Shown here piece after piece: positions 1-64,000 of a stretch of DNA of 64,000 nt. The DNA is from Psychroserpens sp. GTDB taxonomy: Bacteria > Bacteroidota > Bacteroidia > Flavobacteriales > Flavobacteriaceae. The stretch spans positions 137,182-201,181 of the forward strand of contig NZ_JBALVR010000005.1 in the NCBI RefSeq assembly GCF_036960315.1, in the 5' to 3' direction. Every line of letters starts with the position of its first letter. Within the stretch, counting starts at the first letter, position 1. Both the position numbers and the translations under genes were made by a program. The notes below the pieces were generated by a model. That model was given only the letters and a program-made list of their open reading frames with translations. It was not told the DNA's origin and ran no database searches.

Positions 1-1575
1 GTATTGTGCTGTTCTTGAATATCCAGCTTTTACCGATGATACATCATTTAATTGATACGATAGTCCTAATCTAGGCTCAAGATTATTAAAAGTTTTTATG
101 TCACTGCCTTTGCTATAGTCTGTTTCACCTATTGCTGTTCCTGCTTGGTAGATTCCTAATGTTTCGTTGTAAACTACAGGTTGATTATTTTGATAATCAA
201 CTAATGACTGTCCGCCTAGTCTCGTAAAATTGCTGTAACGGATTCCGTATTGTGCTGTCAGTTTATCTGTTAATTTATGCTCAGCATTAATATATATACC
301 ACTTTCAAAAGCTTTCTTCTTGTCTAATTGTAACGAATTTATAGGTGATGTATCAGACGTTGGTTCAATTGCACCAGGATCAAAATCATAATAAATGGCA
401 TTGGCTCCAAAATCTAACTTAAGTTTATCATTTGCATAATATTTTAAATCATATTTAGCATTATAGTTCTTAATAGAAGCGACCCAATCAAACTGAAAAG
501 CATCTAATTCTAGGTTGTAATCATATTTACTATAAATCAATGATGCGTTTGAAAATAGTTTTTCATTGAAGATGTGATTCCATCTTAAGTTTCCAGAAAG
601 ATTACCATAACCACTGCTAAATCCTCCTTCAAAATCAAAATTATCACGCCCAAAATAACCTGATAAATACAGTTTATTATTGTCGTTGATATTATAATTG
701 GTTTTTAAATTTAAATCGTAAAAATTAGCACTATTTTCTTCACCGGATGCTTTCAAAAAAAGATGCGCATAAGAACTTCTACCTGCAATTAAGAACGAGC
801 CCTTATCCTTAAACAATGGCCCTTCTGCTGCTAAACGGCTAGAAATAATGCCTATTCCTCCTGTTAGGTTAAAGTTTTTACTATTTCCATCTTTTTGACG
901 CACATCTAAAACTGAAGACACACGACCTCCAAAACGAGCTGGAATAGCGCCTTTATATAATTTTACATCTTTAATCGCATCGGCATTAAATACCGAGAAA
1001 AAGCCTAACAAGTGTGATGTGTTATAAATAATCGCTTCGTCCAACAACACTAAGTTTTGATCTACTGCACCACCTCGAACATTAAAGCCTCCAGAGGCTT
1101 CACCTGTGTTTGTTACACCTGGTAATATTTGAATAGCTTTCACAACATCTACTTCACCCAAAACAACTGGCATTTTTTTAATTGTAGATACTTTAATTTT
1201 AGAGACACTCATTTGTGGGTTTCTAAGACTTGCGCGTTCCGATTCTTCGGCTGTGATAACAACCTCGTTTAATTGCATCGATTCCTCTGTAATTTCAAAA
1301 TCTATCTTTATGTTATTCTCTAAAGTAATCTCTCTAGTGACATCGGCAAATCCAATATAAGATACTATAAGCGTGTAATTTCCTTTTGGCGCAGTAATAG
1401 AGTAAAACCCATACTCATTACTCATTGCTCCATTTGTTGTTCCTTTAAGAAACACTGACGCTCCAAAGGCTGTTTCGCCATTATTAGCTTCTTTGACAAT
1501 ACCATTTATTGTAAACGTTTCTTGTGCTGACAAGAGCGTTGTAAATAGCATAAATAGTAATACTCCGTTTTTCAT
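1..1575 (-). CDS. TonB-dependent outer-membrane receptor with N-terminal carboxypeptidase-regulatory-like domain (partial; 3' end runs off window start)
   Basis: Not in the ORF track; hand translation from ATG at 1575 gives MKNGVLLFMLFTTLLSAQETFTINGIVKEANNGETAFGASVFLKGTTNG...GEVDVVKAIQILPGV...GFNVRGGAVDQNLVLLDEAIIYNTSHLLGFFSVFNADAIKDVKLYKGAIPARFGGRVSSVLD (typical Bacteroidota TBDR plug). Confidence 0.85.
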   Translation of the reverse strand, partial: MKNGVLLFMLFTTLLSAQETFTINGIVKEANNGETAFGASVFLKGTTNGAMSNEYGFYSITAPKGNYTLIVSYIGFADVTREITLENNIKIDFEITEESMQLNEVVITAEESERASLRNPQMSVSKIKVSTIKKMPVVLGEVDVVKAIQILPGVTNTGEASGGFNVRGGAVDQNLVLLDEAIIYNTSHLLGFFSVFNADAIKDVKLYKGAIPARFGGRVSSVLDVRQKDGNSKNFNLTGGIGIISSRLAAEGPLFKDKGSFLIAGRSSYAHLFLKASGEENSANFYDLNLKTNYNINDNNKLYLSGYFGRDNFDFEGGFSSGYGNLSGNLRWNHIFNEKLFSNASLIYSKYDYNLELDAFQFDWVASIKNYNAKYDLKYYANDKLKLDFGANAIYYDFDPGAIEPTSDTSPINSLQLDKKKAFESGIYINAEHKLTDKLTAQYGIRYSNFTRLGGQSLVDYQNNQPVVYNETLGIYQAGTAIGETDYSKGSDIKTFNNLEPRLGLSYQLNDVSSVKAGYSRTAQY

Positions 1576-1702
1576 TGTTTTGATTGTTTTGATTGTTCGT
1601 TTTTTGATTGATACTTATTATTGGTTTGGTTTGATTTTAAGCTTGTTTTAGCCCCAGTAAACCAACCTAGACCTATTGAGGAGCCTATCGTGTAGTTCAT
1701 TC

Positions 1703-3214
1703 TTAGTTTGTTTTATATTCTTGATTAAACAGGTTTGGAATCTGAAAACCATCTGTTAGTTTTTCTAACTCCTTTGCTATTTGAAGCAGCTTGTAATCAT
1801 GCCATTTTTGACCATGAATTTGGACACCGACAGGTAGTCCCTTTTTTGTTAATCCAATTGGAATAACTACGATAGGATGCCCTGGAATTGTTGACGGAAA
1901 ATTAAACGGAATAAATGCTTTTGTATAAGGAACTTTTCTCCCGTTTACTTCAAAAGTAACTCCTGGTTTTTGATGTTTAAAAGCTGGCGCGATTGAAACT
2001 GGTGTTATCCAAACATCATACTTTTTAAAAAAATCTATAAATGTATCTGAGACCTCATCCTTGAGCTGTAAAGCTTCTGAATACCCGTGTTTAGAGATTT
2101 TTGCGCCTTGCCACATGCCCTTTGCCCATTGCTTATCTCGATATTTTGATTTTATAAATAGGTAGGAAAGCAATCCTTTAAAAGGCATCTTCTTCATAGC
2201 TGCGCCGAAATCATAACCTGCAATTTTACCCCAAAGATTAATAAGTGTATGTGAACTATAATTTGGTTTTGATTGAACTAGTTCATGTTTTGAATGATGT
2301 ATTTTATTTAAAAATCGTTGATATACTTCTGTGTAGTCTTCATCTAGATACAAACCATCTAGAGATTCAGAATAGGCTACTTTTAAATTTTCTCCTCTAT
2401 ATTGAAATTGTTCTAGAGGTACTGGAGGGTTTTCAGAACACTGCTGTTCACCATTCCAAAGGACTTCTAATGCTAAAATTAAATCGTCTACATTTCTAGC
2501 CATAGGACCATTACTCACCAAGTATCTCCCTAATTTAGGTAGGCCTGGTGTTACCATATTTCCTCTGTTTGATAGTGCCGATTCTGTGGTACGAATACCA
2601 CAAACACCACAAAAATGAGCTGGCACGCGAATGGATCCACCCGCATCAGTACCTAATTCTAAAGCCGTAAACCCTGAAGCTAATGCTGCTGCAGAACCTC
2701 CAGAACTGCCGCCTACAACATGATTAAGATTATAAGGGTTATTGGTTTGACCAAACCACGGATTTGTAGATTGCCAATCGAGCGCGTATAATGCCAAATT
2801 TGTTTTGCCAATAACGATGGCGCCTGCTTTTTTTAATCGCACAACCAATTCTGCATCAGTTTTAGCAATGTTTGATTTTAATTTAGGATTTCCGTTAGAA
2901 GAAATTAAACCCTCAACATTAAAGCTGTCTTTTACCGTTATTGGCAAACCGTGTAAAGGCCCCAAAATAATACCATCCTTTAACAACATATCTTTAACTC
3001 TAGCCTCAGAAATGATCTCGTCATAATCTTTGATATCAGATATGGCATTTATTGTTGTATTGAATGCTTTAATATGATTTAAGAATTCGATCGCAACAGC
3101 TTCACAAGAGATCTTTTTATCTCTTATAAGTTTTGTTATTTCTGTTGCGCTTTGAAATAGTATTGGTTTCATCGTATTGAATTTAAGATTGGCAAAGGTA
3201 TATTCTGATTCCAT
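1703..3214 (-). CDS. Amidase (amidase-signature family)
   Basis: 503 aa; GGSSGGSAAA motif, GTDAGGSIRVPA Ser-cisSer region, GLPITVKD catalytic Lys. Confidence 0.9.
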   Translation of the reverse strand: MESEYTFANLKFNTMKPILFQSATEITKLIRDKKISCEAVAIEFLNHIKAFNTTINAISDIKDYDEIISEARVKDMLLKDGIILGPLHGLPITVKDSFNVEGLISSNGNPKLKSNIAKTDAELVVRLKKAGAIVIGKTNLALYALDWQSTNPWFGQTNNPYNLNHVVGGSSGGSAAALASGFTALELGTDAGGSIRVPAHFCGVCGIRTTESALSNRGNMVTPGLPKLGRYLVSNGPMARNVDDLILALEVLWNGEQQCSENPPVPLEQFQYRGENLKVAYSESLDGLYLDEDYTEVYQRFLNKIHHSKHELVQSKPNYSSHTLINLWGKIAGYDFGAAMKKMPFKGLLSYLFIKSKYRDKQWAKGMWQGAKISKHGYSEALQLKDEVSDTFIDFFKKYDVWITPVSIAPAFKHQKPGVTFEVNGRKVPYTKAFIPFNFPSTIPGHPIVVIPIGLTKKGLPVGVQIHGQKWHDYKLLQIAKELEKLTDGFQIPNLFNQEYKTN

Positions 3215-3265
3215 TTTGAGTGTTCCATTTTATAAAACGGAACACTTTTTTTAGAAGTTGGTGAC

Positions 3266-3823
3266 CTACAAGTCTTTCTTAGCTTCGTATTTAAAATGTT
3301 GTCCGCCTAATGAAGCTTCGTACATTAAACCGCCTTTTGAAAGCGTATAAACTGCAACACCTTCTTGATAGGCCATATTAATAGATGCTCCTTTTTTTAA
3401 TGCTACAGCAGATGCTTGGCCGTCAAATTTTAATTTTCCATTGGTGAATCTTTTAAAGGATTCTTTGTTTTCGAAGAAGATAATTTCGCTGTACTGTTGT
3501 CCGCCAAATTGTAAGCCAAATGATGCTTGTTTTAATTTAGATACTCCTACAGCTTGATTATTTTCAAAAACAATGCCTTTTCCCATGGCTCCGCCAATTC
3601 CGATACCTGCTTTTGTTATTTTCGGAAAAACCACATAGCCATAAGATTCATTGTGAAATGATTCTAGTTTTGGTGTTTTTTCAAGCATTGTTTTTAACGC
3701 TTCGTTTGAATCACTAGTTAATTCTGGATTCCAACCTCCTACTTGTGCATTCATTGTCATTGAAATAATAAGCGCTAAGACAGTGGTTATTATTTTTCCT
3801 GTTTTTAATTGTCCTGTTTTCAT
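3266..3823 (-). CDS. Secreted SYLF/Ysc84 lipid-binding domain protein
   Basis: Signal peptide; YGYVVFPKITKAGIGIGGAMGKG and ASFGLQFGGQQYSEIIFF motifs. Confidence 0.75.
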   Translation of the reverse strand: MKTGQLKTGKIITTVLALIISMTMNAQVGGWNPELTSDSNEALKTMLEKTPKLESFHNESYGYVVFPKITKAGIGIGGAMGKGIVFENNQAVGVSKLKQASFGLQFGGQQYSEIIFFENKESFKRFTNGKLKFDGQASAVALKKGASINMAYQEGVAVYTLSKGGLMYEASLGGQHFKYEAKKDL

Positions 3824-4058
3824 TTTTGTGAATATTTAATATTAACGAATGAACTATTTCATGCGTCTAATTCTTCGACAAAGATGTGGCAGTTATGGCT
3901 CCTGAAAGGTCAAGTTTACAAGGCGGGCAAAAACAGGGGTACGTGCTTATAGGTAAGCACTAAAAAATTCAGTGTTTACAAAGGTTTCAAGGAAATTACA
4001 AACACTAATAAAAGAGGTGTGTATTTACAAGCAAAAACGAATAATTGAATAAAACAGA

Positions 4059-5183
4059 CTAAGAATTAAAAAACTCTGTAGGAGTTTTTCCTGTTTGCAA
4101 TTTAAAATGCTTATTAAAAGTAGATTTTGTACTAAATCCGCAATCATAAGCTAGAGAAATCATCGTGTATTTTTTGTTTTCTGGAAGCGATGCCATTTTG
4201 ATAAACTCATTTATTCGAAGGGCGTTGATGTAGTTATAAAAATTCTTTCCTTCCATCTCATTAATAACCTGCGATAAATGATTTGGGTGAACTTTTAAAT
4301 TTTTAGATAACTCCACTAAAGTAAGCTCCTCATTTTTATAAAAAGAATTGTCTGCCATCAACCCTTGTAATTTGGTGTAAATCTGTGAAGCCATATTTTC
4401 ATGTAATCCAGACTTTGCATATTTTCCGATTGAAGCGCTTTCCTTAGAGGTGTTTTTTGTATTTGATTTTTGATTTTCTGCGCTAATTTCTTTATCTGAA
4501 TTTCCGACTGCATCAATATTAGAATAAAATATATTAAGTTGATTGATTCCAAAAAAGCCCATGAAGAGTACCAAAATAACAACGGCAGAGTAAATTATAT
4601 TACTATCAAAAAAAATAGCTAAAATCCATATAATACCAAAACCAATTGACAGTAGTCGTAGCCATTGCAGTTCCTTTTTATCCGTATTCGAAAATCTATC
4701 TTTTATTATTTTTTGATATCTGTTTATTATCACTAAAGACCAAATTGAATAGGTTAAACCAGAAATGGTTATTACTGAAACTTCAATCACTGTATACCAT
4801 TCAAAACCTTCGCCGTCGTTTTGATAAACAAACACTTTTCCTTCACCAGTTAATTGATAAAAAGGGATGGCCAATAAAATTAAAATAATGGTGGGCAGAA
4901 AATGTAGAAATGCAATACTGTTCTTTTTAATGGTGTTTCCAGTAATTTCAATCACATAGAAATATAATAAAACCCCATGTAATACCGGTAAGCCTAACTC
5001 AACTCCCAACCAATGTGGATGTTCATAAAAATACTCTATAAACGCAAAATATCGCAATATCTGGTTAATAGAAATAAAAATAAGCCAAATAACAAGAATT
5101 TTATCTGCGCGCGATTTATTCTTTTTTAGTAGTAAAAGAAGTGAAAGAAAAATGGCTATGAAGATTCCAACAATAAAAAACAT
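4059..5183 (-). CDS. Membrane-anchored AraC-family transcriptional regulator
   Basis: Multiple N-terminal TM helices; C-terminal HLSQVINE...NFYNYINALRI...LAYDCGFSTKSTFNKHFK. ATG at 5183 preferred to the track's GTG at 5234. Confidence 0.88.
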   Translation of the reverse strand: MFFIVGIFIAIFLSLLLLLKKNKSRADKILVIWLIFISINQILRYFAFIEYFYEHPHWLGVELGLPVLHGVLLYFYVIEITGNTIKKNSIAFLHFLPTIILILLAIPFYQLTGEGKVFVYQNDGEGFEWYTVIEVSVITISGLTYSIWSLVIINRYQKIIKDRFSNTDKKELQWLRLLSIGFGIIWILAIFFDSNIIYSAVVILVLFMGFFGINQLNIFYSNIDAVGNSDKEISAENQKSNTKNTSKESASIGKYAKSGLHENMASQIYTKLQGLMADNSFYKNEELTLVELSKNLKVHPNHLSQVINEMEGKNFYNYINALRINEFIKMASLPENKKYTMISLAYDCGFSTKSTFNKHFKLQTGKTPTEFFNS

Positions 5184-5308
5184 GCAGTGCTTAGTTATAT
5201 GACTGCAAAATAACGGAATATTTTTTTGAGTCACTTAATTTATTGCGTTTAACATTGATTTTATAGGTGTTATAAATGAAAGCCATATGATTTATTTATA
5301 TTTACTAT

Positions 5309-6412
5309 ATGATATTACATTCAAAGTATAAGCGGCAAATAAGACAAATTCTAGTATTTGGTGTCATCTGGCTATTGTTTGGATTCATCTATATTTTATT
5401 AGAATTTGGACTTTTAGGAGAGCTCGAGCATTACCCAACAACCGGAAACAGATACAGTTTTAAAGAGTCCTTTTTTATTGTAAATATTGGAAGCCTGTTT
5501 ATGGGATTGTTTCAAGGGTGTATTGAAGTATTATGGATGAGAGCATACTTTAGTAAACTGGCGTTATGGAAAAAATTCGTGTATAAGAGTATCTTTTACC
5601 TTGTATTGATTATTCTATTTATTTCCGTTTTAACTATTATATTCAATGCCATTCTTTTAGACAGTCCTGTTTTTAGCCAGAAAATCTTTGAAAGTCTCTT
5701 GGAATTTATGTCTAAATTTTCATTTTGGGTTATTGTTATCTATACAGGTGTCATCCTTGATATTGCGTTATTCTATTCTGAAATTGAAGCGTACTTAGGT
5801 AGCAACGTTTTGATGAATTACCTCGGAAAATATCATACGCCCAACCAAGAAAAACGAATTTTCATGTTTTTAGACATGAAATCATCTACTACTATTGCTG
5901 AAGGTATTGGGCATGAGCGCTATTTCGAATTATTAAAAACATATTATGCAGATATGACGAATGCTATATTAGAAACCTCTGGAGAAGTTTATCAATATGT
6001 TGGTGATGAAATAGTAGTGACTTGGAAAGAAAAAAAGGGTATTGAAAAAAACAATTGTATTTATTGTTTTATTAAGATTTCAGAAACAATTCATAAAAAC
6101 AAGGAGCACTACATGAAGCAATTTGGCTTAGTTCCAGAGTTTAAAGCTGGTTACCATATTGGTGAGGTCACAGCTGGTGAAATAGGAATCATTAAAAAAG
6201 ATATTATTTATACTGGAGATGTTTTAAATACAACAGCTCGTATTCAATCAGAGTGTAATACCTACAATTCAAAAACGCTTATTTCCGAAGAACTATTCAA
6301 TAAATTAAAAGAAGCCGATGGCTATTCATTTAATAAAATTGACAAATTGCTCCTTCAAGGAAAAAAAGAGCATATACAATTGTACGATGTTATTTACAAT
6401 GGTCTTATTTAA
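5309..6412 (+). CDS. Membrane-bound class III adenylate/guanylate cyclase-domain protein
   Basis: 4 TM helices, then FMFLDMKSST, YVGDEIV, YTGDVLNTTARIQ and LQGKKE cyclase motifs. Confidence 0.87.
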   Translation: MILHSKYKRQIRQILVFGVIWLLFGFIYILLEFGLLGELEHYPTTGNRYSFKESFFIVNIGSLFMGLFQGCIEVLWMRAYFSKLALWKKFVYKSIFYLVLIILFISVLTIIFNAILLDSPVFSQKIFESLLEFMSKFSFWVIVIYTGVILDIALFYSEIEAYLGSNVLMNYLGKYHTPNQEKRIFMFLDMKSSTTIAEGIGHERYFELLKTYYADMTNAILETSGEVYQYVGDEIVVTWKEKKGIEKNNCIYCFIKISETIHKNKEHYMKQFGLVPEFKAGYHIGEVTAGEIGIIKKDIIYTGDVLNTTARIQSECNTYNSKTLISEELFNKLKEADGYSFNKIDKLLLQGKKEHIQLYDVIYNGLI

Positions 6413-6514
6413 AACGTAGTGCAGGTAATAGAAATTATTCTTTCAGACAAACGCAAGCCGAACTTTAAATTTTTGTTTATTAAATATTACTGAATATTAA
6501 TATATTGTTATGCC
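6413..6514 (-). repeat. Possible decayed attC-like site (minus strand)
   Basis: Minus strand starts GCATAAC (RYYYAAC-like) overlapping the stop codon of the cyclase remnant; the matching GTT box is degenerate (CTACGTTTT). Confidence 0.3.
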
Positions 6515-6588
6515 AATTGGACGCCATAAAGTGAAAGCTTTTCTGCCTTACCTTTAAGTTCTATGTCTCCCTTCTCTTTAAGAATCAA
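6508..6588 (-). pseudogene. 3' remnant of a second class III cyclase gene
   Basis: Hand translation LILKEKGDIELKGKAEKLSLYGVQLA* resembles the cyclase C-terminal GxxxLKGKxExxxLY motif (compare LLLQGKKEHIQLYDV in 5309..6412); no upstream part. Confidence 0.6.
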
Positions 6589-6589
6589 A

Positions 6590-7075
6590 TTATTCAAGGC
6601 TTTTCATGTACCCATCATATTCCAAACTCACCTTATCCGAATGGAAAGATATTTCACGAGGTTTAGTCCTTAGAGAAATCCCTGGAGCTGCATAATAATC
6701 GACTACTTCAGAAGAATAACTAGGCTTTCCATATTTTTTAGTCAGAATAGCTTTTAGTTCATCATGGTCACTTTCGGTGTTCATAATATGAATAATCTCC
6801 AGTTTATTATCACTAAACATTAACTCAACGAACCTTTTTTTTCCGTGGTACATAAAATCATAGCATTCTAACTGGGTTTGTTTCTTATTTGCTGTTGAAA
6901 GTATCAAACGAAGCTCACGCTCTTCCAATTTACCATAACGTCCTTCGAGATTCCTTCTAATGGTCTCCATACTATCTCCGAATTCACCAATATGATGCTC
7001 GAGTGAGTCATTGTCACTTTTTTGGGAAGCGCAGCCCATAGTAAGAACGAATAGTAGGAAACTAATTTTTCTCAT
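6590..7075 (-). CDS. Hypothetical lipoprotein
   Basis: 161 aa; MRKISFLLFVLTMGC lipobox. Confidence 0.7.
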   Translation of the reverse strand: MRKISFLLFVLTMGCASQKSDNDSLEHHIGEFGDSMETIRRNLEGRYGKLEERELRLILSTANKKQTQLECYDFMYHGKKRFVELMFSDNKLEIIHIMNTESDHDELKAILTKKYGKPSYSSEVVDYYAAPGISLRTKPREISFHSDKVSLEYDGYMKSLE

Positions 7076-7087
7076 GATTGAAAGTTT

Positions 7088-7798
7088 TTATCCTTTAGTA
7101 TCTAATTCTTCATCAATTGATTTAAGAATGTGTTCAATTTTATTTCTTGCTTGATTATAGGTTCTGTCTTTTTCTTCCATAATCTGTATAAGTGAGATTA
7201 CTAGGTTTTGAAATTCATAGGTAAAAACATCATCCGGTTTTTTAATCTCAAGTGTTGAGTATTTTAAAACAGAAGCTACGACTGGGCCTGTATAATTCAT
7301 CATGGCATCATAATGGATAGATTCCATTCTGTTAATATAAATATACATCTCTTCCAACTCTCTTATGCCATTAACAATCTTATCATTTTGAAGTAAATTT
7401 ATTTGTCCACTATTCACCATGGTTTCATAAATATTACCTTGCCTATCAAAGTCTGAATATTGAGTTAGATTTCGAACTAAAAGTCCGAGTGTATCCATTT
7501 TTCTTCGATCATTATTTTCAATAATTTCATTGATATATTTAAATTCAGCCAAATAACGATTGTTAAAATGAATTTGTTCTAATATTATATGGCTGTCGTC
7601 TGCTATTTGAGTTCTTGTGCTTTCATAATATTTGTTTTCAGCGTTCTTTTTAATTCTATTATCATCCCAATTACTTAACTGAAAGGCCAAACTAATACCT
7701 ATCACAACCAATAGGATTTCACCAACAGCATATAATAAATAGCGCTTTAAGTTTTTTTCTTTAATTAATGATTGCCGTACACCTCTAAATAATTTCAT
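7088..7798 (-). CDS. DUF6090-like membrane-anchored protein
   Basis: RQSLIKEKNLKRYLLYAVGEILLVVIGISLAFQLSNW N-terminus, characteristic of this Flavobacteriaceae family. Confidence 0.7.
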   Translation of the reverse strand: MKLFRGVRQSLIKEKNLKRYLLYAVGEILLVVIGISLAFQLSNWDDNRIKKNAENKYYESTRTQIADDSHIILEQIHFNNRYLAEFKYINEIIENNDRRKMDTLGLLVRNLTQYSDFDRQGNIYETMVNSGQINLLQNDKIVNGIRELEEMYIYINRMESIHYDAMMNYTGPVVASVLKYSTLEIKKPDDVFTYEFQNLVISLIQIMEEKDRTYNQARNKIEHILKSIDEELDTKG

Positions 7799-9029
7799 TT
7801 CGCTTTGGTTCTATGGAAGGAGTATCTACTACTATTGGTTGTAGTTGCCCTTCAATTGAATTTACAAAACTCCTTTGAGGTACCAAAGTTTTTCTTGGGG
7901 CTTTCTTTTTCATACCAAAAGAAAGTCTAAGAATATTGAATTTTCTAATAATAAACCAATACGTAATTAGTATTGAAAACAAAGAAAATACTGTTATTAA
8001 TAAAGCCTGTAATCCAAAAGAAATATCCCATTGTAACACAAAATAACCTACAAAAATAAGTGCTGGCTGATGTAACAGATAGAATGGGTAAATAGCTTCA
8101 TTCATTATTTTTCTATACTTATGGTCTTTATTAAAATATCGTTTGAAATACCCTATTGCAGTTAATCCACAAGACCATGCTAATGTTAAACTAGTACCTA
8201 AATATAAATAATGCCTTACATCACTGTTTTCCACCATATATATATTTACATAATACAATATCGTAAATAGGATTGTTTGATATAGGTATGATCGTCTATC
8301 TCTAGCAAGTGCATTAATCACTTTTGGACTCGTAAACAACATAAAGCCACTTACAAAGAAAATTACATAATACGTGAAATAGGCCCAATCATTATAAAGT
8401 GCATGTGTGCTTTTAGGGAAATATTCCCTTAAAATTAGTTGCGATATAATGATGATTGGTAATAACCAATTTAATCCCTTTCTTTTTGAAAATATTGCTA
8501 TTAATTTACCTCGTACCATATTGTAATGTCCGGTTTTAGTATAATTTAAAAAGGGTGTTATTAAAAGAGAAATGACAAATAAGTATGCAATAAACCACAA
8601 GTGATGCCATGAAAAATTCCCAACAGGATAAGGTCCTCCATCAAACATGTGAGGAATAAAATCTAAAAGCGAGTTGTAATTATCAATACGTTCCACATAA
8701 ACCATTAATGGAACCAATGTAAAAAAACCAACTAAAAGCGGAATGAATAATCTTGTAAACCGTTCTTTTAAATATTGCCAGCTTGTTCTGTGCCCAATAG
8801 CATAATACGTACCAACTCCAGAAACTAAAAACAGCAATGGCATGCGCCAAACATGAAGCCACCACATAATGGGCTCTAAAAACTCAAATGTCATTTTACT
8901 GTTAACATGCCAATTTTCTGGTCTAAAAATCATGCCTATATGGAAAAAGAATACGCTTATTATAAGTCCGATTCTTAACCAATCTATAAAATATTTACGT
9001 TCGTTTTTTATTTGTTCTTGAGAATTCAT
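7785..9029 (-). CDS. Acyltransferase family 3 (OpgC/MdoC-like) membrane protein, copy 2
   Basis: ERKYFIDWLR, WRMPLLFLVSG, ERFTRLFIP, HHLWFIAYL, YPFYLLHQ motifs; start moved to ATG 9029 by analogy with the paralog (MNSQ). Confidence 0.85.
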   Translation of the reverse strand: MNSQEQIKNERKYFIDWLRIGLIISVFFFHIGMIFRPENWHVNSKMTFEFLEPIMWWLHVWRMPLLFLVSGVGTYYAIGHRTSWQYLKERFTRLFIPLLVGFFTLVPLMVYVERIDNYNSLLDFIPHMFDGGPYPVGNFSWHHLWFIAYLFVISLLITPFLNYTKTGHYNMVRGKLIAIFSKRKGLNWLLPIIIISQLILREYFPKSTHALYNDWAYFTYYVIFFVSGFMLFTSPKVINALARDRRSYLYQTILFTILYYVNIYMVENSDVRHYLYLGTSLTLAWSCGLTAIGYFKRYFNKDHKYRKIMNEAIYPFYLLHQPALIFVGYFVLQWDISFGLQALLITVFSLFSILITYWFIIRKFNILRLSFGMKKKAPRKTLVPQRSFVNSIEGQLQPIVVDTPSIEPKRNEII

Positions 9030-9060
9030 ATCTATTCGTTTTTTGATGTATTGCCTATTA

Positions 9061-10281
9061 TTATTTATCAAATGCCATAGCATTACTAACTTGCTTGACC
9101 TGACTACCCTTCTTATTCGTCTTTTTTTTCATCCCAAACAGAAATCGTAAACTATTATTAGTTTGTATAAGCTTGTATAATAATATCGATGCAGGAATAG
9201 CTGTACATGCAATAATGATAAACTTTGTAAATGTGCCTAGTTCTAACCCTACGATATAGTACCCAAATACGATAATCAATGACTGATGAAGCACATATAT
9301 AGGGAGTATACTAATGTTTGCTGGTACAAGGATTGAATGCTTAAAGTTCATGTGTTTTGCAAAAAATCCTAAGAAGAATAAAATCCAACTATAAGCAATC
9401 AGCATAGAAACAACACTTAATTCAATGTGTTTTAAAGAATAGCTCGGGTTCATATATTCTTGAATATTTAGAGGATCTAGAAAAGCAGAGTATATAAAGT
9501 AAATTGAGCTGATAAGACCTACAACAAGAAAAAGATATGTTTTTTTCTTTATGATATTAATAAATTCAGGATCACTCATAAAAAGGAAACCATAAATAAA
9601 AGGTAACATATATATCAAAAAGTCTGCCCAATCTGTATATTCTGAATACATAGGTTTTAAGATAACACGTATAAGAATCATAGGTAACACCAAAATGAAT
9701 ACGCCATAATTGCTTTGCATAATACGCTTCAACCAAGAAAATTTCAATTGTCCTTTTTGGATCTTTTTAAACAATGGAATTACACACATCGTCATAACAA
9801 ATAAAAATGGTAGAAACCAAAGATGAGTCCCTAAATGGCCAAACCATAGCAACAAACTGCTCCCCATGTTGGCACCTAGTTGTTGAGAAGGGTACGCAAT
9901 TAGAAAATCCAAATAGTTTCCTGAAAAATCACGAAACATAACCCATTCATAAAATCGTTGTGGTGGAATTATTAATACTATTCCAAATATAAAAGGAACG
10001 ATTAATCGTTTAACTCTATCCATTACGAATGCTTTCTTACGAGATCTCAAAGCAAACCATGTTCCAGCGCCTGATACTAAAAATATAAGAAACATACGCC
10101 ATCCATGAGTAAACATAGTAAGTAAGTCAAAAATGAAATTTTGATCCTCGTTTTTTATGTGCCATGGAAATTGGTCAAAAGGTCTCCATGAATGAAAAAG
10201 AAAGAGCAAGCCAAAAGCTAAAACCCTAAGCCAATCTATATAATGTTTACGTTCGTTTGTTGATTTGATCTGTGAATTCAT
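9061..10281 (-). CDS. Acyltransferase family 3 (OpgC/MdoC-like) membrane protein, copy 1
   Basis: ERKHYIDWLR, WRMFLIFLVSG, DRVKRLIVP, HLWFLPFL, LPIYVLHQ motifs. Confidence 0.85.
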   Translation of the reverse strand: MNSQIKSTNERKHYIDWLRVLAFGLLFLFHSWRPFDQFPWHIKNEDQNFIFDLLTMFTHGWRMFLIFLVSGAGTWFALRSRKKAFVMDRVKRLIVPFIFGIVLIIPPQRFYEWVMFRDFSGNYLDFLIAYPSQQLGANMGSSLLLWFGHLGTHLWFLPFLFVMTMCVIPLFKKIQKGQLKFSWLKRIMQSNYGVFILVLPMILIRVILKPMYSEYTDWADFLIYMLPFIYGFLFMSDPEFINIIKKKTYLFLVVGLISSIYFIYSAFLDPLNIQEYMNPSYSLKHIELSVVSMLIAYSWILFFLGFFAKHMNFKHSILVPANISILPIYVLHQSLIIVFGYYIVGLELGTFTKFIIIACTAIPASILLYKLIQTNNSLRFLFGMKKKTNKKGSQVKQVSNAMAFDK

Positions 10282-10402
10282 AATAATTACTATTTAATTA
10301 TGAAACAAATCTAAGAACACCATGAAGGTTTGGACGAATCAGCCTATAAGCTCGATGTTCGAGTTTATAAGGAAGCACTAATTATGACTGATTATCAGTA
10401 GA

Positions 10403-11560
10403 TTACGAATCCCTGTATGCTGATGGTGTTTGTGAAGTAAACTTCTTAAAAGCGGTATTAAAGGCCGATTTAGAGTTATAACCAACGCGTTCTGCAATGT
10501 CTTCAATGGTTAATTTTTTACCTAAATCAGTTTTTAAAATGGCTTTGGCTTCTTCGACTCTGAAGGATGCTAACATCTCAAAAAAAGACTGATCGAGCTT
10601 TTCATTAATAACTTGAGAGACATGATGTGAACTTTGATGAATTGCTTTAGATAACCCGGATAATGATGCCGTGCTACTTTTATAATATTTTTCACTTTTC
10701 ATTTGGCTTATTATAGCCTCAAGAATATCATTTTTTTGATCGTCTAATAAAGATGATTTTTGATACTTTAAAACAGGCCCTTCCAAAAAACTTGAAACTT
10801 CTTCATAGTAATTAGAACTATTCATGATTTGAACAGTTGCCATAAACAGCATAAATGATAAATATAAATAGATGAAATAGTCGCCAACATCGTTTTTAAA
10901 TATCAATTTAACAATTACAAATATCGCTATAATCGCTAAAAAATGATATAACGAATTGCGTAGAGCCATTAATGTTTTATTGTTGGTTTTCCACAGGTTT
11001 TGATTAAGTTCCCTTGATTTAATAATGAGCAGTCTAACAATTAGTGAAATATAAATAATAAATGAAGCTCCTGTCAATACGTTTACATAATGCCTAATCC
11101 CTAAAGGACTATCTGATATCAATTGAGTTGTATAGATATAAGGAATATCCAATTGCATCACTTCAATATTTGAATTGTATTTAACTGCATCAGGCTGAAT
11201 AAAGAAGAAAACACAATATAATGTCCAAATTATAAACGGTGTAAAATGCAACCAATATACAGGTTTTTTTACGTCTTTAAACTGAGAAACAACAAATAAA
11301 TAAAGAAGAGGCGCAATGATAAAATTAAAGGGTTCAGCAAAATTAGTAATCGATAAAAATTTAAAAATTAACATTGTATAGTTCATCCAGCCTTCTAACA
11401 TTGTTAGTGTCAAAGCTAAAATAAAAAATCCCATTATCAAATTTGGTAAACTTTGTCTCCATGACTTTCGTATATAAAAATAGGACAGAAAAAAGCCAAG
11501 AAATACGCCTATAAAAATTACAGCAGCAATAAAATTGATATTTAAAGGAATGTCTTGCAT
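10403..11560 (-). CDS. Membrane-anchored AraC-family transcriptional regulator
   Basis: TM N-terminus; HHVSQVINE...FRVEEAK...IAERVGYNSKSAFNTAFKK. Confidence 0.88.
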   Translation of the reverse strand: MQDIPLNINFIAAVIFIGVFLGFFLSYFYIRKSWRQSLPNLIMGFFILALTLTMLEGWMNYTMLIFKFLSITNFAEPFNFIIAPLLYLFVVSQFKDVKKPVYWLHFTPFIIWTLYCVFFFIQPDAVKYNSNIEVMQLDIPYIYTTQLISDSPLGIRHYVNVLTGASFIIYISLIVRLLIIKSRELNQNLWKTNNKTLMALRNSLYHFLAIIAIFVIVKLIFKNDVGDYFIYLYLSFMLFMATVQIMNSSNYYEEVSSFLEGPVLKYQKSSLLDDQKNDILEAIISQMKSEKYYKSSTASLSGLSKAIHQSSHHVSQVINEKLDQSFFEMLASFRVEEAKAILKTDLGKKLTIEDIAERVGYNSKSAFNTAFKKFTSQTPSAYRDS

Positions 11561-11593
11561 ATTTCAAAAATAACAATTTATTCCTTTCTGTTA

Positions 11594-11619
11594 AGATGTA
11601 AGGGGTTTGAGCATTGATT
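11594..11619 (+). repeat. Truncated copy of the att-arm repeat
   Basis: AGATGTAAGGGGTTTGAGCATTGATT; GGTTTGAGCATTGATT (11604-11619) is identical to 32838-32853. Confidence 0.55.
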
Positions 11620-11666
11620 AAAATGTTTTGAAGTGCTTTAAATAAAACGATGCGATACGCTACATG

Positions 11667-12359
11667 TTACGATGCTGTTTCTATATTGTTATGCATTAGA
11701 GCCATCATTTCAATAGCGACACCAGATGCAGAAGCTGGGTTTTGCCCAGTTACCAAATTCCCATCAGCTACTATAAAAGGATCAAATGGTGTTGTATATG
11801 AAAATTGGCCACCTTGTTTTATTAATTCGGCATCGAGCATAAATGGAATAACATCGCCCAATATATGTTTGTCGATATTTTCTTCAGCTTCAGTAAATGA
11901 ATTGATGCGTTTCCCTTCTAGAAGGTTCTCTCCGTTTGATAAAGTCACATTGAGCAATGCTACAGGACCATGGCAAACAGCACCAACAACACGTCCGCTT
12001 TCATAGACTGTTTTTATGATGTCTTTAACTAAAGGATTTGTTACCATGTCGGTCATAGGACCTAAACCTCCTGGAAAGAAAATGGCATCGTAGGCGTCAA
12101 TATCTACATCACTTAATTTATGACTAAAGTTGAGGCGTTTAAATCCGTTCCCTTCCTTAAAATTTTTGCTTAATATTTGGGTATTGTCGTAGCCTACAAA
12201 TGGAGGAGCATCCCCTTGAATACTTGCAAAGTCGACATTGTATCCTTTATTTGCGAATTCAAAATAAGGATCTGCCACTTCTGAGAATTCATAACCTGCA
12301 GCATGTTTTCCAGTGCCTGTAACGTTAGTACTTGTTACTATAAATAATATGTGTTTCAT
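11667..12359 (-). CDS. DJ-1/PfpI family (type 1 glutamine amidotransferase-like) protein
   Basis: GYEFSEVADPY, FFPGGLGPMTD, GAVCHGP catalytic Cys, VTGQNPAS. Confidence 0.9.
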   Translation of the reverse strand: MKHILFIVTSTNVTGTGKHAAGYEFSEVADPYFEFANKGYNVDFASIQGDAPPFVGYDNTQILSKNFKEGNGFKRLNFSHKLSDVDIDAYDAIFFPGGLGPMTDMVTNPLVKDIIKTVYESGRVVGAVCHGPVALLNVTLSNGENLLEGKRINSFTEAEENIDKHILGDVIPFMLDAELIKQGGQFSYTTPFDPFIVADGNLVTGQNPASASGVAIEMMALMHNNIETAS

Positions 12360-12380
12360 TGTATTGCTTGTTTATAGTTA

Positions 12381-12417
12381 AAACTAAAGGAAGGTTTAAA
12401 ACAGCTCCCTTTAGTTT
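12381..12417. terminator. Inverted repeat between the hydrolase and DJ-1 genes
   Basis: AAACTAAAGG-N17-CCTTTAGTTT, perfect 10-bp stem. Confidence 0.5.
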
Positions 12418-12426
12418 GATTGCTTT

Positions 12427-13179
12427 TTATGCTAATACTGTGTTTCCTGAGGTCCCTACTTTATGCAATGCATTTGCAAGTTTTTCTGGACCCGTTTCTA
12501 ATGGTACATGACCATATTCTAGAGTCACGCTCTCTTCGATTCCCAACATTTTTTGTCCGTGTCTTTGAGCTTTCAATGTAATGACGCGATCTAAAGTTGT
12601 TTCAATATATGCTTTAGGAACACTTCCAAAATTCTCATCTGTTGTAATTACTTTTTCAAAAAATGGAGTTGTTGACTGAAGAACTAATTTTGGTAATACC
12701 TCATCAATTTGAGCTTCTGTGGCTCCACCAAATACAACGTTTAAAATAGTTTCTCTACTCATCGTTGCTGTACTTTTGTCTTCAGAGAAGATTAGATTCT
12801 CTAGAAATTCGCTTCCTTCATCTTCTTCAAAAACCTCAACGGCTGTTTTTCCATCGTAAGGCATTGCTGAAGCTATGAACACTAATTTTTCAATTTTATC
12901 TGGCATTTCTTCAGCTACTTGAGAAATTACAAAGCCCCCAAAACTATGTCCTACTAATACGACTTGACCGGCTGTGTTGTTTAATTCTGCTTTAACGCGA
13001 TTAGCATAAAGAGCCATATTGATTTCAGAAATTGGTGTTTTATCATCACCATGTCCTGGCAAATCGATAGCGTTTACAGTATGCCCGTTTTTTTCTAAAT
13101 AAGCTGTTGTTTCTTCCCATGACCAAGCACCTTCCCATGCGCCATGGATTAATAAAAATGTTTTGTTTGAATTATTCAT
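12427..13179 (-). CDS. Alpha/beta hydrolase (methylesterase/SABP2-like esterase)
   Basis: LLIHGAWEGAWSW, IDLPGHG, GHSFGG nucleophile, DRVI, GHVP. Confidence 0.88.
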   Translation of the reverse strand: MNNSNKTFLLIHGAWEGAWSWEETTAYLEKNGHTVNAIDLPGHGDDKTPISEINMALYANRVKAELNNTAGQVVLVGHSFGGFVISQVAEEMPDKIEKLVFIASAMPYDGKTAVEVFEEDEGSEFLENLIFSEDKSTATMSRETILNVVFGGATEAQIDEVLPKLVLQSTTPFFEKVITTDENFGSVPKAYIETTLDRVITLKAQRHGQKMLGIEESVTLEYGHVPLETGPEKLANALHKVGTSGNTVLA

Positions 13180-13256
13180 TATTTCTGTTTTTTAATTTTA
13201 GTAATTTGTTTAAAAAAAATGGACACCATGATTTTGATGCCCATCTACAATTGCTA

Positions 13257-13577
13257 TTAATCGTAGTGAGGAGAATTCATTCCTCTACTTGGCCCTTCAC
13301 CTTTGTCAACATCAAATAATTTGACAGTTACAGATGCATTAATCGCTCTTCCTTCTTCAACATATGGTCCAGTTGCAAAGTCCCATGCCGTTTCTTCGCT
13401 TTCAAATTCATACAAACCCCCTAAAGTGTTTGTATTCATTCCTACTAACCACGTTTTACGGATTAATCCTGGTACTGTTTTTAATCTTTCATTTACTGGT
13501 TCCCATATTTCTGGTGTGAAATTCGGTACATTTGATTGTAATTCTCCGTATAGGAAAACTCTTTTTGATTTACTCAT
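13257..13577 (-). CDS. ydhR: YdhR-like putative mono-oxygenase (dimeric alpha-beta barrel)
   Basis: VPGLIRKTWL...TLGGLYEFESEETA pattern, 106 aa. Confidence 0.7.
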   Translation of the reverse strand: MSKSKRVFLYGELQSNVPNFTPEIWEPVNERLKTVPGLIRKTWLVGMNTNTLGGLYEFESEETAWDFATGPYVEEGRAINASVTVKLFDVDKGEGPSRGMNSPHYD

Positions 13578-13618
13578 AATTTTTGTTTTTAAATTTATAT
13601 TGTGTTATAATTATAGTA

Positions 13619-13663
13619 CAAATTTGAGGCATATTTGAAGTTTAAAAGTTGTCATATGACAAC
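13619..13663 (-). promoter_or_regulatory. Operator palindrome plus -7-like box, site 1 (upstream of ydhR-hydrolase-DJ-1)
   Basis: GTTGTCATATGACAAC at 13648-13663 (perfect 16-bp palindrome); CAAATTTG (minus strand) at 13619-13626, 21 bp away. Confidence 0.75.
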
Positions 13664-13685
13664 GCTTTGAGCTTTATGCTTTTTT

Positions 13686-14048
13686 TTAGGACAACGCATC
13701 ATTGGTGTGCTTCATAGAACGCGTCCATAGATCTATTTGCTTTATAGCATTTGATAAATCTGTAATTTGATCATTAGAAAAGTGTGGTTCTAAAAGGGTG
13801 TGAATGCTTTCTAATTCGTCGTCGTTATTAGTACTAATGATATAATCTGTTAAAGCAAAAAGTGCGCGTTCTTTTACTGAAAAATGTGGAACGTGATTCC
13901 AAACTGACACTAGGGAAAGTCTTAAGTCTGTTTCTCCAAAATTTTTAAGCTCATTAAAGTGAAGGCTGATAGAATAGTTACAATTATTTAGGTAGCCAAT
14001 TCTAAGTCTGACTAATTCTAAATGTCGAATTTCTATGGTAGAATTCAT
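13686..14048 (-). CDS. Carboxymuconolactone decarboxylase/AhpD-like protein, short and degenerate
   Basis: LELVRLRIGYLNNCNYSISLH...GETDLRLSLVSVW...FSVKERALFALTD follows the AhpD-like fold, but CxxC is CxxS. Confidence 0.65.
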   Translation of the reverse strand: MNSTIEIRHLELVRLRIGYLNNCNYSISLHFNELKNFGETDLRLSLVSVWNHVPHFSVKERALFALTDYIISTNNDDELESIHTLLEPHFSNDQITDLSNAIKQIDLWTRSMKHTNDALS

Positions 14049-14069
14049 GTTTCTATTAGTTGTTTAAAC

Positions 14070-14098
14070 AACAACTCCGACCATGAGCCGGAGTTGTT
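14070..14098 (-). terminator. Rho-independent terminator-like hairpin after the tautomerase gene
   Basis: AACAACTCCG-N9-CGGAGTTGTT, followed on the minus strand by GTTT. Confidence 0.6.
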
Positions 14099-14122
14099 AA
14101 TACTGTTTAAATTGGTTACTTA

Positions 14123-14539
14123 TTACCCTTTAGAGATGGCTTCTCCTATTTCTTCATTAGTCATTGCAATTCCGTCTAAATTCCATCCACCATCTACGGC
14201 ATGAACAACATTTGCATAGATATTATCTTTGGGTTGTTTCCCTCCTGATAATTTATAAATGATGTCTGTAACCTCTGCAAAATGTTGTTTTTGAATAGCT
14301 CTATCTGCAAGTGCAAATGAAGGAACTTTCCATTCTGCCCATGCACCTAAGAATTCTTTACCTCCAGAAAAGGACATGCCTTTAGGTACAATATGTACAT
14401 TGGCTGTGATGTTTGGTGTCATAACGGTATTACCCGTTAAACCATGATTTTTTAAGAAGGAGTCTGTAATTTGTTGAACGGCTTTTTTTTCTGTTCCAAC
14501 AGGCAAAACACCTTCTGTTAATGTTAAAGTAAGTGGCAT
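14123..14539 (-). CDS. Tautomerase superfamily (4-oxalocrotonate tautomerase-like) protein
   Basis: N-terminal Met-Pro (catalytic Pro1), beta-alpha-beta repeat, DNIYANVVHAVDGGW. Confidence 0.75.
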   Translation of the reverse strand: MPLTLTLTEGVLPVGTEKKAVQQITDSFLKNHGLTGNTVMTPNITANVHIVPKGMSFSGGKEFLGAWAEWKVPSFALADRAIQKQHFAEVTDIIYKLSGGKQPKDNIYANVVHAVDGGWNLDGIAMTNEEIGEAISKG

Positions 14540-14585
14540 AATATAAATGTTTTAAAATTGTGAACTTTAGTGCTCATCAACAGTA

Positions 14586-14630
14586 CAAAGATGCGAGGAT
14601 ATGAAAGTTTAAAAGTTGTCATATGACAAC
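14586..14630 (-). promoter_or_regulatory. Operator palindrome plus -7-like box, site 2 (upstream of tautomerase)
   Basis: GTTGTCATATGACAAC at 14615-14630; CATCTTTG (minus strand) at 14586-14593, 21-bp gap. Confidence 0.75.
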
Positions 14631-14653
14631 GTTTTAGAAAAGCATACTTATAA

Positions 14654-15565
14654 TTACATTTTTAATTTTCGCTTTAAAATCATGGAGTAGTATGACATTT
14701 TTCTATTATTAATTTTCATTATTAGCATTCCCGAAATAATAAATAGGGCACTAATAAAATGGTATCTGTATAAATATTCATTAAAAAATACCGCAAATAG
14801 TGCCGTAAACAATGGTACCATATTCATAAAAATCCCTGCTTGATCTGCGCCCGCTTTCTGAACTGAATAATTCCAAAAGTAAAAGACAACCCCTGTTCCT
14901 AAAATCCCTAATCCGCTTATGGCGAACCAAAATTTGGTAGAATGAGATGCAATTTCTTGTATTTCAACAAAGGGCAAAAAGACCAGGATTCCAATAAGCG
15001 TAAAAAGAATTGCTAAAAAAGTGAAGCTCGTATTTTCTAATTCTGAAGAATACTTTTTCACCCAAACATGATGTAATGCAAAAAAGATATTGGCAATTAA
15101 AATTAAGACATCACTATAATTAAAGTCAATATCTTGAAAGCTGGTAATATTGCCTTTTGAAATTAGATACATAACACCTGAAAATGAAATTATAATTCCA
15201 ATTAGATGCTTTGTCTTTAATGAGGTTTTTAATATAATACTTGAAAGCAGTACTGTTATTGCAGGATTAAGACCAATTATAAGTGCTGCATTAATGGCTG
15301 AACTATTCCTTAAACCAAGAAATAAGAATACATTAAATCCAAGTAAACCAATACCGCCAACAAGGGCAGCTCCTTTTATGCTGGATCGCTTTAATTGCAA
15401 AGACTTTAAGTTTTTATATGCTAGTAGAAATAAGGTTATGCCTGCTAAAGTAAAGCGCCATGAAATAGCTTCAATAAAGCTAACTTCGGCTAACACAATT
15501 TTAGAAAGATGAAAATTTAGTCCTAAAAATAGCGTCGCAATTATAAAATAGATATTGGCTTTCAT
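14654..15565 (-). CDS. DMT/EamA family transporter
   Basis: 10 TM helices in two EamA repeats; AALIIGLNPAITVLLS, AGIFMNMVPLFTALFA. Confidence 0.88.
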   Translation of the reverse strand: MKANIYFIIATLFLGLNFHLSKIVLAEVSFIEAISWRFTLAGITLFLLAYKNLKSLQLKRSSIKGAALVGGIGLLGFNVFLFLGLRNSSAINAALIIGLNPAITVLLSSIILKTSLKTKHLIGIIISFSGVMYLISKGNITSFQDIDFNYSDVLILIANIFFALHHVWVKKYSSELENTSFTFLAILFTLIGILVFLPFVEIQEIASHSTKFWFAISGLGILGTGVVFYFWNYSVQKAGADQAGIFMNMVPLFTALFAVFFNEYLYRYHFISALFIISGMLIMKINNRKMSYYSMILKRKLKM

Positions 15566-15596
15566 GTATTATAAAATTTAAGTTTTAATAATACGT

Positions 15597-15641
15597 CAAA
15601 GTTTAGAAGATTTGAAAAAAGAAAAATGGTCTTATGACAAC
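15597..15641 (-). promoter_or_regulatory. Operator (13/16 match) plus -7-like box, site 3 (upstream of EamA)
   Basis: ATGGTCTTATGACAAC at 15626-15641; AAACTTTG (minus strand) at 15597-15604, 21-bp gap. Confidence 0.6.
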
Positions 15642-15666
15642 GCTTTCATTAGAATAGATTCAATTT

Positions 15667-16236
15667 TTAAAGTTGTGCACGCAATTTACTAAGTGTAGAG
15701 TTTGTCATACCTAAATATGACGCCACTGCTTTGCTTGAAATTCTGGTTAATAATTTGGGTTCATGTTCCATAACCCATCGCAGTTTATCTATACCTTCCA
15801 TTCCTAAAAAACTATAAATCCGCATTTGAGAGTGGATAAAAGCAAATTCCATAAATTGATTATATACATATCTAAATTCAGGAATGGTATCGATAAGTTT
15901 AAAAAAACTATCTCTGCTTATAACTAATAAATTAGAGGGTTCTGCAGATACCAAAAAGTCTCTAGATGGTTTATTAAGGACAAAACTTGTTATCGCAGAC
16001 ATAATTTGATCTTCCAACGCAAAATAACCAGTCACTTCATTCCCTTTATTGTCAATTTCATACATGCGAAGACATCCTTCATTTATAAAATAAAAGTTCT
16101 TACACACCTGTCCCGTACGGCATAATACTTCATTACGCTTTGTTTTTAAAGGTTTAAAATGCGAGGTCACTTCTTGAAGTGAAGTGTCATTAATATCGGT
16201 ACGCTCTTTTAAGTAATTTTCAAGCTGATTATACAT
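15667..16236 (-). CDS. Crp/Fnr family transcriptional regulator
   Basis: cNMP-like domain (GQVCKNFYFINEGCLRMY) and C-terminal VASYLGMTNSTLSKLR HTH. Confidence 0.9.
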   Translation of the reverse strand: MYNQLENYLKERTDINDTSLQEVTSHFKPLKTKRNEVLCRTGQVCKNFYFINEGCLRMYEIDNKGNEVTGYFALEDQIMSAITSFVLNKPSRDFLVSAEPSNLLVISRDSFFKLIDTIPEFRYVYNQFMEFAFIHSQMRIYSFLGMEGIDKLRWVMEHEPKLLTRISSKAVASYLGMTNSTLSKLRAQL

Positions 16237-16247
16237 AATGTAGTGGT

Positions 16248-16469
16248 TTACTTATTGTAAGATATCAAACTATTCCCAAAAGACAATCTAGTATTATCTT
16301 TCTCGTAAATTAATATTTTGTTTTTTGTTTTTAAAAGAACCCAAACGCTTATTCCTATAACAGCTCCCATGGCTATACTTTGTCCTAGGTCGTCAATCAC
16401 AATTCCTACAGTTATCCCAATAATAATACCTAATATTATTGTAGGGACTAAATAATTATCAATTTTCAT
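16248..16469 (-). CDS. Small hypothetical membrane protein
   Basis: 73 aa with two Gly-rich hydrophobic helices; 11 bp upstream of the Crp gene. Confidence 0.5.
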   Translation of the reverse strand: MKIDNYLVPTIILGIIIGITVGIVIDDLGQSIAMGAVIGISVWVLLKTKNKILIYEKDNTRLSFGNSLISYNK

Positions 16470-16504
16470 TGCTTCAATTTTATTAATATTTATTTATTAT
16501 TGGT

Positions 16505-16615
16505 TTATAATGTGTAATGTCTTTTAAGATTCCAACGAGCCCTTTTGCTCACGTTAGCGATTTCAAATTTCCTTTGGAAAAATGAATTCACACTTGGTGT
16601 AATGGACTGTTTCAT
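16505..16615 (-). CDS. Putative ~36-aa basic small ORF
   Basis: Hand translation MKQSITPSVNSFFQRKFEIANVSKRARWNLKRHYTL*; starts 74 bp from operator 4, comparable to the 61-76 bp at sites 1-3. Confidence 0.3.
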   Translation of the reverse strand: MKQSITPSVNSFFQRKFEIANVSKRARWNLKRHYTL

Positions 16616-16659
16616 GATTCTTTGTTTTAAGTCGTAAACTTTATTGCTCATCAACAGTA

Positions 16660-16704
16660 CAAAGATGAGAGCTTATGAAAGTGTAAAAGTTGTCATATGA
16701 CAAT
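16660..16704 (-). promoter_or_regulatory. Operator (15/16 match) plus -7-like box, site 4
   Basis: GTTGTCATATGACAAT at 16689-16704; CATCTTTG (minus strand) at 16660-16667, 21-bp gap. Confidence 0.72.
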
Positions 16705-16888
16705 GTTTTATATAGTATATTATTGAATGTGGTAAAATGCAGTCCATCTAATTTTCTTCTTTTATCACCTAGAAGTGTTATCTAAGTAAATAGATAAAAG
16801 TTGTAATCGCAAAATTTAATGATCTTCGGGATTGGTTAACCATCATACAAGAAAAATATCGCTTGTATAATTGAGCTCAATATAAAAA

Positions 16889-17040
16889 AGGGGGCCGTTT
16901 GTACCTAAATATCGTATAACAATATGGAGCAATGTGAAGTAACATAGCGTTATTAAGCTATTATTTTAATTGTCAAAATAATCATATGGAGTGTTATAGA
17001 TATATAAAGGTTTGAGCATCCATTCTAATTGCTTTCCAAT
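16889..17040 (+). repeat. att-arm repeat copy A1 (core decayed)
   Basis: ATATGGAGTGTTATAGATATATAAAGGTTTGAGCAT at 16984-17019 (33/36 to copy A2); TGTGAAGTAACATAGCGT at 16933 (13/18); core position matches only 7/13. Confidence 0.7.
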
Positions 17041-17044
17041 TTCG

Positions 17045-17158
17045 CTTGCTTTTAGCCAAAAGTAGCTTTTGGTTCTATTAAAAATCCGCTAGATTTGTAG
17101 GTGGATATATTACGAATATAACGACACCATTACCTATAAAAATACGTTGTGCTTAATT
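17045..17158 (+). repeat. 3' half of an attC-like site upstream of the GNAT gene
   Basis: AAAATCCGCTAGATTT hairpin (compare AAAATCCCCGCGGATTTT at 26540) and ACGTTGTGCT box at 17144-17153. Confidence 0.45.
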
Positions 17159-17176
17159 AAAATAAAATACTGAAAA

Positions 17177-17632
17177 ATGATTGAAAGGCTACAAAATAGC
17201 GAGTTAGAAATATCAAATCAAATACATTCTGTTTTTCAATTATCGTATGCAGTTGAAGCTAAATTATTAGATGCAACCGATTTCCCTCCTCTTAAAAGAC
17301 CCATTGAAAGTTATCTAAATAGTGATAATATGTTCTTTGGGTATCGTGAAAACAGCGAATTAGCAGGAATTATTGAGATTGAATTTAACAATAAATGTAC
17401 AGATATCAATAGTTTGGTAGTAAACCCGAAATTTTTTAGACGTGGAATAGCAAGAAAATTAATAGAATTTGTTTTCAACACATTTGATTCGAATCTTTTT
17501 GTAGTTGAAACTGGACTTGCGAATGGTCCAGCAACTAAATTATATAAGAAATTTGGTTTTATAGAAGTTAAACAATGGGATACTGACCACGGAATTAGAA
17601 AAATAAAATTTGAAAAGAGAATAAATAAATAA
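17177..17632 (+). CDS. GNAT family N-acetyltransferase
   Basis: LVVNPKFFRRGIARKLI acetyl-CoA motif A; NGPATKLYKKFGF motif B. Confidence 0.88.
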   Translation: MIERLQNSELEISNQIHSVFQLSYAVEAKLLDATDFPPLKRPIESYLNSDNMFFGYRENSELAGIIEIEFNNKCTDINSLVVNPKFFRRGIARKLIEFVFNTFDSNLFVVETGLANGPATKLYKKFGFIEVKQWDTDHGIRKIKFEKRINK

Positions 17633-17695
17633 GAACAACACCGTATAAAATTAATGGTTTAACCACGCAAAAAACCATAAACAAACACGTTGTAC
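17633..17695 (+). repeat. Short attC-like imperfect palindrome
   Basis: GAACAAC...GTTGTAC ends, inner TTAATGGTTT/AAACCATAA arms; last 32 bp are 26/32 identical to 26594-26625. Confidence 0.65.
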
Positions 17696-17744
17696 GTAAT
17701 TTAAAAAAGTTAAACGCAATAGAATTGTGAAATAATGGAGCAAA

Positions 17745-19112
17745 TTAAAATATTAATCGAATAACAGTTCCACTATTTTCAATAGAGTTAACTTGAATTT
17801 TACCTTTATGAAGAAACATAATTTGTTGACATAAGCTTAAACCAATACCACTACCCTTCTTTTTGGAACTAAAAAACGGGATAAAGATCTTATCTACTAT
17901 TTCATCTGGAATGCCTTTTCCGTTATCTGAAACCTTAATTATGACATAACCTTCGTTACTTTGTTTTGCAGAAACAGTAATTTTTGGTTGAACTGTTTCT
18001 GCGCAAGCATCAACACTATTGATTATTAAATTAATTAATACTTGTTCAATGAGTGCGGTATCCATATTAATTTGAAGCTTCTGGTTATCTATTTTAAATT
18101 GCAAGTCAATACCCTTACTTTTTAAAGAGGTCTTTAATAGATTATTAATTCCTTCAAACAGTCCTCTAACATAAACTTTGCTTGCGTTTATTGTGGTTAT
18201 TTTATTAAGTCCTCGATAGGATTTTGAAAAATTCATTAAGCCTTCGCTCCTTTTTTGTATACTATCAATACTCAAGTAAAGATCGTTAGTATCTAAAGGG
18301 TATTTCTCTGAATCTTCAATATTCAATTTAATTTCAGTTTGCAAGGTTTCGGCTAAAGAAGAAATTGGAGCAATTGAATTCATGATTTCATGCGTCATTA
18401 TATGAAGTAATTTATTCCATGCCTCGGATTGATTCTGATTTAATGTATTATCAATATTTTGTAACACAATTAACTTAAATTCCTCATTATTCATCTCAAA
18501 ATGAGCAGTGGATATTAATAGCTTCGTTTTATTTTTTTCAGTGTCTAAAGTTATTGTACTGCCATTGACATGTTGCGCTTCAAAAACAGTTTTAAAGATG
18601 CTTTGGCTTCTCTTTTTTACAAATTGAATATTTTTTAAAGTAGGGGTTTTTAAAAGTTCTTTAAATGATTCATTAATCCATATAATATCTCCGGTATTTA
18701 TGCTATAAGCCACAATACCAGTATCAATTAATTCTAATATTTTTTGCAGATACAAATATTGTTTTTCCTTATCCTTGTTAATGTCCTTGATTTTTTGATT
18801 AATGGTATTAAAACCTTGATGAAGCTCTCTAATATCTTCTGGGGCAGACCCTTCATTAAACCACTGAGAAAAATCGTTGTACTTCACAGATTCAAAAAAA
18901 TCATGCATCGATTTATGCCTCTTTATGATAAATTTAAACAGATTATTTATGACTAAAACTATAATTAAGACAATTGGAACTATAGTAATTGTAGAGATTA
19001 AAGCCTTTGTCTTAAAATCTAAAGTGAGAATGCCAAATACCAAAACCAATAGCAAACAGAAAATAGCAAGGATTCTAAGCAATAACGATAATTTATATTT
19101 CCTATAAGCCAT
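17745..19112 (-). CDS. Sensor histidine kinase
   Basis: 2 TM helices; THEIMNS H-box, QVLINLIINS N-box, DNGKGI, GSGIGLS. Confidence 0.93.
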   Translation of the reverse strand: MAYRKYKLSLLLRILAIFCLLLVLVFGILTLDFKTKALISTITIVPIVLIIVLVINNLFKFIIKRHKSMHDFFESVKYNDFSQWFNEGSAPEDIRELHQGFNTINQKIKDINKDKEKQYLYLQKILELIDTGIVAYSINTGDIIWINESFKELLKTPTLKNIQFVKKRSQSIFKTVFEAQHVNGSTITLDTEKNKTKLLISTAHFEMNNEEFKLIVLQNIDNTLNQNQSEAWNKLLHIMTHEIMNSIAPISSLAETLQTEIKLNIEDSEKYPLDTNDLYLSIDSIQKRSEGLMNFSKSYRGLNKITTINASKVYVRGLFEGINNLLKTSLKSKGIDLQFKIDNQKLQINMDTALIEQVLINLIINSVDACAETVQPKITVSAKQSNEGYVIIKVSDNGKGIPDEIVDKIFIPFFSSKKKGSGIGLSLCQQIMFLHKGKIQVNSIENSGTVIRLIF

Positions 19113-20448
19113 ATTTATTTAATCTTCTATAGAGCGACGTTCTTGTAATTCCTAATTCTTTTGCTGATTTCGAGATGTTACCATTATTTTTTTCTATCAC
19201 TTTTAATATAGTATTCTTCTCCACAGTATCTAACTTTAAGTCTTTTAATAGTGTGGTTTCTGAATAACTTTCTATGGGTGAAAACATTAAATCTGTAGCA
19301 CTTAAAACATCTGCATCCATCATGATTACTGCTCTTTCAATCGCATATTGAAGTTCACGAACGTTCCCAGGAAAATGATAATCTTCCAGTTTTTTTATAA
19401 AGCTATTATCGATAGAAATATTAGATTTAAAATATTTCTCGGTATAGACTTCAATAAAATGTTTCGCCAATAAAATAATATCTCGATCTCGATCTCTTAA
19501 AGGGGGAATAACTATTTCAACTGTATTAATACGATAAATTAAATCTTTTCTAAAATTATCTTCATTTGCCAGAGTTTCAAGACTTGAATTAGTTGCACAA
19601 ATTAACCTGATATCAACATCTATGGGCTTATTAGATCCCAATGGCGTTATTTGTCTGTTCTGAAGTACGGTTAATAATCTGGCTTGTTGATGCAGGCTAA
19701 TATTTCCAATCTCATCCAAAAATAAAGTACCCCCTTCTGCCGCTTCAAACCTACCCTGCCTATCCTCTCTTGCATCTGTAAAGGCGCCTTTTACATAACC
19801 AAATAATTCACTTTCAAATAACGATGAAGTTAATGCGCCGACGTCAACTTTTATGAAGGGCTTATCTTTTCTTAAGGAGTTGTCATGTATGGCTTTTGCA
19901 ATAAGGTCTTTTCCTGTTCCGTTTTCTCCAAGAATCAAAATATTGGCATCAGTTGGTGCGATTTTTTTAATCTTAAAGAATACCTCATTCATAGTCTTAC
20001 TTTCTCCTAAAAGCTTAACTCCATTAACATGTGGTCTCCATTTTTTTGTTTTATTGGTTATCTTATTTGCTAAAATATCAACTATAGATTCTAATAACTT
20101 TTCGTTTTTCCAAGGTTTAACCAAAAAATCTGAAGCGCCTTTTTTAAGCGCACGAACTGCTAGGTCTAAATCACCATAGGCAGTGATTAAAATAACAGCA
20201 ATGTCTTTATCTATTTCTTTAATCTTAGTGAGCCAAAAAACACCTTCATTTCCAGTATTTATAACGCTATTGTAATTCATATCTAGAATGACAACATCAA
20301 ATTTATTTTTATTTAATATTGAATTAAGGTTGTTTGGGTTTTTCTCAATAACAACCTCTTTAACCTTAGACTTTAATAGCATTTTCATAGCTATCAGTAC
20401 GTCAGTATCATCATCAATAACCAGTATGGTGGTGTTTTTCAATAACAT
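19102..20448 (-). CDS. Sigma-54-dependent response regulator (NtrC/ZraR-like)
   Basis: REC domain; GENGTGKD Walker A, ESELFGYVKGAFTDA, LFLDEIG, FPGNVREL; Fis-type HTH. Confidence 0.95.
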   Translation of the reverse strand: MLLKNTTILVIDDDTDVLIAMKMLLKSKVKEVVIEKNPNNLNSILNKNKFDVVILDMNYNSVINTGNEGVFWLTKIKEIDKDIAVILITAYGDLDLAVRALKKGASDFLVKPWKNEKLLESIVDILANKITNKTKKWRPHVNGVKLLGESKTMNEVFFKIKKIAPTDANILILGENGTGKDLIAKAIHDNSLRKDKPFIKVDVGALTSSLFESELFGYVKGAFTDAREDRQGRFEAAEGGTLFLDEIGNISLHQQARLLTVLQNRQITPLGSNKPIDVDIRLICATNSSLETLANEDNFRKDLIYRINTVEIVIPPLRDRDRDIILLAKHFIEVYTEKYFKSNISIDNSFIKKLEDYHFPGNVRELQYAIERAVIMMDADVLSATDLMFSPIESYSETTLLKDLKLDTVEKNTILKVIEKNNGNISKSAKELGITRTSLYRRLNKYGL

Positions 20449-20518
20449 ACTTACAAAAATATGATATATTAATATTCAATTGAGGTATTTAGAGGTAATA
20501 ATTTAAGAGTCTGAAAAG

Positions 20519-20625
20519 TGTCACTAAATCGCACACTAGTTGTATCAAAACCGCACACATTTTATTTTACCAAAACCTACAAGACCCTAACCAACAGTTG
20601 TTTGTGTTTCTGGCATGGTAATCAC
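20519..20625 (+). promoter_or_regulatory. Tandem enhancer-like sites and putative sigma-54 -24 box for the efflux operon
   Basis: TGT-N11-ACA boxes at 20519-20535 and 20541-20557 (22-bp spacing); TGGCAT at 20611 with a non-canonical -12 (TCAC). Confidence 0.5.
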
Positions 20626-20650
20626 ACTAGATTTATAAAATAATGTATTA

Positions 20651-21907
20651 ATGGACATACCAATTACTAAGAAAAAGTTTAGCCTACCAAAAATCGCCTT
20701 TGCTGTTGGAGCAATCCTTTTAATCTCGTTTGTAATTTACTTATCAACGTCGTTTGGAGGAAGTTCTACATTAAATATTAACACCGAACGCATTATTGTT
20801 AGCACAGTTAAGGATGGTGTGTTTCAAGAGAACATCCCTGTTAATGGAACTGTTCTACCAATTACAACAATCTATTTAGATGCGCTTGAAGGTGGTAGAG
20901 TTGAAGAAATATTTGTAGAAGATGGTGCTATTATGCAACAAGGCGAACCCATTTTACGTCTTTCTAATACCGATTTAGAATTAAACCTAGTGAATCAAGA
21001 AACTTCAGTTTACAATTTATTAACGCAAATGCAGATTTCTCAAAATGCGGCACGTGAAAACACGATAAATAAATTAAACCGAAAAACCGATGTGGAAAAT
21101 GCATTTATTGAAGCTGATAGAAAATATAACCTTAATAAATCGCTTTACCATGAAAAGGCAATAGGGAGTCAAGAATTTGAAGAAGCCAAAAATAACTATA
21201 ACTACCAAAAACAGCGTATGGAATTAGCTTTACAGGTTTTAAAACAAGATTCATTATCAACTGCTTTAGAATCTTCTCAATCCAAAAGTTCTTACACTAG
21301 AACTCAAAGTGCCTTGGCATTGATGCGTAAAAAAGTTGAAGATTTAATTGTTAGAGCACCTGTTGATGGTCAATTAACATCATTAGATGCTCAAATAGGG
21401 CAATCTAAAAATAAAGGAGAGCGCTTAGGTCAGGTAGATGTATTAAGTGGTTTTAAAATACGTGCTGATATAGACGAGAATTATATCTCAAGAATTTATC
21501 CTGGACAAAATGGAACATTCACTTTTAACGGAAAGACCTATAAATTAGTTATTAAAAAAGTATATACTCAGGTAACCAACGGCCGTTTCCAAGTAGACAT
21601 GCATTTTGAATCGGAAATACCTGAAGGTATACGCCGAGGGCAATCTTTAAGAATAAGATTAGCATTAAGCGATGAGAAGCAGGCCATATTAATTCCTAAA
21701 GGAAGCTTTTTTCAAAAAACCGGAGGTAATTGGATATTTAAACTTAGTGATGATGATAAGAGTGCCTATCGAATAGATATTCAATTAGGAAGTCAAAACA
21801 CTGAGTATTATGAAGTATTACAAGGACTTAAACCTGGCGATAAAATTATTACTTCTAGTTACCAAGACTACGGAGACAAAAACGAATTGATATTAAACAA
21901 AAAATAA
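20651..21907 (+). CDS. Efflux periplasmic adaptor subunit (HlyD/MacA family)
   Basis: N-terminal anchor, coiled coil, VRAPVDGQL, GSQNTEYYEVLQGLKPGDKII. Confidence 0.9.
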   Translation: MDIPITKKKFSLPKIAFAVGAILLISFVIYLSTSFGGSSTLNINTERIIVSTVKDGVFQENIPVNGTVLPITTIYLDALEGGRVEEIFVEDGAIMQQGEPILRLSNTDLELNLVNQETSVYNLLTQMQISQNAARENTINKLNRKTDVENAFIEADRKYNLNKSLYHEKAIGSQEFEEAKNNYNYQKQRMELALQVLKQDSLSTALESSQSKSSYTRTQSALALMRKKVEDLIVRAPVDGQLTSLDAQIGQSKNKGERLGQVDVLSGFKIRADIDENYISRIYPGQNGTFTFNGKTYKLVIKKVYTQVTNGRFQVDMHFESEIPEGIRRGQSLRIRLALSDEKQAILIPKGSFFQKTGGNWIFKLSDDDKSAYRIDIQLGSQNTEYYEVLQGLKPGDKIITSSYQDYGDKNELILNKK

Positions 21908-21912
21908 ATCTC

Positions 21913-22596
21913 ATGATAAAAATCAACAACTTAGAAAAATATTTTACTACTGAAGAATATAAAACAATTGCCCTAAATAAAATTTCATTTGAAGTAAAAA
22001 AAGGAGAGTTTGTTTCTGTCATGGGCCCTTCAGGTAGTGGTAAATCTACATTACTTAACATTTTAGGCCTTTTAGATGATGCCGATGGGGGAAGTTTCAT
22101 TTTTAATGATGAAGAGGTCATTAATTATAAAGAACGTCAGCGAGCTCATTTAAGAAAGCATAACATTGGTTTCGTATTTCAAAGCTTTAATTTAATTGAT
22201 GAACTGACCGTTTTTGAAAATGTAGAATTGGCTTTAATCTACACAGGAATAAAGAAAAGTGAACGCAAAGAAAAGGTAGACGAAGTCCTTGAAAGAATGC
22301 AAATTATGCATAGGCGAAGTCATTTTCCAACACAACTTTCTGGTGGTCAACAACAACGAGTTGCAGTTGCAAGAGCATTGGTCAATGACCCAAAACTTAT
22401 TCTGGCAGATGAACCAACAGGTAATTTGGACAGTAAAACAGGGAACGAAGTGATGGAATTACTTACCGAACTGAACAATCAAGGTTCTACAATTATTATG
22501 GTTACACATAGTGAGCATGATGCAAAATACGGGAATCGCATTATCCGCATGCTTGATGGCGAAAAAGTAACAGAGAACCTATTATCTAACTATTAA
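21913..22596 (+). CDS. ABC transporter ATP-binding protein (MacB/LolD-like)
   Basis: GPSGSGKST, LSGGQQQRVAVARAL, LADEPTGNLD, VTH. Confidence 0.95.
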   Translation: MIKINNLEKYFTTEEYKTIALNKISFEVKKGEFVSVMGPSGSGKSTLLNILGLLDDADGGSFIFNDEEVINYKERQRAHLRKHNIGFVFQSFNLIDELTVFENVELALIYTGIKKSERKEKVDEVLERMQIMHRRSHFPTQLSGGQQQRVAVARALVNDPKLILADEPTGNLDSKTGNEVMELLTELNNQGSTIIMVTHSEHDAKYGNRIIRMLDGEKVTENLLSNY

Positions 22597-22607
22597 GAAA
22601 CCTAATC

Positions 22608-24950
22608 ATGATAAAGAATTATTTTAAATTGACATGGAGAAATATTAAGGCGAATAAGGTTTTATCATTTCTCAATATTCTAGGATTGACATCTGGGTTA
22701 TTCTGTTTTTTACTTATTTATTTATGGATTTCAAGCGAAAACAGTGTCAATAAATATCACACGAATATCGATGACCTTTATTCTGTATATCTAACATCAT
22801 CTGATGGTCCAGGTTTTGGCTACGGAACACCATCACTTCTATATAAGGAATTAAAAGAAAAAGTTCCAGAAATTGAAGGTGTAGTAGCGATGTCTAATAA
22901 TAATAGAAACTACACATTCTCCAACAATAAAAAGGTTTTAAAACAAAAAGGGAAGCATGTAAGTGAAGACTATTTTAATATGTTTTCTTTTAATATTTTG
23001 GAAGGAAATGCGTCTAATGCATTAAGGAACCCAAATGATATTGCGATCTCAAAAGACATGGCAGAGTTGTTTTTTGATAATGTAAAAAGTGCTATTGGTC
23101 AAACATTAACTTTCGAAAATTCCAAAGCATTAAAAATCACCATGGTGTTTGAGTTAGGTAGTAAAAACACAACAGAAAATAGTGATTTTTATTTATCGTT
23201 TGATTCCCTTTTTGCTGAAAGTCCTTGGATGACTGATTGGAAAAACTTAGGGACGTATACGTTTGTTCAATTAACAAAAGGTGCAGATGAAAAACAAGTA
23301 GAACAAAAGTTAAAGACATTTTTAAAAGATTACGAATCAGTGAGCCTATTAGCCATAGAGCTACAACCTTATGGGGACAGTTATTTATATGCAGACCTTG
23401 AAAGTGGTAGTGGGAAAATAGAATATGTTCGTTTATTTGGAATCATTGCCTTTTTAATAATGCTAATCGCCAGTATTAATTTTATGAATTTGGCCTCTGC
23501 GGGCTCAATAAAACGAGCTAAAGAAATTGGTGTAAGAAAAGTTCTTGGAGCTGGGAAAGGTAGTTTAGTTGGTCAGTTTTTAGGAGAGGCGATACTCTTA
23601 TCATTATCAAGTTTGTTTTTTGCTTTAATTTTCATCGCCTTAGTGCTTCCGGTTTTTAATCAAATAACAGATAAGAACATTGACCTAGAAAACTTACCCA
23701 TTTCTACTTGGATAATGGTCTTACTTATTACATTGTTTACGGGAATACTATCTGGAAGTTACCCAGCATTTTTATTATCATCTTTTAAGGTAACCGATAT
23801 TTTTAAGAAGAAGATTGAAACCAGTTCCAGAACTAAATGGATTAGAAAAGCTTTGGTCGTTTTTCAATTTACAATTTCTGTTGTCTTTATAAGTTGCATG
23901 CTTATTATTTCAAAACAAATAGATTATGTTCAAAATAAAGATATCGGTTTTGAACGCGAAAATCTATTAGCAGTAACACTTTCTGAAGATTTACAGAAAA
24001 ACTATAACGCATTTAAAACAGGTGCTTTGCAAATTTCTGGGGTTAATTCGGTAACAAAAACATCACATATTTTATTAGGGGATTATGGTACCTCTCCGGA
24101 AGTAATTTGGAATGGGAAATCTGATGATGATGGTTCTTTATTTACTGGAATGGTAGGAAGTATAGACTTCATAAAAACGTATGGCGCCAAATTACTTATG
24201 GGAAGAGATCTTATTCATAATAATCCTGATAATATTGAATACTTGATTAATGAAAGCGCTATGAAACAAATGAAAATGGAAAACCCCTTAGGACAAACTA
24301 TCTCTTTTTGGGGTAATTCTGGGACGATTGTAGGTGTTGTTAAAGATTTTCACTTTAGTTCATTAAAAGAATCAATTTTCCCATTAGTCATTAGAAGTGA
24401 AGGTTATGTTGAATTTAATACTGCTTTCATTAAATATAATACAGATAATGTACAGCAAACATTGGCTTCAATTGAATCCCTTCATGCTACGCTAAATCCA
24501 GCATTCCCGTTTGAATATAAGTTTATGGATAGCGAATACAATAAATTGTATAAAAGTGAATCTACGTTTTACAAATTATCTACTTTCTTCTCAATTTTAG
24601 CAATTTTAATTTCGTGTTTAGGTCTATTTGGTTTGGTCATGTTTACAGCAGAACAAAGAACGAAAGAGATTGGCATGAGAAAAGTTGTAGGAGCATCTGT
24701 ATTTGCGATTACTTCACTTATAACACGAGACTTTATAAAGTTAATCCTATTAGGAATAGCAATCGGTATTCCAATTGCATGGTACTTCATGAATAAATGG
24801 TTAACAAACTATGAGTACAGAATAGATATGCCATGGTGGGTTTTTGTAACGACAGGATCTCTAATAATTAGCATAGCATTAGTAACGGTAAGTTTTGAAT
24901 CGATAAAGATTGCATTGGTAAATCCAATAAAAAGTTTAAAAAACGATTAA
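22608..24950 (+). CDS. ABC transporter permease (MacB/FtsX-like, duplicated)
   Basis: RAKEIGVRKVLGA and RTKEIGMRKVVGAS repeats; NPIKSLKND terminus. Confidence 0.92.
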   Translation: MIKNYFKLTWRNIKANKVLSFLNILGLTSGLFCFLLIYLWISSENSVNKYHTNIDDLYSVYLTSSDGPGFGYGTPSLLYKELKEKVPEIEGVVAMSNNNRNYTFSNNKKVLKQKGKHVSEDYFNMFSFNILEGNASNALRNPNDIAISKDMAELFFDNVKSAIGQTLTFENSKALKITMVFELGSKNTTENSDFYLSFDSLFAESPWMTDWKNLGTYTFVQLTKGADEKQVEQKLKTFLKDYESVSLLAIELQPYGDSYLYADLESGSGKIEYVRLFGIIAFLIMLIASINFMNLASAGSIKRAKEIGVRKVLGAGKGSLVGQFLGEAILLSLSSLFFALIFIALVLPVFNQITDKNIDLENLPISTWIMVLLITLFTGILSGSYPAFLLSSFKVTDIFKKKIETSSRTKWIRKALVVFQFTISVVFISCMLIISKQIDYVQNKDIGFERENLLAVTLSEDLQKNYNAFKTGALQISGVNSVTKTSHILLGDYGTSPEVIWNGKSDDDGSLFTGMVGSIDFIKTYGAKLLMGRDLIHNNPDNIEYLINESAMKQMKMENPLGQTISFWGNSGTIVGVVKDFHFSSLKESIFPLVIRSEGYVEFNTAFIKYNTDNVQQTLASIESLHATLNPAFPFEYKFMDSEYNKLYKSESTFYKLSTFFSILAILISCLGLFGLVMFTAEQRTKEIGMRKVVGASVFAITSLITRDFIKLILLGIAIGIPIAWYFMNKWLTNYEYRIDMPWWVFVTTGSLIISIALVTVSFESIKIALVNPIKSLKND

Positions 24951-24976
24951 GGTACAATTCATATAATTTAATAATT

Positions 24977-26401
24977 ATGAACAAAAGGATAACACTAGTT
25001 ATAGGTCTTTGGTTGGGTGTGATTAGTTTTGGTTTTTCTCAAAGCACATCAACAACCATATATACCTTACAGGATTGTATCGATATTGCGATTGAAAATA
25101 ATCTTGACTTAAAAATTAAAGAATTAAGAGCAAAATCTTCTGAGGTAAACTTTAAAGAGAATAGAAACAAAATACTCCCTAGTTTAAATATGAATTATAA
25201 CCTAGGAATTAATAATGGTAGAAGTATTGACCCCTTTACAAATAGTTTTATAAATCAGGGCCTTACATTTTCAAATGCAGGTTTAAGTCTAGACGCAACC
25301 ATCTTTAATGGCTTTAGAATCAAAAATGAGATTAAGCAAAGTCGATTTAATCTGCAGGCTTCGGAAATGGAAATTGAAGAAGCTAAGCAAAATTTAACAC
25401 TTGACGTCACGCTTTTATATATCCAAATTTTGAATAATAAAGATTTATTAGAACTTTCAAAAGCGAGACTCAAAACGACTGAAGTTCAGCTTAAAAGATT
25501 AGAATCACTATATAACAATGGTGTAGGTAACCCTGCCTCTTTTACAGATATGCAAGGACAATTTACGAGAGATCAAACGGGTAATATTACCGCTGAGAAC
25601 AATTTAAAATCGGCAGTTTTAAATCTAGTTAAGCTGTTAAGCATAGATGTCGATTCTGAGAATGAGTTCGAAAATGTTTTTGAAATTATTAATCCAGAAA
25701 AGTATCAAATTTCTGCTAATGATATTTATAATGATGCGCTTGAAAATTTAGCCACCTTTAAATCAAAACAATTGCGAGTTGATGCTGCAAAAACCGGAAT
25801 TAAAATTGCCAGATCTAATTACTTTCCTGAGGTATCGCTGTTTGGGCAATTAAACACAAACTATTCTAGTGTCGCGCAACTATTTACACAAACAGGAACG
25901 TCTACTGTTGAAACGGGAGACTTTGTTTCTATTAGTGGCCAAGAACATGCTGTTTTGCGAAATGAGGCTCAATTTGAAGGCTCTAAAATCAACCATAAAG
26001 ACCAATTTGATAACAACCTTAATTCTGTGATTGGAATAGCAGTCAGAGTTCCTATATTTAATGGTTTCCGAGCTAAAAATAAAATAAGAATTGAGAAAAT
26101 ACAACATGAAGAAGCCCAAGTAAATTTGAAGCAAACTCAGTTTGTTTTTAAACAATCTATTTATGAAGCCTATAATAATATGGAGGCTTCCTTTAAGGTA
26201 TATCAGGTTTTAAAAAATCAGGTAGTTGCATATGAAGAGTCGTTTCGTGTTAACGAAGTGAGGTTTAATAATGGCGTTTCAAATATTGTAGAATACATAA
26301 CATCAAAGAATAATATGGAGGCTTCCAAATTAAATTTAAGCCAAACCAAGTATGAGTATTTACTACGCGTTAAAATATTAGATTACTACAGAGGAATTTA
26401 A
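24977..26401 (+). CDS. TolC family outer-membrane efflux protein
   Basis: Signal peptide; TLQDCIDIAIENNL, two OEP repeats, RFNNGVSN. Confidence 0.9.
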   Translation: MNKRITLVIGLWLGVISFGFSQSTSTTIYTLQDCIDIAIENNLDLKIKELRAKSSEVNFKENRNKILPSLNMNYNLGINNGRSIDPFTNSFINQGLTFSNAGLSLDATIFNGFRIKNEIKQSRFNLQASEMEIEEAKQNLTLDVTLLYIQILNNKDLLELSKARLKTTEVQLKRLESLYNNGVGNPASFTDMQGQFTRDQTGNITAENNLKSAVLNLVKLLSIDVDSENEFENVFEIINPEKYQISANDIYNDALENLATFKSKQLRVDAAKTGIKIARSNYFPEVSLFGQLNTNYSSVAQLFTQTGTSTVETGDFVSISGQEHAVLRNEAQFEGSKINHKDQFDNNLNSVIGIAVRVPIFNGFRAKNKIRIEKIQHEEAQVNLKQTQFVFKQSIYEAYNNMEASFKVYQVLKNQVVAYEESFRVNEVRFNNGVSNIVEYITSKNNMEASKLNLSQTKYEYLLRVKILDYYRGI

Positions 26402-26494
26402 AAAACAACTGCTTTAAGTAACAAAAGACAAAAACCAGGAATTATATTCAGAAATTTTTAAAGGATATAACTTCGAATCGAAGTAAAAAACCAA

Positions 26495-26625
26495 GTACAA
26501 CAACGCGTATAATTCATTGCTAGTTCTTGCCTACTTACGAAAATCCCCGCGGATTTTATATTCGGGTTTTATTTACTAAATTAGTTGCATAAACACGCAA
26601 CTAACCATACACAGAAACGTTGTAG
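26495..26625 (+). repeat. Long (131-bp) attC-like imperfect palindrome
   Basis: GTACAAC AACGCGTATAA...CACGCAACTAACCATACACAGAAAC GTTGTAG; central AAAATCC-CCGC-GGATTTT hairpin; both ends homologous to 17633-17695. Confidence 0.7.
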
Positions 26626-26650
26626 GTTATTTTACTTAGTAAAACAAAAA

Positions 26651-27904
26651 ATGAAACAGTATATCAAATTCATATTACCAGTTCTGATGATTTCTTTCTC
26701 CTATCAGATCATAGCTCAAAATGTTGGCGACAAACTTCCTGAATGGACCCATGGAACTTTGGATATACACGAGATAAGTACAGGGAGAGGGTCTTCTACA
26801 TTTTTTATAATGCCAGATGGTACTACTATGCTTTATGATGTAGGGGAAGTCACAGAAATTACAGATCCCAAGAGAGTTCCTAGGTACGTAGACGCAAAAC
26901 CTGATTCTACCAGAGCTGCAGGTGAATGGATTATCCGTTATATTGAACCCCTTTTGAAACAAACGCGCGCGCGTCAAATTGATTATGCTCTGATTTCCCA
27001 TTTTCATTGGGATCACATGGGACAAATCACAGATAATTCACCCCAATCTAAGTATGGTCCCTATAAACAGGCCGGCATCACCAGAGTTGCGGAACAAATC
27101 CCTATAAAAACTATTTTTGATCGAGGATGGCCGGATTATAATTATCCAGTGGAGCAAAGCAATCCCACAATACTTAATTACCGCGCTTTTCTTAATTCCC
27201 AAATTGAAACCAATAAGATGAAGGTTGCAAGGTTTCAACCTGGGAGTAATGAACAAATTGTTTTGCAATATAAACCCAAAGACTATCCAGGGTTTGAAGT
27301 AAGAAACCTTGCCGCAAATGGGGAGGTTTGGACTGGAGTGAGCAATGTGACACGTAGCCATTATCCGCCACTTGATGATCTTGAAAAAGAGGACTATCCA
27401 GATGAAAACATGTGTAGTATTGCCCTACGGCTTAGCTATGGTAAGTTTGACTATTTTACCGGCGGTGATATTCGGGGTATCCCTCGGATTGGATCAGCTA
27501 ATTGGCAGGATCTTGAAACCCCAATTGCCCAGGCAATCGGACCTGTCGAGGTCAGCCTTCTCAACCACCATGGCTATATAGATTCTCAAAACACCTTTTT
27601 TGTGAGCACGCTTCGTCCTCAAGTGTGGCTACTTTCTGTTTGGGATTCAGCCCATCCAAGCCCAATGGTATATAAACGATTGCTATCTGAAGAGCTTTAT
27701 CCTGGCCCGCGGGATATTTTTTCGACCGGAATGCACGAAGCAAACAAATTAGTGGCTGTTGGGCTTGACAAACTAGCCAGTGATCAGGGACATATTGTCC
27801 TCCGTGTTGCGCCAGGGGGAAATACTTTCCAGATAATAGTTCTAGATGATAATGTGGAAAACAGTAAAATAAAATCTATCCATGGACCGTATAATTGTCG
27901 ATAA
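26651..27904 (+). CDS. Secreted metallo-beta-lactamase-fold hydrolase (ComEC/Rec2-like)
   Basis: Signal peptide from ATG 26651; SHFHWDHMG (HxHxDH), FTGGDI, LNHHG. Confidence 0.8.
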   Translation: MKQYIKFILPVLMISFSYQIIAQNVGDKLPEWTHGTLDIHEISTGRGSSTFFIMPDGTTMLYDVGEVTEITDPKRVPRYVDAKPDSTRAAGEWIIRYIEPLLKQTRARQIDYALISHFHWDHMGQITDNSPQSKYGPYKQAGITRVAEQIPIKTIFDRGWPDYNYPVEQSNPTILNYRAFLNSQIETNKMKVARFQPGSNEQIVLQYKPKDYPGFEVRNLAANGEVWTGVSNVTRSHYPPLDDLEKEDYPDENMCSIALRLSYGKFDYFTGGDIRGIPRIGSANWQDLETPIAQAIGPVEVSLLNHHGYIDSQNTFFVSTLRPQVWLLSVWDSAHPSPMVYKRLLSEELYPGPRDIFSTGMHEANKLVAVGLDKLASDQGHIVLRVAPGGNTFQIIVLDDNVENSKIKSIHGPYNCR

Positions 27905-28014
27905 ATAGTACCGCAAAAAAAATTTACTCTTTTGGTTATTAAGTAAACATTTAGGTGATTAAAACGATCAACAACATCCAATAATAAAAATTGAACTAAT
28001 CCAACAAAATCTAA

Positions 28015-29754
28015 ATGACTATAAGAATCTGCATTACCGTCCTATCCTTAATTTCTTTTTTCTCAGCCTTCTCACAAACTTATATTACAAACGTAACTAT
28101 AGCAGATGTAGAAAAGCAAAAATTATCACCTAATCAAACTGTCGTAATAACCAATGATTTGATTTCGAACATTCAAATCAGTAAAAAAATAAAGGTTCCA
28201 GAAAATGCTTCAGTAATAGATGGAAGTGGAAAGTTCTTATTTCCTGGTTTAACTGATGCTCATATTCATTTCTTTCAAAATGGCGGATTATATACACGTC
28301 CAGATGTAATAGACTTACGTAAAGAGAGACCTTATCATAAGGAAATTGACTATGCCCTTCAAAATATGGAAAACGTGATGTATCGATATTTGCAAAACGG
28401 AATTACGAATGTGATAGATGTAGGAGCAACCTATAATTTTTTAGGCCAAAGGGATGAGTATAAAGATAACGCAAATACTCCTTCTGTTTATATGACAGGC
28501 CCTTTATTAACAACCTTCGAGCCTCCCGTTTATAAAGATTTAGAAAATAATGCACCTTTTAGTTTAGTAAAAACAATAGAAGACGGTGTGAAAATGGTAC
28601 AAGAACAACTCCCTTACAAACCAGACTTTATCAAAATATGGTATATCGTTGGAGCAGATGAATTACCTACTGAAGAAAGTGCACGCAAGAGTTTACCTAT
28701 TATTAAAGCCATTATTGAAGAGGCTCACAAAAATAATTTAAAAGTTGCCATACATGCCACTCAAAGAATTACTGCTCAGTTAGCTGTGGAAAATGGTTGT
28801 GATTTCTTAGTGCATAGTGTAGAGGATGAAATAATTAAGGATGATTTTGTACAATTAATGAAAAAAACCAAAACTATTCTTTGCCCAACATTGACTGTAC
28901 ATAATGGATACAATAATACGTTTAGTCAAAATGAAGAAATGAGTAATCACGAATTGCTAAAAGCAAATCCTTATCAATTGGGTACTTTGTTAGATTTAAA
29001 ACATTTGTCAGACACGTTACTAGTCAATAATTATAAAAATGGTTCAAATTCTAAAGCGAATGTTGATCGTATGAATAAACTAAATTCGACAACGATGACA
29101 AATCTCAAAATATTGTCAGATGCTGGTGTTTTAATTGCCACTGGGACAGATGCCGGGAATATAGGAACCTTACATGCTTCCTCCTATTTAGCTGAATTGC
29201 AAGCCATGCATAAAAGCGGCATGAGTAACTGGCAGATTATAACAGCTTCTACTATTAATGGTGCTAAAATCCTTAACAAGGAAAATGAATTTGGTACAGT
29301 TAGCATCGGCAAAAAAGCGAATCTCATTATTTTAGACGCGAACCCTATTGACGACATTGAAAATATTACAAAAATTAACCTTATCATAAATAAAGGTATC
29401 GTTTTTAATCCGCATGAATTGCGAAAAGACACTCCTGGAGATTTGGCACAAAGACAACTAAATGCCTATAACTTTAGAAATCTTGATGCTTTTTTAGAAG
29501 CCTATGCAGAGGATGTTGAAGTTTATTCATATCCTGACAAGTTGCTTTATAAAGGCAAAGACACGATGAGAAAACAATATGCTAAGATGTTTAAGGACAC
29601 GCCTAATTTGCATTGTGAATTAAAAGAAAGAATTGTTCAAGGCAACATTGTCATAGACAAAGAGCGTGTTCAATTGGGAGATAGAATAATTGAAGCAGTT
29701 GCTATTTACCATATTAAAAATAGTAAAATTAAAAAGGTGTATTTTATTCAATAA
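28015..29754 (+). CDS. Secreted amidohydrolase-family protein with C-terminal SnoaL/NTF2-like domain
   Basis: PGLTDAHIH, KVAIHA, LVHS, ATGTDAGN; C-terminal QRQLNAYNFRNLDAFLEAYAEDVEVY domain. Confidence 0.85.
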   Translation: MTIRICITVLSLISFFSAFSQTYITNVTIADVEKQKLSPNQTVVITNDLISNIQISKKIKVPENASVIDGSGKFLFPGLTDAHIHFFQNGGLYTRPDVIDLRKERPYHKEIDYALQNMENVMYRYLQNGITNVIDVGATYNFLGQRDEYKDNANTPSVYMTGPLLTTFEPPVYKDLENNAPFSLVKTIEDGVKMVQEQLPYKPDFIKIWYIVGADELPTEESARKSLPIIKAIIEEAHKNNLKVAIHATQRITAQLAVENGCDFLVHSVEDEIIKDDFVQLMKKTKTILCPTLTVHNGYNNTFSQNEEMSNHELLKANPYQLGTLLDLKHLSDTLLVNNYKNGSNSKANVDRMNKLNSTTMTNLKILSDAGVLIATGTDAGNIGTLHASSYLAELQAMHKSGMSNWQIITASTINGAKILNKENEFGTVSIGKKANLIILDANPIDDIENITKINLIINKGIVFNPHELRKDTPGDLAQRQLNAYNFRNLDAFLEAYAEDVEVYSYPDKLLYKGKDTMRKQYAKMFKDTPNLHCELKERIVQGNIVIDKERVQLGDRIIEAVAIYHIKNSKIKKVYFIQ

Positions 29755-29923
29755 ATACTCTTCTGAAAACTCAACTTTTCATAAACAGATATTTAACAGA
29801 ACTCACTCAACACTTCCAAAAAACATAAAAGAAGAGAATGAGATAAAAACACTAAACAACTCAATTTGTTCGACCCAAACAAAATAAAAAAGCCCCACAT
29901 CTCTGCAAGGCTTAATTTTACTT

Positions 29924-30070
29924 GTGGTCCCACTTGTTCTACGTTATAATATAGTAAGAAAGAGTAATGTGGAGTAATACGGAGTAATCGAGTAATATTT
30001 TGAGTGCCGAAATAGTAATATGGAGTAGTATAGATGTATAAAGGTTTGAGCATCGATCAAAATATTGACT
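29924..30070 (+). repeat. att-arm repeat copy A2 beginning with the tRNA 3'-end duplicate
   Basis: GTGGTCCCACTTG (29924-29936) equals 52789-52801; TGTGGAGTAATACGGAGT at +44; 36-bp ATATGGAGT...GGTTTGAGCAT box at +94. Confidence 0.85.
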
Positions 30071-30072
30071 TT

Positions 30073-31059
30073 CTAGTAATTCATCCGACATTCCTTTTGA
30101 TATGCCCTTGGTGACATCGAGGTCTCTTTTTTAAAAGCAAGATAAAAAGCTGACGACGTATTAAATCCTACGTCGTAAGCTAAAATTTCAATCTTTTCGT
30201 TAGCATAATCAATATGAGATAGTTTTGCTTTTATGTCTTGTATTCTAAAGCTATTAATAACCTCAGGGAAATTTTTTCTATATATTGATTTTATGGCTTT
30301 TGAAACCAAATAACTAGGTGTGTTAATAGCTTCAGAAAATTGTGCTAATGTTATAGCTGGCTGTATATAAATTTTATCTTTTTCGATTGCCTTAACAATA
30401 TTGTCCAATAAACCCTTTGGAAACTGAACAGGCGTCACCTTTCGGGTTAAAACAGGAGATTTTATGGCTATAAAAAACAGTATATAAATAGTTAAGGACA
30501 TTAAAGCGATACTCACAGTGTAAAATTGTGCAGTTCCAATAATTATTTGAAGCAAAAACAAAGAGAATAACCCAAACATTGCATAGTATAAAGCATTGTG
30601 CCATTTCGTTAATAATGACGAAACATTCCTGTTATAAATAAATTTATATCCCACAACAGCTAGGTACATACCTAAGCCAATAGTCGCCATAAAATAAATA
30701 TCTCGAGCTTTCCGATTGGGTAATATCATAATTATAAAACCAACAATTGGAAAGATGAGGTGCAATAAGTATTTAGGACTTAAAGTCTTTGTGTTTACAA
30801 TTGAATGCTTAAAATAGAGCAAGATTAAAGGCCCCATAACCGCTATTCCCAATAGACCTAGAGCAATTACTAAATATGAAATGTCTAGTAAAATATCTGA
30901 AAAAATTGACTTTGATATTCTAATTGCTATAGCTAAAAATAAAAACCCTAAACTAAAGTCTCTAATCTTATGTTCCTTCCTAACGATTAAAAAATAGGTC
31001 GTCATAAATAAGCAACTCACAACTGCAATACTTGAGAAAATCGTTAAAGCAATATCCAT
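30073..31059 (-). CDS. Membrane-anchored AraC-family transcriptional regulator
   Basis: TM N-terminus; YLVSKAIK...INSFRI...LAYDVGFNTSSAFYLAFKK. Confidence 0.87.
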   Translation of the reverse strand: MDIALTIFSSIAVVSCLFMTTYFLIVRKEHKIRDFSLGFLFLAIAIRISKSIFSDILLDISYLVIALGLLGIAVMGPLILLYFKHSIVNTKTLSPKYLLHLIFPIVGFIIMILPNRKARDIYFMATIGLGMYLAVVGYKFIYNRNVSSLLTKWHNALYYAMFGLFSLFLLQIIIGTAQFYTVSIALMSLTIYILFFIAIKSPVLTRKVTPVQFPKGLLDNIVKAIEKDKIYIQPAITLAQFSEAINTPSYLVSKAIKSIYRKNFPEVINSFRIQDIKAKLSHIDYANEKIEILAYDVGFNTSSAFYLAFKKETSMSPRAYQKECRMNY

Positions 31060-31224
31060 CGGTTTAAACTTTGTACAAAGATATTTATTATCACTAGCAG
31101 TTATCTGTTAAAATGTTCTTAAATCTATTTCCACATTCCTGTAATATGGAGATTATCTTGATGTTGAAACTTTAGTTTTGAACAATAAACCTAAAAAGAT
31201 AATAGAAAAACAGCCTAAGAAACT

Positions 31225-32091
31225 ATGACTAAAAAGAAGTATAAATTCCATGTTATGAATAGAAGGGTTCATATGTACGCAGGTCTTATCATGATTCCAT
31301 ACCTTTTTGTTTTTGGTCTTTCGGCCCTTTTATTTAATCATCCTACATGGCTCATTAATCGGAATTCAGAAACATTTACTTTAAACGAAGAACATAGTTT
31401 TAATAATATGTTTCCAAATCTGGACATATTAGCAAATTCGGTGAAGGACTCTTTGGTTGATAAAGGGGAGCTGTTTAAAGGAAAAATAACTGATGTTGAC
31501 TATGACAACCTTATGATTTTAAGAAACATCAATGACCTTGAAGACTATCGCGTTAAAGTTGATATTCCTTCATCTCGAATAGAAATTATGAGTCTTCCAG
31601 ATTTTGTTGATAATACAACGGTGTCAAGAGGTCATATAAAGCTAGATAGCTTAGTTTCGACATATGATTTATTCGAAAACATGGAAAATATTCTGAGGGA
31701 AAAGCAATTAATTCCTGGTAAATCGAGAGTTCAACGTATTCCCAATTTGACATTCAATGTAAGCCATAATGATAAAGATTATAAGGTCGAGTACAATTTA
31801 ACAAATGGTAATTATCGGGTAAGAAATCTGAATAATCGAGAATTTAAAATGAATTATTTCCTTGTAAACCTTCATCAGGTACATGGATATCCAACTAATG
31901 GATTCTCTGTCAAGTGGATGTGGGTATTTTTTGCAGATTGTTTAGCATTCTTACTGATAGTTTGGGCTATTTCCGGCCTTATCATGTGGTATAAAATGAA
32001 ACGTTATTTTGTAATTGGCACTTTGGTATTATGTATTACAATTATAATTTCACTTTACTTATTATTTTCTCAGTACGAATTAGGATTTTAG
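31225..32091 (+). CDS. PepSY-associated TM-helix domain membrane protein
   Basis: RRVHMYAGL...GLSALLFNH N-terminal helix; LVNLHQVHG and WVFFAD...ISGLIMW C-terminal helices. Confidence 0.72.
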   Translation: MTKKKYKFHVMNRRVHMYAGLIMIPYLFVFGLSALLFNHPTWLINRNSETFTLNEEHSFNNMFPNLDILANSVKDSLVDKGELFKGKITDVDYDNLMILRNINDLEDYRVKVDIPSSRIEIMSLPDFVDNTTVSRGHIKLDSLVSTYDLFENMENILREKQLIPGKSRVQRIPNLTFNVSHNDKDYKVEYNLTNGNYRVRNLNNREFKMNYFLVNLHQVHGYPTNGFSVKWMWVFFADCLAFLLIVWAISGLIMWYKMKRYFVIGTLVLCITIIISLYLLFSQYELGF

Positions 32092-32121
32092 AAATTAATT
32101 AAAAACAATAAACACAAACAG

Positions 32122-32643
32122 ATGAAACACATTATTTTATTTACACTATGCCTGTTGAGCCTTAATGTAAGGGCACAGGAGAATTTTGATTTTTCAAAAA
32201 AACAAATCCCTGTATGGGAACTTGCAAAAGAAAACACTATTGCTGTTGCTAGAGCAATGCCAGAAAATAATTATAAGTATACACCTGTAGAAGGTGTAAA
32301 GAGTTTTGGTCAACAGATGACTCACATTAGCAATAGCTTGCTATCTATGCATACACGGTTTATTCTAAAAGAAAGCTATATTGGTAAAGAGAAAAGGGCT
32401 TCAGGAATGACAAAAACTCAGATTATTAATGATTTAGAAAAAAGCTTTAATACCGTTTTAGAATCATTAAAATCTTTAAAAGATTCAGACTTACAATCCA
32501 TAGGGAAATCTGGAGGTGTTTTTTCATTAACAAAATGGCAGTCCCTTTTGTTTATGGGAGATCATATTACAAACCATAGAGCAAAAGCTGTGCTTTATTT
32601 GCGCTTAAATAATATAAAACCTCCACAATATGGTTATAACTAA
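32122..32643 (+). CDS. Secreted DinB-family protein
   Basis: Signal peptide; AMPENNYKYTP, SFGQQMTHI, DHITNHRAKAVLYLRLNNIKPP. Confidence 0.85.
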   Translation: MKHIILFTLCLLSLNVRAQENFDFSKKQIPVWELAKENTIAVARAMPENNYKYTPVEGVKSFGQQMTHISNSLLSMHTRFILKESYIGKEKRASGMTKTQIINDLEKSFNTVLESLKSLKDSDLQSIGKSGGVFSLTKWQSLLFMGDHITNHRAKAVLYLRLNNIKPPQYGYN

Positions 32644-32688
32644 TCCAGCTTAAAATGCTGAATAAATGCACGAAATAAGACGTAAGCA

Positions 32689-32714
32689 AAAGCCCTTCTA
32701 AAAAGAAGGGCTTT
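32689..32714. terminator. Bidirectional terminator-like hairpin
   Basis: AAAGCCCTTCT-AAAA-AGAAGGGCTTT, perfect 11-bp stem, just before the tRNA 3'-end duplicate. Confidence 0.75.
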
Positions 32715-32718
32715 AAGT

Positions 32719-32878
32719 GTGGTCCCACTTGGAATACTATATATTATAGTAATGTATAGTGTTGTGGAGTAATACGGAGTTTTCAATATACTATAGCTAT
32801 CTCAAAATAGTGATATGGAGTAGTATGGATGCATAAAGGTTTGAGCATTGATTTATCCATCTTTTATTGCTTTCAAAT
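32719..32878 (+). repeat. att-arm repeat copy A3 beginning with the tRNA 3'-end duplicate
   Basis: GTGGTCCCACTTGG (32719-32732) equals 52789-52802; 18-mer at +44 identical to A2; 36-mer at +94 is 34/36 to A2. Confidence 0.85.
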
Positions 32879-32879
32879 A

Positions 32880-35717
32880 TTAATTACCCAACGAGTTATT
32901 ATCCAAATCAATTAAAAATTCAACTAAATTTTGCTCGCGTTTGAGTTTGAGTTTTTTTCTGAGTCTATATCTAGCGAGTTCAACTCCTCTTGTAGTTATA
33001 TTTAAAAGTTTTGATATTTCTTTAGAACTCATGTTCATTCTTAAGAAAGCTGCTAGTTTTATTTCTCTAGGTGAAAGATGAATATTATTTCTTGATAATT
33101 TCTCTAAATAATTGCCATGCACTTGATCAAAATGATAAGCAAATTGATCCCAAGAATCATTGTCGGATAATTCTTGATCAATAGTTTTAATTAGTCGTCT
33201 TAGTTCTTGTTTAGAGCCACCTTCATCTAATGTTGAGCCAATTTTATCTTGAACATTTTGTATAAATTCCTTGTTCTTTAGTAATTGCATAGTAATAGAT
33301 GTCAATTGTCCATTTTTAAGATCGAGTTCTGTTTGTAACTTTTCGGTATGTAATTGGTCTATTTCTTCATCTTTAATCTTAAGTTCTTTTTCCTTCTCCT
33401 CGGTAATAACTGATTTTTCTGTTTTATACTTTTTACGTTGAATTACTGGTATTAAAATAAAGGTGAGTAAACCAATACCAAAGTATCCCAACTTAGCTGT
33501 TTGAGTAGCGTACCATGGTGTTAAAACTTCAAATGAAAAAGTGGATATTTCACTTTCTAAACCATATAAATTAAGTGCTTTAACCTCAAAAGTATATTGA
33601 CCATATGGTAAGTGTTCGTAACCTTTTTCGCTCATTGGAGACCATTTAGACCAGTTATCATCTAATGGTGTCAATCTATAGCTATACTCTAGGTCTTCAA
33701 AGCCATCAAAATATGGGGAAGTATATTCTATTTTGATGGTTTGGTTTGTGTTTATTTCTAAGGCCTTTGTAAATGATGGATTAATGGTTGAAGTTGAATC
33801 CTTACTTTTAGTAACTTCAATAGACCTGATCAGTACGGAAAAATCTTTATTTATATGATGCTTTTTTAAAGGATTGTAATGGATAAAACCTTCTTTAGCA
33901 CCAATTAGAATATTCTTCTCATTAATAATAGAAATACTTTGAAGGTCATCATTTATAAATTTATTAATATGCTTGAATACTGAGGTTTCTTTTTGAAATT
34001 TACCATAACTCTCCTCTTTAAGAACACCGAGCTCTAGATTTTGAATATAGTAAATAGAATTATCTTCAGCAGTTACTAATTTACTTACATGGTCTTTGCC
34101 AAGCATCTCATTAAAAAAGGTGTTAGAAGAAAATTTTAAAGTGTTAGGGTCGAAATCATAAATCCCTTGTTCAGATGTAAAGATTAATTTTCCTTTCAGT
34201 TTGTATGAGCTTATTAAAATGTTAGACGGAAACCCGCTATGTTTACCAAAATGTTGAATCTCATTTTTAAGTTGCATGTTCCTATCTAACTCTAATTTAT
34301 ATGCGCCTTTATAACCGTGAGTCATCCAAAGCGTAGAGTCATTTTCAAATTCTAATATTCTTGAAGATTCTGTTAGGTTAGGGATTTCTCCTATTCTATT
34401 CCATTTACCATTTAGTTTCTTAAAATATCTAATGCCTTGATAGTCTCCACCCATTATGAGATTTGGATCACTTGTTCTAATAAATTTCCAACTTCCAATA
34501 TCATGAAATTTGTCTAAACTATTACCATTAATTTTAAAAGCACCTTGGTGGTGATTTAAAATAAGTTCATTATCAATTTGCGAAAAATTATAAACCTGAC
34601 CTTCACTACCGGAAACAAACTGGTATTTAATAGAGTTTTTAGGCTCCTCTTTATGGTTTTGTGTAAAAACACCATTACTTGTGCCTAAATAAATCGTTTC
34701 TTTAAAGTTATGAGAGGCATACCCTGTACCTTCAACACCTACTTCTTCATTTATAAAAGAAAAAGGTAAACTCATTTTTAAGTAATCAATCCCATTATTT
34801 AATGCAATCCATAAATTATTATAGTTGTCTTCATAAACCGAATTTACTGTTCTGTCAGATAAACCATTATTTTTCGTTAAGTGTTGCTTTATAGTATAGT
34901 TAGAATTAAGAATAAACAAGCCATTATTTTGAGTGCCTATAGCACAACCCCCGTTGTTAAGCTTTATAACTGAATTAATAGATCCAAATTCCTTTGAATA
35001 ATCTTTAAAAGGCACATTCGATTTACCATACTTGTAGATAATTCCTATTCTGCTGAAATAAAAATCATCATCATCTTTTTCTAATATACCAACTAGTTCT
35101 GGTAATAAATTTGTCCCTGAGATTGGTTGAAACTCGTCATTAACAAACTCAAATAAACCTTCTTCATGAAATTGAACAATTAGCTTATTTTTATATTTAA
35201 ACGAAGCATGCAAAACACCTGGTGTTTCCAATTCTTTTATTTCAGAACCATTAAAAACTAAGAGTTTACTTTCTGTATTAAAAAATATACTCTCATCAAC
35301 TTCAATAATTTTCCAGATTTCTGATATCGACCTAGAACTAGCCTCGAGATTATCAACTAATGAGGTAAACTCAAAGCCATTTGTAGTGTTATTAAAATAG
35401 CCTATTTGATTTTGACCACCAATAAAAACCCTGTTTTTACTATCTACTTTAACTACTCGAATTTTTGTTGCCAAAGGAACCCTGTATTTATTCCATTTGT
35501 TTCCATCAAATTCTAAAAGACCTTCATTATTTGCAGCATACAAAATGCCATTCTCATCCTGATCAAAACTCCAGTTTTGAATACTTCCCTTATAATCCTC
35601 TGAATCAAAATGTGATTTCAGGGGTATTCTATTCAAGTTAATAAAATCATTTGCTTGTGAAAAAATTTCACTGGTAAACAAAAGCATTAAAATCAAATTC
35701 AGTATTCGAAAATACAT
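32880..35717 (-). CDS. PUL sensor-regulator: periplasmic beta-propeller + Y_Y_Y domain + TM + LuxR-type HTH
   Basis: QNWSFDQ...AANNEGLLEFDG, LEYSYRL...YTFEVKA, LSPREIKLAAFLRMNMSSKEISKLLNITTRGVELARYRLRKKL; divergent from the PUL. Confidence 0.9.
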   Translation of the reverse strand: MYFRILNLILMLLFTSEIFSQANDFINLNRIPLKSHFDSEDYKGSIQNWSFDQDENGILYAANNEGLLEFDGNKWNKYRVPLATKIRVVKVDSKNRVFIGGQNQIGYFNNTTNGFEFTSLVDNLEASSRSISEIWKIIEVDESIFFNTESKLLVFNGSEIKELETPGVLHASFKYKNKLIVQFHEEGLFEFVNDEFQPISGTNLLPELVGILEKDDDDFYFSRIGIIYKYGKSNVPFKDYSKEFGSINSVIKLNNGGCAIGTQNNGLFILNSNYTIKQHLTKNNGLSDRTVNSVYEDNYNNLWIALNNGIDYLKMSLPFSFINEEVGVEGTGYASHNFKETIYLGTSNGVFTQNHKEEPKNSIKYQFVSGSEGQVYNFSQIDNELILNHHQGAFKINGNSLDKFHDIGSWKFIRTSDPNLIMGGDYQGIRYFKKLNGKWNRIGEIPNLTESSRILEFENDSTLWMTHGYKGAYKLELDRNMQLKNEIQHFGKHSGFPSNILISSYKLKGKLIFTSEQGIYDFDPNTLKFSSNTFFNEMLGKDHVSKLVTAEDNSIYYIQNLELGVLKEESYGKFQKETSVFKHINKFINDDLQSISIINEKNILIGAKEGFIHYNPLKKHHINKDFSVLIRSIEVTKSKDSTSTINPSFTKALEINTNQTIKIEYTSPYFDGFEDLEYSYRLTPLDDNWSKWSPMSEKGYEHLPYGQYTFEVKALNLYGLESEISTFSFEVLTPWYATQTAKLGYFGIGLLTFILIPVIQRKKYKTEKSVITEEKEKELKIKDEEIDQLHTEKLQTELDLKNGQLTSITMQLLKNKEFIQNVQDKIGSTLDEGGSKQELRRLIKTIDQELSDNDSWDQFAYHFDQVHGNYLEKLSRNNIHLSPREIKLAAFLRMNMSSKEISKLLNITTRGVELARYRLRKKLKLKREQNLVEFLIDLDNNSLGN

Positions 35718-35805
35718 ATCGTGAGTTTTATTAATTAATCTAATGTATTAATAAAATTAACTAATGCTTGTAAAATCGATGTGAAATTGATTTTATGAGA
35801 GGTTT

Positions 35806-35849
35806 TGATGAGTTTTATTTTAATTACTGATGAGTTTTTGATGTAGTGT
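35806..35849 (+). promoter_or_regulatory. Phased TGATG direct repeats in the divergent PUL promoter
   Basis: TGATGAGTTTT at 35806 and 35828, TGATGTAGTGT at 35839 (22- and 11-bp spacing). Confidence 0.45.
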
Positions 35850-36036
35850 GTTTTAACTTTTAGGACACCATAAAGTCTACATTTGAAGAGATGTTTTGAT
35901 TTCATAGTAGTGTTGCACACCAAATAACCTTCTTTAGGTTACAACACTTAATCAAATTCAAAATTAATTCTAAATAGCATGTTCAACAACAATTATTTTG
36001 ATGCATTTATATACACAATTAACTAAAACTATTATT

Positions 36037-37530
36037 ATGAAAAAAATTACTTTACTATTTATTTTGGTTTTGACTACCTCTTTTGGTTTTGCTCAATTTA
36101 CAGATGGAACTTTTGATGATCCGTCGGCTTGGACGGTTATCCAACAAAATGGAAATAATAATGCAACTGCAGTTATTGCTAGTGGCGTAGCTACATTTGA
36201 TGTTATTGATGGTACTGCTTCTTGGGGAGCCGAAGGCCATGTTGCCATTTACAAAGCATTTACTGTTCCATCAACGGGATGGTATGAGTTTGACGCATAT
36301 GTTACAACAAATGGAGTAAATGAACACTGGTTTGAAGTACATGTTGGTACTGCAGCTCCTGTAGATGGGGTGGAGTATAATGCTACAAAAATATTAACTC
36401 TTCACTCTTGGGACTGTGGAGCTACAACAAATACATATTCTGGTTCTATGATTGCTACAGGTTGCCAAGGTTTAGATGGGAAAATTCAGCTAGATGCTGG
36501 CACTACCTATTACTATCTTGTTAGAACAGGTGGAATAACTTGGGGTACTGGAGGAGTAACATTGGACAATATAACTATGGTTGCTGACGTAGCGCAACCA
36601 GTTGCGAGCTTTACAGAAACAACATCTGTATCAGATCTAGATGCTACTTTTACTAACACATCTACAGATGCAACAAGCTATTCTTGGGATTTTGGAGATG
36701 GTTCAACTTCTACCGATGAAAATCCGGCTACCCATACGTATGCTTATAAAGGTCAGTATTTTGTTTCTTTAACAGCTACAAGTGCTGCAGGTTCTAATGA
36801 AACTACTCAAGAAATTTTTGTTGGTGCAGTTACTACACCAGTTTCTGATTTTAGTTTTGATTTTAGTTTACCGACTCCACTCAGAAATGAGAGTCTTCTT
36901 GATTATGTTGAAACTGGTGGCGTTGCTACAGCTTCAGGTGTAAATGACGATTGGTGGTCTCAAGTAAAATATATTAATGATGCAGGAATAGATTTATCTT
37001 CAGCAGATAGAGGTTTTTCAATTAATGTAAATGGACCAAGAACATCAACACTTACAATAAAAGTTGAAAGTGGTGGAACGGAGCATGTTGTAACTGCTGA
37101 CTATACTACACCAAATGCATGGCAAACACTTACGTTTGATTTTTCAAGCTTTAGCTCTACTGATAATACTAAAATAGCATTGTTTTTTGATATTCAAACT
37201 AATTTTGATGGTGGAGTTGACCCCGCTCAAAATGTTTTTCAAATAGATGATTTTATATTTGGCGAATTTACTGCACTAAGTGTTAATGATTTTCAAATTG
37301 AAGGCCTAAAAATATATCCAAATCCAACAAATAATTCTTGGAGTATTTCTACTAAAAATGTAGTTATCAATACAATAGAAGTATTTGATATACTTGGTAA
37401 AAGAGTGATTGCTTTAAACCCTAACACAGCAACAACAATTATCGATGCTACAAACTTAACTTCTGGAATTTATATAACAAAAATTAGTACCGAATTAGGA
37501 ACAGAAACTAAAAAATTGATTAAACAATAG
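36037..37530 (+). CDS. Non-catalytic T9SS-secreted protein: CBM-like module + PKD + second CBM-like module + type A CTD
   Basis: Signal peptide from ATG 36037; PKD (SYSWDFGDG); WQTLTFDFS...KIALFFD...FQIDDF module; IYPNPT CTD; no recognisable GH motif. Confidence 0.8.
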   Translation: MKKITLLFILVLTTSFGFAQFTDGTFDDPSAWTVIQQNGNNNATAVIASGVATFDVIDGTASWGAEGHVAIYKAFTVPSTGWYEFDAYVTTNGVNEHWFEVHVGTAAPVDGVEYNATKILTLHSWDCGATTNTYSGSMIATGCQGLDGKIQLDAGTTYYYLVRTGGITWGTGGVTLDNITMVADVAQPVASFTETTSVSDLDATFTNTSTDATSYSWDFGDGSTSTDENPATHTYAYKGQYFVSLTATSAAGSNETTQEIFVGAVTTPVSDFSFDFSLPTPLRNESLLDYVETGGVATASGVNDDWWSQVKYINDAGIDLSSADRGFSINVNGPRTSTLTIKVESGGTEHVVTADYTTPNAWQTLTFDFSSFSSTDNTKIALFFDIQTNFDGGVDPAQNVFQIDDFIFGEFTALSVNDFQIEGLKIYPNPTNNSWSISTKNVVINTIEVFDILGKRVIALNPNTATTIIDATNLTSGIYITKISTELGTETKKLIKQ

Positions 37531-37628
37531 CAATTGCAATATCTCAAATCAACTAATTAGAAGGCTAGGGATTTATAAAGGCTCAAATGAATGGAAATAT
37601 TTAACCATCTAAGCTAAACCAAATATAT

Positions 37629-40600
37629 ATGAAGACAATATTTTTAAATTGTTCAAAAAACCTTAAGAAAAAGAACCTGTTTACTCTAGCACTTTTATTT
37701 TGCATGAGTATAGGTTTGGCTCAAATTTCGGTTTCAGGAAATGTAACTGATGATGCAACAAAACTGCCTATACCAGGAGTAAATGTAATTATTAAAGGGA
37801 CAGCTAGAGGTGTGGCAACCGATTTTGATGGTAATTTTTCTATTGAGGCTGCAAGAGGTGATATCCTTGTGATATCATATTTAGGCTATGTAACTAAGGA
37901 AATAGAGATAAAAGATGTAACAAATTTGATAATCACCTTAATTGAAGATACTAATACTTTAGATGAAGTTGTAGTAGTTGGATATGGTACTAAATCAAAA
38001 AGAAAGTTAATTTCTGCAGTCTCAATTGTCGATGAGAAAACATTAAAGAAATTACCTGTTGCTTCTGTAAGTAATGGGTTAGAAGGATTGGCTTCAGGTT
38101 TATTTGTAAGGCAAACCTCGGGTGAACCCGGTTTTAGTAATTCTTCCTTTGAAGTAAGAAATTTTGGTAATGCCTTGGTGATTGTTGATGGTGCTCCTGG
38201 AGATATAAATCAGTTAGATGCTAATGAAATCGAAAGTATTTCGGTATTAAAAGATGCAGCAGCAGCAGCTGTTTATGGAGTGCAAGGTGGTAATGGCGTC
38301 GTTTTAATTACTACAAAAAAAGGAAAAATAGGAAAGCCTAAACTAACGTATAGCAATCAATTCACTTATACGTCACTCACCTCATACCCCGGTTTTTTGA
38401 CTTCTGCACAATATGGTGAAGTTTTAAATGAAGGTTTAAGGAATTCGAATCAAGCACCTTTTTACACAGAAGAAGAAATTGAGTTATTTGGATCAGGTGC
38501 AGATCCTATTAATTATCCAAATACAGATTGGAAAAATTTAGTTATAAAAGATTGGGGCTTTCAGCAACGTCATAATTTAAACCTTACAGGCGGTACAGAA
38601 AAGATAAATTATTTTGTGTCAGCTGGTTATTTAGATCAAGGCTCTAATTATAATGCAGACGTGCTTTCTTATCAACAGTACAATTTGCGATCTAACATTA
38701 ATGCCAAGATTACTGATAATTTACAATTAACATTTAACCTTGGTGCTCGTAGAAAGTTAAATGAGGCACCAGCTTATTCAGCCTTTGATATTTTTAGAGA
38801 ATTAAGTAGAGCGCTTCCAACAGATTTAGCTTATTATCCGGATGGAACACCTGCAAAACCTAGCGTGAGTCCAAATCATATAGTAGAAGGAATAAAAGAT
38901 TTTAATGCTGGGTATTTTCGTAGAAGAAATAACAATTTCGATGCTAAAATATCTCTAAAATGGGATATTAATCAAGTAGAAGGCCTTAGTTTAAAAACAT
39001 ATGCCTCTCTTATTTATGATACTTCATTTCAAAAAGACTGGGGGAAAACTTACAACCTTTATACTCTAAATAGTCAAACAGGGGATTATGATGTATTCCG
39101 AGCAACTCCACCAGGAGCATTTAGTGAAACAGTTCTAGAAGAGGGGACAAGCTATAGCAATCAATATGTGTTGCAGGAGTCTATTAATTACGAGCGTACT
39201 TTTGGGGATCATAGTATTTCAGCATTAGCATTAATGGAAGTACAAAAAGCGCAAGGGGAAAATTTTAGTGGTAGACGTCAAGATTTCCAATCTACTTTAA
39301 TCGATCAACTTTTTGCAGGATCTCTTGAGAATCAAGGAGCTGATGGTGGTGAATATCGCGAAAATCGATTGGGTTTTGTTGGTAGATTTAGTTGGGATTA
39401 TCAGTCAAAATATTTTATAGAATCTACCTTAAGGTATGATGGTTCATCACGTTTTGCTCCAGGCAAAGAATGGGGATTGTTCCCGTCGATTTCATTAGGT
39501 TGGAGATTATCTGATGAAACGTTTTTTGAACCTTTAAAAAAGACTATTTCTGACTTCAAATTAAGAGCTTCAGTAGGTACGGCTGGTTTTGATGGCACTG
39601 CCGCTTACCAATGGTTAAGTGGTTTTAACTACAATCACTTCTTTTCAATCAATGATACAGCCATTCCGACAATTGATAATACCGCTCTAGCAAACGCAGA
39701 TCTTACATGGGAAACTAATACCACTTATGATGTAGGTTTCGATGCTTCTTTATTTAATAGAGAGCTCACAGTATCATTCGATTATTTCTTTAGAAAGAGA
39801 GAAGACGTTATCGCTAGAGCCACTTCAAGTGTACCAAGTACATTAGGTGTAGCAGTGGCAGATCAAAATCTATTCGAATTTTCAAACGAAGGTTTTGAAT
39901 TCTCATTAAATTATCAAAAACAATTGACTGATAATTTAAAAATAAATGCCTTATTAAATTTTTCAAAATCAAGAGAAAAAGCTGTGTTCATTGATGAAAC
40001 ACTTCAAGAGGACCCATTCATGGCCGAAAACTTAACCGTCACTGGTGGGTTTACAAATCTTAGAAGAGGTTATATTTCTGCAGGCCTGTTTCAAAGCCAA
40101 GACGAGATTGACCAATGGGCAGTACAAGACGGTAATGGAAATTCTACAATACAACCCGGTGATGTTAGGTATCGAGACCTAAACGAAGATGGTGTTATAG
40201 ATGTAAGAGATCAAAAAGTGTTTGGAGACGGCGATAAACCTGCTGTAAATTACTCTTTAAATCTAGGAGTTGAATACAAAAATTTTGCTTTATCTGTATT
40301 ACTAACTGGTGCTGCTGGTTATGATATTTACTTAGATGGTGAAGCTCAAAGTCCTCTTAGAAATGGCTTTAATGGTTACGATTACCAACTAGATTATTGG
40401 ACGCCTCAAAATACTAATGCAGCTTTTCCTAGAATTGCAGATGGTGGGTTTAACGATAACAATTACAGGCACTCTGATTTTTGGCTAAGGAAAGGAAATC
40501 ACTTAAGATTTAAGAATATTAACCTAAGTTATACTCTACCAAAATTTAAAACAAACCTAGGTTTTGATGAGATGACGGTCTTTGTAACTGGTTATAATCT

Positions 40601-40712
40601 ATTAGTAATTAAAGATTACGATGAGGATTTTGATCCTCAAAATACATCCTCTGTTGGATGGTATTATCCACAAACAAAATCCATAACATTTGGTGTTAAT
40701 GTATCACTTTAA
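37629..40712 (+). CDS. susC: SusC/RagA TonB-dependent transporter
   Basis: LDEVVVVGYGT, KDAAAAAVYGVQGGNGVVLITTKKG, LTWETN, YYPQTKSITFGVNVSL. Confidence 0.95.
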   Translation: MKTIFLNCSKNLKKKNLFTLALLFCMSIGLAQISVSGNVTDDATKLPIPGVNVIIKGTARGVATDFDGNFSIEAARGDILVISYLGYVTKEIEIKDVTNLIITLIEDTNTLDEVVVVGYGTKSKRKLISAVSIVDEKTLKKLPVASVSNGLEGLASGLFVRQTSGEPGFSNSSFEVRNFGNALVIVDGAPGDINQLDANEIESISVLKDAAAAAVYGVQGGNGVVLITTKKGKIGKPKLTYSNQFTYTSLTSYPGFLTSAQYGEVLNEGLRNSNQAPFYTEEEIELFGSGADPINYPNTDWKNLVIKDWGFQQRHNLNLTGGTEKINYFVSAGYLDQGSNYNADVLSYQQYNLRSNINAKITDNLQLTFNLGARRKLNEAPAYSAFDIFRELSRALPTDLAYYPDGTPAKPSVSPNHIVEGIKDFNAGYFRRRNNNFDAKISLKWDINQVEGLSLKTYASLIYDTSFQKDWGKTYNLYTLNSQTGDYDVFRATPPGAFSETVLEEGTSYSNQYVLQESINYERTFGDHSISALALMEVQKAQGENFSGRRQDFQSTLIDQLFAGSLENQGADGGEYRENRLGFVGRFSWDYQSKYFIESTLRYDGSSRFAPGKEWGLFPSISLGWRLSDETFFEPLKKTISDFKLRASVGTAGFDGTAAYQWLSGFNYNHFFSINDTAIPTIDNTALANADLTWETNTTYDVGFDASLFNRELTVSFDYFFRKREDVIARATSSVPSTLGVAVADQNLFEFSNEGFEFSLNYQKQLTDNLKINALLNFSKSREKAVFIDETLQEDPFMAENLTVTGGFTNLRRGYISAGLFQSQDEIDQWAVQDGNGNSTIQPGDVRYRDLNEDGVIDVRDQKVFGDGDKPAVNYSLNLGVEYKNFALSVLLTGAAGYDIYLDGEAQSPLRNGFNGYDYQLDYWTPQNTNAAFPRIADGGFNDNNYRHSDFWLRKGNHLRFKNINLSYTLPKFKTNLGFDEMTVFVTGYNLLVIKDYDEDFDPQNTSSVGWYYPQTKSITFGVNVSL

Positions 40713-40722
40713 AAAAACTACT

Positions 40723-42489
40723 ATGAAAAAAATAAAAATAATATTAACAGTACTCTTATTCTCATTCATTTCTTGTGAAGATGATTTTTTGAATCAACCA
40801 CCATTGGATCAAATAACTGAAAATGACGTATGGAGTGATAGAGACCTCATGGATACGTACTTATTTAAAATTTATGACAGAATGCCTTGGGATTATTTAG
40901 AAAGTTTTTGGGATGTTGGTGGTTCTCAAAGAGATGCTATATCAGATTTAGCGCGTGGCACATATTCATGGACAGGGTTACATAACCAATATAGACCAGG
41001 AATTTGGGGAACTGCTAATAATACTTGGCCATTAGATTGGTGGGGTTATGATGTGATTTGGAAAATTAATTATTCAATTGAAAATTTAGAACAAGCTCCA
41101 ACAAGTGTACTTACTGTTGAAGAACGCAACAACCGACTTGGTGAGATGCATTTTTTAAGAGCCTACTGTTATTTTGCTTTAGCAAAACGCTACGGAGGAG
41201 TACCAATTATACTAGTGCCTCAGAATCCAGATACGACACCACAAGACGAGTTATTTCCTTCTAGAAATACTGAAAAAGAAGTGTATGATCAAGTTTTATC
41301 TGATGCACAAACAGCGTTTGATTTGTTGCCAGACCGATGGTCTGCTCAAAAAGGACGAGCTCCAAAATGGGCTGCTAAATCTTTAGAATCTAGAGCGGCA
41401 TTATATGCAGGTAGTATTGCAAAATATGGTTCAGTACAACTAGATGGAGTGGTTGGTATTCCAGCTTCGAATGCAGATTCTTACTTCCAAATGTCTTTAA
41501 GTGCTTCACAAGCTGTAATTCTAGAAGGTGGATATTCAATGTTCAATCAATATACAGATCCAACAACTAATTATGCGAATTTATTTCTTGATGAAACGGA
41601 TGATGAAGCCATATTTACCAAAATTTGGATTCCTTTCGAAAAAGGACATGAGTATGATTTACATAATGTACCCTTTAGCTATAGACTAGACTGGGGAGCA
41701 AGTATGTCACCAACAAAACAGCTTGTAGATAGTTATGAAGTATTGAGTACTGGACTTTTGCCAAACGAAAGTGGTTCTGGTTATGATGAAAATAATCCTT
41801 GGGAAAACAGAGACCCACGTCTTAAAGGAACCATATTAACAAACAATGATATCTTTCAAGGTTTGCCTGTACAAATATGGTATGGAACTGAAACAGGTGG
41901 AAGTATTGATACTGGGAGCGGAACAGGTATTGGCAAAGATGGACTTGGTGTTCATCCTGATGCTACAAAAACTGGTTTTTATGTAAGAAAGTATTTAGAA
42001 GATGGAGCTAACCCGCTTTTCGTACCGCAATGGTATTCAGGTCAAGATTGCCTTATTTTCAGATTAGGAGAAATGTATTTAAATGGCGCAGAAGCTGCCA
42101 TTGAATTAGGAATGGAATCACCCGCAAGAGACTATATTGAAGTAATTCGAACTAGAGCTGGTTTAGTCGCTAATCTTCGATTAGAAACTTACTCAGGTGA
42201 TGCGTTGAAAGATAGAGTCCGTAATGAAAGAAAACTGGAGCTTGCCTTTGAAGATCATCGTTATTGGGATGTGAGAAGATGGCGAATCGCAACAGAAGCT
42301 TTAAGTATTCAGGTTGAAGGTGTGAGAACGCTAAGACATATAGATATGTTTGGGAACGAAACATTTACCTATGAAACTTTTGATGCAGAAGCATTACCTA
42401 TGAGTTTTTCCGAAAGACACTATTATTTACCAATAGGTCAAGATAGACGAAACAACAATGATAATCTTATAGAAAACCCAGGTTACTAA
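40723..42489 (+). CDS. susD: SusD/RagB glycan-binding lipoprotein
   Basis: Lipobox (FISC) from ATG 40723; GEMHFLRAYCYF, YGGVP, RLGEMYLNGAEA, ERKLELAFEDHRYWDVRRW, NPGY. Confidence 0.95.
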   Translation: MKKIKIILTVLLFSFISCEDDFLNQPPLDQITENDVWSDRDLMDTYLFKIYDRMPWDYLESFWDVGGSQRDAISDLARGTYSWTGLHNQYRPGIWGTANNTWPLDWWGYDVIWKINYSIENLEQAPTSVLTVEERNNRLGEMHFLRAYCYFALAKRYGGVPIILVPQNPDTTPQDELFPSRNTEKEVYDQVLSDAQTAFDLLPDRWSAQKGRAPKWAAKSLESRAALYAGSIAKYGSVQLDGVVGIPASNADSYFQMSLSASQAVILEGGYSMFNQYTDPTTNYANLFLDETDDEAIFTKIWIPFEKGHEYDLHNVPFSYRLDWGASMSPTKQLVDSYEVLSTGLLPNESGSGYDENNPWENRDPRLKGTILTNNDIFQGLPVQIWYGTETGGSIDTGSGTGIGKDGLGVHPDATKTGFYVRKYLEDGANPLFVPQWYSGQDCLIFRLGEMYLNGAEAAIELGMESPARDYIEVIRTRAGLVANLRLETYSGDALKDRVRNERKLELAFEDHRYWDVRRWRIATEALSIQVEGVRTLRHIDMFGNETFTYETFDAEALPMSFSERHYYLPIGQDRRNNNDNLIENPGY

Positions 42490-42602
42490 TGCGTAACTCC
42501 TAAAAAATAACACATGAAACGAGCATGTTAAAAATATTATTACTCAAGGGAGTGATAAATAGCGAACAGCATGTGACCTTAAAAAACAATAAATATTAAC
42601 AC

Positions 42603-44204
42603 ATGAAAACAATAAAATTTTTAAGTAGGATTTTAATGGTAGGAATTATTTTGATTTCTACTGGCTGTGCAAATGATGATGATTTTACAGTCCCTCCGCC
42701 TACCAGTGAGGATGCGGTATTTACTTTTATTTTAGACCCAGAAAATCCCAATAGAGTTATTTTCTCTGCAACACCAAGCAATGAGAATTGGTACACACAT
42801 TGGGACTTTGGTGATAACTCTTCTGCTGAAGGTTATGAAGCTACTAAGGTATATCTTAGTGCAGGAGATTATAATGTAAGATTTAAAATTTTTACAGAAG
42901 GAGGAGAAGCTGAGTTTATCCAAACTATAGTAATTAACCAAGATTTTGAAGGACCAAATATTTTGTTGAATGGAGAATTTAATGGTGGTGATGAGTGGAC
43001 TATTTTGCCAATTTCAGATGGTGTTGATGTAAACTTTACAGGTGATACAGCCGTTTGGACTGGCGGAAGCTTTGGACAAGAAGGAATTTATCAACCAGTG
43101 CATGTTGTAGCAAATGTGCCTTATCAAATTGATATGGAAGTATCAGGAAGCGGACTAACAGATTCTTGGTATGAAGTATATATTGGAGCGGAAACTCCAG
43201 TGCCAGGTCAAGATTATGCTGATGGTGGCATTCGTTTGGGGCTGAATACTTGGGATGGCTGTGGCAATGAACCTTTCGAGGGCTCGCTTACTGAAATTAG
43301 CTGTGTTGGCGAAGGTGGAGGATTGGTTGAATTCAATACTACAGGCACTGTATATTTTGTTATTAGAGGTGGTGGTGGTGATTATGGTACAGGTCTTTCT
43401 TTAGATAATGTTTCTTTGACACCATTGCTACCTGGTATTGAATATATGGCTCCTTTATTTCTTCCTATTCCTAACTTTACATTTGAAGTAACAGATCTTA
43501 CGGTAACATTTACAAATACATCAACTGATGCAACCTCTTATGCATGGGATTTTGGAGATGGAGTTGGTACTTCTACAGAAGAAAATCCAACATATACATA
43601 TGCTGAGGAAGGTATTTATCCTGTCAAACTTACCGCTACAAATAGTGATGGCTCTTCAGAACTTATAAGAAATGTAACATTTGCCCCTAACCTTATTGCA
43701 AATGGAGGTTTTGATGATAATTCGGCTTGGTCAATTATACAACATAATGGGTCTGGAAATGGAGTAGTTACTATATCTAGTGGAGTAGCTGTATTTGATG
43801 AAATTACTGATATACCATCTGGTTCTTGGGGTAATGAAGGACATGCCGGAATTAACCAAGCAGTAATAATTGATGAGGCTGGAGATTATCTTTTAGACAT
43901 GAATATAACTACTAATGGTATTAATGAACTATGGTTTGAAGTATGGGTTGGAACTGGAGCACCAGTTGAAGGGGCTGATTATAATGAAAGTAACGGTGCC
44001 ACAAGAGTATTAAATGTAAACTCTTGGGATTGTGGTAATACAGTAACATATTCAGGGTCCATGGCTGCAACAGGTTGTACTGGTGTTGATGGTACTATTA
44101 CTTTAGATGCTGATACCTATTACGTTGTTATAAGAAGCGGTGGTTTCACATTTGGTGATGGCGGTGTCATAATTGATAATGTTACAATGATAAAAACGAA
44201 TTAA
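42603..44204 (+). CDS. Surface glycan-binding lipoprotein (PKD - module - PKD - module)
   Basis: Lipobox (STGC); two PKD WDFGD motifs; two ~160-aa modules homologous to the N-terminal module of 36037..37530. Confidence 0.82.
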   Translation: MKTIKFLSRILMVGIILISTGCANDDDFTVPPPTSEDAVFTFILDPENPNRVIFSATPSNENWYTHWDFGDNSSAEGYEATKVYLSAGDYNVRFKIFTEGGEAEFIQTIVINQDFEGPNILLNGEFNGGDEWTILPISDGVDVNFTGDTAVWTGGSFGQEGIYQPVHVVANVPYQIDMEVSGSGLTDSWYEVYIGAETPVPGQDYADGGIRLGLNTWDGCGNEPFEGSLTEISCVGEGGGLVEFNTTGTVYFVIRGGGGDYGTGLSLDNVSLTPLLPGIEYMAPLFLPIPNFTFEVTDLTVTFTNTSTDATSYAWDFGDGVGTSTEENPTYTYAEEGIYPVKLTATNSDGSSELIRNVTFAPNLIANGGFDDNSAWSIIQHNGSGNGVVTISSGVAVFDEITDIPSGSWGNEGHAGINQAVIIDEAGDYLLDMNITTNGINELWFEVWVGTGAPVEGADYNESNGATRVLNVNSWDCGNTVTYSGSMAATGCTGVDGTITLDADTYYVVIRSGGFTFGDGGVIIDNVTMIKTN

Positions 44205-44270
44205 TAATATCCATTTGGATAGATGGTTAAGTGTTTTGATTTCAATTTTTGTTTTAGTTAGTCCTTATGA

Positions 44271-44302
44271 AGTTTTACTGGTCAATTTAGGCCAGTAGAG
44301 CT
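44271..44302 (+). terminator. Stem-loop after the susCD-SGBP block
   Basis: AGTTTTACTGGTC-AATTTA-GGCCAGTAGAGCT: 13-bp stem with 3 G-U pairs on the + strand. Confidence 0.55.
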
Positions 44303-44370
44303 CTGTAAATTTCAAGTAATCAATTCAAAACAAACCTTAACGGCATTTTACCTTTTTTTAAAAATAAACT

Positions 44371-47300
44371 ATGAAAAATTATATACTCCTTTTAGGATTT
44401 TTGATTATGACCTCTTTAGGTTGGAGTCAAGGTCTGCACACACAAGGAACACAAATAGTCAATGCAAATGACGAGGAAGTTCTTTTAAGAGGGTATGGTC
44501 CTGGTGGATGGCAAATCATGGAGGGTTATATGATGCAAACCTCTGGGTTTGCAGGTACTCAACATGAGATAAAAGAGAGGTTGGTTGATTTAATGGGAGA
44601 AACCAATACAGAAACATTTTTCTCCCAATGGAGAGAAAACCACTTTACCCAACGCGATGTAGATTCTTTAGCTGCTTGGGGATTCAATAGTATACGTATC
44701 CCTATGCACTATAATCTATTTACGCTTCCGATTCAGGAAGAACCTGTTGCGGGAGAAAACACATGGATAGAAACAGGTTTTGAATTGATAGACGATGTCT
44801 TAGCATGGGCAGCACCTCATGACATATATGTGATCTTAGATATGCATGCTACACCTGGTGGACAGGGTACTGCTTCAGCAGAAATTAACGACTATAATCC
44901 TTTATATCCATCGTTGTGGGAAAGTCAAGAAAATAGAGATAAGCTTGTAGCCTTATGGACCAGAATAGCAGATCGCTATAAAGATAATGAATGGATTGGT
45001 GGTTATGACCTTATCAATGAAACCCATTATGATTTACCAGGTAACACATTATTACGCGAAGTCTTTGAGGATATTACTGCAGGTATACGAAGTGTTGGTG
45101 ATAATCATATAATATATATCGAAGGTAACTCGTACGCCAATGATCACAGTGGTTTAACACCACCTTGGGATAGTAATATGGTTTACAGTTTTCATAAATA
45201 TTGGAACACAAATAACGTTAATGATTTAGATTGGATTTTACCATTAAGAGAGCAACAAAACGTTCCGCTTTGGATGGGAGAATCAGGAGAAAATTCTAAC
45301 ACTTGGTATACTGATGCTGTCTCTTTATTTGAAGACAATAACATTGGTTGGGCTTGGTGGGCCGTTCGTAAAATTGGTGGTTTAAATAGCCCTTACGATA
45401 TTGATCTTAATCCAGGTTATCAAGATATTTTAGATTACTGGCAAGGTAATGGACTGCAACCAACAGCTACAGAGGCTTTTAATAGTATGATGGAACTCGC
45501 AGACAATCTGTTGGTAGATAACAGTAGCTTTAGAAAGGACGTGCCTGATGCATTAATAAGACAAGTGCAAACCGATGAAACTATTCCTTATCATGGAACA
45601 CCATCAGCAATTCCTGGAGTGGTTCATATGTCGGATTTTGATTTAGGGAAAAATAATTTCGCCTATTACGATACTGTAGATGCTACCTATCATTTGTCGG
45701 GCGGTGATTTTCAAGCTTGGAACACCGGATGGTCTTACCGAAATGATGGTGTAGATATTGAAAAAAATACAGATAATGTAAATAGCAACGGATTTCATGT
45801 AGGTTGGGTTGAGCAAGGCGAGTGGATGAAATATACAATTGAGGTAGATGAAACGGCTGTATACAAAGCAAGTATAAGATTAGCTACAGAACAAACTGGA
45901 GGAGAATTCTTCCTTTCTATAGACGATCAAGAAGTAACGACCACACAAGTTGTGAGTGCAACAGGAGGATGGACACAATTTGCCACTTATGAAATTAATG
46001 ATATTATTCTTCCAGCAGGAGAACACGCTTTAAAATTGCATATTAATAATGGTATTCCTGCAAATTATAGTAGTATCGAATTTGAAAATACAGGAACATT
46101 AGATGCATTGGCACTAACCGCTTTAAATGGTAAAACTGGGGAAGATGAAAAATCTTTAGAGGTTACAATTAGTGAAGCTGTTTTGGCATCATCATTAAAC
46201 GCTACTGCAGATCAATTCACTGTTCTTATTAACGGTGAAGAAAAGACCGTTACATCTGTTACAGCAGACCCATTAAGAGATCGCTTGTTTATTCTTAACC
46301 TTGAAGATTTCTTTCTTTTAGGCGATGTAATAACGGTAAGTTATGCAGGAACTGCAATTCAATCAGAGTCTGGAAAAATTTTAAATACATTTACAGATTT
46401 AGTGATTAATAATATAGCTCCAGATCGTGTTATAATACCTGCTGTCATTCAAGTCGAAGATTTTGATGTTATGGTAGGCATGGGATTAGAAGATACTATT
46501 GATGAAGGTGGTGGTCAAAATTTAGGATTTACAGATGCTGGAGATTATGCCGACTATTCTATTTTCGTGCCTGCAACGGGTCTTTATGGAATTAAATTTA
46601 GAGTCGCAGGATTTAGCGAGGGACAGATTGGATTGTATTCTGTTGATAGCAATGATGTTGAAACAGAATTAATTGTTGTTAATACTGTTATTACAAATGG
46701 TTGGCAAACATGGGAAACGGTTATAGATAACTTAACTATTGAAGAAGGAGTTCATACTTTAAGAATGAAGGTTCTAGCAGGTGGATTTAATTTTAATTGG
46801 ATGGAGTTCGATTATCCTGATAGTGATGGAGATGGAGTTTTAGATGATGATGATCTTTGTCCAAATACACCAGAAGGAGCAGTGGTTGATCTAACAGGTT
46901 GTGCGGTTTTCAACTTATCACCAGAGAATTATGCGATAGCTGTATTTAGTGAAACATGTCGATCTGCAAATAATGGTAGTATTTCACTATCAGCATTAGA
47001 AAACTACAACTATACAATCAACCTTACAGGGGGAAATTATGCAGCAACTGAAATGTTTACTTCAGACATTAGTTTCGAAAATTTATCAGCGGGCACTTAT
47101 AATCTATGCATTACAATAGATGGACAGCCAAACTACGAGCAATGTTTTACAGTCATAGTGATTGAGCCAGATGAATTGAGTGTTAACTTAAATAGGATTG
47201 CCAACTCTTCAAGCCTAAACGTAACTGCAGACGGAGGAGAGGTTTACTATGTCACTTTAAATGGCGAGACATTCATTACGGATGAGAGTGAAATAGAGTT

Positions 47301-47628
47301 ACAACTATCTAATGGTATTAACGAGTTAAGTGTAAGGACAAATAAAGATTGTCAAGGAGTTTATGAGAAAACTATACTTGTAAATACTGAACCTTTAGTA
47401 TATCCTAATCCAATTCACAATACTTTATTTATTAATACAGGAGACATAAGTATGACTACAGTGCCTGTAGAAATCTATGATTTAGCAGGAAAACTAATAT
47501 TTTCTAAAACATTCAACGCAACCACGAATACATTGAGGGTTGATTTGTCAAACATAACAAGTGGCTTTTTCATTTTGAGAATAGTCACCACAGAAAAAAC
47601 ATATAATTATAAAATGGTAAAGCAATGA
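44371..47628 (+). CDS. Multimodular GH5 glucanase (GH5 + two CBM6-like modules + TSP3-like repeat + T9SS CTD)
   Basis: WGFNSIRIPMHY, DLINETH (acid/base), WMGESGEN (nucleophile); two GEWMKY/GDYADY CBM6-like units; DSDGDGVLDDDDLCPNTP; VYPNP CTD. Confidence 0.9.
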   Translation: MKNYILLLGFLIMTSLGWSQGLHTQGTQIVNANDEEVLLRGYGPGGWQIMEGYMMQTSGFAGTQHEIKERLVDLMGETNTETFFSQWRENHFTQRDVDSLAAWGFNSIRIPMHYNLFTLPIQEEPVAGENTWIETGFELIDDVLAWAAPHDIYVILDMHATPGGQGTASAEINDYNPLYPSLWESQENRDKLVALWTRIADRYKDNEWIGGYDLINETHYDLPGNTLLREVFEDITAGIRSVGDNHIIYIEGNSYANDHSGLTPPWDSNMVYSFHKYWNTNNVNDLDWILPLREQQNVPLWMGESGENSNTWYTDAVSLFEDNNIGWAWWAVRKIGGLNSPYDIDLNPGYQDILDYWQGNGLQPTATEAFNSMMELADNLLVDNSSFRKDVPDALIRQVQTDETIPYHGTPSAIPGVVHMSDFDLGKNNFAYYDTVDATYHLSGGDFQAWNTGWSYRNDGVDIEKNTDNVNSNGFHVGWVEQGEWMKYTIEVDETAVYKASIRLATEQTGGEFFLSIDDQEVTTTQVVSATGGWTQFATYEINDIILPAGEHALKLHINNGIPANYSSIEFENTGTLDALALTALNGKTGEDEKSLEVTISEAVLASSLNATADQFTVLINGEEKTVTSVTADPLRDRLFILNLEDFFLLGDVITVSYAGTAIQSESGKILNTFTDLVINNIAPDRVIIPAVIQVEDFDVMVGMGLEDTIDEGGGQNLGFTDAGDYADYSIFVPATGLYGIKFRVAGFSEGQIGLYSVDSNDVETELIVVNTVITNGWQTWETVIDNLTIEEGVHTLRMKVLAGGFNFNWMEFDYPDSDGDGVLDDDDLCPNTPEGAVVDLTGCAVFNLSPENYAIAVFSETCRSANNGSISLSALENYNYTINLTGGNYAATEMFTSDISFENLSAGTYNLCITIDGQPNYEQCFTVIVIEPDELSVNLNRIANSSSLNVTADGGEVYYVTLNGETFITDESEIELQLSNGINELSVRTNKDCQGVYEKTILVNTEPLVYPNPIHNTLFINTGDISMTTVPVEIYDLAGKLIFSKTFNATTNTLRVDLSNITSGFFILRIVTTEKTYNYKMVKQ

Positions 47629-48326
47629 ATAGGTTCAAAAAAATAATTCCGATATGCTTATTTTTAATAATCATTGTTGCTTCTTGTAGCAGTGATGAAG
47701 GAGAAGGAGAAGTAAATACTGTAGATCCTCCAACAGCAGCAACACTTATATTTCCTGAAAATAATACCGAATGTAATGAAGGTATTGTAATTTCTGATAC
47801 TGAAACAGATGTGTTATTTCAATGGGAAGAAGCAACTAATGCTAGTTCTTATGAATTGCAGATTACAGATTTAAATGATGGGACTTCAAGAAACATAAGT
47901 ACACTTTCAAATGAATTTTTGATACGCATTTTAAGAGGTACACCATATTCTTGGTCAGTAAAATCTTTAGCTAGCGGTACTACCGAAACAGCTGAAAGTG
48001 CAGTTTGGAAATTCTATAATGCTGGTCTTCCTGAAGAAAGCCATCCGCCATTTCCGGCAGATGCTGTTAGCCCTCAATCTGGTGCGAGTGTCAATGAAGG
48101 TGTAGTTAATTTACAGTGGGAGGCGTCAGATGTTGACAATGATATAGCATCTTATACAATATATTTTGATACATCAAATCCACCAACTACAGAGGCAGGA
48201 AATACAAGTACTACTAACACAAATGTAACTGTAATGTCTGGACAAGTTTATTATTGGAAAGTCGTAACAACAGATGAGATTGGTAATGCGTCTAACTCGC
48301 AAATTTTTCAATTTGGAGTGAACTAG
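47625..48326 (+). CDS. Lipoprotein with two fibronectin-III-like domains (PUL accessory)
   Basis: Lipobox (VASC); LFQWEEA...YSWSV and LQWEASDVD...YYWKVV repeats. Confidence 0.75.
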   Translation: MNRFKKIIPICLFLIIIVASCSSDEGEGEVNTVDPPTAATLIFPENNTECNEGIVISDTETDVLFQWEEATNASSYELQITDLNDGTSRNISTLSNEFLIRILRGTPYSWSVKSLASGTTETAESAVWKFYNAGLPEESHPPFPADAVSPQSGASVNEGVVNLQWEASDVDNDIASYTIYFDTSNPPTTEAGNTSTTNTNVTVMSGQVYYWKVVTTDEIGNASNSQIFQFGVN

Positions 48327-48386
48327 ATATAGCTAAGGGTCTATTTAAAGCAAAAATGGCTTAAGCAATTCAACTAAGCAGATAAA

Positions 48387-48590
48387 ATGATAACACTTAA
48401 ACAACGAGTGATAGAATATCTGGAAGCGCAACGACCCTATTATGGAGATGAAGAAGTTGAAGATAGTTTAGAAGTTTTAGTAACACAAAACGATGACTTG
48501 TCAAACATGGGTCTATTAAGCAAAGGATTAATTTTAAGACTCATTGATGACTATGAGTTGTACTCAACTATTGAATCTGCTAGTAATTAA
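48387..48590 (+). CDS. Small acidic hypothetical protein
   Basis: 67-aa ORF with AT-rich leader filling the gap, co-oriented with the PUL. Confidence 0.5.
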   Translation: MITLKQRVIEYLEAQRPYYGDEEVEDSLEVLVTQNDDLSNMGLLSKGLILRLIDDYELYSTIESASN

Positions 48591-48608
48591 AAATTAAAAT
48601 ATTAAATA

Positions 48609-49475
48609 ATGACAAAAGCATATTATTATAACTTACTAGGCTTATTCCTTATAGGAATGAGCTCACTATCCTGTATATCAAAAGATAAAGAAAATACCAA
48701 AGAAATAGCAGAATCTAAAGTTTGGAAAGTAGATTTCATAGATAACTTCGATACTTTCAATCCAGATAATTGGCAAGACCAACGCATTTGGGTAAACAAT
48801 GAAACACATTGCTATGTGCCTGATAATGAATTTGGAACAAGAGAAGTTAGTGATGGGACATTAAAATTAAAAGTGGTTAATATTGGAGAAAAACGTAGCT
48901 GTGATAATTTCGATAAACACGGAAAACAGCATCCAGAAACCCAATATGTGGCTGGTCGTATCGCTTCAAAAAATCGAAAAGAGTTTATTAAAGGTAAATG
49001 GACAGCAAGGTTAAAATTAGGAAGTAATGGAGAACCAAGTATGTTTCCAGCTTGGTGGATTCTTGGTGCGCAAAATAACGAACCACCAGTGCAAGAGCCA
49101 AATGAAACAATTTGTTGGCCAATGACAGGTTCTGGTGAGATCGATATTTTTGAACATCACGGAGATCACCATAAAAATAGTTTTACCACAGGAGCCATCA
49201 AAAACTTAGGCGAGTGTGGTAAAGGAGATTGGTGGACTTTGCGTAAAGCTTTCGATGCTACCTTAAACGACTATCACGAATATTCAGTAGAATGGGAAAA
49301 AAGTGATTTAGTCTATCGTGTTGATGGTAAAGAGGTGTATCGTAATGTTGGTGAAGGTGATAAATATCCTGAAGCCATGTTTGCTATTCTTAACTATGCA
49401 AAAATTACCGACTCACCAATGGAAGGAGAATGGGTGATGGAAGTAGATTGGGTAAAGCACGAATACCGAAAATAA
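48609..49475 (+). CDS. GH16 family glycoside hydrolase lipoprotein (laminarinase-like)
   Basis: FPAWWILG and GEIDIFE (ExDxxE) catalytic motif; YHEYSVEW; lipobox SLSC. Confidence 0.9.
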   Translation: MTKAYYYNLLGLFLIGMSSLSCISKDKENTKEIAESKVWKVDFIDNFDTFNPDNWQDQRIWVNNETHCYVPDNEFGTREVSDGTLKLKVVNIGEKRSCDNFDKHGKQHPETQYVAGRIASKNRKEFIKGKWTARLKLGSNGEPSMFPAWWILGAQNNEPPVQEPNETICWPMTGSGEIDIFEHHGDHHKNSFTTGAIKNLGECGKGDWWTLRKAFDATLNDYHEYSVEWEKSDLVYRVDGKEVYRNVGEGDKYPEAMFAILNYAKITDSPMEGEWVMEVDWVKHEYRK

Positions 49476-49488
49476 TATATCATTGAAC

Positions 49489-50970
49489 ATGACTCGAAAA
49501 TATTATAAGCTAATAGCGTTTTTAGTTTTAATTGCATCTTGTACAGATGCTAAAATTAAAGACGTAACAACAACCAAAAATGTATCTAATCCACCCATGG
49601 AAAGTTACAAAAACAAGTCTCTTCAAGTATATACAACAGCTAAGGATACCGAATTACGTTTAACTAAAACTGGTGAGCAAACTTTTAAAGATAAGGTACA
49701 ACCTTTAGAGACTGAAATAGCCGTTTTTGTAAATCCGGAAAAAACATTTCAGGAATATTTGGGCATCGGTGGTGCTATAACTGATGCTTCGGCAGAAGTT
49801 TTTTCAACCTTAAACCCAGAAAAGCAAAATGAACTGCTACAATCTTATTTTGGTAAAGATGGTATTGGATATAATATTATTAGAACAAGTATTCATAGTA
49901 GTGATTTTGGATTGGGTAGTCACACATATATTGAAGAAGGAGATACAGAATTAAAGACATTTTCAATAGAAAAGGATAGAGAAAAGAGATTACCATTTAT
50001 CAAAAGGGCTATCGATTTAATAGAATATGATTTGGTTTTTTATGCAAGCCCTTGGAGTCCGCCCGCCTTTATGAAAAGTAATAAAAACATGCTACGAGGA
50101 GGGAAATTACTTCCTGAATTTCGCCAAACTTGGGCTAACTATTATGTAAAGTTTATTGAGGCTTATGAAGCAGAGGGAATTCCTGTTTGGGGTTTAACAA
50201 TACAAAACGAACCTATGGCTACACAGCGCTGGGAATCTTGCATATACACAGCGGAAGAAGAACGCGATTTCTTAAAAGACTATTTAGGTCCAACATTAGA
50301 AAAAGCAGGTATGGGAGATAAAAATGTTGTGGTGTGGGATCACAACAGAGATTTAATTACAAATAGAGCTAATACTATTTTCGAAGATTCTGAAGCTTCT
50401 AAATATGCTTGGGGAATTGGTTTTCATTGGTATGAAACTTGGACAGGCGGATTACCTAAATATGATAATCTTAAGAACATAAACGAATCTTTTCCTTCTA
50501 AAAATTTGTTGTTTACTGAAGGATGTCAAGAGGGTTTTGCTACAGAAAGATTACACTTTTGGCCAAATGCAGAACGTTATGGAAACTCTATGATTAACGA
50601 CTTTAATAGTGGCGTTGTAGGTTGGACAGATTGGAATATTTTATTAGATGAACGCGGTGGTCCAAACCATGTTGAGAACTTTTGTTTCGCACCAATTCAT
50701 GCAGATACAAAAACAAATGAGTTAATATATACGCCTACCTATTACTATATTGGTCACTTTTCTAAATTTATAAAACCTGGTGCTTTACGCATAAATACAT
50801 CTACAAGCAGAACTACAATAGAAAGCACATCGTTTAAAAATAAAGACGGTAAAATTGTTACTGTAGTTATGAATCCAACAGATACTAAAATAACCTATAA
50901 ACTAATAATTGGTAATAGTGAAGCGGTTCTAGAAATTGAACCTCGTGCAATGCAATCTGTAGTTTATTAA
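49489..50970 (+). CDS. GH30 family glycoside hydrolase lipoprotein (probably beta-1,6-glucanase/glucosylceramidase-like)
   Basis: GIGGAITDAS, ASPWSPPAFMK, TIQNEP (acid/base), LFTEGC (nucleophile), WTDWNILLD...GGPNH, YYIGHFSKFI. Confidence 0.92.
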   Translation: MTRKYYKLIAFLVLIASCTDAKIKDVTTTKNVSNPPMESYKNKSLQVYTTAKDTELRLTKTGEQTFKDKVQPLETEIAVFVNPEKTFQEYLGIGGAITDASAEVFSTLNPEKQNELLQSYFGKDGIGYNIIRTSIHSSDFGLGSHTYIEEGDTELKTFSIEKDREKRLPFIKRAIDLIEYDLVFYASPWSPPAFMKSNKNMLRGGKLLPEFRQTWANYYVKFIEAYEAEGIPVWGLTIQNEPMATQRWESCIYTAEEERDFLKDYLGPTLEKAGMGDKNVVVWDHNRDLITNRANTIFEDSEASKYAWGIGFHWYETWTGGLPKYDNLKNINESFPSKNLLFTEGCQEGFATERLHFWPNAERYGNSMINDFNSGVVGWTDWNILLDERGGPNHVENFCFAPIHADTKTNELIYTPTYYYIGHFSKFIKPGALRINTSTSRTTIESTSFKNKDGKIVTVVMNPTDTKITYKLIIGNSEAVLEIEPRAMQSVVY

Positions 50971-50994
50971 AATTTTAGTTTTCAATACATAATT

Positions 50995-52533
50995 ATGAAT
51001 AAAAAACTTGTCTTTATTGCATTTGTAGTATCCTTAGGTGGATTCCTTTTTGGTTTTGATGCTGGTATTATTTCAGGTGTCATGTCTTTTGCTGGTCCTG
51101 AATTTGATTTAAGTGAAATCCAATCTGGTTGGGTGGTAAGTTCGCCTTCGTTTGCGGCTATGTTCGCTATGCTGTTTTCAGGGAGACTAAGTGATACCTA
51201 TGGAAGAAAAAAAATACTCATTTACGTAGCTTTTCTATATGCCATTTCTGCCTTATTATCTGCCTTAGCAACATCATATGAAATGCTTTATATAGCTAGA
51301 ATAGTTGGTGGTTTAGCTTTTGGTGCCGCTTTAGTGTTAGCACCTATGTATATTGCAGAAATTTCTTCTGCAGAAAATAGAGGCAAACTAGTCTCTTTAC
51401 AACAGCTAAATATTGTTTTTGGTTTTTTCGCAGCATTCTTAAGTAATTATTTTTTCAATAAATACAATACCACAGACAGTAGCTTTCTTACAGACGAAAA
51501 TGTTTGGCGATGGATGTTAGGAGTAGAATTAATACCAGCTATACTCTATTTTATTTTCTTGTTTTTTGTGCCAAAAAGCCCACGTTGGTTGTATTTAAAA
51601 GGAAAAATTGAAGAAGCGAAACAAGTGTTAATTCAAATCCACGGAAAAGAAAATGGAGCACTAGAAATTGCTTCTATTGAAGAAAATATTAATGCTAATA
51701 AGAAGAACAAATCGAAATTAAAAATTAAAGACTTATTAAAACGATCGCTGCGCTTTATTTTGGTTATAGGCTTAATTGTTGGTGTTCTTCAACAAATTAC
51801 TGGTATCAACGCTGTTTACTTCTATGCAACATCAATATTTAAACAAACAGGAATTGGTACAGATGCTGCTTTTTCATCAGGTGTTTTATTAAGCTCAATC
51901 TCAGTGATTTTTACTTTTGTTGCTATCTATTTAATTGATAGAATGGGCAGAAGGCCTTTATTATTAATTGGTACAGCGGGAATTGCTATTAGTTTATTAT
52001 TGTGTGCTTATGGCTTTAATCAAGCTACATATCAACTTCCAAAAGAAAAAATATCTCAGTTTGACTTTTCTGATTCTGAAAAACTTTTGCCTTTTGCAGA
52101 TAAAGTTTATGATAATGATATCGATTTTAAAAACGATATAAAATCCGCTTTAGGAAACCAAATTTATAGTAAAAACGATGGTGCCATTTTAGAGGCGGCA
52201 ACCAATATAAACGCCAATTTAATATTAATTGGAATTCTAGGGTTTATAGCTTGTTTTGCCTTTTCACTTGGCCCAGTAATGTGGGTTTTATTATCAGAGT
52301 TATATCCGTTAAAATATAGAGGTTTAGCTATAGGCGTAATTGCTTTTGTCAACTCACTAATCAGTTCTTTAGTGCAATTAATTTTCCCATGGGAACTATC
52401 AAATATTGGAAATGCCTTAACCTTTTTCATATTCGGAGCTATAGCCTTAATTGGTTTCTTTATACTCTTAAAAATATTACCAGAAACTAAAGGGAGATCT
52501 TTGGAAGAATTAGAAAAGGAGTTAGTTAGATAA
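50995..52533 (+). CDS. Sugar porter family MFS transporter
   Basis: GGFLFGFDAGIISG, DTYGRK, PMYIAEIS, QQITGINAV, DRMGRR, PETKGRSLEE. Confidence 0.95.
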   Translation: MNKKLVFIAFVVSLGGFLFGFDAGIISGVMSFAGPEFDLSEIQSGWVVSSPSFAAMFAMLFSGRLSDTYGRKKILIYVAFLYAISALLSALATSYEMLYIARIVGGLAFGAALVLAPMYIAEISSAENRGKLVSLQQLNIVFGFFAAFLSNYFFNKYNTTDSSFLTDENVWRWMLGVELIPAILYFIFLFFVPKSPRWLYLKGKIEEAKQVLIQIHGKENGALEIASIEENINANKKNKSKLKIKDLLKRSLRFILVIGLIVGVLQQITGINAVYFYATSIFKQTGIGTDAAFSSGVLLSSISVIFTFVAIYLIDRMGRRPLLLIGTAGIAISLLLCAYGFNQATYQLPKEKISQFDFSDSEKLLPFADKVYDNDIDFKNDIKSALGNQIYSKNDGAILEAATNINANLILIGILGFIACFAFSLGPVMWVLLSELYPLKYRGLAIGVIAFVNSLISSLVQLIFPWELSNIGNALTFFIFGAIALIGFFILLKILPETKGRSLEELEKELVR

Positions 52534-52556
52534 ACTTCGGAATAAAAATCAAATTA

Positions 52557-52788
52557 ATTTGAGCATATACTTGAGTTCAGGGTTTTGTATTTCTTTCAAT
52601 GTCACTGTTTATTAGGGTTATAAAAGGTTTAAGGTGGTCCTGTACAGCCTTTGAGTTTTAACTATATTTCAAAACACTATTTGACTACAAGTCAATGACA
52701 GAAGGTGTTTAAAGAAAGTTATTTGAGCATATAGTGTCGCACTCAATAAAAAAACCTCAACAATCTCTACGATTATCAAGGTTTAAAA
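52557..52788 (+). repeat. Two degenerate ~165-bp units next to the tRNA 3' end
   Basis: ATTTGAGCATATA at 52557 and 52721, each followed by AAGGTTTAA(G/AA)GTGGTCC (about 52624 and 52779). Confidence 0.5.
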
Positions 52789-52789
52789 G

Positions 52790-52863
52790 TGGTCCCACTT
52801 GGGCTCGAACCAAGGACCACCTGATTATGAGTCAGGTGCTCTAACCAACTGAGCTATGGGACC
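52790..52863 (-). tRNA. tRNA with CAU anticodon, most likely tRNA-Ile2 (lysidine); elongator Met not excluded; CCA not encoded
   Basis: GGTCCCATAGCTCAGTTGGTTAGAGCACCTGACTCATAATCAGGTGGTCCTTGGTTCGAGCCCAAGTGGGACCA: full cloverleaf; paired G1:C72 (not initiator); C4:G69 and C5:G68 as in TilS substrates. Confidence 0.95.
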
Positions 52864-52950
52864 CTATTGTTATAAATAACAATATTCTCTTTAAAAGAGT
52901 GTGCAATATTACTACATATTTTAATACTCTACAAGGAATTTGTATCAATA

Positions 52951-53355
52951 TTATTCTTCAATTTCTTGACACAACTCAATGAGAACGCCATTTGTAGCTT
53001 TTGGATGCAAAAACGCAATCAGTTTATTATCGGCACCTTTCTTTGGTTTATCGTGTATCATTTTAAAACCTTCGGCCGTTAATCGCTTAATCTCCTTTTC
53101 AATATCAGATACAGCAAAAGCTATATGATGAATCCCTTCACCTTTTTTCTCTATGAATTTTGCGATCGGACTCTCTTCATTCGTCGCTTGCAATAACTCT
53201 ATTTTATTAGGCCCTGCCTTAAAAAACGAGGTCATGACACCTTCGCTCTCCACGGCTTCAGTTTTATAGTGTTTCTTTCCGAAGAGTGATGCAAATAAAG
53301 CATTTGACACTTCAATGTCTTTTACAGCAATCCCTATATGTTCTATTTTTTTCAT
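52951..53355 (-). CDS. mce: Methylmalonyl-CoA epimerase
   Basis: IEHIGIAV, KIELL, GEGIHHIAFAV, AFLHPKATNGVLIELCQ. Confidence 0.93.
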   Translation of the reverse strand: MKKIEHIGIAVKDIEVSNALFASLFGKKHYKTEAVESEGVMTSFFKAGPNKIELLQATNEESPIAKFIEKKGEGIHHIAFAVSDIEKEIKRLTAEGFKMIHDKPKKGADNKLIAFLHPKATNGVLIELCQEIEE

Positions 53356-53541
53356 CTTTAGTGTTCCGTGAAAACGGACTGTCTTTTGATTATATTGACT
53401 CTTTTATACATTCAAAGTTAACATAATCCTTAATTATCGCCTATTTTTGCAGTTCTAAACCAAAACTTGGTTTTATTTTTGATAAAAGTCGTTATATTAG
53501 AAAAACTGATGACGAAATGAAAACGACTTAACTTAAGCACT

Positions 53542-53940
53542 ATGGAAGAATTAACCCAAAGACAGAAGAAAATTGGAGGCCTTTTACAAAAAGATCTCGC
53601 AGACATACTACAAAAAGCAGCTACCGATGGTGGATTAAGAGGTGTAATCATTTCAGTAAGCAAAGTAAACGTAACCACAGATTTATCTGTAGCCAAAGTA
53701 TACCTTAGTGTTTTTCCTAATAATAAGGGAAAAGAACTTATTGAAGGTATTCGCTCAAACACGCCTTTGATTCGTCATGAAATGGCACAACGTACCAGAA
53801 ACCAATTACGACGCATGCCTAATTTAGAGTTTTTTATTGACGATTCTCTAGAATATATTGACGGCATCGAAAAATCACTCAAAAGAGAAGATAATCCAAT
53901 TAAAGACCAAGACCTTTTAGATAATCGTAAAAAGAAGTAG
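53542..53940 (+). CDS. rbfA: 30S ribosome-binding factor A
   Basis: VTTDLSVAKVYLS, LRRMPNLEFFIDDSLEY. Confidence 0.95.
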   Translation: MEELTQRQKKIGGLLQKDLADILQKAATDGGLRGVIISVSKVNVTTDLSVAKVYLSVFPNNKGKELIEGIRSNTPLIRHEMAQRTRNQLRRMPNLEFFIDDSLEYIDGIEKSLKREDNPIKDQDLLDNRKKK

Positions 53941-55143
53941 TTGAATTTCGCACTCTACATAGCGAAACGATATCTGTTTTCTAAAAGCAGTAATAATTCC
54001 ATAAATATTATGACCATTATTGCAGCTTCAGGAACTGTGATTGCGTCTGCTGCCTTGTTTATTGTATTGTCTGGTTTTGCGGGTTTAAAGACCTTCAGTT
54101 TAGAGTTTTCTTCTCTTGTAGATCCAGACCTTAAAGTGTATCCTTCGGAAGGGAAGTCGTTTGTTATTACAAAAGAAGATTCTATTTCCATTCAGTCTAT
54201 AATAGGCATTCAAAGTTATTCAAAAATCATTGAGGAGCGCGTCATTCTTGAGTTTGAAGATAAATCTCAAGTCGTGACCATGAAAGGTGTAGACGAGAAT
54301 TTCACAAAGGTAACATCTATCGATTCTAAAGTGTACTACGGAAAGTGGCTCGAACGCTATACCGATCAAATTGTTGCTGGTGGAGGCGTTTCTAATAAAC
54401 TATCTTTCGGCGTTTTAAGCCTAACCAATCAACAAAAAATATATGTGCCTAAGCCCGGAAAAGGGCAAATCACTTCGGTAAAAGGCGCATTCAATTCCAT
54501 AAACGCCTACAATGTTGGATTATTCGATATTAATGAAGATTTAAACAACGAATACATTTTCGCGAATATAGAAACCGTTAAGTATTTACTTAATTACACT
54601 GATAATCAAATATCATCTATTGAATTTAAATTAGAACCAAACGCAGACCAAGAAGTCGTATCTGAAGCCATTCAATCTGCACTTGGAACAAAAATACAAA
54701 TTAAAGACAGGGCTCAACTCAATGATGCACTTTACAAAATGCTTAATACCGAAAATGTTGCTGTGTATCTCATTTTCACTTTAGTCATCATCATTGCTTT
54801 ATTTAATGTAATTGGCGCTTTGATTATGATGATTTTAGACAAGAAGGAATCGATAAACACGCTATTTAATCTAGGAACAACGACTAAAGAGATTAGGCGG
54901 ATTTTCTTTTTGCAGGGTAGCTTAATGACGATTCTTGCTGGTGGTATTGGTTTATTGTTAGGCTTTGTTCTTGTATTTCTGCAAAAGACAACCGAATTTA
55001 TCATGTTGACGCCTTCATTACCTTATCCAGTAGAATTAAAAGGTATCAACTTCGTAATTGTTCTAGCAACTATTTTTGTTTTAGGAATATTGGCCGCGAA
55101 ATTAGCCTCACAAAGAATTAGTAAAAAACTAGTGAAAGCTTAA
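53941..55143 (+). CDS. LolC/E-type (FtsX-like) ABC permease
   Basis: ALYIAKRYLFSK, IVLSGFAGL, IIIALFNVIGALIMMILDKK, LPYPVEL; TTG start. Confidence 0.88.
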   Translation: MNFALYIAKRYLFSKSSNNSINIMTIIAASGTVIASAALFIVLSGFAGLKTFSLEFSSLVDPDLKVYPSEGKSFVITKEDSISIQSIIGIQSYSKIIEERVILEFEDKSQVVTMKGVDENFTKVTSIDSKVYYGKWLERYTDQIVAGGGVSNKLSFGVLSLTNQQKIYVPKPGKGQITSVKGAFNSINAYNVGLFDINEDLNNEYIFANIETVKYLLNYTDNQISSIEFKLEPNADQEVVSEAIQSALGTKIQIKDRAQLNDALYKMLNTENVAVYLIFTLVIIIALFNVIGALIMMILDKKESINTLFNLGTTTKEIRRIFFLQGSLMTILAGGIGLLLGFVLVFLQKTTEFIMLTPSLPYPVELKGINFVIVLATIFVLGILAAKLASQRISKKLVKA

Positions 55144-56132
55144 ATAAACTGGTAATCCCTAAACTTATCTAACACCTCGTCAAAAGCAGCAAAAACATCT
55201 TTGGAGTCATCACTGGTGACCATTTTCATTCGGTGCTCTTTAAAATCAGGAATGCCTTTAAAGTAATTGGTATAGTGTCGTCTGGTTTCAAAAACACCTA
55301 GTCTTTCTCCTTTCCAATCGATAGACATTTGAAGGTGTCGTCTAGCGGCATCAACACGTTCTGCCATAGAAATCACAGGTAAATGTTCTCCTGTTTCAAA
55401 AAAGTGTTTTACCTGTTTAAAAAACCAAGGGTTCCCAATCGTTGCACGACCAATCATACAGCCATCAAGTCCAAAACTATCACGCATTAAAGCGGCTTTT
55501 TCTGGAGAATTAACATCCCCATTTCCAAATACCGGAATGTGCATTCTTGGGTTGTTCTTCACAGCAGCAATAGGCTTCCAATCGGCTTCACCTTTATACA
55601 TTTGAGCACGCGTTCTTCCGTGGATAGAAATCGCTTTACAACCTACATCCTGAAGTCGCTCAGCAACCTCGACAATCTTGATAGAATCATGATCCCAACC
55701 CAATCGCGTTTTCACCGTCACTGGCAAATTGGTGCGTTTAACCATTTCGGCAGTCAGTTGTTCCATTAAACAGATGTCTTTTAAAATACCTGCGCCAGCA
55801 CCTTTACTCACCACTTTTTTTACTGGACAACCAAAATTGATGTCAATAATATCTGGATTTGATTTTTCAACAATATCAATCGTTTGTAGCATACTCTCCA
55901 TATTGGCTCCAAAAATCTGAATACCAACAGGTCGTTCTTTTTCGTAAATATCGAGTTTCATGACGCTTTTTGCGGCATCACGAATTAAGCCTTCACTAGA
56001 AATGAATTCGGTGTAAACCACATCTGCGCCTTGCTCCTTACACAATGCTCGAAACGGTGGATCACTTACATCTTCCATAGGTGCCAATAACAATGGGAAA
56101 TCTGAAAGTTCTATGTTGCCTATTTTTACCAA
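55140..56132 (-). CDS. dusB: tRNA-dihydrouridine synthase B
   Basis: LAPMEDVSD, IDINFGCPVKKV, VTVKTRLGW, IHGRTR, GNGDV, MIGRA. Confidence 0.95.
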   Translation of the reverse strand: MVKIGNIELSDFPLLLAPMEDVSDPPFRALCKEQGADVVYTEFISSEGLIRDAAKSVMKLDIYEKERPVGIQIFGANMESMLQTIDIVEKSNPDIIDINFGCPVKKVVSKGAGAGILKDICLMEQLTAEMVKRTNLPVTVKTRLGWDHDSIKIVEVAERLQDVGCKAISIHGRTRAQMYKGEADWKPIAAVKNNPRMHIPVFGNGDVNSPEKAALMRDSFGLDGCMIGRATIGNPWFFKQVKHFFETGEHLPVISMAERVDAARRHLQMSIDWKGERLGVFETRRHYTNYFKGIPDFKEHRMKMVTSDDSKDVFAAFDEVLDKFRDYQFI

Positions 56133-56164
56133 ACTCGATTTATTTTGCGCAAAATTAATGTTTT

Positions 56165-56584
56165 TTAAAATGTATTCAAGTTTGAGGTTCTTTTAAAAAC
56201 CCAAACACCATAAATTCCTAAAAACAATTCTGCAATTGTTCCGAAGATATAACCTTTAGTTGGTGCGCCATCAACAAGAATACTCAATACTCTTCCAGCA
56301 CCCAAACCTAGCATAAAAATTATGTTTGTTATGATTGCGGTTTTTAAATATTTAGTTTTAAATAGGCCTAATATCCATAGCATAGAAAACCCTAAATACA
56401 ATCCCATAATAGCTTTATAGAAATTATGTTCGTCATTGGTTTCTAAAAACATATCAAAGCTTAACTCTGGTTTGAAACCATAAACAAAAGCTACAGGCAC
56501 AACAATAACCACCGAAATGATTAAGTGTATTTTGTTAATAATGTCTTGTTTCGTTTTTAACATTTTGACCTTGTCACTCTGCAT
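56165..56584 (-). CDS. DUF4345-like membrane protein
   Basis: 4 TM helices; YKAIMGLYLG, FMLGLGAGRVLSILVDG. Confidence 0.7.
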   Translation of the reverse strand: MQSDKVKMLKTKQDIINKIHLIISVVIVVPVAFVYGFKPELSFDMFLETNDEHNFYKAIMGLYLGFSMLWILGLFKTKYLKTAIITNIIFMLGLGAGRVLSILVDGAPTKGYIFGTIAELFLGIYGVWVFKRTSNLNTF

Positions 56585-56596
56585 TAGATGCAGAAT

Positions 56597-57832
56597 CTAA
56601 AATTCAATATCAGCCTCAACCTCATCTTCACCACGCCTAACAACAACCTTTGTTTTGTCACCTTCGTCATAAGTAGACAACGCCATCATATAACTCATCA
56701 TATCTGTCACCAAACTATCACCTAGTTTTATAACAATGTCACCTTTTTGAAGACCTGCTTTTTGAGCTGGCCTATCTTCACTTATACCATCAATTCGCAT
56801 TCCTTTTCCGTCGAAAAGATAATCTGGAATCACACCCAAACCAACCTTAAATCGTGGCACTTCTTCGCTTTCATTTTTAGTTTTTCTGAATGGTAATTTC
56901 CCGTTGTTATCTAAATCAGAAATAATCTCAAAAATATAATTTGAAATGGTTTCCATCCCTTCGTAATTCAGCTTTTCTGAATCATCACCGGGTTTGTGAT
57001 AATCTTCATGCTGACCAGTAAAAAAATGTAATACAGGAATGTCACTATTGTAAAAAGACGTATGATCACTTGGTCCAACTCCAGACTCATTTAGTATAAT
57101 CTTAAACTTAGAATTATTAGCCCTAATCACTTGCTTTAAAATTGGAGATGTTCCAACACCGTAAACGGCCAAAGTGCTATCCTGTTTTAAACGACCAACC
57201 ATATCCATGTTGATCATATAATTGCCCTTGGCTATATCTATTGTTGGGTTCTTAGTGAAATAATTTGAACCTAATAACCCCATTTCTTCACCAGAAAAAG
57301 CCATGACTAAATAATTGTTGCCTGTGTTTGCTGATTTTAATTTTTCAGCAAGATTCAATAATACAGCTACCCCACTAGCGTTATCATCTGCTCCATTATG
57401 AATCTCTTGCGTTTCGCCTCTAAAAAGCGAACCCTCAGCGCCATAACCCAAATGGTCGTAATGCGCACCAATAATAATGGTGTTTTCTGCTTGATTATCT
57501 AAAAACCCAATCACGTTAGTACCAGTAATTGTACTATCTCCATCTTTAACCGTATAATTGACTTCTTGATGCGGATCTGTTTTTGGTTTGAATGAAAACG
57601 TTTGAAAATAATCTTGAGTTCCTTTAGCTGAAAGGCCAAGATTTTTAAATCTTAGTGCTATATAATCTGCAGCTGCTTTCTCGCCATCACTACCTGTTTG
57701 GCGCCCTTCAAGCTTATCATCAGCTAAAAAAGAAACATCGTCTTTAATGGTTATAGGTTTGGTGTTTTCTTCGGAATCTGTTTTACAAGCAACTAAAACA
57801 GTCAAAAAAAGTATAACAATTAGGCTTTTCAT
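56597..57832 (-). CDS. M28 family peptidase lipoprotein with C-terminal PDZ domain
   Basis: IGAHYDHLG, NGADDNASG, FSGEEMGLLGS, NMDMVGR, SDHTSF, DYHKP; PAQKAGLQKGDIV. Confidence 0.93.
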   Translation of the reverse strand: MKSLIVILFLTVLVACKTDSEENTKPITIKDDVSFLADDKLEGRQTGSDGEKAAADYIALRFKNLGLSAKGTQDYFQTFSFKPKTDPHQEVNYTVKDGDSTITGTNVIGFLDNQAENTIIIGAHYDHLGYGAEGSLFRGETQEIHNGADDNASGVAVLLNLAEKLKSANTGNNYLVMAFSGEEMGLLGSNYFTKNPTIDIAKGNYMINMDMVGRLKQDSTLAVYGVGTSPILKQVIRANNSKFKIILNESGVGPSDHTSFYNSDIPVLHFFTGQHEDYHKPGDDSEKLNYEGMETISNYIFEIISDLDNNGKLPFRKTKNESEEVPRFKVGLGVIPDYLFDGKGMRIDGISEDRPAQKAGLQKGDIVIKLGDSLVTDMMSYMMALSTYDEGDKTKVVVRRGEDEVEADIEF

Positions 57833-57874
57833 AGCTATATATCTTAATTTTGCACAAATTTAGTTAATAATACT

Positions 57875-58990
57875 ATGAAATACGTATATCTATTCATATT
57901 CGGAATATTACTTTTCAATTGTAAAAACGAATCGAAAAGCACTTCCGATGTAGCGGAATCTACAGAGACAGAAACTGTCGAAACAGCCAAAGATTCATTA
58001 ATCTACCCCGAAGAAAAATACTTTAAATCTATTCGTCAAGTGACGTTTGGTGGTGATAATGCCGAAGCGTATTGGAGTTTTGATGATAAGCAATTAGTAT
58101 TTCAGTCTAATAACAAAGCATGGAATGTAGGATGTGATCAAATGTTTTTGATGAATGCTAACCAAACATTTACGGACAGTATTGCGCCACCCATGATTAG
58201 CACAGGAAAAGGCCGCACAACTTGCGCCTACTTTTTACCAGACAACAAACACATTATTTACGCATCTACGCATTTAAAACAAGATGAATGTCCTGACACA
58301 CCTTTGCGTAAAAACGGGAAATATATCTGGCCGATCTACGATAGCTATGATATTTTTGTAGCTGATTTAGAAGGCAATATCGTAAAACAATTGACAAATG
58401 AAATTGGGTATGATGCAGAGCCTACAGTATCTCCAAAAGGTGATAAGATTGTATTTACCTCAACGAGAAGTGGTGATTTAGAATTGTATACCATGAATAT
58501 TGATGGAAGTGATGTTAAGCAAATTACTAGCGAATTAGGTTATGATGGAGGCGCTTTCTTTTCGCCTGACGGAACAAAATTAATTTTCCGTTCATCACGT
58601 CCAAAAACTGAAGAGGAGATCAAAGAATACAAAGATTTACTAGCTGAGGGTTTAGTTGAACCTACCGAAATGGAGCTTTACATCTGTAATGCAGATGGAA
58701 GTGATTTACGTCAGCTAACCGATTTAGGAAATGCGAATTGGAGTCCGTTTTTTCATCCTTCTGGAGAGAAAATATTGTTCTCATCCAACTTTGAAGCTGA
58801 ACGTGGATTTCCATTCAACTTATACTTAATTGATCTTGATGGGAGAAATCTTGAGCGTGTTACGCATGGCGAAACCTTTGATGCGTTTCCTGTGTTTTCT
58901 AGTGACGGGAAACATTTAGCGTTTTCTTCTAATAGAAATAATGGAGGTGGTCGAGATACGAATTTGTTTATTGCAGAATGGAAAGATTGA
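57875..58990 (+). CDS. TolB-like protein with PD40 repeats (lipoprotein)
   Basis: Repeats AEPTVSPKGDKIVFTS, GAFFSPDGTKLIF, FPVFSSDGKHLAFSS. Confidence 0.88.
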   Translation: MKYVYLFIFGILLFNCKNESKSTSDVAESTETETVETAKDSLIYPEEKYFKSIRQVTFGGDNAEAYWSFDDKQLVFQSNNKAWNVGCDQMFLMNANQTFTDSIAPPMISTGKGRTTCAYFLPDNKHIIYASTHLKQDECPDTPLRKNGKYIWPIYDSYDIFVADLEGNIVKQLTNEIGYDAEPTVSPKGDKIVFTSTRSGDLELYTMNIDGSDVKQITSELGYDGGAFFSPDGTKLIFRSSRPKTEEEIKEYKDLLAEGLVEPTEMELYICNADGSDLRQLTDLGNANWSPFFHPSGEKILFSSNFEAERGFPFNLYLIDLDGRNLERVTHGETFDAFPVFSSDGKHLAFSSNRNNGGGRDTNLFIAEWKD

Positions 58991-59048
58991 TATTCTGAAA
59001 TAAATCTATTGAGATACGAATTTGTTTATTGCTGAGTGGCAAGACTAA
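58953..59048 (+). repeat. 38-bp direct repeat duplicating the 3' end of the TolB-like gene
   Basis: 58953-58990 vs 59011-59048, 33/38 identical, 20-bp spacer. Confidence 0.85.
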
Positions 59049-61459
59049 TTTCTGCCCTTATTTAATCGATCGCGCTCTTCTAATTCCCTAGTACGTTGGT
59101 TAGTGCTGAGCTTAGTGTTTCCAAATTTATAACGGAACCCAAGTCTTATATAACGATAATCTACATTAATAAATTGGGTGTTAAATTGATTCTGATATTG
59201 AGTTGACACATCAAAATTATTCATGTTGAACAAATCACTTACAGAAAGCGAAATAGTGCCTTTTTTATTGAATACCGTTTTTGAAATGCTCAACTCGCTA
59301 AACAATCTATCTTCGATTGTTTGAAATGCCTGAAGGTTTTTGCTATTCCATATTAAAGATAAACTCGCATTCAGACTGTCATCCTTCAATAAAGAGAGAC
59401 TGCTAAAAAATTCAGAATAATTTGACCATTGATTTTGGCTAACAAACCCAACACCTAAATTAGTTTCTTCTTCTCTGTTATAAAAAGAGGTTACAAAATA
59501 GGTATTCCAGTCGTCAGTCACATCATAATCTATTACAAAATCAAAACCATACTCAATGGTTTTGTCAAAATTCACAGATATATATTCTATAATATTAGTG
59601 TCATTATTTTGTCTAGGGATTTCAGAAATGGCACCATCGAAATTGTCATAATATGCCTGAATAGTTACTAAGCCATCAAATAGCGAGACTCCAATATCGT
59701 AATGATTCTTAAATGTTGGAACCAAATTAGGGTTCCCAACAATCACATAATTTTCATTTATAAAAAAGCGAAACGGATTTAAATTAGCATATCCAGGCCT
59801 TACAATAATTCGCTTATAGTTTGTATAAATATTGTAACTATCAGAAATATTATATTGAAAACTTAAGTTTGGGAACAACTCTAAATAGTCTTGTTGGTTT
59901 GTTATTTCAGACAATGGTGAGCGACCTTCAAGGTCTGTTTGCTCAACTCTTAAACCAACATTAAGGTTATATTTTTCTGAACTTGTTGCATAATTGATAT
60001 ATCCCGCATAAATATGCTCGTCATAATCAAAAGCATCTGAATTTTGCATGTCTACAGTCTCAATTCCTGAGTTAATATCTATGTCAAACTGTGTGATGTC
60101 ACTTTCGGTTTTAATATTGGAAAACTTAACACCTGTTTCAAAACTTGAGTTCTCAGTTAATGGAAGGCTATAATCTATTTTTGCTGCTAAAATTTCTGTG
60201 TCTTGGTTGGCATTTGTATTAAATGCCGAAGTGTTTTGAAAACCATTATTCTGATCAAAGAAATTACTCACAACCCCTTGGTTTCTTTGGTAGTTGTAAG
60301 TTGTAAAATGTGTATTAAAGGTCAGTTGTCCTTCAGTAAAATCGTGGCTAAAGTCTAAATCAAAACCCAAATTATATTTATTCTGTCTCGATAAATTGTC
60401 TGCAGTAAACCCCGATAAAAAATCACCATTGTCATCAGTAATCAAAGTGTTATTAGCTATACGCTGCATATAATAAGGCACGTACAGTAAATTCGTCGAC
60501 AAGCTTAAGGCATTGTTATCATTGATAAAATAATCAAAGTTGGCATTGAGACTATGCGTCTCAGACCTTGTGTTTCGGTTGGTGAACGAACGCCAGCTTT
60601 GCTCAAGGACATTAGCATTGTCTAAATAATTTACAGTATCATCTCCGTCTCTATTGATTTTGTTTTTAGAAAAGCCATAATTTACATTAAAGCTAATGGC
60701 CTCGTTCTTAAAAAAATGGCTGGTCTCAGCTTTATATCTTGGAAAAACGGCTTGTGTGTAATTTGTAGAAATACTTCCTCTGTAACCTGTAATGAGGTTT
60801 TTACTCATTACAATATTTATTACAACACCACTGTCAGCATCATATCTAGCAGAAGGGTTAGTAATCACCTCAATAGATTTAACAGCATTTGCCGAAGAAC
60901 CTTCAAGCAACTGATTTAAATCATCTGAAGACAAGTGAACTTTTCGGTTATTTATATAAACGGTAGGCGTAGAGTTTTTAACAGAAATGTCATCACCTAT
61001 AACGAGTACGCCAGGAGTGTTTTTTAACACCTGAAGCATACTACCTTCAACTAAAGCCGTATTTTCTATATTGAAAATGAGTCGGTCGGCTTCACGTTTC
61101 AATGTTGGTTTCTTAACTGTGATATTGACTTCGTCTAGGCTTTCAATTTCTTCACTAAGCGTAATGGTTTTTAAATCCAAATGCCCAGTAAGCACAATTT
61201 TTTGCCTGTACTCTTGATAGCCTATAAAACGGACCTTAAGAATGTAAATATTAGGTTCAAGATTGCTTAGAATAAAATACCCGTTATTATCTGTAGAAGA
61301 CCCTTTTAAAATCACGCTTTCGTCTTCACTTAGTAGAATAACGTTCGCAAATTCTATGGGCTTATTAGAGTCAATTACAGTTCCAGATACAGATGAGTTC
61401 TGCCCGTAGCTCAAATAAGCACATGCAAAGAAAACAACGATGCGGAGTAGGAATTTCAA
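59045..61459 (-). CDS. Outer-membrane beta-barrel / TonB-dependent receptor-like protein
   Basis: TTG start, carboxypeptidase-regulatory-like domain, IEVITNPSARYDA, GNPNLVP, RLGFRYKFG. Confidence 0.88.
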   Translation of the reverse strand: MKFLLRIVVFFACAYLSYGQNSSVSGTVIDSNKPIEFANVILLSEDESVILKGSSTDNNGYFILSNLEPNIYILKVRFIGYQEYRQKIVLTGHLDLKTITLSEEIESLDEVNITVKKPTLKREADRLIFNIENTALVEGSMLQVLKNTPGVLVIGDDISVKNSTPTVYINNRKVHLSSDDLNQLLEGSSANAVKSIEVITNPSARYDADSGVVINIVMSKNLITGYRGSISTNYTQAVFPRYKAETSHFFKNEAISFNVNYGFSKNKINRDGDDTVNYLDNANVLEQSWRSFTNRNTRSETHSLNANFDYFINDNNALSLSTNLLYVPYYMQRIANNTLITDDNGDFLSGFTADNLSRQNKYNLGFDLDFSHDFTEGQLTFNTHFTTYNYQRNQGVVSNFFDQNNGFQNTSAFNTNANQDTEILAAKIDYSLPLTENSSFETGVKFSNIKTESDITQFDIDINSGIETVDMQNSDAFDYDEHIYAGYINYATSSEKYNLNVGLRVEQTDLEGRSPLSEITNQQDYLELFPNLSFQYNISDSYNIYTNYKRIIVRPGYANLNPFRFFINENYVIVGNPNLVPTFKNHYDIGVSLFDGLVTIQAYYDNFDGAISEIPRQNNDTNIIEYISVNFDKTIEYGFDFVIDYDVTDDWNTYFVTSFYNREEETNLGVGFVSQNQWSNYSEFFSSLSLLKDDSLNASLSLIWNSKNLQAFQTIEDRLFSELSISKTVFNKKGTISLSVSDLFNMNNFDVSTQYQNQFNTQFINVDYRYIRLGFRYKFGNTKLSTNQRTRELEERDRLNKGRN

Positions 61460-61613
61460 TATTAGCTAGGTTTAGAATGCAATATAGCATTTGTTTTTAA
61501 ATCATATTTACGGTTTTTCCACACATTTTGTGTGTTTTATGGTTCTTTATGTGATTTTATGCATAATAATTCAATTATATTTGCAAATCTTTATTGAGAC
61601 GAATTAAGTTGTT

Positions 61614-63410
61614 ATGAAGCACATTAGAAATTTTTGCATTATTGCGCATATTGACCACGGAAAGAGCACGCTTGCCGATCGTTTACTCGACTTTACCGGC
61701 ACTGTTACTGATCGTGAAAAACAAGACCAACTCTTAGATAGTATGGACTTGGAGCGCGAACGAGGTATTACCATCAAATCGCATGCGATCCAAATGGAAT
61801 ATACTTTTGAAGGTCAAGAATATGTACTTAATCTTATAGACACTCCTGGTCACGTGGATTTCTCATATGAAGTCTCTCGGTCTATTGCTGCATGTGAAGG
61901 TGCTTTATTGATTGTTGATGCGGCTCAAAGTATTCAAGCACAAACCATTTCTAATTTATACCTCGCCTTAGAGAACGATTTAGAAATCATTCCGGTTCTT
62001 AATAAAATTGATTTACCAAGTGCAAACCCTGAAGAAGTAACCGATGATATCGTTGACCTTTTGGGTTGTGATCCTGAAGAAGTGATTCATGCCAGTGGAA
62101 AAACAGGCTTTGGAGTTGAGAATATTCTTGAAGCAATAATTAAACGAGTTCCTGCCCCAAAAGGCGATCTTAATGCGCCATTACAAGCGTTGATTTTTGA
62201 TTCGGTCTACAATACGTTTAGAGGTATTGAAACCTATTTCAGAGTGTTTAATGGTGAAATTAAAAAAGGACAAAAAATTAAATTCGTCGCTACAGATAAA
62301 GAGTATTTTGCAGATGAAGTTGGCACATTAAAGCTGACTCAAGTTGCGAAAAAAAGTGTAAAAGCAGGTGATGTTGGGTACTTAATTACAGGAATTAAAA
62401 CTGCTAAAGAAGTAAAAGTTGGAGATACCATTACCGATTTTGCAAACCCAACAACAAATATTGTTGAAGGTTTTGAAGATGTAAAACCTATGGTTTTTGC
62501 TGGAATTTACCCTGTAGACACGGAAGATTACGAAGAACTTCGTAACTCTATGGAAAAGCTACAACTAAACGACGCCTCTTTAGTGTTTCAACCTGAAAGC
62601 TCAGCCGCTTTAGGATTTGGTTTCCGTTGTGGATTCCTCGGAATGCTTCACATGGAAATTATACAAGAACGACTAGAACGTGAGTTTGATATGACTGTGA
62701 TAACAACAGTCCCTAACGTATCGTACCATGCCTACACCAATAAAAATCCAGACGTAGCTTTTATTGTAAACAATCCGTCAGATTTACCAGAACCAACAAC
62801 AATCAATCGTGTTGAAGAACCTTATATAAAAGCAACCATTATTACCAAATCAGATTTTGTTGGTAATGTCATGTCACTTTGTATTGAGAAGCGTGGTATT
62901 GTTTTAAACCAAACTTATTTAACACCAGAACGTGTTGAATTAACTTTTGAAATGCCTCTAGCTGAAATCGTCTTCGATTTTTACGATCGTCTAAAGACAG
63001 TCTCAAAAGGCTATGCCTCGTTTGATTATTCGCCTATCGGAATGAGAGCCTCAAAACTAGTGCGTTTAGATATTTTATTAAATGCACAAACTGTTGATGC
63101 GCTTTCTGCTCTAATTCATGCAGATAATGCTCAGAATATTGGTAAGAAAATGTGCGAAAAACTAAAAGAACTTATCCCAAGGCAACAGTTTGATATTCCT
63201 ATTCAAGCTGCTATTGGAGCAAAAATTATTTCTCGTGAAACCATTAAAGCCTTACGTAAAGATGTAACCGCTAAATGTTATGGTGGTGATATTTCGCGTA
63301 AACGTAAACTTTTAGAAAAGCAGAAAAAAGGTAAAAAACGTATGCGTCAAGTAGGTAATGTAGAAATCCCTCAACAAGCGTTTATGGCCGTTTTAAAACT
63401 GAACGATTAG
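61614..63410 (+). CDS. lepA: Translation elongation factor 4
   Basis: [52 protein letters not shown]. Confidence 0.98.
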
Positions 63411-63434
63411 TCACAGAATAACTTTTTATATTAT

Positions 63435-63463
63435 AAACCGAAGTATTTCACTTCGGTTTTTTT
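63435..63463 (+). terminator. Rho-independent terminator after lepA
   Basis: AAACCGAAGT-ATTTC-ACTTCGGTTT plus T tract. Confidence 0.8.
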
Positions 63464-63584
63464 GTACATTTATATCAACCAACCTTAATATATAAATGCA
63501 TTTTAGAGTTGCTTTTCTAAAATCAATACCTTGAGTTGGTCTTGATCAAAGGGAAGTTTTAACTTAGGTTAAAGCCTCTTTTTT

Positions 63585-64000
63585 TTAAACACTTTCAACA
63601 TCAAACGGTTTCCCTAAGTAAACTAGTTTCCAGTGCTCTCCAATGTTATTCACCTCTTTATTATTGGAAGAAATAATAGTCAGTTCATCATTATTATCTT
63701 TTAAAAATAACGGGATGATATCTTTATCCTTATTAGTGATTTCGATGAGTGTGTCATAATGAGACTTGTCTGTAAGTTCTATTTCATTAATCGCTGGAAA
63801 CTTCCGTGTGACTTCAGATAAATTAAGATAATCGTCTGTTTGAGAAAACAGCCCTACTTTAGGATTGTTTTGATTGTCATTCATTTCATCAGGACTTACT
63901 AATCTAAACGATCCGTTCTCACCAAATTGCTTAGTAAACTTATTTATAGCATATTTATTAATATCACTATTTCCTGTCATTGCCATTAGATAACCAACAT
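63585..64000 (-). CDS. C-terminal part of a gene entering from the right, probably a cation:proton antiporter
   Basis: Frame stays open past ATG 63986 to the window end (VGYLMAMTGNSDIN...); assignment is from recalled similarity to flavobacterial NhaP-type C-termini. Confidence 0.5.
   Translation of the reverse strand, partial: VGYLMAMTGNSDINKYAINKFTKQFGENGSFRLVSPDEMNDNQNNPKVGLFSQTDDYLNLSEVTRKFPAINEIELTDKSHYDTLIEITNKDKDIIPLFLKDNNDELTIISSNNKEVNNIGEHWKLVYLGKPFDVESV

Follow-up and report, generated by a model that had tools for sequence, protein, structure and literature searches.

Related systems

Tandem accretion of elements at att sites has been described for ICESt1 and the CIMEs of Streptococcus thermophilus, where CIMEs by definition derive from an ICE or IME by decay and are mobilized in cis with an adjoining functional element (PMC5704250). 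The locus analyzed here lies in a window of 64,000 nucleotides of a Psychroserpens genome of 4.25 Mb (G000; other G numbers are the genomes compared and L numbers are metagenome contigs), in which copies of the 3' end of a tRNA(CAU) gene recur beside a conserved arm. As with CIMEs, the units have attL and attR flanks, are without integration and transfer genes, and stand in tandem at the 3' end of their target with newer members at the regenerated site. They differ in that no functional element adjoins the array, in that lack of an integrase is the rule in many genera and extends to single-gene units, and in their marine flavobacterial host and polysaccharide-utilization locus (PUL) cargo.

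The tycheposons, or tRNA-anchored islands, of Prochlorococcus have been described as carrying their own integrase (bioRxiv 10.1101/2020.12.28.424599). Common to both systems would be tRNA-targeted integration by a tyrosine recombinase and autonomous members that combine an integrase, a polymerase/primase replication module, and niche cargo; in both, successive integrations push older elements inward and leave partial tRNAs and remnants scattered (bioRxiv 10.1101/2020.12.28.424599). However, the members in the window and most of those found elsewhere are without an integrase and keep arms of ~150 bp and ~110-260 bp. The phylum, the integrase lineage, and the PolA-type polymerase also differ, and the two are likened by organization, not by protein kinship.

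Integron arrays are similar in their co-oriented, recombinase-less cassettes, each with one conserved recombination site, in their fixed head site, and in cassettes that can consist of a single ORF. In the present array, however, the genes at the head are housekeeping genes (glyoxalase, RbfA, FtsX, and Dus) and include no IntI. Its site is of the bipartite duplex att type, with arm repeats and an arm lacking a conserved fold, in place of a folded attC, and the cassettes come with regulators, promoters, and terminators of their own. Canonical tRNA islands or IMEs occur at the same target tRNA, also with direct 3'-end repeats, in five Psychroserpens genomes (G001, G002, G004, G005, and G051); these have repeats of 35-51 bp, an integrase 1-3 kb from the tRNA or the distal repeat, and no arm of the present family.

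To our knowledge, the spread of PULs and other niche modules among marine Bacteroidota is poorly understood, because most such genomes show few conjugative elements or prophages. The present analysis defines a vehicle that can be recognized from sequence alone: a tRNA core of 13 bp together with a P arm of ~150 bp and a P' arm. It marks integrase-less cargo at one tRNA in many genera, a complete 20-kb PUL being one example of such cargo. Candidate master elements with PolA, primase, and integrase genes were also identified, and the arm profile can be used for mapping cassettes in genomes and metagenomes.

Organization of the locus

The following features are referred to throughout (coordinates are those of the window).

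11604..11619, plus strand: truncated inner end of a fourth P arm, GGTTTGAGCATTGATT (mismatch-tolerant match, 0 expected by chance)
16890..17038, plus strand: third full-length P arm, its core decayed to AGGGGGCCGTTTG (8/13, 16889-16901; alignment, nhmmer E 9e-31)
29746..29923, minus strand: genus-native downstream flank (B') of the tRNA, with the native terminator AAGCCTTGCAGAGATGTGGGGCTTTTTT at 29890-29913 (identity to relatives)
29924..29936, plus strand: displaced core at the outer end of islands A and B, identical over 13 bp to the tRNA 3' end
29937..32718, unstranded: island B (2.8 kb), with a P arm (29937-30072; 124.6 bits), an AraC-type regulator, a PepSY_TM protein, a DinB-family protein (Pfam), and its own terminator hairpin (32690-32713)
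32719..32865, plus strand: distal junction of island A, where a displaced core of 13/14 bp (32719-32731/2) leads into a ~135-bp P arm with GGAGTAAT-type direct repeats and the box GATGCATAAAGGTTTGAGCAT (exact repeats; nhmmer 120.6 bits)
32866..52675, unstranded: cargo of island A, a PUL with a LuxR/Y_Y_Y regulator, PKD/T9SS proteins, SusC, SusD, GH5-CBM6-CBM35, GH16, GH30, and an MFS sugar transporter (Pfam)
52676..52788, minus strand: P' arm of island A, comprising in the direction of the tRNA the core, an island-borne terminator hairpin, ATATGCTCAAAT, and then ..ctGTCATTGACTT (P' profile E 5.5e-22)
52789..52863, minus strand: tRNA(CAU) gene, probably tRNA-Ile2 (ARAGORN; Rfam tRNA 74 bits)

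The tRNA(CAU) gene is the integration target, with its last 13-14 nt (52789-52802) as the recombination core. Its identity as tRNA-Ile2 is probable by elimination, since the genome has three CAT tRNAs and the other two resemble initiator and elongator Met. The core GTGGTCCCACTTG is present as three exact copies, all on the plus strand (29924, 32719, and 52789), with 0.03 expected by chance, so that the recurrence of the tRNA 3' end at 32719 and 29924 reported in a preliminary description is borne out. The fixed spacing reported there holds as well: TGTGGAGTAATACGGAGT is found at 29968 and 32763, in each case at +44 from its core, and a 36-mer, 34/36 identical between the copies, starts at 30018 and 32813, at +94.

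Within the P arm (~135 bp; arm plus core ~150 bp) lie the box GATGTATAAAGGTTTGAGCAT and direct repeats of the GGAGTAAT type, three or four in number. A search with an nhmmer arm profile returned exactly four full P arms in the genome, three in the window (29921-30072, 32715-32865, and 16890-17038) and one on contig C34. The copy at ~16.9 kb, already recognized as having a decayed core, proved to be a full-length arm and is a relic of an older arm-type element. The fragment at 11.6 kb is below the length usable in a profile search; it is nevertheless real, though truncated, since GGTTTGAGCATYGAT with at most one mismatch has four matches, all on the plus strand (11604, 17009, 30043, and 32838), where none is expected. 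In place of the remainder of this fourth arm stands the 5' region of the AraC gene at 10403-11560. It had been proposed that the copies diverge with distance from the tRNA. This applies to the cores, which decay outward from the tRNA (13/13, 13/13, 8/13, lost), but not to the first two arms, with their equal scores.

The gene contents described earlier, namely a Crp regulon, a GNAT/TCS/efflux/hydrolase block, the AraC-PepSY-DinB genes, and the PUL, were recovered by Pfam annotation of the ORFs. The PUL of island A has a partial homologue (72-78% identity) in only one relative within the genus, G006, at an unrelated locus. Composition gives no island signal, with a GC content of 30-37% throughout.

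Evidence for site-specific insertion

Island A retains both ends of an integrated element, with a core beside each arm, P' next to the tRNA and P at the distal end. The P' profile has a single significant match in the genome (C30:189857-189970, E 5.5e-22), and this arm is homologous to the tRNA-proximal island ends in G383, G172, G304-B, G233, and G258. Island B has both cores and the P arm, while the canonical P' motif was not recognizable at its tRNA-proximal end, nor was it found in the island of G011; the hairpin of island B at 32690-32713 would once have ended the tRNA transcript. Beyond island B the genus-native flank resumes: the segment at 29746-29923 matches the DNA immediately downstream of the tRNA in G041 at 75% identity (194 bp), and its terminator matches the tRNA-adjacent one in G003, G004, G008, G010, G017, G020, G042, and G050. 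Relative to this flank, islands A (20 kb) and B (2.8 kb) make up an insertion of 22.9 kb.

A near-isogenic pair provides the corresponding empty and filled sites. G007 (empty) and G011 (filled) are 95-97% identical on both flanks, and G011 has a precise insertion of 7,494 bp right after ...CAAGTGGGACCAC, flanked by AAGTGGGACCAC and AAGTGCGACCAC, with a 12-bp core. The arm lies inside this insertion at its distal end, and the native terminator has been displaced together with the distal core. The inserted DNA is thus bounded by direct repeats of the tRNA 3' end, of 12 bp in G011 and 13 bp in the window. The predicted empty-site junction of G000 itself had no match in an exact search of metagenomes.

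Searching Flavobacteriaceae genomes with the arm, as had been suggested, placed it downstream of and co-oriented with the orthologous tRNA, at distances of 6.4-129 kb, in 7/7 genomes (G383, G172, G304, G233, G222, G315, and G011), and the same linkage is seen in the metagenome contigs L121, L139, and L163. The distal core is the host's own tRNA variant (CTTG, CATG, or CCTG) in G172, G304, and G383. The empty/filled pair, the consistent tRNA linkage, and the native flank resuming at 29.9 kb support the reading of the core-plus-arm units as att sites, left by elements that integrated site-specifically at the 3' end of the tRNA.

For the window, the earlier view of successive insertions at the tRNA is upheld for A (32.7-52.8 kb) and B (29.9-32.7 kb), which are the only demonstrable insertions at this tRNA. 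It is not upheld for modules C and D, which lie outside the demonstrable insertion because the genus-native flank sits between, and which are only loosely bounded by the decayed arms. In the relative G042 the borders of these modules (11695-16182 and 17672-26624) fall 0.1-0.7 kb from the arms and not at the cores; breakpoints between strains, which had been predicted at the cores, were found there in the G007/G011 insertion but not in this comparison. Module C is a mosaic that includes a block bounded by a different repeat of ~145 bp. The arms at 16.9 and 11.6 kb are best explained as relics of older members that are now embedded in rearranged accessory DNA.

Distribution of the arm

Searches with the arm gave 30 matches in genomes and 86 in metagenomes, representing at least 20 Flavobacteriia genomes and 86 metagenome contigs. 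Its occurrence is rare and patchy, with 2/39 Psychroserpens genomes and 8/400 genomes of the family, the latter in different genera. Phage and plasmid origins of the att sequence were rejected, as IMG/VR, INPHARED, and PLSDB gave no matches to the arm. Tandem arrays of core-plus-arm units, as first described from the window, recur in other genomes and in metagenomes: at least 12 of 80 metagenome contigs have two or three co-oriented arms spaced 0.55-8.6 kb apart, and ~19 contain P-core-P' junctions. L103 and L187 each provide a natural junction of this kind. Cassettes range down to a single ORF (0.55-0.7 kb), with intact arms in the mini-cassettes of L120, L130, and L173. These sequences point to a family of "passenger-only" insertions across the Flavobacteriaceae, in which tandem arrays and single-gene mini-cassettes are common.

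The arms of G000 share 64-75% identity with one another as against 75-81% with arms elsewhere, and the 16.9-kb arm is closest to those of other genera (73-75%, vs 64-68% to its neighbors in G000). Each is therefore nearer to the arms of other genera than to those beside it, which indicates that the arms arrived independently.

Search for a recombinase

The absence of a recombinase from the array, as previously noted, was confirmed in three ways: a six-frame search for tyrosine recombinases (PF00589) found none in the array or window, Pfam annotation of ORFs of at least 80 aa between 10.4 and 52.8 kb gave none, and serine recombinases (PF00239) were absent from the whole genome. An integrase is likewise absent from other arm-type islands (G011, G383, G172, L121, L139, L163, and L187), more than 10 in all, and no remnants of integrase or replication genes were found in these islands, though autonomous relatives with the same arms exist. 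In the autonomous relatives found in genomes G233 and G258, the tRNA is followed in turn by P', p101, primase/exonuclease, PolA, p295, and Int; an integrase and replication module are also present in G243, whereas G000 has no such module, in the window or elsewhere. L103 has P', p101, and an Int 73% identical to that of G233, with the integrase frameshifted and adjoining P'. The integrases of G233, G258, and L103 all have Arm-DNA-bind_5, SAM_5, and catalytic domains.

None of the candidate helpers could be sustained by co-occurrence, given that the homologues of the G304-A, G233, and C34 integrases are not common to the arm-bearing genomes. Homologues of the G233 integrase occur in 13/401 genomes of the family, among which only G233 and G304 bear the arm, and the G233 type was not found in G000, G011, G172, G383, G315, or G222. 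The integrase located 15 kb from the arm on C34 has no homologue in the other arm-bearing genomes checked (G011, G172, G383, G315, and G222). As the G233-type and C34 integrases are missing from those arm-bearing genomes, helper and passenger do not co-occur today. G000 encodes integrases at C6:33790-35082 and C34:153887-155182. The G304-A integrase was also rejected for its use of different arm repeats (GGGGACGA), and a CTnDOT-type ICE for the lack of TraJ in G000, G233, G222, G304, and G315.

Interpretation and alternatives

We consider it likely that site-specific islands, non-autonomous and lacking an integrase, have accreted in tandem at the tRNA(CAU) 3' end to form this locus. Each of them would have been a circle whose attP consists of a P' arm (terminator and TTTGAGCAT/GTCATTGAC motifs), a core of 12-14 bp identical to the acceptor/T-stem end of the tRNA, and the ~135-bp P arm. 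An integrase, which we infer to be of the tyrosine class, would recombine the core of the element with that of the tRNA, whereby the tRNA would be rebuilt with an element-borne terminator and its old 3' end pushed to the far side of the island, beside the P arm. Island B (2.8 kb) would have entered first, and the 20-kb PUL island A would then have entered the regenerated tRNA site and shifted B outward. The integrase, not being island-borne, would have acted in trans or come from a helper that has since been lost, because the matching type adjoins P' in the autonomous PolA/primase relatives; that the recombinase acts in trans is what we infer from this. The array may have been inserted in the past and then stranded, or may have lost an integrase module, and it is probably immobile now in this genome.

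A wider reading, which we put forward tentatively and to which we give somewhat less than even weight, is that marine Flavobacteriaceae possess an integron-like, tRNA-anchored cassette system. Recombinase-less cassettes, from single ORFs of ~0.6 kb to 20-kb PULs, would carry a conserved bipartite att (P'-core-P, ~0.3-0.45 kb) and enter tRNA-Ile2 in succession, with self-replicating PolA/primase/integrase 'master' elements that have the same arms providing the integrase in trans. If such trans-mobilization is real, it would constitute a cassette-capture system parallel to integrons but built on tRNA-site recombination, and a general route between genera for PULs, metal-efflux, and sensor modules that have no conjugative or phage genes of their own.

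The strongest alternative, although we regard it as unlikely, is that these are classical CIMEs formed by decay in situ: complete elements of the G233/G258 type would have lost their P'-proximal integrase and replication module and kept their att ends, without any mobilization in trans. Autonomous relatives with the same P' and P arms do exist, the frameshifted integrase beside P' in L103 looks like ongoing decay, most arm-bearing genomes are without a helper, and in streptococci CIMEs are documented to form by deletion and then to accrete (PMC5704250). However, more than 10 independent arm-type islands (0.55-20 kb) show no integrase remnant even in six frames, and cargo is unrelated between islands. 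The mini-cassettes of L120, L130, and L173 and the compact 7.5-kb island of G011 would, moreover, each need a clean deletion of 2-7 kb that spared the ~110-260-bp P' arm.

Accretion of site-specific islands is also to be weighed against the very improbable case that the ~150-bp unit encodes a small RNA, or serves as a conserved promoter or 3'-UTR element, with a tRNA-like end, and is repeated because it regulates adjacent genes. A minus-strand hairpin with a T-run does follow each copy, and the box TAAAGGTTTG is loosely like the Bacteroidota -7 element, but Rfam matches the tRNA alone, and when 35 arms were folded jointly with RNAalifold, the strand in the tRNA direction had no consensus structure (E = 0) and its complement only a single invariant 8-bp hairpin. 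The unit was not found in 37/39 genomes of the genus, and its neighbor genes are unrelated and mostly convergent with it. An expressed sRNA or core-locus promoter had been raised in the preliminary description, and it does not agree with an arm that belongs to no Rfam family, has no conserved fold, and sits within an insertion in the G007/G011 pair.

Least probable of all is that the repeats, co-oriented and close together as they are, stem from local duplication or unequal crossing-over in one island, or from chance, instead of separate integrations, since chance is excluded by the expected counts (0.03 and 0), the copies are less alike (64-75%) than they are to arms of other genera (up to 81%), and the sequence between them is unrelated. 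The conserved box ATGCTCAAAC also holds the start of an 86-aa ORF (29793-30053), which was rejected as coding sequence, as the arms differ by non-triplet indels and by stop codons.

Core and arm repeats downstream of the tRNA

The window (C30:137182-201181 of the genome) holds a single tRNA(CAT) gene, on the minus strand. Its last 13 nt, GTGGTCCCACTTG when read on the plus strand, have exactly three sites in the window (29924, 32719 and 52789), all in the same orientation, against 0.03 occurrences expected by chance. The two copies away from the tRNA are followed at +44 by the box TGTGGAGTAATACGGAGT (29968 and 32763) and at +94 by a second box (30018 and 32813) that is 34/36 identical, in agreement with the preliminary description. 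The conserved unit of about 150 bp that follows the core is here called the arm, and in the 4.25-Mb genome a profile built from its copies detected four full arms and no more.

tRNA(CAT) gene and full arms (arms from the profile search)
52789-52863, minus strand: tRNA(CAT)
32715-32865: full arm
29921-30072: full arm
16890-17038: full arm, core decayed to 8/13
C34:138790-138932, on another contig: full arm

The arm fragment claimed at 11.6 kb is real, though truncated, since the 15-mer GGTTTGAGCATYGAT (at most one mismatch) has four sites, all on the plus strand (11604, 17009, 30043 and 32838), where none are expected. The four full arms of this genome share 64-75% identity with each other vs 75-81% with arms in other genera, which argues that they arrived separately.

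Anatomy of the attachment site

An empty and a filled site can be compared in genomes G007 and G011, whose sequences to either side of the tRNA share 95-97% identity. G011 carries 7,494 bases inserted exactly after ...CAAGTGGGACCAC and bounded by AAGTGGGACCAC and AAGTGCGACCAC; the distal end of this insert holds the arm. The native terminator has been displaced along with the distal core, and a replacement tRNA terminator comes from the island, whose gene products are a LytTR regulator, a histidine kinase, a YadA-head/S74 protein and two unknowns. This comparison identifies the arm as the P arm of attP and the 12-14-bp tRNA end as the crossover core. In an alignment of 35 distinct arms the homology ends sharply at both sides, and the following layout was obtained.

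Layout of the P arm, in order
core GTGGTCCCAC(W)TG
spacer of about 12 nt
GTATAGTAATGTGGAGTGTTGTGGAGTAATACGGAGT, with three GGAGT repeats at 9-10-bp pitch
A/T-rich spacer of about 30 nt, with indels
AGTAATATGGAGTAGTATGGATGTATAAAGGTTTGAGCATCGATTGA

A second conserved end (P') lies at the tRNA-proximal junction and comprises, in the tRNA direction, the core, a terminator hairpin, ATATGCTCAAA(Y) and ctGTCATTGAC. It is common to the 20-kb island A of the window (52676-52788), G383, G172, island B of G304, G233 and G258, and its conservation reaches about 260 bp in three of these six carriers. The box TTTGAGCAT has the same orientation in both the P and P' arms.

Distribution and absence of recombinase genes

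The arm is present in only two of 39 Psychroserpens genomes (the one studied here and G011) and in 8 of 400 sampled genomes of the family, each of a different genus. An exact scan of 185,579 species genomes with its most conserved 21-mer returned 30 loci, all in Flavobacteriia or Bacteroidetes (genera including Tamlana, Mariniflexile, Tenacibaculum, Maribacter, Winogradskyella, Lacinutrix, Lutibacter, Galbibacter, Sinomicrobium and Flavivirga). The same 21-mer matched 86 metagenome contigs and gave no match in viral, phage or plasmid collections. Wherever a genome allowed the check, the arm stands downstream of and co-oriented with the orthologous tRNA(CAT), at a distance of 6.4-129 kb (G383, G172, G304, G233, G222, G315 and G011), and the same arrangement is seen on three metagenome contigs (L121, L139 and L163). 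The distal core in G172, G304 and G383 agrees with the host's own tRNA variant (CATG, CCTG or CTTG).

The same tRNA is also a general hotspot (G004, G051, G005, G021, G048, G315 and G023), where other islands repeat 27-51 bp of the tRNA 3' end and carry unrelated integrases of their own. In the Tamlana genome G304, a 6-kb integrase/Rep element with GGGGACGA arm repeats stands in tandem with an arm-type island.

The claim that the array lacks a recombinase gene was borne out: a six-frame PF00589 search detected no tyrosine recombinase in it, no serine recombinase was found in the whole genome, and every ORF of at least 80 aa between 10.4 and 52.8 kb could be assigned to something other than a recombinase.

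Assignments of ORFs in the array include
DJ-1, hydrolase, YdhR, CMD, EamA, cNMP-binding regulator
GNAT, histidine kinase, sigma-54 response regulator, HlyD/ABC/FtsX/OEP, metallo-beta-lactamase-fold protein, amidohydrolase
AraC, PepSY_TM, DinB
PUL: LuxR/Y_Y_Y regulator, SusC/D, GH5-CBM6, GH16, GH30, MFS transporter

The integrase-less form is the rule among arm-type islands. No integrase was found in those of G011 (7.5 kb), G383 (10 kb; P-type ATPase, Fur, CusB, CusA-OEP, methyltransferase) and G172 (6.4 kb; LRR protein, histidine kinase, LytTR), in the B islands of G304 (7 kb) and G315 (2.6 kb), or in those of the metagenome contigs L121, L139, L163 and L187 (3.3-6.3 kb). Arrays occur elsewhere: at least 12 of 80 metagenome contigs carry two to three co-oriented arms 0.55-8.6 kb apart, and about 19 show the P-core-P' junction expected within an accretion array. 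On L120, L130 and L173 there are units in which one small ORF is all that separates arm from terminator.

Autonomous relatives and candidate integrases

Three genomes have the same gene module adjoining tRNA(CAT).

Integrase-bearing modules
G233, L065:1388-8830
G258, L196:9089-16351
G243, L197

From the tRNA, the order in G233 and G258 is P', a 101-aa protein, a DUF5906 primase/helicase-3'-5' exonuclease fusion, a family-A DNA polymerase, a 295-aa protein and a tyrosine integrase (Arm-DNA-bind_5, SAM_5 and catalytic domains), followed by cargo, which in G233 comprises Abi defence genes (AbiU2, AbiH) and DUF2971, and then the P arm. The module has the look of a family of integrative elements that replicate themselves, laid out much like tycheposons. 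On metagenome contig L103, P', p101 and a frameshifted integrase (73% to that of G233) abut a P-core-P' junction; with the contexts in G233 and G258, this ties the G233-type integrase to the arms three times independently. It was not found in the present genome (best match C6:33790-35082, 35%), nor in G011, G172, G383, G315 or G222.

The fourth arm of the present genome, on contig C34 (core GTGGCCCCACTTG), lies 15 kb from a different, 431-aa tyrosine integrase; the remaining genomes with arms lack any homologue of it. This region may represent an entire integrative-replicative element, its junction with the tRNA missing from the assembly. Along C34:138790-161024 (L029, L030) the arm is followed by ECF sigma/FecR, SusC/SusD and peptidase genes, including an M16 peptidase, and then the integrase, which adjoins a VapE/DUF5906 protein, a DUF6371 protein and tandem repeats of about 82 bp (159102-159446) at the contig end.

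Mechanism and relation to known systems

Successive site-specific integration of non-autonomous circles is the account we consider likely: the circles would enter one after another at the tRNA core, recombined by a tyrosine integrase either supplied in trans or from a helper since lost. The array is probably stranded today. The predicted empty-site junction was not found in the metagenomes. The main alternative, which we consider unlikely, is that all the islands came in with an integrase module and lost it later, which would make them classical CIMEs (as defined in PMC5704250). The decaying integrase of L103 and the absence of helpers are consistent with such decay, but many units are cleanly integrase-less, single-gene ones included, and no remnants of integrase modules were detected. 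Duplication or chance is effectively excluded as the origin of the repeats by the chance expectation and the closer match to arms of other genera, as is an sRNA or regulatory role of the arm, the tRNA being the sole Rfam match and no conserved RNA fold being found on the strand running into the terminators.

Both att-flanked integrase-less elements and tandem accretion at the 3' end of a target gene are known from CIMEs (PMC5704250), and Prochlorococcus tycheposons form tRNA-anchored islands by serial integration of integrase-plus-replication elements (bioRxiv 10.1101/2020.12.28.424599). New here is a cross-genus Flavobacteriaceae family in which the recombinase-less form predominates; it has two conserved arms, is often found in arrays and carries as little as one ORF or as much as an entire PUL. 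We found no description of it in the literature. The layout resembles that of an integron, but the head site is a tRNA and no integrase is adjacent.

Islands A and B and the distal modules

Upstream of the tRNA, synteny (glyoxalase, RbfA, FtsX, Dus) is kept in 38/38 relatives, and the downstream content of the window is shared by none of the 19 whose downstream regions were compared. The hairpin and about 180 bp left of the core at 29924 (29746-29923) are 75% identical over 194 bp to the tRNA-downstream sequence of G041. At least eight further relatives have the terminator AAGCCTTRCAGAGATGTGRGGC, or one close to it, after the tRNA, which makes 29746-29923 the genus-native B' flank. Measured against this flank, the genome has a 22.9-kb insertion (29,937-52,788) made up of two arm-type islands, the older island B (2.8 kb) and the newer island A (the PUL), which has exact cores and both arms.

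The array of modules put forward in the preliminary description is supported for A and B as insertions at the tRNA but not for C (16.9-29.7 kb) or D (11.6-16.9 kb). These two lie beyond the native flank and are marked only by the decayed and the truncated arm. Their homologous blocks in G042 are on other contigs, with borders (11695-16182, 17672-26624) near the arms and not at them, and C is a mosaic that includes a block bounded by a different repeat of about 145 bp. We infer that C and D are older, rearranged relics. The sequence just inside the third arm (17023-17100; ..ATTCTAATTGCTTTCCAATTTCGCTTGCTTTTAGCCAAAAGTAGCTTTTGG..) is homologous to L173:2412-2460, inside a truncated arm on an unrelated contig from the metagenomes, so that old cassette is in part shared elsewhere.

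The 145-bp repeat (26489-26633, partial copy 17648-17702; starting ..GTACAACAACGCGTATAA and ending ..ACAGAAACGTTGTAGG) has many copies at 78-89% identity in every Psychroserpens genome searched, often clustered and often at contig ends; G017, G041, G001 and G002 also have copies shortly after the same tRNA. Its copies in the window flank an 8.9-kb TCS/ABC-efflux block, which may be a separate mobile unit because it is 89% identical to G042:C11 vs 77-83% for neighbouring shared genes. Between 13615 and 16710, four copies of a promoter-region repeat of about 54-86 bp with the palindrome TTGTCATATGACAA, spaced by about 1 kb, sit upstream of minus-strand genes in the cNMP-regulator block; G042 is without the EamA unit (14636-15655). 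The best homologue of the first gene of the window (1-1527) lies 55-75 kb upstream of the tRNA, inverted, in at least seven relatives, which suggests a large rearrangement in the present genome, one end of it in the variable region downstream of the tRNA, and the G042 homologue of 1-6396 abuts a different CAT tRNA (74 nt).

What the first reader, a model, noticed from the sequence alone, without database searches (positions are those of the whole stretch)
13619..16704. Four-site regulon with the palindrome GTTGTCATATGACAAC and an invariant 21-bp spacing to a weak -7 box
Seen: palindrome copies at 13648 (16/16), 14615 (16/16), 15626 (13/16) and 16689 (15/16), each 61-76 bp upstream of a minus-strand start codon. 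In all four, an nnnnTTTG box lies exactly 21 bp toward the gene (CAAATTTG, CATCTTTG, AAACTTTG, CATCTTTG). Known: the Bacteroidota housekeeping promoter is TTTG(-33)/TAnnTTTG(-7), and Crp/Fnr proteins bind palindromes and activate from sites overlapping the upstream element. Inference: this is the operator of the embedded Crp/Fnr protein (15667..16236), which activates promoters whose -7 box lacks the canonical TA. The regulon can be read directly from the sequence and is probably uncharacterised.
Basis: partly seen in the sequence, partly recalled or inferred. Interest (0 to 1): 0.7.

Follow-up and report, generated by a model that had tools for sequence, protein, structure and literature searches.

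The report
Crp-type activator boxes, detox gene cluster
Four (genome-wide five) copies of a 16-base palindrome sit at one exact distance from Bacteroidota promoter boxes and are almost certainly the docking sites of the neighbouring, unstudied Crp-like regulator, which switches on a horizontally mobile set of small detoxification-type enzymes; it is a clean new example of a familiar control logic, with an added conserved RNA hairpin at the start of the target messages.

Summary
All four palindromes lie at the stated positions with the stated mismatches, each 21 bp from an nAnnTTTG box. A matrix trained only on other genomes finds exactly five such promoters in this 4.25-Mb genome; the fifth is on another contig.

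- **Co-occurrence:** all 40 loci with 63-88% orthologs of the embedded 189-aa regulator, from three Bacteroidota orders, carry at least one TTGTC-N4-GACAA-type site (96 in all). 72 of the 96 have TTTG at the identical offset.
- **Geometry:** with the sigma-A box at -12..-5, the dyad centre falls at -41.5, the class II Crp/Fnr position.
- **Specificity:** recognition-helix residues covary with the half-site across paralogs. The neighbouring AraC gene is absent from all 40 loci.

New findings: target promoters lack the T of TAnnTTTG (3/59 have it) while autoregulatory ones keep it (16/17). A covarying 5'-terminal RNA hairpin, with no Rfam match, follows many target promoters and none of the regulator's own.

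The effector is unknown. The scan has reported the same geometry before for other Bacteroidota Crp/Fnr paralogs. This is a new member of a known kind.

The parts
16689..16704 (.). Operator 4 (GTTGTCATATGACAAT, 15/16). Heads the sORF-TM73-regulator operon, giving positive autoregulation.
   Evidence: PWM score 60.3
16660..16667 (-). -7 box of promoter 4, CATCTTTG. Predicted TSS at 16655 (minus strand).
   Evidence: box position -12..-5 taken from PMC9723704
16631..16655 (-). 5'-terminal leader RNA hairpin, GUUGAUGAGC-AAUAAA-GUUUACGAC.
   Evidence: covariance model hit of 43.8 bits at window 16622-16657
16505..16615 (-). 36-aa basic small ORF (MKQSITPSVNSFFQRKFEIANVSKRARWNLKRHYTL), first cistron after operator 4.
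   Evidence: similar sORFs with a KRxxWNx[KR]R tail occur in loci L025 and L026, two of them after TTGTC sites
16248..16469 (-). 73-aa predicted membrane protein with no family match, between the sORF and the regulator.
   Evidence: no homolog in the 40 ortholog loci
15667..16236 (-). 189-aa short Crp/Fnr-superfamily regulator: cNMP-binding-like barrel, long helix, all-helical HTH ending at the recognition helix.
   Evidence: Pfam PF00027 E=1.6e-11; model pLDDT 91.6; Foldseek TMq 0.78-0.80 to CRP-DNA and FNR; profile alignment to the FNR HTH
15626..15641 (.). Operator 3 (13/16; the promoter-proximal half is degenerate), 26 nt after the regulator's stop codon, upstream of the EamA gene.
   Evidence: PWM score 41.7; sites just past the regulator's stop are common in ortholog loci
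15597..15604 (-). -7 box of promoter 3, AAACTTTG. Predicted TSS at 15592.
14654..15565 (-). EamA/DMT-family transporter (303 aa).
   Evidence: present in 17 of 40 ortholog loci
14615..14630 (.). Operator 2 (16/16).
   Evidence: PWM score 62.7
14586..14593 (-). -7 box of promoter 2, CATCTTTG. Predicted TSS at 14581.
14557..14581 (-). 5'-terminal leader RNA hairpin, GUUGAUGAGC-ACUAAA-GUUCACAAU.
   Evidence: covariance model hit of 44.5 bits at window 14548-14583
14123..14539 (-). 138-aa tautomerase-superfamily protein (cis-CaaD/Cg10062-like fold, invariant Pro after Met1).
   Evidence: present in 28 of 40 ortholog loci
13686..14048 (-). Carboxymuconolactone decarboxylase (AhpD-like) family protein, second gene of operon 2.
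   Evidence: present in 10 of 40 loci
13648..13663 (.). Operator 1 (16/16).
   Evidence: PWM score 59.8
13619..13626 (-). -7 box of promoter 1, CAAATTTG. Predicted TSS at 13614; no leader hairpin here.
13257..13577 (-). YdhR-like (dimeric alpha-beta barrel) protein, 106 aa.
   Evidence: present in 12 of 40 loci
12427..13179 (-). Alpha/beta-hydrolase (250 aa).
   Evidence: present in 18 of 40 loci
11667..12359 (-). DJ-1/PfpI-family protein (230 aa), last gene of operon 1 and the most constant partner of the regulator.
   Evidence: present in 33 of 40 loci. Nucleotide similarity to other loci ends here, at 11676

Best explanation
The palindrome (full consensus AAAnnGTTGTCATAnGACAACnTTT) is the operator of the embedded 189-aa short Crp/Fnr-superfamily regulator (15667-16236). 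A dimer bound there is centred at -41.5 relative to the start site of a sigma-A promoter that has no -33 element and, at target genes, a weakened -7 box ([C/G/A]AnnTTTG). The regulator therefore most likely works as a class II-type activator that contacts RNA polymerase, presumably once an unknown small-molecule effector occupies its cNMP-like barrel.

In this genome it drives five transcription units:
- sORF-TM73-regulator (positive autoregulation)
- the EamA exporter
- tautomerase-like protein + CMD
- YdhR-like protein + alpha/beta-hydrolase + DJ-1
- on another contig, a beta-lactamase-fold hydrolase, SDR, deaminase, RidA-like protein and quinone-reductase operon

Two of the window's four target mRNAs begin with a conserved stem-loop whose first paired base is the predicted +1. 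I infer that it stabilises the mRNA or is otherwise used after transcription.

What is shown: the sites, their spacing, their conservation, their co-occurrence with the regulator, the helix/half-site covariation, and the RNA covariation. What is inferred: binding, the TSS positions, activation rather than repression, the effector, and the hairpin's role.
For: (1) Significance and completeness. 0 of 100 shuffles give 4 matches. A PWM trained only on sites from other genomes finds exactly 5 positions among 8.5 million in G000, scoring 40.8-62.7, with nothing else above 12.
(2) Co-occurrence. All 40 loci with 63-88% orthologs (Flavobacteriales, Cytophagales, Chitinophagales) carry at least one TTGTC-N4-GACAA-type site. 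There are 46 exact composite sites in 473 kb of these loci, against 14 in 200 whole genomes of the family. Four of the 5 genomes with a >=73% ortholog have the composite motif.
(3) Geometry. 72 of 96 sites have TTTG at offset exactly 25 and one at 26, all in the regulator's orientation. The spacer is unconserved, while the palindrome, the AAA/TTT flanks and the A of the -7 box are 1.3-2.0 bits.
(4) Position. With TAnnTTTG at -12..-5 (PMC9723704) the dyad centre is at -41.5, and no TTG is present at the -33 position.
(5) Autoregulation. Sites pile up 51-100 bp upstream of the regulator's start (18) and just past its stop (13).
(6) Promoter dichotomy. 16 of 17 autoregulatory promoters have TA in the -7 box, against 3 of 59 target promoters; Fisher p=1.4e-12.
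(7) Specificity. Other short Crp paralogs in G000 have their own palindromes in the same geometry just past their stop codons (TTAAG-N4-CTTAA; also GTAAC-N4-GTTAC beside a longer paralog). TTGTC-associated regulators, including 19-26% identical ones in other genomes, share [N/D]-[S/T]-[S/T] at the recognition-helix positions, which align with FNR's V-E-T stretch. No other G000 short paralog has this signature.
(8) Alternative regulator excluded. The AraC homolog is in 0 of 40 loci.
(9) Fold. Model pLDDT 91.6; TMq 0.78-0.80 to CRP-DNA complexes and FNR.
(10) Hairpin. 90.7% of cells paired against 79.9% in shuffles (0/500); 8 of 9 pairs have changes on both sides against 3.3 (0/500); slide controls give 27-44%; many G-U pairs. 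The covariance model hits only the two leaders in all of G000 and 44 places in related loci. All 44 are in the regulator's orientation, and every hit compared with the site list starts 46 nt after a palindrome.
Against: The -41.5 figure depends on transferring the box-to-TSS distance from Flavobacterium psychrophilum. A site overlapping the -33 region could also repress. Sites 2 and 4 are a duplicated module, so within this window there are effectively three independent promoters. Related genomes are not independent samples, and the cluster seems to move as a unit, so part of the co-occurrence is linkage by descent. The same core half-site is used by a second, distant paralog clade elsewhere, so the half-site alone does not identify the regulator. 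The 37 leader sequences used for the covariation test excluded leaders without an alignable hairpin, which inflates the percentage paired but not the slide controls.
Confidence: 0.72

Rival explanations
1. The embedded regulator binds the palindrome but acts as a repressor (or ligand-released repressor), blocking RNA polymerase at the -33 region rather than recruiting it.
For: The site overlaps the position where a -33 element would lie. Small detoxification clusters are often controlled by ligand-released repressors (general knowledge). Autoregulatory promoters carry a full TAnnTTTG box, which would be active without help.
Against: A repressor needs only overlap, not single-base-pair precision, yet 72 of 73 boxes at offset 25 or 26 are at exactly 25. 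Target promoters lack both a -33 element and the T of the -7 box, as expected of activator-dependent promoters. The -41.5 centre is the canonical class II activator position, and the family mostly activates from it (established knowledge of CRP/FNR).
Confidence: 0.13
2. A different protein binds the palindrome: another of the roughly 12 short Crp paralogs in this genome, or an unrelated regulator. The embedded Crp gene would then be just one more target.
For: The genome encodes 19 cNMP-domain proteins. TTGTC-N4-GACAA sites occur next to a different, 19-26% identical paralog in genomes that lack this regulator. The fifth site lies about 1 kb from a TetR gene.
Against: No other G000 short paralog has the [N/D]-[S/T]-[S/T] recognition-helix signature shared by TTGTC-associated regulators. 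Other paralogs have their own distinct palindromes next to their own genes. The AraC gene is absent from all 40 ortholog loci, while the Crp gene is the only constant regulator there.
Confidence: 0.08
3. The similarity is only a promoter module copied within a horizontally transferred cluster, conserved by descent and not a regulatory site.
For: Promoters 2 and 4 are about 88% identical over about 75 bp. The whole cluster 11676-16249 shares 70-83% nucleotide identity with loci in other genera.
Against: Across 84 promoters the spacer is uninformative (0.1-0.4 bits) while the palindrome, its flanks and the -7 box are near-invariant, which is the footprint of selection on contact points rather than recent copying. 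The same composite occurs in front of unrelated genes, on another contig, and with distant paralogs.
Confidence: 0.04

Closest known systems
E. coli FNR and CRP at class II promoters (FNR box TTGAT-N4-ATCAA; site centred at -41.5)
   Same: 5-N4-5 palindrome with A/T-rich flanks in a 22-24 bp site. Inferred centre at -41.5, overlapping and replacing the upstream promoter element. Two-domain fold (TMq 0.78 to FNR, 0.80 to a CRP-DNA complex). The HTH aligns with FNR's.
   Different: The half-site is TTGTC. The recognition positions are N-S-T...K in place of V-E-T...R. There is no FNR cysteine cluster. The protein is about 20-60 residues shorter than the solved CRP/FNR chains it aligns with, ends at the recognition helix, and has no beta-hairpin wing in the model. 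The promoters are Bacteroidota sigma-A type (-7 TAnnTTTG). The effector is unknown.
HcpR2, predicted Crp/Fnr regulators of hcp in Bacteroides and others (Rodionov et al. 2005, PMC1274295)
   Same: A Crp/Fnr paralog in Bacteroidota whose 5-N4-5 palindrome and small local regulon were inferred by comparative genomics, with helix/motif covariation.
   Different: The HcpR2 motif is GTAAC-N4-GTTAC and its target is hcp. Here the motif is TTGTC-N4-GACAA, the genome has no hcp, and the targets are tautomerase, DJ-1, YdhR, esterase, CMD and EamA genes.
PDB 3dn7, 'cyclic nucleotide binding regulatory protein' of Cytophaga hutchinsonii (deposited under a generic name; I found no functional study)
   Same: Closest solved relative (profile E=2.7e-42; 28-29% identity, TMt 0.90-0.91). 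Same short length and the same ...ASYLGxT-xxx-LSxxRK C-terminus.
   Different: I found no function, operator or regulon described for it. Its recognition positions are P-E-Y, like the TTAAG-associated paralogs. The solved chains stop at about residue 148, so the DNA-binding domain is not seen.
BT_4338, the CRP-like global regulator of Bacteroides thetaiotaomicron
   Same: A Crp-like activator in Bacteroidota, described as having ChIP-seq-defined sites (as cited in bioRxiv 10.1101/2023.02.16.528795).
   Different: It is a global carbohydrate-utilisation regulator; this one is local, patchily distributed and cluster-bound. I did not compare the sequences or motifs.
5'-terminal stem-loops that stabilise bacterial mRNAs (e.g. 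the E. coli ompA leader; established knowledge, not tested here)
   Same: A hairpin whose first paired base is at or within 1-2 nt of the predicted 5' end.
   Different: No Rfam family matches. It is confined to one regulon and fixed 46 nt from the operator. Its loop has a conserved A...A with an invariant C-G closing pair, which may instead indicate a bound factor.

Membership tests
Crp/Fnr superfamily of transcription factors | N-terminal cNMP-binding-like beta-barrel domain | tested here: met
   Pfam PF00027, E=1.6e-11, 44.4 bits against a cut-off of 27.5. The model has an eight-stranded barrel at residues 28-107.
Crp/Fnr superfamily of transcription factors | [quoted passage not shown] | tested here: met
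   Model helix 119-140, then helices 168-174 and 179-188. Foldseek TMq 0.78-0.80 over 186-202 columns to Mtb CRP-DNA, GlxR, Clr-DNA and FNR. The profile aligns residues 15-186 to FNR including GNYLGLTVETISRLL (E=2e-7). The Pfam HTH model itself did not hit at E<=0.01.
Crp/Fnr superfamily of transcription factors | Beta-hairpin 'wing' after the recognition helix (typical of solved CRP/FNR structures, by my recollection; not part of the Pfam definition) | tested here: not met
   The protein ends 1-2 residues after the recognition helix, and the model's C-terminal domain is all-helical. About 12 paralogs in G000 and 3dn7 share this. I therefore file it as a short, wingless subfamily of the superfamily, not as a canonical CRP or FNR.
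FNR proper (oxygen-sensing) | N-terminal cysteine cluster ligating a [4Fe-4S] centre | tested here: not met
   There are no cysteines before residue 39. The conserved Cys are C45 and C55 inside the barrel. The alignment to FNR starts at FNR residue 43.
CRP proper (cAMP-sensing) | Canonical phosphate-binding cassette (G-E ... R-[ST]-A) | tested here: inconclusive
   By eye the region reads FALED...KPSRDF, with Q88-K89-P90-S91-R92-D93 at least 90% conserved. An Arg is kept but the G-E and [ST]-A residues are not. No ligand test was possible.
Class II (overlapping) activator-dependent promoter | Activator site centred near -41.5 relative to the transcription start | tested here: inconclusive
   The centre is 36.5 bp upstream of the G of TTTG in all five G000 sites and in 72 of 96 ortholog sites. 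With the box at -12..-5 (PMC9723704) this gives -41.5. No TSS data could be obtained.
Class II (overlapping) activator-dependent promoter | Poor core promoter that depends on the activator | tested here: inconclusive
   No -33 TTG at the expected place. The T of TAnnTTTG is present in only 3 of 59 target promoters against 16 of 17 autoregulatory ones. Dependence itself needs an experiment.
HcpR2 regulon | GTAAC-N4-GTTAC operator upstream of hcp | tested here: not met
   The motif here is TTGTC-N4-GACAA, and there is no Prismane/hcp gene in G000.
Any described RNA family (for the leader hairpin) | Match to an Rfam covariance model | tested here: not met
   Only a chance mir-125 hit at E=0.92 in 13400-16800.

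The most novel reading that the evidence does not exclude
This could be one readable instance of a Bacteroidota-wide design. In it, an expanded family of short, wingless Crp-like sensors (about 12 per genome here) each runs a private mini-regulon of small detoxification enzymes through class II geometry on -7-type promoters. This particular cassette would be a self-contained, horizontally mobile 'sense and detoxify' unit with three built-in layers: T-less, activator-dependent target promoters; a canonical-box autoregulatory promoter; and a regulon-specific 5'-terminal RNA hairpin serving as a second, post-transcriptional control point (a bound factor or ligand-responsive stability element) rather than a passive stabiliser.
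Probability: 0.3. Interest if true: 0.7.

Novelty: new member of a known kind. Interest (0 to 1): 0.55.

Why it matters
Transcription control in Bacteroidota outside polysaccharide utilisation is poorly mapped, and these genomes carry a dozen or more unassigned 'Crp/Fnr family' genes each. Here regulator, operator, promoter geometry and full regulon can be read from sequence, with a clean genome-wide separation: five sites and nothing else. The result gives an assignable function to a subfamily known only from structure 3dn7, which is deposited under a generic name. It also provides a specificity code (recognition-helix positions against half-site) that could be extended to the paralogs. It indicates that the -41.5 activator geometry carries over to the unusual Bacteroidota sigma-A promoter. 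The T-less against canonical -7 box dichotomy and the regulon-specific leader hairpin are directly testable design features. The gene set (tautomerase, DJ-1, YdhR, esterase, CMD, RidA-like protein, quinone reductase, exporter) suggests a response to a reactive small molecule that is still to be identified.

Tried and rejected
- **AraC as the regulator:** the AraC gene at 10403-11560 has a homolog in 0 of 40 ortholog loci, and nucleotide similarity to those loci stops at 11676. Rejected.
- **Exact 14-mer in relatives:** TTGTCATATGACAA is absent from 40 relatives. This first looked like non-conservation, but the orthologous sites simply vary in the central four bases or by one mismatch.
- **HcpR2 as a positive control:** the GTAAC-N4-GTTAC boxes next to the C32 paralog match the published HcpR2 motif, but the genome has no hcp, so this could not serve as a control.
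- **Integron or attC-like repeat** (suggested by neighbouring first-reader notes): GTTGTC does not fit GTTRRRY, and the conservation pattern is that of a protein site. Not pursued further.
- **Hairpin as a DNA operator:** argued against by frequent G-U pairs and by arm sequences that change while pairing is kept.
- **Hairpin as an intrinsic terminator or attenuator:** unlikely, since the stem is only about -6.5 kcal/mol and is followed by 2-4 U.
- **Rfam:** no family matches.
- **Sequence searches for the 138-aa protein:** only 3 of 12 members hit Pfam Tautomerase weakly and there was no PDB sequence hit. The fold search settled it.
- **Literature:** six searches found nothing on the motif, the regulon or the subfamily.

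Full report
**Observation.** The palindrome GTTGTCATATGACAAC occurs at window 13648 and 14615 (perfect), 16689 (one mismatch) and 15626 (three mismatches). No set of four matches arose in 100 dinucleotide-preserving shuffles. Read on the minus strand, each copy is followed after exactly 21 nt by an 8-mer ending in TTTG: CAAATTTG, CATCTTTG, AAACTTTG and CATCTTTG. Start codons lie 71, 76, 61 and 74 bp from the palindromes. The fourth belongs to a 36-aa ORF, not a long one. An alignment of the four upstream regions shows that conservation extends beyond the palindrome, and that promoters 2 and 4 are near-duplicates through their leaders.

**Genes.** All genes in the cluster are on the minus strand.
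- Operator 4 heads a 36-aa sORF, a 73-aa membrane protein and a 189-aa protein with a cNMP-binding domain.
- Operator 3 heads an EamA transporter.
- Operator 2 heads an unannotated 138-aa protein and a CMD-family protein.
- Operator 1 heads a YdhR-like protein, an alpha/beta-hydrolase and a DJ-1/PfpI protein.

The 138-aa protein has an invariant Pro after Met1 and only weak Tautomerase hits by sequence. Its model matches cis-CaaD/Cg10062-type tautomerases (TMq about 0.7, E about 1e-7).

**Whole genome.** The window is G000:C30:137182-201181, in a 4.25-Mb, 34% GC genome. At two mismatches or fewer there are five palindromes. One of these, C22:197433, has no TTTG box at the fixed offset. The only good site outside the cluster is C3:4368, which has the same spacing to GAAATTTG. 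None of the 15 weak (2-3 mismatch) hits has TTTG at that offset. The background TTTG frequency makes five of five about 5e-11. A matrix built only from sites in other genomes scores exactly these five positions at 40.8-62.7, with nothing else above 12 among 8.5 million positions. The fifth promoter heads a beta-lactamase-fold hydrolase, an SDR, a CMP/dCMP-deaminase-like protein, a YjgF/RidA-like protein and a flavodoxin-like quinone reductase.

**Does the site belong to this regulator?** The genome has 19 cNMP-domain proteins, so this needed testing.
- *Distribution of the ortholog.* It is patchy: 1 of 24 genomes searched from the same genus has a close one (76%), and 5 of 200 genera of the family have one at 73% identity or more. 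Orthologs of 63-88% nevertheless occur in Flavobacteriales, Cytophagales, Chitinophaga and Chryseolinea.
- *Sites in ortholog loci.* All 40 such loci contain at least one TTGTC-N4-GACAA-type site. Of 96 sites with at most one mismatch, 72 have TTTG at offset exactly 25 in the regulator's orientation and one at 26. They cluster 51-100 bp upstream of the regulator's start (18 sites) and just past its stop (13 sites).
- *Enrichment.* The loci hold 46 exact composite sites in 473 kb, against 14 in 200 whole genomes of the family, where the reversed-pattern control gave one hit.
- *Other regulators.* The AraC gene next to the cluster is absent from all 40 loci. DJ-1 (33 loci), the tautomerase-like gene (28), the hydrolase (18), EamA (17), YdhR (12) and CMD (10) recur, all co-oriented with the regulator.

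**Exceptions.** Six genomes have the composite motif but no ortholog. In four of them the site lies immediately after the stop codon of a different short Crp-like gene, 19-26% identical to ours, whose downstream genes encode glyoxalase/VOC-family proteins. Within G000, perfect 5-N4-5 palindromes are enriched at exactly this offset from ANNTTTG (57, against 30-48 at 20 other offsets). Other paralogs carry their own boxes just past their own stop codons: TTAAG-N4-CTTAA at C8:1325 and C11:658312, and GTAAC-N4-GTTAC at C32:41210 and 41402.

**Recognition helix.** The short paralogs end in ...ASYLGxT-xxx-LSxxRK. TTGTC-associated proteins have N-S-T (this clade) or D-T/S-S (the distant clade) at the variable positions, and TTAAG-associated ones have P-E/Q-F/Y. 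No other G000 short paralog has [N/D]-[S/T]-[S/T]. A profile of the orthologs aligns through the HTH of solved FNR, placing N-S-T...K opposite FNR's V-E-T...R. From memory, those are the FNR and CRP DNA-contacting positions (CRP 180/181/185); the CRP positions and their covariation with motifs are documented in PMC1274295.

**Mechanism.** The consensus of 84 promoters is AAAnnGTTGTCATAnGACAACnTTT, then an uninformative spacer, then nAnnTTTG with an invariant A. In Flavobacterium psychrophilum the sigma-A box TAnnTTTG occupies -12 to -5 (PMC9723704). Transferring that puts the dyad centre at -41.5, the class II position of CRP and FNR (established knowledge). It also leaves no TTG where a -33 element should be.

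Single-base-pair constancy of the spacing argues for a protein-polymerase contact rather than simple occlusion. Target promoters almost never have the T of TAnnTTTG (3 of 59), whereas promoters directly upstream of the regulator gene almost always do (16 of 17; Fisher p=1.4e-12). The latter also have more degenerate palindromes. That fits basal expression of the sensor and activator-dependent expression of its targets. Several further loci have the palindrome upstream of the regulator with a TAnnTTCG-type box at the same spacing. In this window and its closest relatives, the regulator is instead the last gene of a target-type operon that begins with a small basic ORF.

**The protein.** The model is confident (pLDDT 91.6, pTM 0.84). 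It shows a beta-barrel, a long helix and an all-helical C-terminal domain ending at the recognition helix, with no wing. It superposes on CRP-DNA complexes, GlxR, Clr and FNR at TMq 0.74-0.80. Its nearest solved relative is 3dn7, deposited under a generic name, whose DNA-binding domain is not resolved. There is no FNR cysteine cluster. By eye the cAMP phosphate-binding cassette is not canonical. The effector is unknown.

Many target leaders contain a hairpin whose first paired base is the predicted +1. It has an outer 4-bp stem, a one-base bulge, an inner 5-bp stem, and a 6-nt loop beginning and ending in A with an invariant C-G closing pair.
- *Covariation.* On 37 leaders, four of five inner pairs show compensatory changes; for example one pair reads AU 18, GC 14, GU 5, broken 0. 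Overall, 90.7% of cells pair against 79.9% in shuffles (0/500). Eight of nine pairs have double changes against 3.3 (0/500), and slid controls give 27-44%. Frequent G-U pairs point to RNA rather than a DNA operator.
- *Caveat.* The 37 leaders were taken from non-regulator promoters that aligned without indels, so selection was partly by alignability.
- *Distribution.* A covariance model hits only the leaders of promoters 2 and 4 in all of G000 (44.5 and 43.8 bits; the next hit is 24 bits). It hits 44 places in related loci, all in the regulator's orientation; every hit compared with the site list starts 46 nt after a palindrome. There are none beside the distant TTGTC paralogs.
- *Where it is absent.* It is missing from all 16 promoters scored as the regulator's own (mean MFE -0.95 against -6.9 kcal/mol for tautomerase promoters).
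- *Known families.* No Rfam family matches.
- *Role.* A 5'-terminal stem-loop is a classic mRNA stabiliser (established knowledge). That role is inferred here, not shown.

**Evolution.** Nucleotide similarity to other loci covers exactly 11676-16249 (DJ-1 through the regulator) plus 16613-16711, and the latter matches other genomes' tautomerase promoters. Promoter 4 is therefore a copied module placed in front of the sORF-TM73-regulator unit. Identity to a Psychroserpens locus is 83% over 3 kb, and orthologs in another order (84%) are closer than the only close ortholog found in the same genus (76%). That indicates horizontal spread of the cluster. GC content is not distinctive.

**Prior knowledge.** Searches for the motif, for Crp/Fnr regulators in Bacteroidota and for 3dn7 found no description of this regulon. 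The closest published analogue is the predicted HcpR2 regulon, with a different box and target. Earlier notes of this scan report the same fixed geometry for other Bacteroidota Crp/Fnr paralogs with other boxes and gene sets, but not this regulator.

**Verdict.** This is a new, cleanly delimited member of the Crp/Fnr class II kind, belonging to a short wingless subfamily. It comes with two testable extras: the -7 box dichotomy and the regulon-specific leader hairpin.

Noticed in passing
G000:C3:4368-4383 (locus L001, minus orientation): Fifth operator of the same regulon on another contig (CTTGTCATATGACAAC, GAAATTTG box at the same spacing). It heads a beta-lactamase-fold hydrolase, an SDR, a CMP/dCMP-deaminase-like protein, a YjgF/RidA-like protein and a Flavodoxin_2 quinone reductase. 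A TetR gene lies about 1 kb upstream.
   Followed up: partly
window 14557-14581 and 16631-16655 (minus strand); 44 further copies in loci L021, L024-L063: Conserved 5'-terminal leader RNA hairpin with compensatory changes and no Rfam match. It is confined to target promoters of this regulon and absent from the regulator's own promoters.
   Followed up: yes
G000:C8:1325, C11:658312, C32:41210 and C32:41402: Other Crp paralogs of this genome have their own palindromes in the same -41.5 geometry just past their stop codons: TTAAG-N4-CTTAA (two short paralogs) and GTAAC-N4-GTTAC (a longer paralog). The latter equals the published HcpR2 box, but here it precedes rhodanese-like and cytochrome-c-like genes, and the genome has no hcp.
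   Followed up: partly
window 16505-16615 (minus); L025:1160, L026:3281, L026:12231: Small basic ORFs (36-41 aa) sharing a C-terminal KRxxWNx[KR]R motif. In the window and in L026 they open the operon that ends with the regulator. Whether they are translated, and what they do, is unknown.
   Followed up: partly
loci L068, L069, L070, L073 (genomes G234, G167, G067, G100): A distant short Crp clade (19-26% identical; recognition helix D-T/S-S) also uses TTGTC-N4-GACAA at the same geometry immediately after its stop codon. It controls small glyoxalase/VOC-family and DUF1801 proteins.
   Followed up: partly
window 11676-16249 and 16613-16711: Nucleotide similarity to clusters in other genera and another order ends sharply at these coordinates. 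Orthologs in Cytophagales are closer than the only close same-genus ortholog found, so the cluster appears to be horizontally mobile. Promoter 4 is a copy of the tautomerase-gene promoter module.
   Followed up: partly
ortholog loci L033, L035, L050, L055, L056 (about 75 bp upstream of the regulator start): Autoregulatory promoters with the palindrome at the usual spacing but a TAnnTTCG box instead of TAnnTTTG, a recurrent -7 variant.
   Followed up: no
G000:C29:335005 and 336051; C31:165032 and 165193; C7:15993 and C22:338413: Further repeated perfect 5-N4-5 palindromes at the same offset from ANNTTTG (TACGG-N4-CCGTA, ACGTA-N4-TACGT, ATGAT-N4-ATCAT) with no cNMP-domain gene found adjacent. 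They may be other regulons or chance.
   Followed up: no

Follow-up and report, generated by a model that had tools for sequence, protein, structure and literature searches.

The segment at 17147-17689 of the DNA analysed here, a promoterless ORF for a GNAT-family N-acetyltransferase joined to an attC-type site, reads as a cassette of an integron-like capture system present in Flavobacteriaceae and other Bacteroidota, an interpretation of sequence data in which we have strong confidence. The window, by which we mean the whole 64,000-nt stretch of Psychroserpens sp. DNA that was analysed, corresponds to C30:137182-201181 within a 4.25-Mb assembly of 34 contigs. Taken alone, the signals at the locus are weak: the upstream junction scored E = 0.57, the complementarity of the cassette's own ends exceeds that with the adjacent box by one base, and the downstream site folds like shuffled sequence. 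The significance of the locus comes from a genome-wide family of attC-like sites and from orthologous cassettes in other genera, and what makes it interesting is mainly the system to which the GNAT cassette points.

A first-pass annotation of the window had proposed a cassette on the basis of a box at 17146 upstream of the gene, a box at 17627-17639 that is an 11/13 reverse complement of the first, and a gap of only 24 bp between the upstream core and the ATG, all of which were reproduced. The features of the locus, with the second site in the window, are listed here; the ends of the cassette were set by the boundary rule derived from 52 array cassettes (see below).

17068..17097, + strand: candidate promoter of the Bacteroidota type (TTTG, 18 nt, TAGATTTG), outside the cassette and 79 bp before the GNAT ATG
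17140..17164, + strand: R'-type junction AAATAC-GTT-GTGCTTAATTAAAATA, with GTT at 17146-17148 and T17147 as the first cassette base
17146-17158: upstream box GTTGTGCTTAATT, from direct sequence inspection
17147..17689, + strand: predicted cassette carrying the GNAT gene, 543 bp, beginning with the TT of the upstream GTT and ending with the G of the downstream one
17177..17632, + strand: GNAT-family N-acetyltransferase ORF, 151 aa, with Pfam GNAT models above their cut-offs
17627-17639: box AAATAAGAACAAC, overlapping the TAA stop codon (17630-17632) and 11/13 reverse complementary to GTTGTGCTTAATT
17628..17701, + strand: short attC-like site, right half E = 6e-7, centre of the 135-bp consensus deleted; it consists of variable R'' (17628-17636), AAC (17637-17639), spacer ACC, L'' (~17643-17657), a small loop, L' (~17675-17682), a spacer, R' GTT (17689-17691) and the leader of the next 'cassette' (to 17701)
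17689-17697: box GTTGTACGT on the downstream R' side
26489..26634, + strand: full-length attC-like site, ~135 bp, solitary, profile E = 1e-26, following the last gene of an efflux operon

The ORF scored above the curated cut-offs of PF13673 (48.8 bits), PF00583 (46.6 bits) and PF13508 (39.9 bits); it received no equivalog-level assignment, the best named relatives being RimI-like and far under the cut-off. Its ATG at 17177 lies 24 bp from the 7-bp core and 31 bp from the GTT. The cassette measures 543 bp, its leader 31 nt and the distance between the stop codon and the AAC end 7 nt, values that fall within the size distributions seen in arrays, where a stop codon that overlaps R'' is typical and where the GTGCTTAAT leader of the GNAT junction is also present.

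Cassette boxes had been proposed on both flanks. An R'-type junction does exist upstream, but tested alone against the family profile it was not significant, and L''/L' or R'' could not be recognised upstream of it, so that this element is not a full attC. Neither a recombinase remnant (tblastn) nor an attI-like arrangement was found upstream of the gene. The 120 bp preceding the cassette are unique in the genome, and the small palindrome that they contain is placed unlike the palindromes of the attI-like sites described below. The candidate promoter at 17068-17097 could drive the promoterless GNAT cassette, a prediction that is no more than a hint; the pattern TTTG-N17-21-TANNTTTG, which we take to be the consensus of Bacteroides and Flavobacterium promoters, occurs six times in the window versus 4.7 expected and is not enriched.

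The first-pass annotation had also described the downstream site as homologous to 26495-26625. Using a family profile built on 78 genome copies, we found this to hold for the right half (17660-17707), while the left half (17633-17660) matched only weakly (E = 0.28) and ~68 central model positions are absent. Because these positions are missing and the site of the orthologue in G183 (see below) is full-length, we infer that the GNAT site is an internally deleted short copy of the family. The short site, of 63-70 bp, was indistinguishable from shuffles when folded on either strand (z = -0.5 to -0.8), and thus single-site folding proves nothing, while the site at 26489-26634 gave z = -2.3 to -2.4 on both strands. 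No run of T follows the GNAT-site hairpin. The reported preference of the inner box for the cassette's own 5´ end (8/9) over the adjacent box (7/9) could be recovered as a count, being 7/9 versus 6/9 in the family register, but a difference of one base does not discriminate. The window contains just these two family sites, 9 kb apart, and no recombinase remnant detectable by tblastn, in agreement with the initial report that it lacks IntI, and an Rfam search over 16500-27000 returned zero family matches. The GNAT cassette is solitary, with no array around it, and lies next to a genomic-island arm repeat on a large contig of the chromosome.

When half-site profiles were iterated over the genome (E <= 0.01), 148 attC-like sites were detected, of which 134 fall in 25 clusters and 14, including both window sites, are solitary. 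The small contigs C8, C14, C6 and C10 are arrays throughout, C4, C28, C33, C2 and C3 have an array at their ends, and many of the 34 contigs break inside arrays. Most of the sites are 134-138 bp long, with the consensus (variable)AAC-AAC-GTGTATAATTAATTGCT, then ~75 nt of few sequence types, then CGCAACTAACCATACAC-AAACAC-GTT(variable). In total, 81 paired sites were aligned; in a separate count of half-sites, AAC was present in 108/114 readable left halves and GTT in 103 right halves. Only AAC and GTT are conserved as a core, and the bases that follow vary (GTTGT, GTTAG, GTTGG, GTTAC, GTTAT); of the G/TTGT core originally described, the GTT is thus confirmed, but the 'GT' represents one variable class.

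The 82 intervals between sites give a median cassette of 875 bp, with the longest ORF on the strand of the site in 68/82 and covering 88% of the interval, which is the single-gene spacing that a genome scan had been expected to reveal. The array cassettes have a median leader of 37 nt, and their stop codon lies ~15 nt ahead of the AAC end. Copies lacking a consistent orientation relative to upstream stop codons would, according to the first-pass annotation, have refuted the cassette reading; instead, none of the 25 clusters mixes strands and the sites lie ~15 nt past co-oriented stops. Scanning of 10 cassette proteins gave two GNATs, RibD_C, DUF6090 and DNA_alkylation, and five proteins without a family. 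Two GNATs in addition to the one in the window are cassettes in the genome's own C8 array, as anticipated from the idea that GNATs are common cassette cargo. We also noted a membrane-anchored DUF6090 family, starting MIKFFRKIR..., in at least four diverged cassettes (C34:39760-40534, C28:8874-9677, C6:20532-21368 and C6:30163-30957); other cargo includes RibD_C/DHFR-like and DNA-alkylation-repair proteins and, by eye, MBL-fold and serine-hydrolase-like proteins.

In integrons, crossover takes place in the GTT core, such that the bases past GTT belong to the next cassette and R'' is complementary to the start of the cassette that it terminates. To test this, we took the 9 nt ahead of AAC at 52 consecutive site pairs, reverse-complemented them and compared them with the 9 nt behind the previous GTT (the cassette's own 5´ end) and with the 9 nt after the site's own GTT (the adjacent box). 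The own 5´ end matched at 6.1/9, with 75-85% agreement at each of positions 1-6, compared to 3.4/9 for the adjacent box and 3.1/9 for random pairs (Wilcoxon p = 4.6e-7 for the own-end preference, n = 52). A lack of core complementarity among genome-wide copies, which had likewise been put forward as grounds for rejecting a cassette, was thus not observed. Position 8 of the R box after GTT was complementary to R'' in 0/52 cases, while positions 1-6 and 9 pair. The sites are also asymmetric in folding, the bottom strand being more stable in 68/78 (p = 2e-12). The L helix spans 16 columns; at three of its positions, 42-63 of the 81 sites show A.C on the top strand and hence G.T on the bottom strand, and two positions covary (TA/GC and GC/CG). 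No conserved bulged or extrahelical bases, the latter a requirement of classical IntI, were evident in the L-helix alignment of the 81 sites.

The distribution of the GNAT gene is patchy, with one carrier among the 18 genomes of a first same-genus draw and 31 among 400 genomes of the family. In the congener (G005), the copy has 61% amino acid identity and lies between decayed attC-like sites in a decayed array. The closest orthologues, however, were found in two other genera (G183, 76% amino acid identity; G082, 74%). For both, DNA homology starts exactly at TTGTGCTTAATT and runs from the core TT through the ORF into the attC; the alignments begin TTGTGCTTAATTAAA / TTCTTAATTAAA, and the DNA further upstream is unrelated. 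The base ahead of TT is G here and A in G183 and G082, as expected from a crossover between G and TT. G183 retains a full ~135-bp site of the type found at 26489-26634. Because the DNA of the orthologues is shared solely from the core TT to the attC, we infer that the unit of inheritance is the cassette and that the GNAT unit has moved between contexts. The presence of the same flanks around GNAT homologues elsewhere, on which the first-pass annotation had staked its reading, was confirmed for the nearest homologues, but more distant ones have no attC flanks. We were not able to show an empty site in 20 same-genus genomes; the flanks are non-syntenic, with the histidine-kinase flank ~65% identical elsewhere and the Crp-like flank present in one genome.

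As for the enzyme, no protein of the 99.9%-complete genome exceeded the cut-off of 265 for the integron integrase model TIGR02249. The two best matches are intact genes at the very starts of C9 (388 aa) and C34 (375 aa), with whole-protein scores of 218.6 and 193.9 bits. Both proteins align to TIGR02249 positions 1-181 and 240-313 only, lacking the IntI insertion, and pass the XerA-type model NF040815. Compared to VchIntIA (PDB 2a3v), there are 24 residues where the integrase has 67, leaving VchIntIA residues 180-246 without a counterpart. An AlphaFold model (pLDDT 84) likewise predicts a Xer/IntI-like two-domain core with no extra element at the place of the IntI insertion, as well as an added, confident N-terminal domain (beta-beta-alpha-beta-beta-alpha-beta, ~77 residues as modelled, the extra domain being put at ~95 aa overall) that is left uncovered by the best structural matches. 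The catalytic residues R235, K260, H324, R327, H350 and Y359 are invariant in 26 homologues. Ordinary XerC/D-sized genes are found separately in the genome, on C33 and C11. The result was the same in five other genomes; in four complete same-genus genomes, all carrying the sites, there was again no TIGR02249 match above the cut-off, and the best matches were always array-head Xer-like genes.

Past the stop codons of both the C9 and the C34 gene, at a distance of 27-40 bp, we found a GTT and the first cassette on the same strand, and the R'' of the first cassette matched the array-head junction at 8/9 (C34) and 7/9 (C9). Behind the C34-type gene of related genera come, in this order, a palindrome, CCAATTGTT and the first cassette, and the palindrome plus CCAATTGTT looks like a conserved attI-like site, as judged from this arrangement. 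The same design, comprising a palindrome whose arms measure 8-10 bp, (C)CAATTGTT (variants CACTTGTT and CCATACGTT) and the leader of the first cassette, was seen right past the recombinase stop at L011, L012, L017, L021, L026, L030 and L035 as well as at G000 C34:640-720. Array-head recombinase genes are present in one to three copies per genome, some of them pseudogenes, and always abut cassette arrays.

Homologues of the recombinase with 37-83% identity were detected in Flavobacteriaceae, Cyclobacteriaceae, Prolixibacteraceae, Marinilabiliaceae and Bacteroidales (39-45% identity for the last), and many of the contigs end shortly past the gene. Linkage to sites is conserved in nine other genera. 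Same-strand sites of the same or related families lie behind the gene in Winogradskyella, Aquimarina, Seonamhaeicola, Polaribacter, Mariniflexile, Maribacter and Arenibacter, and same-strand sites were also found behind it in another Flavobacteriaceae strain and a Cyclobacteriaceae MAG. In the complete same-genus genomes G004, G009 and G032, every recombinase copy found has same-strand sites just downstream, the exception being a weak, XerC/D-sized match in G032. The array in G004 would be among the largest cassette arrays known: the recombinase gene is located at 1,836,351-1,837,421, matches to the L'' motif begin at 1,838,283, and the genome contains 276 forward and five reverse matches, compared to 0 for a control pattern. 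The listed L'' matches nearly all fall within 1,838,283-1,929,217, while right-half matches extend to 2.07 Mb (G004:C1:1836351-2073255). G009 carries two near-identical C34-type recombinase copies (G009:C1:140094-141212 and 180299-181417), each with one in-frame stop (TGA and TAA), that still head arrays and look, from their sequences, like duplicated, inactivated array heads.

A partner tyrosine recombinase had been called for to accompany the repeat. Xer-like genes at array heads on other contigs are candidates for this role, but they are not IntI, and their link to the sites is inferred from position only; recombination itself has not been observed. What the sequence statistics do show is how the sites are built, where cassettes begin and end, that ORFs and sites share an orientation, that folding is asymmetric between strands, that the recombinase is linked to the sites by position and that the GNAT unit has moved between contexts. 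Collectively, the 148 sites, the boundary rule and the orthologous cassettes bear out the original inference of an integron-like cassette system in a Bacteroidota genome.

We considered whether the same observations could be explained without such a system or such a cassette. That the GNAT gene is a resident of the chromosome, the solo site behind it a remnant and the upstream GTT box a chance match is a reading that draws on the non-significant upstream junction (E = 0.57), on how common GTGCTTAAT-type leaders and GTT are in AT-rich DNA and on the many distant GNAT homologues outside cassettes. However, similarity to G183 (76%) and G082 (74%) begins right past the core, with unrelated DNA upstream, the gene is present in only one of the 18 same-genus genomes of the first draw, where it lies in a decayed array, and the 31-nt leader and the stop overlapping R'' fit array cassettes, and we therefore consider a resident gene unlikely.

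A REP/MITE-like or terminator-like intergenic repeat that has nothing to do with cassette recombination, and is behind the GNAT gene only incidentally, would account for a structured, multi-copy intergenic palindrome with 14 solitary copies, two of them in the window, and a hairpin just past a stop codon could serve as a terminator. It would not account for an outer box that complements the previous copy, ~0.9 kb upstream, and not its own partner arm, nor for the strict co-orientation with ORFs. Such a repeat would also not be expected to start directly behind a conserved recombinase gene in many genera or to travel with the same GNAT gene into unrelated contexts, and a terminator hairpin would be followed by a run of T, which is missing. 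We give this explanation very little weight, and a REP/MITE-type repeat is excluded by the boundary rule, the cassette anatomy and the strand asymmetry. Even less room is left for a classical integron with ordinary attC sites whose canonical IntI is encoded elsewhere or lost in an assembly gap. The site architecture and boundary rule are exactly those of integrons, and the assembly is in 34 contigs with many breaks inside arrays, but the best TIGR02249 score was 218.6 against a cut-off of 265 bits in a 99.9%-complete genome, no protein passed in four complete same-genus genomes with sites, and the best matches were always array-head Xer-like genes without the IntI insertion, both by alignment and in the predicted structure.

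We therefore return to the cassette reading, for which the following mechanism is proposed. The Xer-like tyrosine recombinase, with its full R-K-H-R-H-Y set, would catalyse both excision and insertion, acting on the folded bottom strand to recombine attC with an attI-like site or with another attC; these activities are inferred, as is a role of the N-terminal domain in place of the absent IntI insertion. After circularisation, the R'' outer box would pair with the first bases of the same cassette. The recombinase gene would head each array, co-oriented with the cassettes, with the attI-like junction 27-40 bp past its stop. Integrons of the 'inverted-integrase' type also have intI co-oriented with the cassettes. 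Insertion at secondary sites is a known route for classical cassettes, and the GNAT cassette was most likely inserted, or left behind, at a secondary GTT site, or else may be the last survivor of a small array. It would have lost the middle of its attC after arrival, such that mobility is now inefficient, while transcription from a flanking promoter remains possible. Because the attC is internally deleted and only an R' junction is present upstream, the GNAT copy is probably a fossil that is no longer efficiently mobile.

More broadly, we think it probable, with somewhat less assurance than for the cassette itself, that Flavobacteriaceae and the wider Bacteroidota harbour a second integron lineage, which would share the G|TT logic, use a Xer-like recombinase, include rAID-1 as one branch and have the GNAT cassette as a stray member. 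The recombinase of such a lineage would have lost the IntI insertion, or never possessed it, and may recognise a bottom-strand hairpin that is paired throughout, aided by its new N-terminal domain. Like sedentary chromosomal integrons, the system has co-oriented, mostly single-ORF promoterless cassettes in arrays of up to hundreds, with GNATs as frequent cargo and solitary cassettes outside arrays. Its sites are likewise imperfect palindromes, built of AAC...GTT outer boxes and an inner L helix with an unpaired spacer between them, in which R'' complements the cassette's own first bases (crossover G|TT) and the bottom strand folds better. Unlike in integrons, the recombinase lacks the IntI insertion, which binds extrahelical bases, is nearest to archaeal XerA and carries a further domain at its N-terminus; the sites, at ~135 bp, are long and of few conserved types, with a bottom-strand L helix made continuous by G.T wobbles; the R box is at least 9 bp with one never-pairing position; and the attI-like site lies 3´ of the recombinase gene. 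By both sequence and fold, the array-head proteins best match Xer/dif recombinases (XerC/D and archaeal XerA; PDB 5hxy, 4a8e), with which they share the insertion-free two-domain core; they differ in the added N-terminal domain and in occurring one to three per genome, always at cassette arrays. In contrast to REP/MITE elements, the copies are not independent of gene orientation, and their outer boxes pair with the start of their own cassette.

IntegronFinder distinguishes CALIN elements and solitary attC sites (Cury et al. 2016, PMC4889954; IntegronFinder 2.0, bioRxiv 10.1101/2022.02.28.482270), and the two window sites, being attC-like without a nearby integrase, fit the definition of the solitary attC/CALIN class. 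Reviews list Bacteroidota among the integron-bearing phyla; previously only In0 elements were reported for the phylum, and now one complete integron, in Salinibacter (IntegronFinder 2.0, bioRxiv 10.1101/2022.02.28.482270). Of the systems in the literature, rAID-1 of gut Bacteroidales comes closest: an XerD-like recombinase is accompanied by short genes in a common orientation and by conserved repeats between genes, which its authors describe as 'reminiscent of integrons' (Ross et al. 2019, bioRxiv 10.1101/471110; PMC12247911). rAID-1 is defined by immunity-gene cargo, a G+C content of <= 41%, a recombinase with an identity of >= 44% to B. fragilis BF9343_RS08045, and a 5´ recombinase followed by at least two co-directional short genes with conserved intergenic motifs; its biogenesis was called unresolved in a 2025 paper, and the site structure, crossover point and strand are undescribed (bioRxiv 10.1101/471110; PMC12247911). 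Co-directional downstream genes with conserved intergenic motifs are present in the arrays here, and Bacteroidales have homologues of the array-head protein (39-45% identity). The cargo here is, however, broad (GNATs, RibD/DHFR-like, DUF6090, DNA-alkylation repair and many proteins without a Pfam match), the hosts are marine Flavobacteriaceae and the arrays reach hundreds of cassettes. Beyond rAID-1, we found no description in the literature on Flavobacteriaceae of the site structure, the boundary rule or flavobacterial arrays.

Integron surveys rely on the IntI insertion and one attC covariance model, by which Bacteroidota appear nearly integron-free. Because the array-head recombinase lacks the domain that defines integron integrases, standard surveys would miss the system, although one flavobacterial genome has ~150 cassette sites and a congener ~276 in one array, served by a recombinase of the kind that surveys discard. 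Should the recombinase be confirmed, the IntI insertion would not be required for cassette recombination at folded sites, and the choice of strand and orientation could be compared in the absence of extrahelical bases. The system, if real, would also offer a mechanistic basis for the building of rAID clusters and represent a very large mobile pool of accessory genes (acetyltransferases, hydrolases, DHFR-like proteins) in marine polysaccharide degraders, with arrays of up to ~276 sites over ~90-235 kb in one congener, more than in the Vibrio cholerae superintegron. What the GNAT locus adds is that the chromosome also receives such cassettes individually.

Several other features of the window were noted. 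The 8.8-kb block between the two sites (17689-26634) contains a histidine kinase, a sigma-54 response regulator and the efflux operon. Its bounding boxes are 6/9 complementary, with agreement at five of the first six positions (GTACGT vs GTACTT), the pattern expected of one giant 'cassette'; this is non-significant alone, and the block has genes on both strands. An arm repeat of ~140 bp, assigned in the first-pass annotation to the ends of tRNA-linked island modules, is present at 16889-17023, 29917-30057 and 32712-32852; the similarity stops at ~17023, ~120 bp short of the GNAT cassette junction. A decayed attC was considered for the intervening DNA upstream of GNAT and rejected, as 17024-17139 matches neither the island-arm repeat nor the attC profile. 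Finally, a 54-86 bp repeat with the perfect palindrome GTTGTCATATGACAAC recurs at ~1-kb spacing over 13615-16710, preceding four consecutive minus-strand transcription units, among whose products are an EamA transporter and a Crp-like regulator that binds cNMP. Because there are only five copies genome-wide, this repeat is probably an operator for the Crp-like regulator that lies outside the cassette system.

What the first reader, a model, noticed from the sequence alone, without database searches (positions are those of the whole stretch)
32719..52802. A complete 20-kb beta-glucan PUL bracketed exactly by a 14-bp tRNA direct repeat
Seen: regulator, T9SS binding protein, susC, susD, SGBP, GH5, GH16, GH30 and sugar porter fill the whole interval between GTGGTCCCACTTGG at 32719 and at 52789, with no mobility gene inside. 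Known: SusCD + GH16 + GH30 + GH5/CBM6 is typical of laminarin/beta-1,3/1,6-glucan PULs in marine Bacteroidota. Inference: the whole PUL was acquired, and may still be excisable, as one site-specific unit, and is the newest addition because it adjoins the tRNA.
Basis: partly seen in the sequence, partly recalled or inferred. Interest (0 to 1): 0.7.

Follow-up and report, generated by a model that had tools for sequence, protein, structure and literature searches.

The report
Integrase-less PUL island at a tRNA
A complete 20-kb beta-glucan utilisation gene cluster sits in a marine flavobacterium as cargo of an island with no recombinase, inserted site-specifically at the end of a tRNA gene; it is one of a widespread but ordinary kind of stacked tRNA islands that share conserved end sequences.

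Summary
GTGGTCCCACTTGG occurs exactly at 32719 and at 52789, where it is the 3' end of tRNA(CAT). The interval holds only a regulator plus a SusC/SusD/GH5/GH16/GH30/MFS PUL, with no recombinase.

- A third core (13/14) lies at 29924, next to the genus-typical tRNA terminator.
- Each distal core is followed by a conserved ~125-nt arm with four phased GGAGT repeats.
- The tRNA-proximal end carries a conserved ~100-nt arm.
- A vestigial extra junction lies at 52634.

Three congeners have an empty site, with the tRNA 0.26-0.55 kb from the conserved flank. G000 has about 67 kb inserted there. The same arms bracket unrelated cargo at the same tRNA in other Flavobacteriaceae genera, including a different PUL in Winogradskyella. 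Only two of these islands carry an integrase/PolA/exonuclease module.

The PUL is therefore best read as a CIME-like island acquired by site-specific integration and stacked by accretion. G000 has no cognate integrase, so autonomous excision is unlikely.

This is a new member of a known kind. The scan's index already holds a first-reader note on this same stretch describing the tandem array.

The parts
52789..52863 (-). tRNA with CAT anticodon. ARAGORN calls it Met; it may be the lysidine tRNA-Ile2. Its last 14 nt (52789-52802) are the proximal core copy, i.e. the attL core.
   Evidence: The tRNA-mce-rbfA locus is conserved in 39/39 genus genomes.
52688..52788 (+). Proximal (P') arm: GTCAATGACAG..ATTTGAGCATAT (52722), then a terminator hairpin (~52747-52784) that serves the tRNA.
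   Evidence: Aligns with the tRNA-adjacent ends of the G056 and G263 integrase elements, the G058 PUL island, and the left sides of junctions L046/L050/L052. Absent from the empty-site congeners.
52539..52644 (+). Vestigial second junction: a P'-like arm (TTTGAGCATATAC at 52558) ending in the variant core GTGGTCCTGTA (52634-52644).
   Evidence: TTTAAGGTGGTCCTGTA matches the bona fide core+arm junction of locus L045 at 17/17. A ~110-nt local alignment of window 52.5 kb to L045 was also found.
32880..52533 (.). Cargo: Y_Y_Y/LuxR regulator (-), then on the + strand PKD-T9SS protein, SusC, SusD, PKD SGBP-like, GH5-CBM35-CBM6-T9SS, fn3-like, GH16, GH30 and MFS sugar porter. This is a beta-glucan (laminarin-type) PUL.
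   Evidence: Pfam. For GH16 the nearest solved structures are endo-1,3-beta-glucanases. GH30 and CBM6 matches. A collinear PUL is present in G152.
32733..32853 (+). Distal (P) arm, the 'block': four phased GGAGT repeats and the terminal GATGCATAAAGGTTTGAGCAT.
   Evidence: 81% identical to the consensus of 20 copies from other genera. No RNA structure.
32719..32732 (+). Distal core copy (attR core), 14/14 with the tRNA 3' end. Preceded by a terminator hairpin at 32691-32714.
29924..32718 (.). Older small island: core 13/14 (29924-29937), P arm (29938-30058), then cargo of an AraC-type regulator (-), a PepSY_TM-like protein and a DinB-family protein. It has no P' arm.
29884..29913 (+). Genus-type tRNA terminator (AAAAAAGCCCCACATCTCTGCAAGGCTT), displaced from the tRNA by the insertions.
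   Evidence: Same hairpin as the one directly next to the tRNA in G044, G042, G008, G004 and G050.
16890..17024 (+). Degenerate core + P-arm copy, marking the boundary of an older module.
   Evidence: 75% identical to the consensus and the core is largely lost.
11594..11618 (+). Relic of the inner end of a P arm (GATGTAAGGGGTTTGAGCATTGATT).

Best explanation
The PUL is the cargo of an integrase-less genomic island. A tyrosine integrase with an arm-binding domain inserted it by site-specific recombination into the 3' end of a tRNA(CAT) gene.

The island kept both recombination ends. The distal end is core + ~125-nt P arm with phased GGAGT sites. The proximal end is a ~100-nt P' arm that also supplies the tRNA's terminator. 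The island lacks the integrase / family-A polymerase / exonuclease module found in complete relatives.

It is the tRNA-proximal large member of a tandem array built by repeated insertion at the same tRNA (accretion). The array is about 67 kb relative to empty-site congeners. In this genome the island is a CIME-like passenger: it cannot excise by itself, and could move only if a related helper element supplied the integrase.

Shown here: repeats, arms, empty sites, the same arms around unrelated cargo, and absence of a cognate integrase. Inferred: the recombination chemistry, that the arms are integrase-binding sites, and the order of events.
For: - The repeat of the tRNA 3' end is exact and non-random.
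- Arms are conserved in sequence and spacing at the PUL island, the neighbouring island, G000 contig C34, congener G011 and 20 loci from other genera. These include Winogradskyella, Lacinutrix, Lutibacter and Flavivirga, always as terminator-core-arm.
- GGAGT repeats lie at +38, +48, +58 and +99, i.e. helically phased. No RNA fold and no Rfam hit.
- Empty sites exist in G012 (387 bp), G018 (256 bp) and G044 (551 bp). No examined relative has window genes beside the tRNA.
- The genus-type terminator is displaced to 29884.
- The same arms bracket a different 25-kb PUL in G058, with regulators 28% and MFS 42% identical to those here, and non-PUL cargo in G057, G059 and G011. None of these has an integrase.
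- Complete elements exist in G056 and G263: tRNA, P' arm, exonuclease fusion, PolA, integrase with Arm-DNA-bind_5, cargo, P arm.
- In G263 five exact cores delimit four islands with one integrase. There the P arm is a diverged variant that goes with a 53%-identical integrase.
Against: - No excision product, circle junction or recombination was observed.
- The link between this arm family and the G056/G263 integrase family rests on co-location in two genomes.
- No intermediate with a pseudogenised integrase module was seen, so loss of the module is assumed, not shown.
- G+C is uninformative: PUL 34.2% against genome 33.9%.
- The phylogenetic incongruence rests on one cargo gene and one core gene.
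- The small island at 29924 lacks a P' arm.
- The genus-type terminator at 29884 lies inside the wider variable region, not at its far end. The older part of the array is therefore not explained by this model alone.
Confidence: 0.68

Rival explanations
1. The islands are not decayed elements. They are a dedicated class of recombinase-free, kb-scale cassettes, with whole operons or PULs between conserved P and P' arms. A helper-borne integrase routinely captures, stacks and excises them in trans at the tRNA, like an integron working on a larger scale.
For: - About 10 of 12 arm-bounded islands examined have no integrase: G000 x3-4, G011, G057, G058, G059 and three in G263.
- Arm sequence and the 53-bp internal spacing are conserved across genera.
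- No partial integrase modules were seen.
- P'-core-P units occur as bare junctions in L046/L050/L052.
Against: - Older copies in the window decay (16890, 11594), so arms are not maintained once in place.
- The same integrase-less cargo was not found in two different contexts. Similarity between G057, L043 and L051 stops ~110 nt beyond the arm.
- This arm variant occurs in only 7 of 400 sampled family genomes.
- There is no helper in G000.
Confidence: 0.2
2. The tRNA flank is simply a flexible hot spot remodelled by homologous recombination or other insertions. The core and arm copies would be scars of earlier, unrelated elements, and the PUL arrived between them by another route.
For: The region is hypervariable in the genus, and other element types use the same tRNA with 43-57-bp repeats. 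G+C gives no foreign signal.
Against: The PUL fills the whole interval between a P arm and a P' arm with no extra genes. Both arms are the best-preserved copies in the genome. Another genus has the same arrangement with an unrelated PUL.
Confidence: 0.1
3. The conserved 125-nt block is a small RNA gene or a regulatory region, not a recombination arm.
For: Strong primary-sequence conservation. It is always followed, on the minus strand, by a tRNA-like 3' end and a terminator.
Against: The consensus fold is -4.5 kcal/mol on one strand and 0 on the other, with no covariation. No Rfam family passes threshold. Neighbouring genes vary in identity and orientation.
Confidence: 0.02

Closest known systems
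CIMEs and site-specific accretion (ICESt1 family of Streptococcus thermophilus; reviewed in PMC5704250)
   Same: Elements that keep attL and attR but lack integration and transfer genes. They sit in tandem at the 3' end of a target gene, next to or derived from related integrase-bearing elements.
   Different: Here the host is Flavobacteriaceae and the target is tRNA(CAT). The helper candidate carries integrase + PolA + exonuclease, and no conjugation genes were seen in it (only ten of the G056 element's cargo ORFs were scanned). Cis-mobilisation is untested.
ssrA-specific genomic islands of Dehalococcoides (PMC3146451)
   Same: Many islands with diverse catabolic cargo are stacked at one small-RNA gene. 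Only about half (16 of 31) carry the integration module, and the cargo is phylogenetically discordant with the module.
   Different: The target is tmRNA, not a tRNA. The phylum and integrase family differ, and the cargo is reductive dehalogenases rather than PULs.
NBU1/NBU2-type integrative mobilizable elements of Bacteroides (my own knowledge, not checked here)
   Same: Bacteroidota tyrosine integrases with an arm-binding domain insert into the 3' end of a tRNA gene through a 13-14-bp common core.
   Different: NBU elements carry their own integrase and mobilisation genes. The island here carries neither.
ICE-borne PULs of gut Bacteroides, e.g. the porphyran/agarose loci (my own knowledge; PMC13188876 states that natural PUL exchange has been confirmed experimentally)
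   Same: A whole PUL moves as cargo of an integrated mobile element.
   Different: Those are self-transmissible ICEs with integrase and tra genes. This island has only the att ends.
Integrons
   Same: Recombinase-free modules are inserted serially at one site, with the newest next to the site.
   Different: No IntI, no attI and no folded attC were found. The modules are 3-35 kb with their own promoters and regulators, and the arms are arm-type repeat arrays.

Membership tests
tRNA-integrated genomic island (tyrosine-integrase type) | Direct repeat equal to the 3' end of the tRNA at the far boundary | tested here: met
   14/14 at 32719 against 52789
tRNA-integrated genomic island (tyrosine-integrase type) | Integrase gene inside the island | tested here: not met
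   No PF00589 hit on contig C30, and no integrase domain in any ORF of 100 aa or more in 32719-52802
tRNA-integrated genomic island (tyrosine-integrase type) | Unoccupied site in relatives | tested here: met
   G012, G018 and G044 have the tRNA 256-551 bp from the conserved flank, which corresponds to C30:122,7xx
tRNA-integrated genomic island (tyrosine-integrase type) | Excision to a circle and a restored empty site | not testable with these tools
CIME (cis-mobilizable element; definition in PMC5704250) | attL and attR retained | tested here: met
   Core + P arm at 32719-32853; P' arm + core at 52688-52802. Both are homologous to the ends of integrase-bearing elements
CIME (cis-mobilizable element; definition in PMC5704250) | No integration or transfer genes | tested here: met
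   Pfam on all ORFs
CIME (cis-mobilizable element; definition in PMC5704250) | Derived from, or mobilised by, a related autonomous element | tested here: inconclusive
   Complete relatives exist in G056 and G263. Descent or mobilisation was not shown, and G000 has no such element
ICE | Conjugation module | tested here: not met
   No conjugation domain in the island, and none among the ten cargo ORFs scanned from the 70-kb G056 element
Integron cassette array | IntI, attI and structured attC sites | tested here: not met
   No integrase on the contig. The arm has no conserved hairpin
SusC/SusD polysaccharide utilisation locus | Adjacent susC-susD pair with CAZymes and a regulator | tested here: met
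Laminarin / beta-1,3(1,6)-glucan PUL | GH16 laminarinase-like and GH30 enzymes with beta-glucan-binding CBM6 | tested here: met
   GH16 is closest to ULam111 and ZgLamA/C. GH30 scores 253 bits in Pfam. CBM6 matches. The GH17/GH3 enzymes usual in such PULs are absent
Laminarin / beta-1,3(1,6)-glucan PUL | Growth on, or induction by, the substrate | not testable with these tools
   Needs culture work

The most novel reading that the evidence does not exclude
Flavobacteriaceae may possess a tRNA(CAT)-anchored capture system. In it, recombinase-free modules as large as whole PULs, defined only by two conserved ~100-125-nt arms, would be stacked, exchanged and exported in trans. The recombinase would come from a mobile integrase/PolA/exonuclease helper. 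The system would work like an integron, but for operon- to PUL-sized cassettes.
Probability: 0.2. Interest if true: 0.75.

Novelty: new member of a known kind. Interest (0 to 1): 0.5.

Why it matters
PULs set which algal glycans a marine flavobacterium can eat, and how they spread between genera is largely inferred from patchy distribution. This locus gives a concrete, sequence-defined vehicle: two short arms and a 14-bp tRNA core bracket one PUL here and an unrelated PUL in Winogradskyella. A candidate helper integrase family was also identified. That makes PUL mobility testable with simple att x integrase assays. It also provides a search handle, core plus arm, for finding recently acquired cargo in Flavobacteriaceae genomes and MAGs. 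The underlying principle, accretion of integrase-less islands at a tRNA, is already known from Firmicutes and Dehalococcoides.

Tried and rejected
- Arm as a structured RNA: no Rfam hit and no consensus fold on either strand.
- C34-type integrase of G000, 15 kb from the C34 arm copy, as the cognate enzyme: 30 homologues in other genera lie next to neither a tRNA nor the core or arm.
- C6 integrase of G000, 35% identical to the G056 type: no tRNA or arm nearby and no PolA/exonuclease module.
- Serine recombinases: none in the genome.
- Arm pattern in IMG/VR viral contigs: no hit.
- G+C as a foreignness signal: uninformative.
- Same integrase-less cargo in different contexts (G057 against L043/L051): homology ends ~110 nt past the arm, so this gives no evidence of unit transfer.
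- Common origin of the G000 and G058 PUL islands: rejected, with MFS 42% and regulator 28% identical.
- The best collinear PUL homologue (G152) is not at this tRNA and has no arms.
- Literature searches found no description of this arm or element family.
Full report
OBSERVATION.
GTGGTCCCACTTGG occurs exactly at 32719-32732 and at 52789-52802. A 13/14 copy lies at 29924. With up to 1 mismatch, shuffles give 0.01 matches on average, and none of 100 reached three. ARAGORN finds one tRNA in the window, anticodon CAT, at 52789-52863 on the minus strand. The right-hand copy is therefore the tRNA's last 14 nt: the 3' half of the T stem, the 3' acceptor strand, the discriminator and one more base. Identity ends exactly at 14 bp on both sides.

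The genes are a Y_Y_Y/LuxR regulator, a PKD+T9SS protein, SusC, SusD, a PKD SGBP-like protein, GH5-CBM35-CBM6-T9SS, an fn3-like protein, GH16, GH30 and an MFS porter. The nearest solved relatives of the GH16 are flavobacterial endo-1,3-beta-glucanases. The GH30 and CBM6 matches fit beta-glucan use. The substrate assignment is inference by homology.

ANATOMY OF THE ENDS.
Both distal cores (32719 and 29924) are followed by a homologous ~125-nt block. A degenerate third copy lies at 16890-17024. A relic of its inner end lies at 11594, and a fourth copy is on another contig at C34:138793.

An alignment of 24 copies has 77% mean column identity. It shows four GGAGT repeats at +38, +48, +58 and +99 from the core, and an invariant terminal ATAAAGGTTTGAGCA. 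The consensus fold is -4.5 kcal/mol on one strand and 0 on the other, with no covariation and no Rfam family. This pattern fits phased protein-binding sites (inference), as in the arm of an attP, not an RNA.

On the tRNA side, 52688-52788 (GTCAATGACAG..TTTGAGCATAT..hairpin) aligns with the tRNA-adjacent ends of islands in other genomes. Between the MFS stop (52533) and that arm lies a second, vestigial junction. A P'-like stretch ends in TTTAAGGTGGTCCTGTA at 52628, which matches a genuine core+arm junction (L045) at 17/17. At least one more element was therefore once inserted on the tRNA side and has almost entirely gone.

THE GENUS.
The window is G000:C30:137182-201181. A congener contig is titled Psychroserpens sp., so the genus is probably Psychroserpens.

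All 39 genus genomes keep tRNA-mce-rbfA. In 18 relatives, the up-to-20 kb held on the tRNA's 3' side contains none of the window's genes. The conserved left flank corresponds to C30:111,750-122,750. In G012, G018 and G044 it lies 387, 256 and 551 bp from the tRNA, which are empty sites. G000 therefore carries about 67 kb of inserted DNA.

The hairpin found directly after the tRNA in G044, G042, G008, G004 and G050 (AAAAAAGCCTCACATCTCTGTAAGGCTT) is found in G000 at 29884-29913, immediately left of the 29924 core. This is what integration into the tRNA 3' end predicts: the original 3' end and terminator are pushed to the far side.

G011 has the same terminator-core-arm unit bounding a 7.4-kb integrase-less island. 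G004 and G051 carry other, integrase-bearing elements at this tRNA with 43-47-bp repeats and no such arm.

THE FAMILY.
A strict pattern for the arm found 20 loci in other Flavobacteriaceae. Named records include Winogradskyella, Lacinutrix, Lutibacter, Flavivirga and Mariniflexile. Nearly all have the form terminator-GTGGTCCCAC(A/T)TG-arm, the internal spacing is always 53 bp, and the neighbouring genes are unrelated.

Where long contigs allow, the arm lies on the 3' side of the same tRNA:
- 25 kb away in W. eximia
- 9.7 kb away in a Lacinutrix MAG
- 6.4 kb away in G057

None of these three islands has an integrase. The W. eximia island is another PUL: regulator, SusC/D, two PF10091 enzymes, GH3, GH2, sulfatase, GH43 and MFS. 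It is unrelated to the one here, with regulator 28% and MFS 42% identical.

Two genomes show the complete form.
- In G056 and G263 the tRNA is followed by the same P' arm, an N-terminal-domain + 3'-5' exonuclease fusion, a family-A polymerase, a ~290-aa ORF, and a tyrosine integrase with Arm-DNA-bind_5 and SAM-like domains. Cargo follows, then a core+arm.
- G263 has five exact GTGGTCCCACCTG cores in one orientation (control 0). They delimit four islands of 35, 26, 10 and 34.5 kb, with a single integrase in the tRNA-proximal one.
- The G263 arms have the same length and layout but different internal repeats, and its integrase is 53% identical to that of G056. That arm and integrase vary together is the best evidence here that they belong together.

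This arm variant is sparse: 7 of 400 sampled family genomes, each in a different genus.

ORIGIN OF THE PUL.
Only one other species of 38 in the genus (G006) has the collinear PUL. It is 72-78% identical in DNA and lies about 800 kb from that genome's tRNA. The best collinear copy in a 400-genome family sample is in another genus (G152). It has 65-79% protein identity, a different regulator, and neither the tRNA nor the arms.

SusC is 77% and 76% identical to G152 and G356 but 73% to congener G006. The core FtsX-like gene beside the tRNA shows the reverse: 58% and 58% against 72%. This incongruence fits lateral acquisition, but it rests on one gene of each class. G+C is uninformative.

MECHANISM.
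Most likely (0.68), an element of the integrase/PolA/exonuclease family carrying the PUL as cargo integrated at the tRNA through the 14-bp core. Alternatively, an already integrase-less island was co-integrated with such a helper. Either way the integration module is now absent and both att ends remain, which is the definition of a CIME (PMC5704250). Repeated events built the array.

Shown here: repeats, arms, empty sites, shared arms with unrelated cargo, and complete relatives. Inferred: the binding sites, the crossover position, and the loss of the module.

In G000 there is no tyrosine recombinase on the 344-kb contig and no serine recombinase in the genome. No PolA/exonuclease module exists beyond chromosomal pol I. 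The closest integrase is 35% identical and sits in an unrelated context. Autonomous excision is therefore unlikely.

The 'newest next to the tRNA' rule is reasonable. The cores score 14/14, 13/14 and largely lost with distance from the tRNA. The arms are 81%, 77% and 75% identical to the consensus. The vestigial junction at 52634 qualifies this.

RIVALS.
- A dedicated trans-mobilised cassette system (0.2). It is favoured by the high share of integrase-less islands and the lack of partial modules. It is weakened by decay of the older arms and by failure to find one integrase-less cargo in two contexts.
- Scars plus unrelated insertion (0.1).
- An RNA or regulatory block (0.02).

COMPARISON AND NOVELTY.
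The closest described systems are CIME/ICE accretion in streptococci (PMC5704250) and the ssrA islands of Dehalococcoides, where 16 of 31 islands carry the integration module (PMC3146451). NBU-type tRNA integration in Bacteroides and ICE-borne PULs are further parallels, from my own knowledge. Three literature searches found no description of this arm or element family. I class it as a new member of a known kind.

The scan's index lists a first-reader note on this same stretch describing the integrase-free tandem array. I had reached that reading independently.

Noticed in passing
window 42500-42620 (between susD and the SGBP-like gene): A ~100-110-bp sequence recurs at 81-89% identity in several G000 contigs (C11, C22, C32, C33) and in many genomes of the genus. 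It looks like a REP/MITE-like intergenic repeat.
   Followed up: no
G000 contig C34:138793-161024 (loci L003, L009, L010): A fourth core'+arm copy is followed by a 14.9-kb ECF-sigma / SusC(STN) / SusD / cytochrome-c peroxidase / T9SS / M16 peptidase module. The module ends at TTTAAGGTGGTCC, with no tRNA. Abutting it is a different integrase-HTH_17-VapE-DUF6371 element that runs off the contig.
   Followed up: partly
G263:C1:1211243-1317288 (loci L096, L099-L103): A 106-kb array of four islands is delimited by five exact 13-bp tRNA-end cores. Each island has a diverged arm variant, and only the tRNA-proximal island carries the integrase/PolA/exonuclease module.
   Followed up: partly
G004:C1:3823659-3843693 and G051:C1:306034-330015: Congeners carry 19-23-kb integrase-bearing elements at the same tRNA, with 43-47-bp direct repeats and no conserved arm. 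A second, unrelated element family therefore uses this site.
   Followed up: no
window 52789-52863: ARAGORN calls the CAT-anticodon tRNA Met. Its acceptor stem (C4-G69, C5-G68) and overall likeness to E. coli ileX suggest it may be the lysidine-modified tRNA-Ile2. The genome has a separate initiator-like CAT tRNA on C2 and another CAT tRNA on C7.
   Followed up: no
window 50995-52533: The MFS sugar porter is 512 aa and matches the Sugar_tr profile in two stretches. It carries an extra ~100-aa segment between residues ~340 and ~435, compared with the 458-aa porter of the Winogradskyella island.
   Followed up: no
window 17045-26625: First-reader notes in the index describe integron-like attC cores around a GNAT gene and a TCS/ABC-efflux module, inside the older part of the array. 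I did not examine them. No IntI or other tyrosine recombinase lies on this contig.
   Followed up: no
locus L045/L043 (Flavobacteriaceae bacterium PRS1, RDRZ01000005.1): Two core+arm junctions lie only ~660 bp apart and enclose a single 132-aa ORF. One uses the variant core GTGGTCCTGTA, also seen at window 52634.
   Followed up: partly
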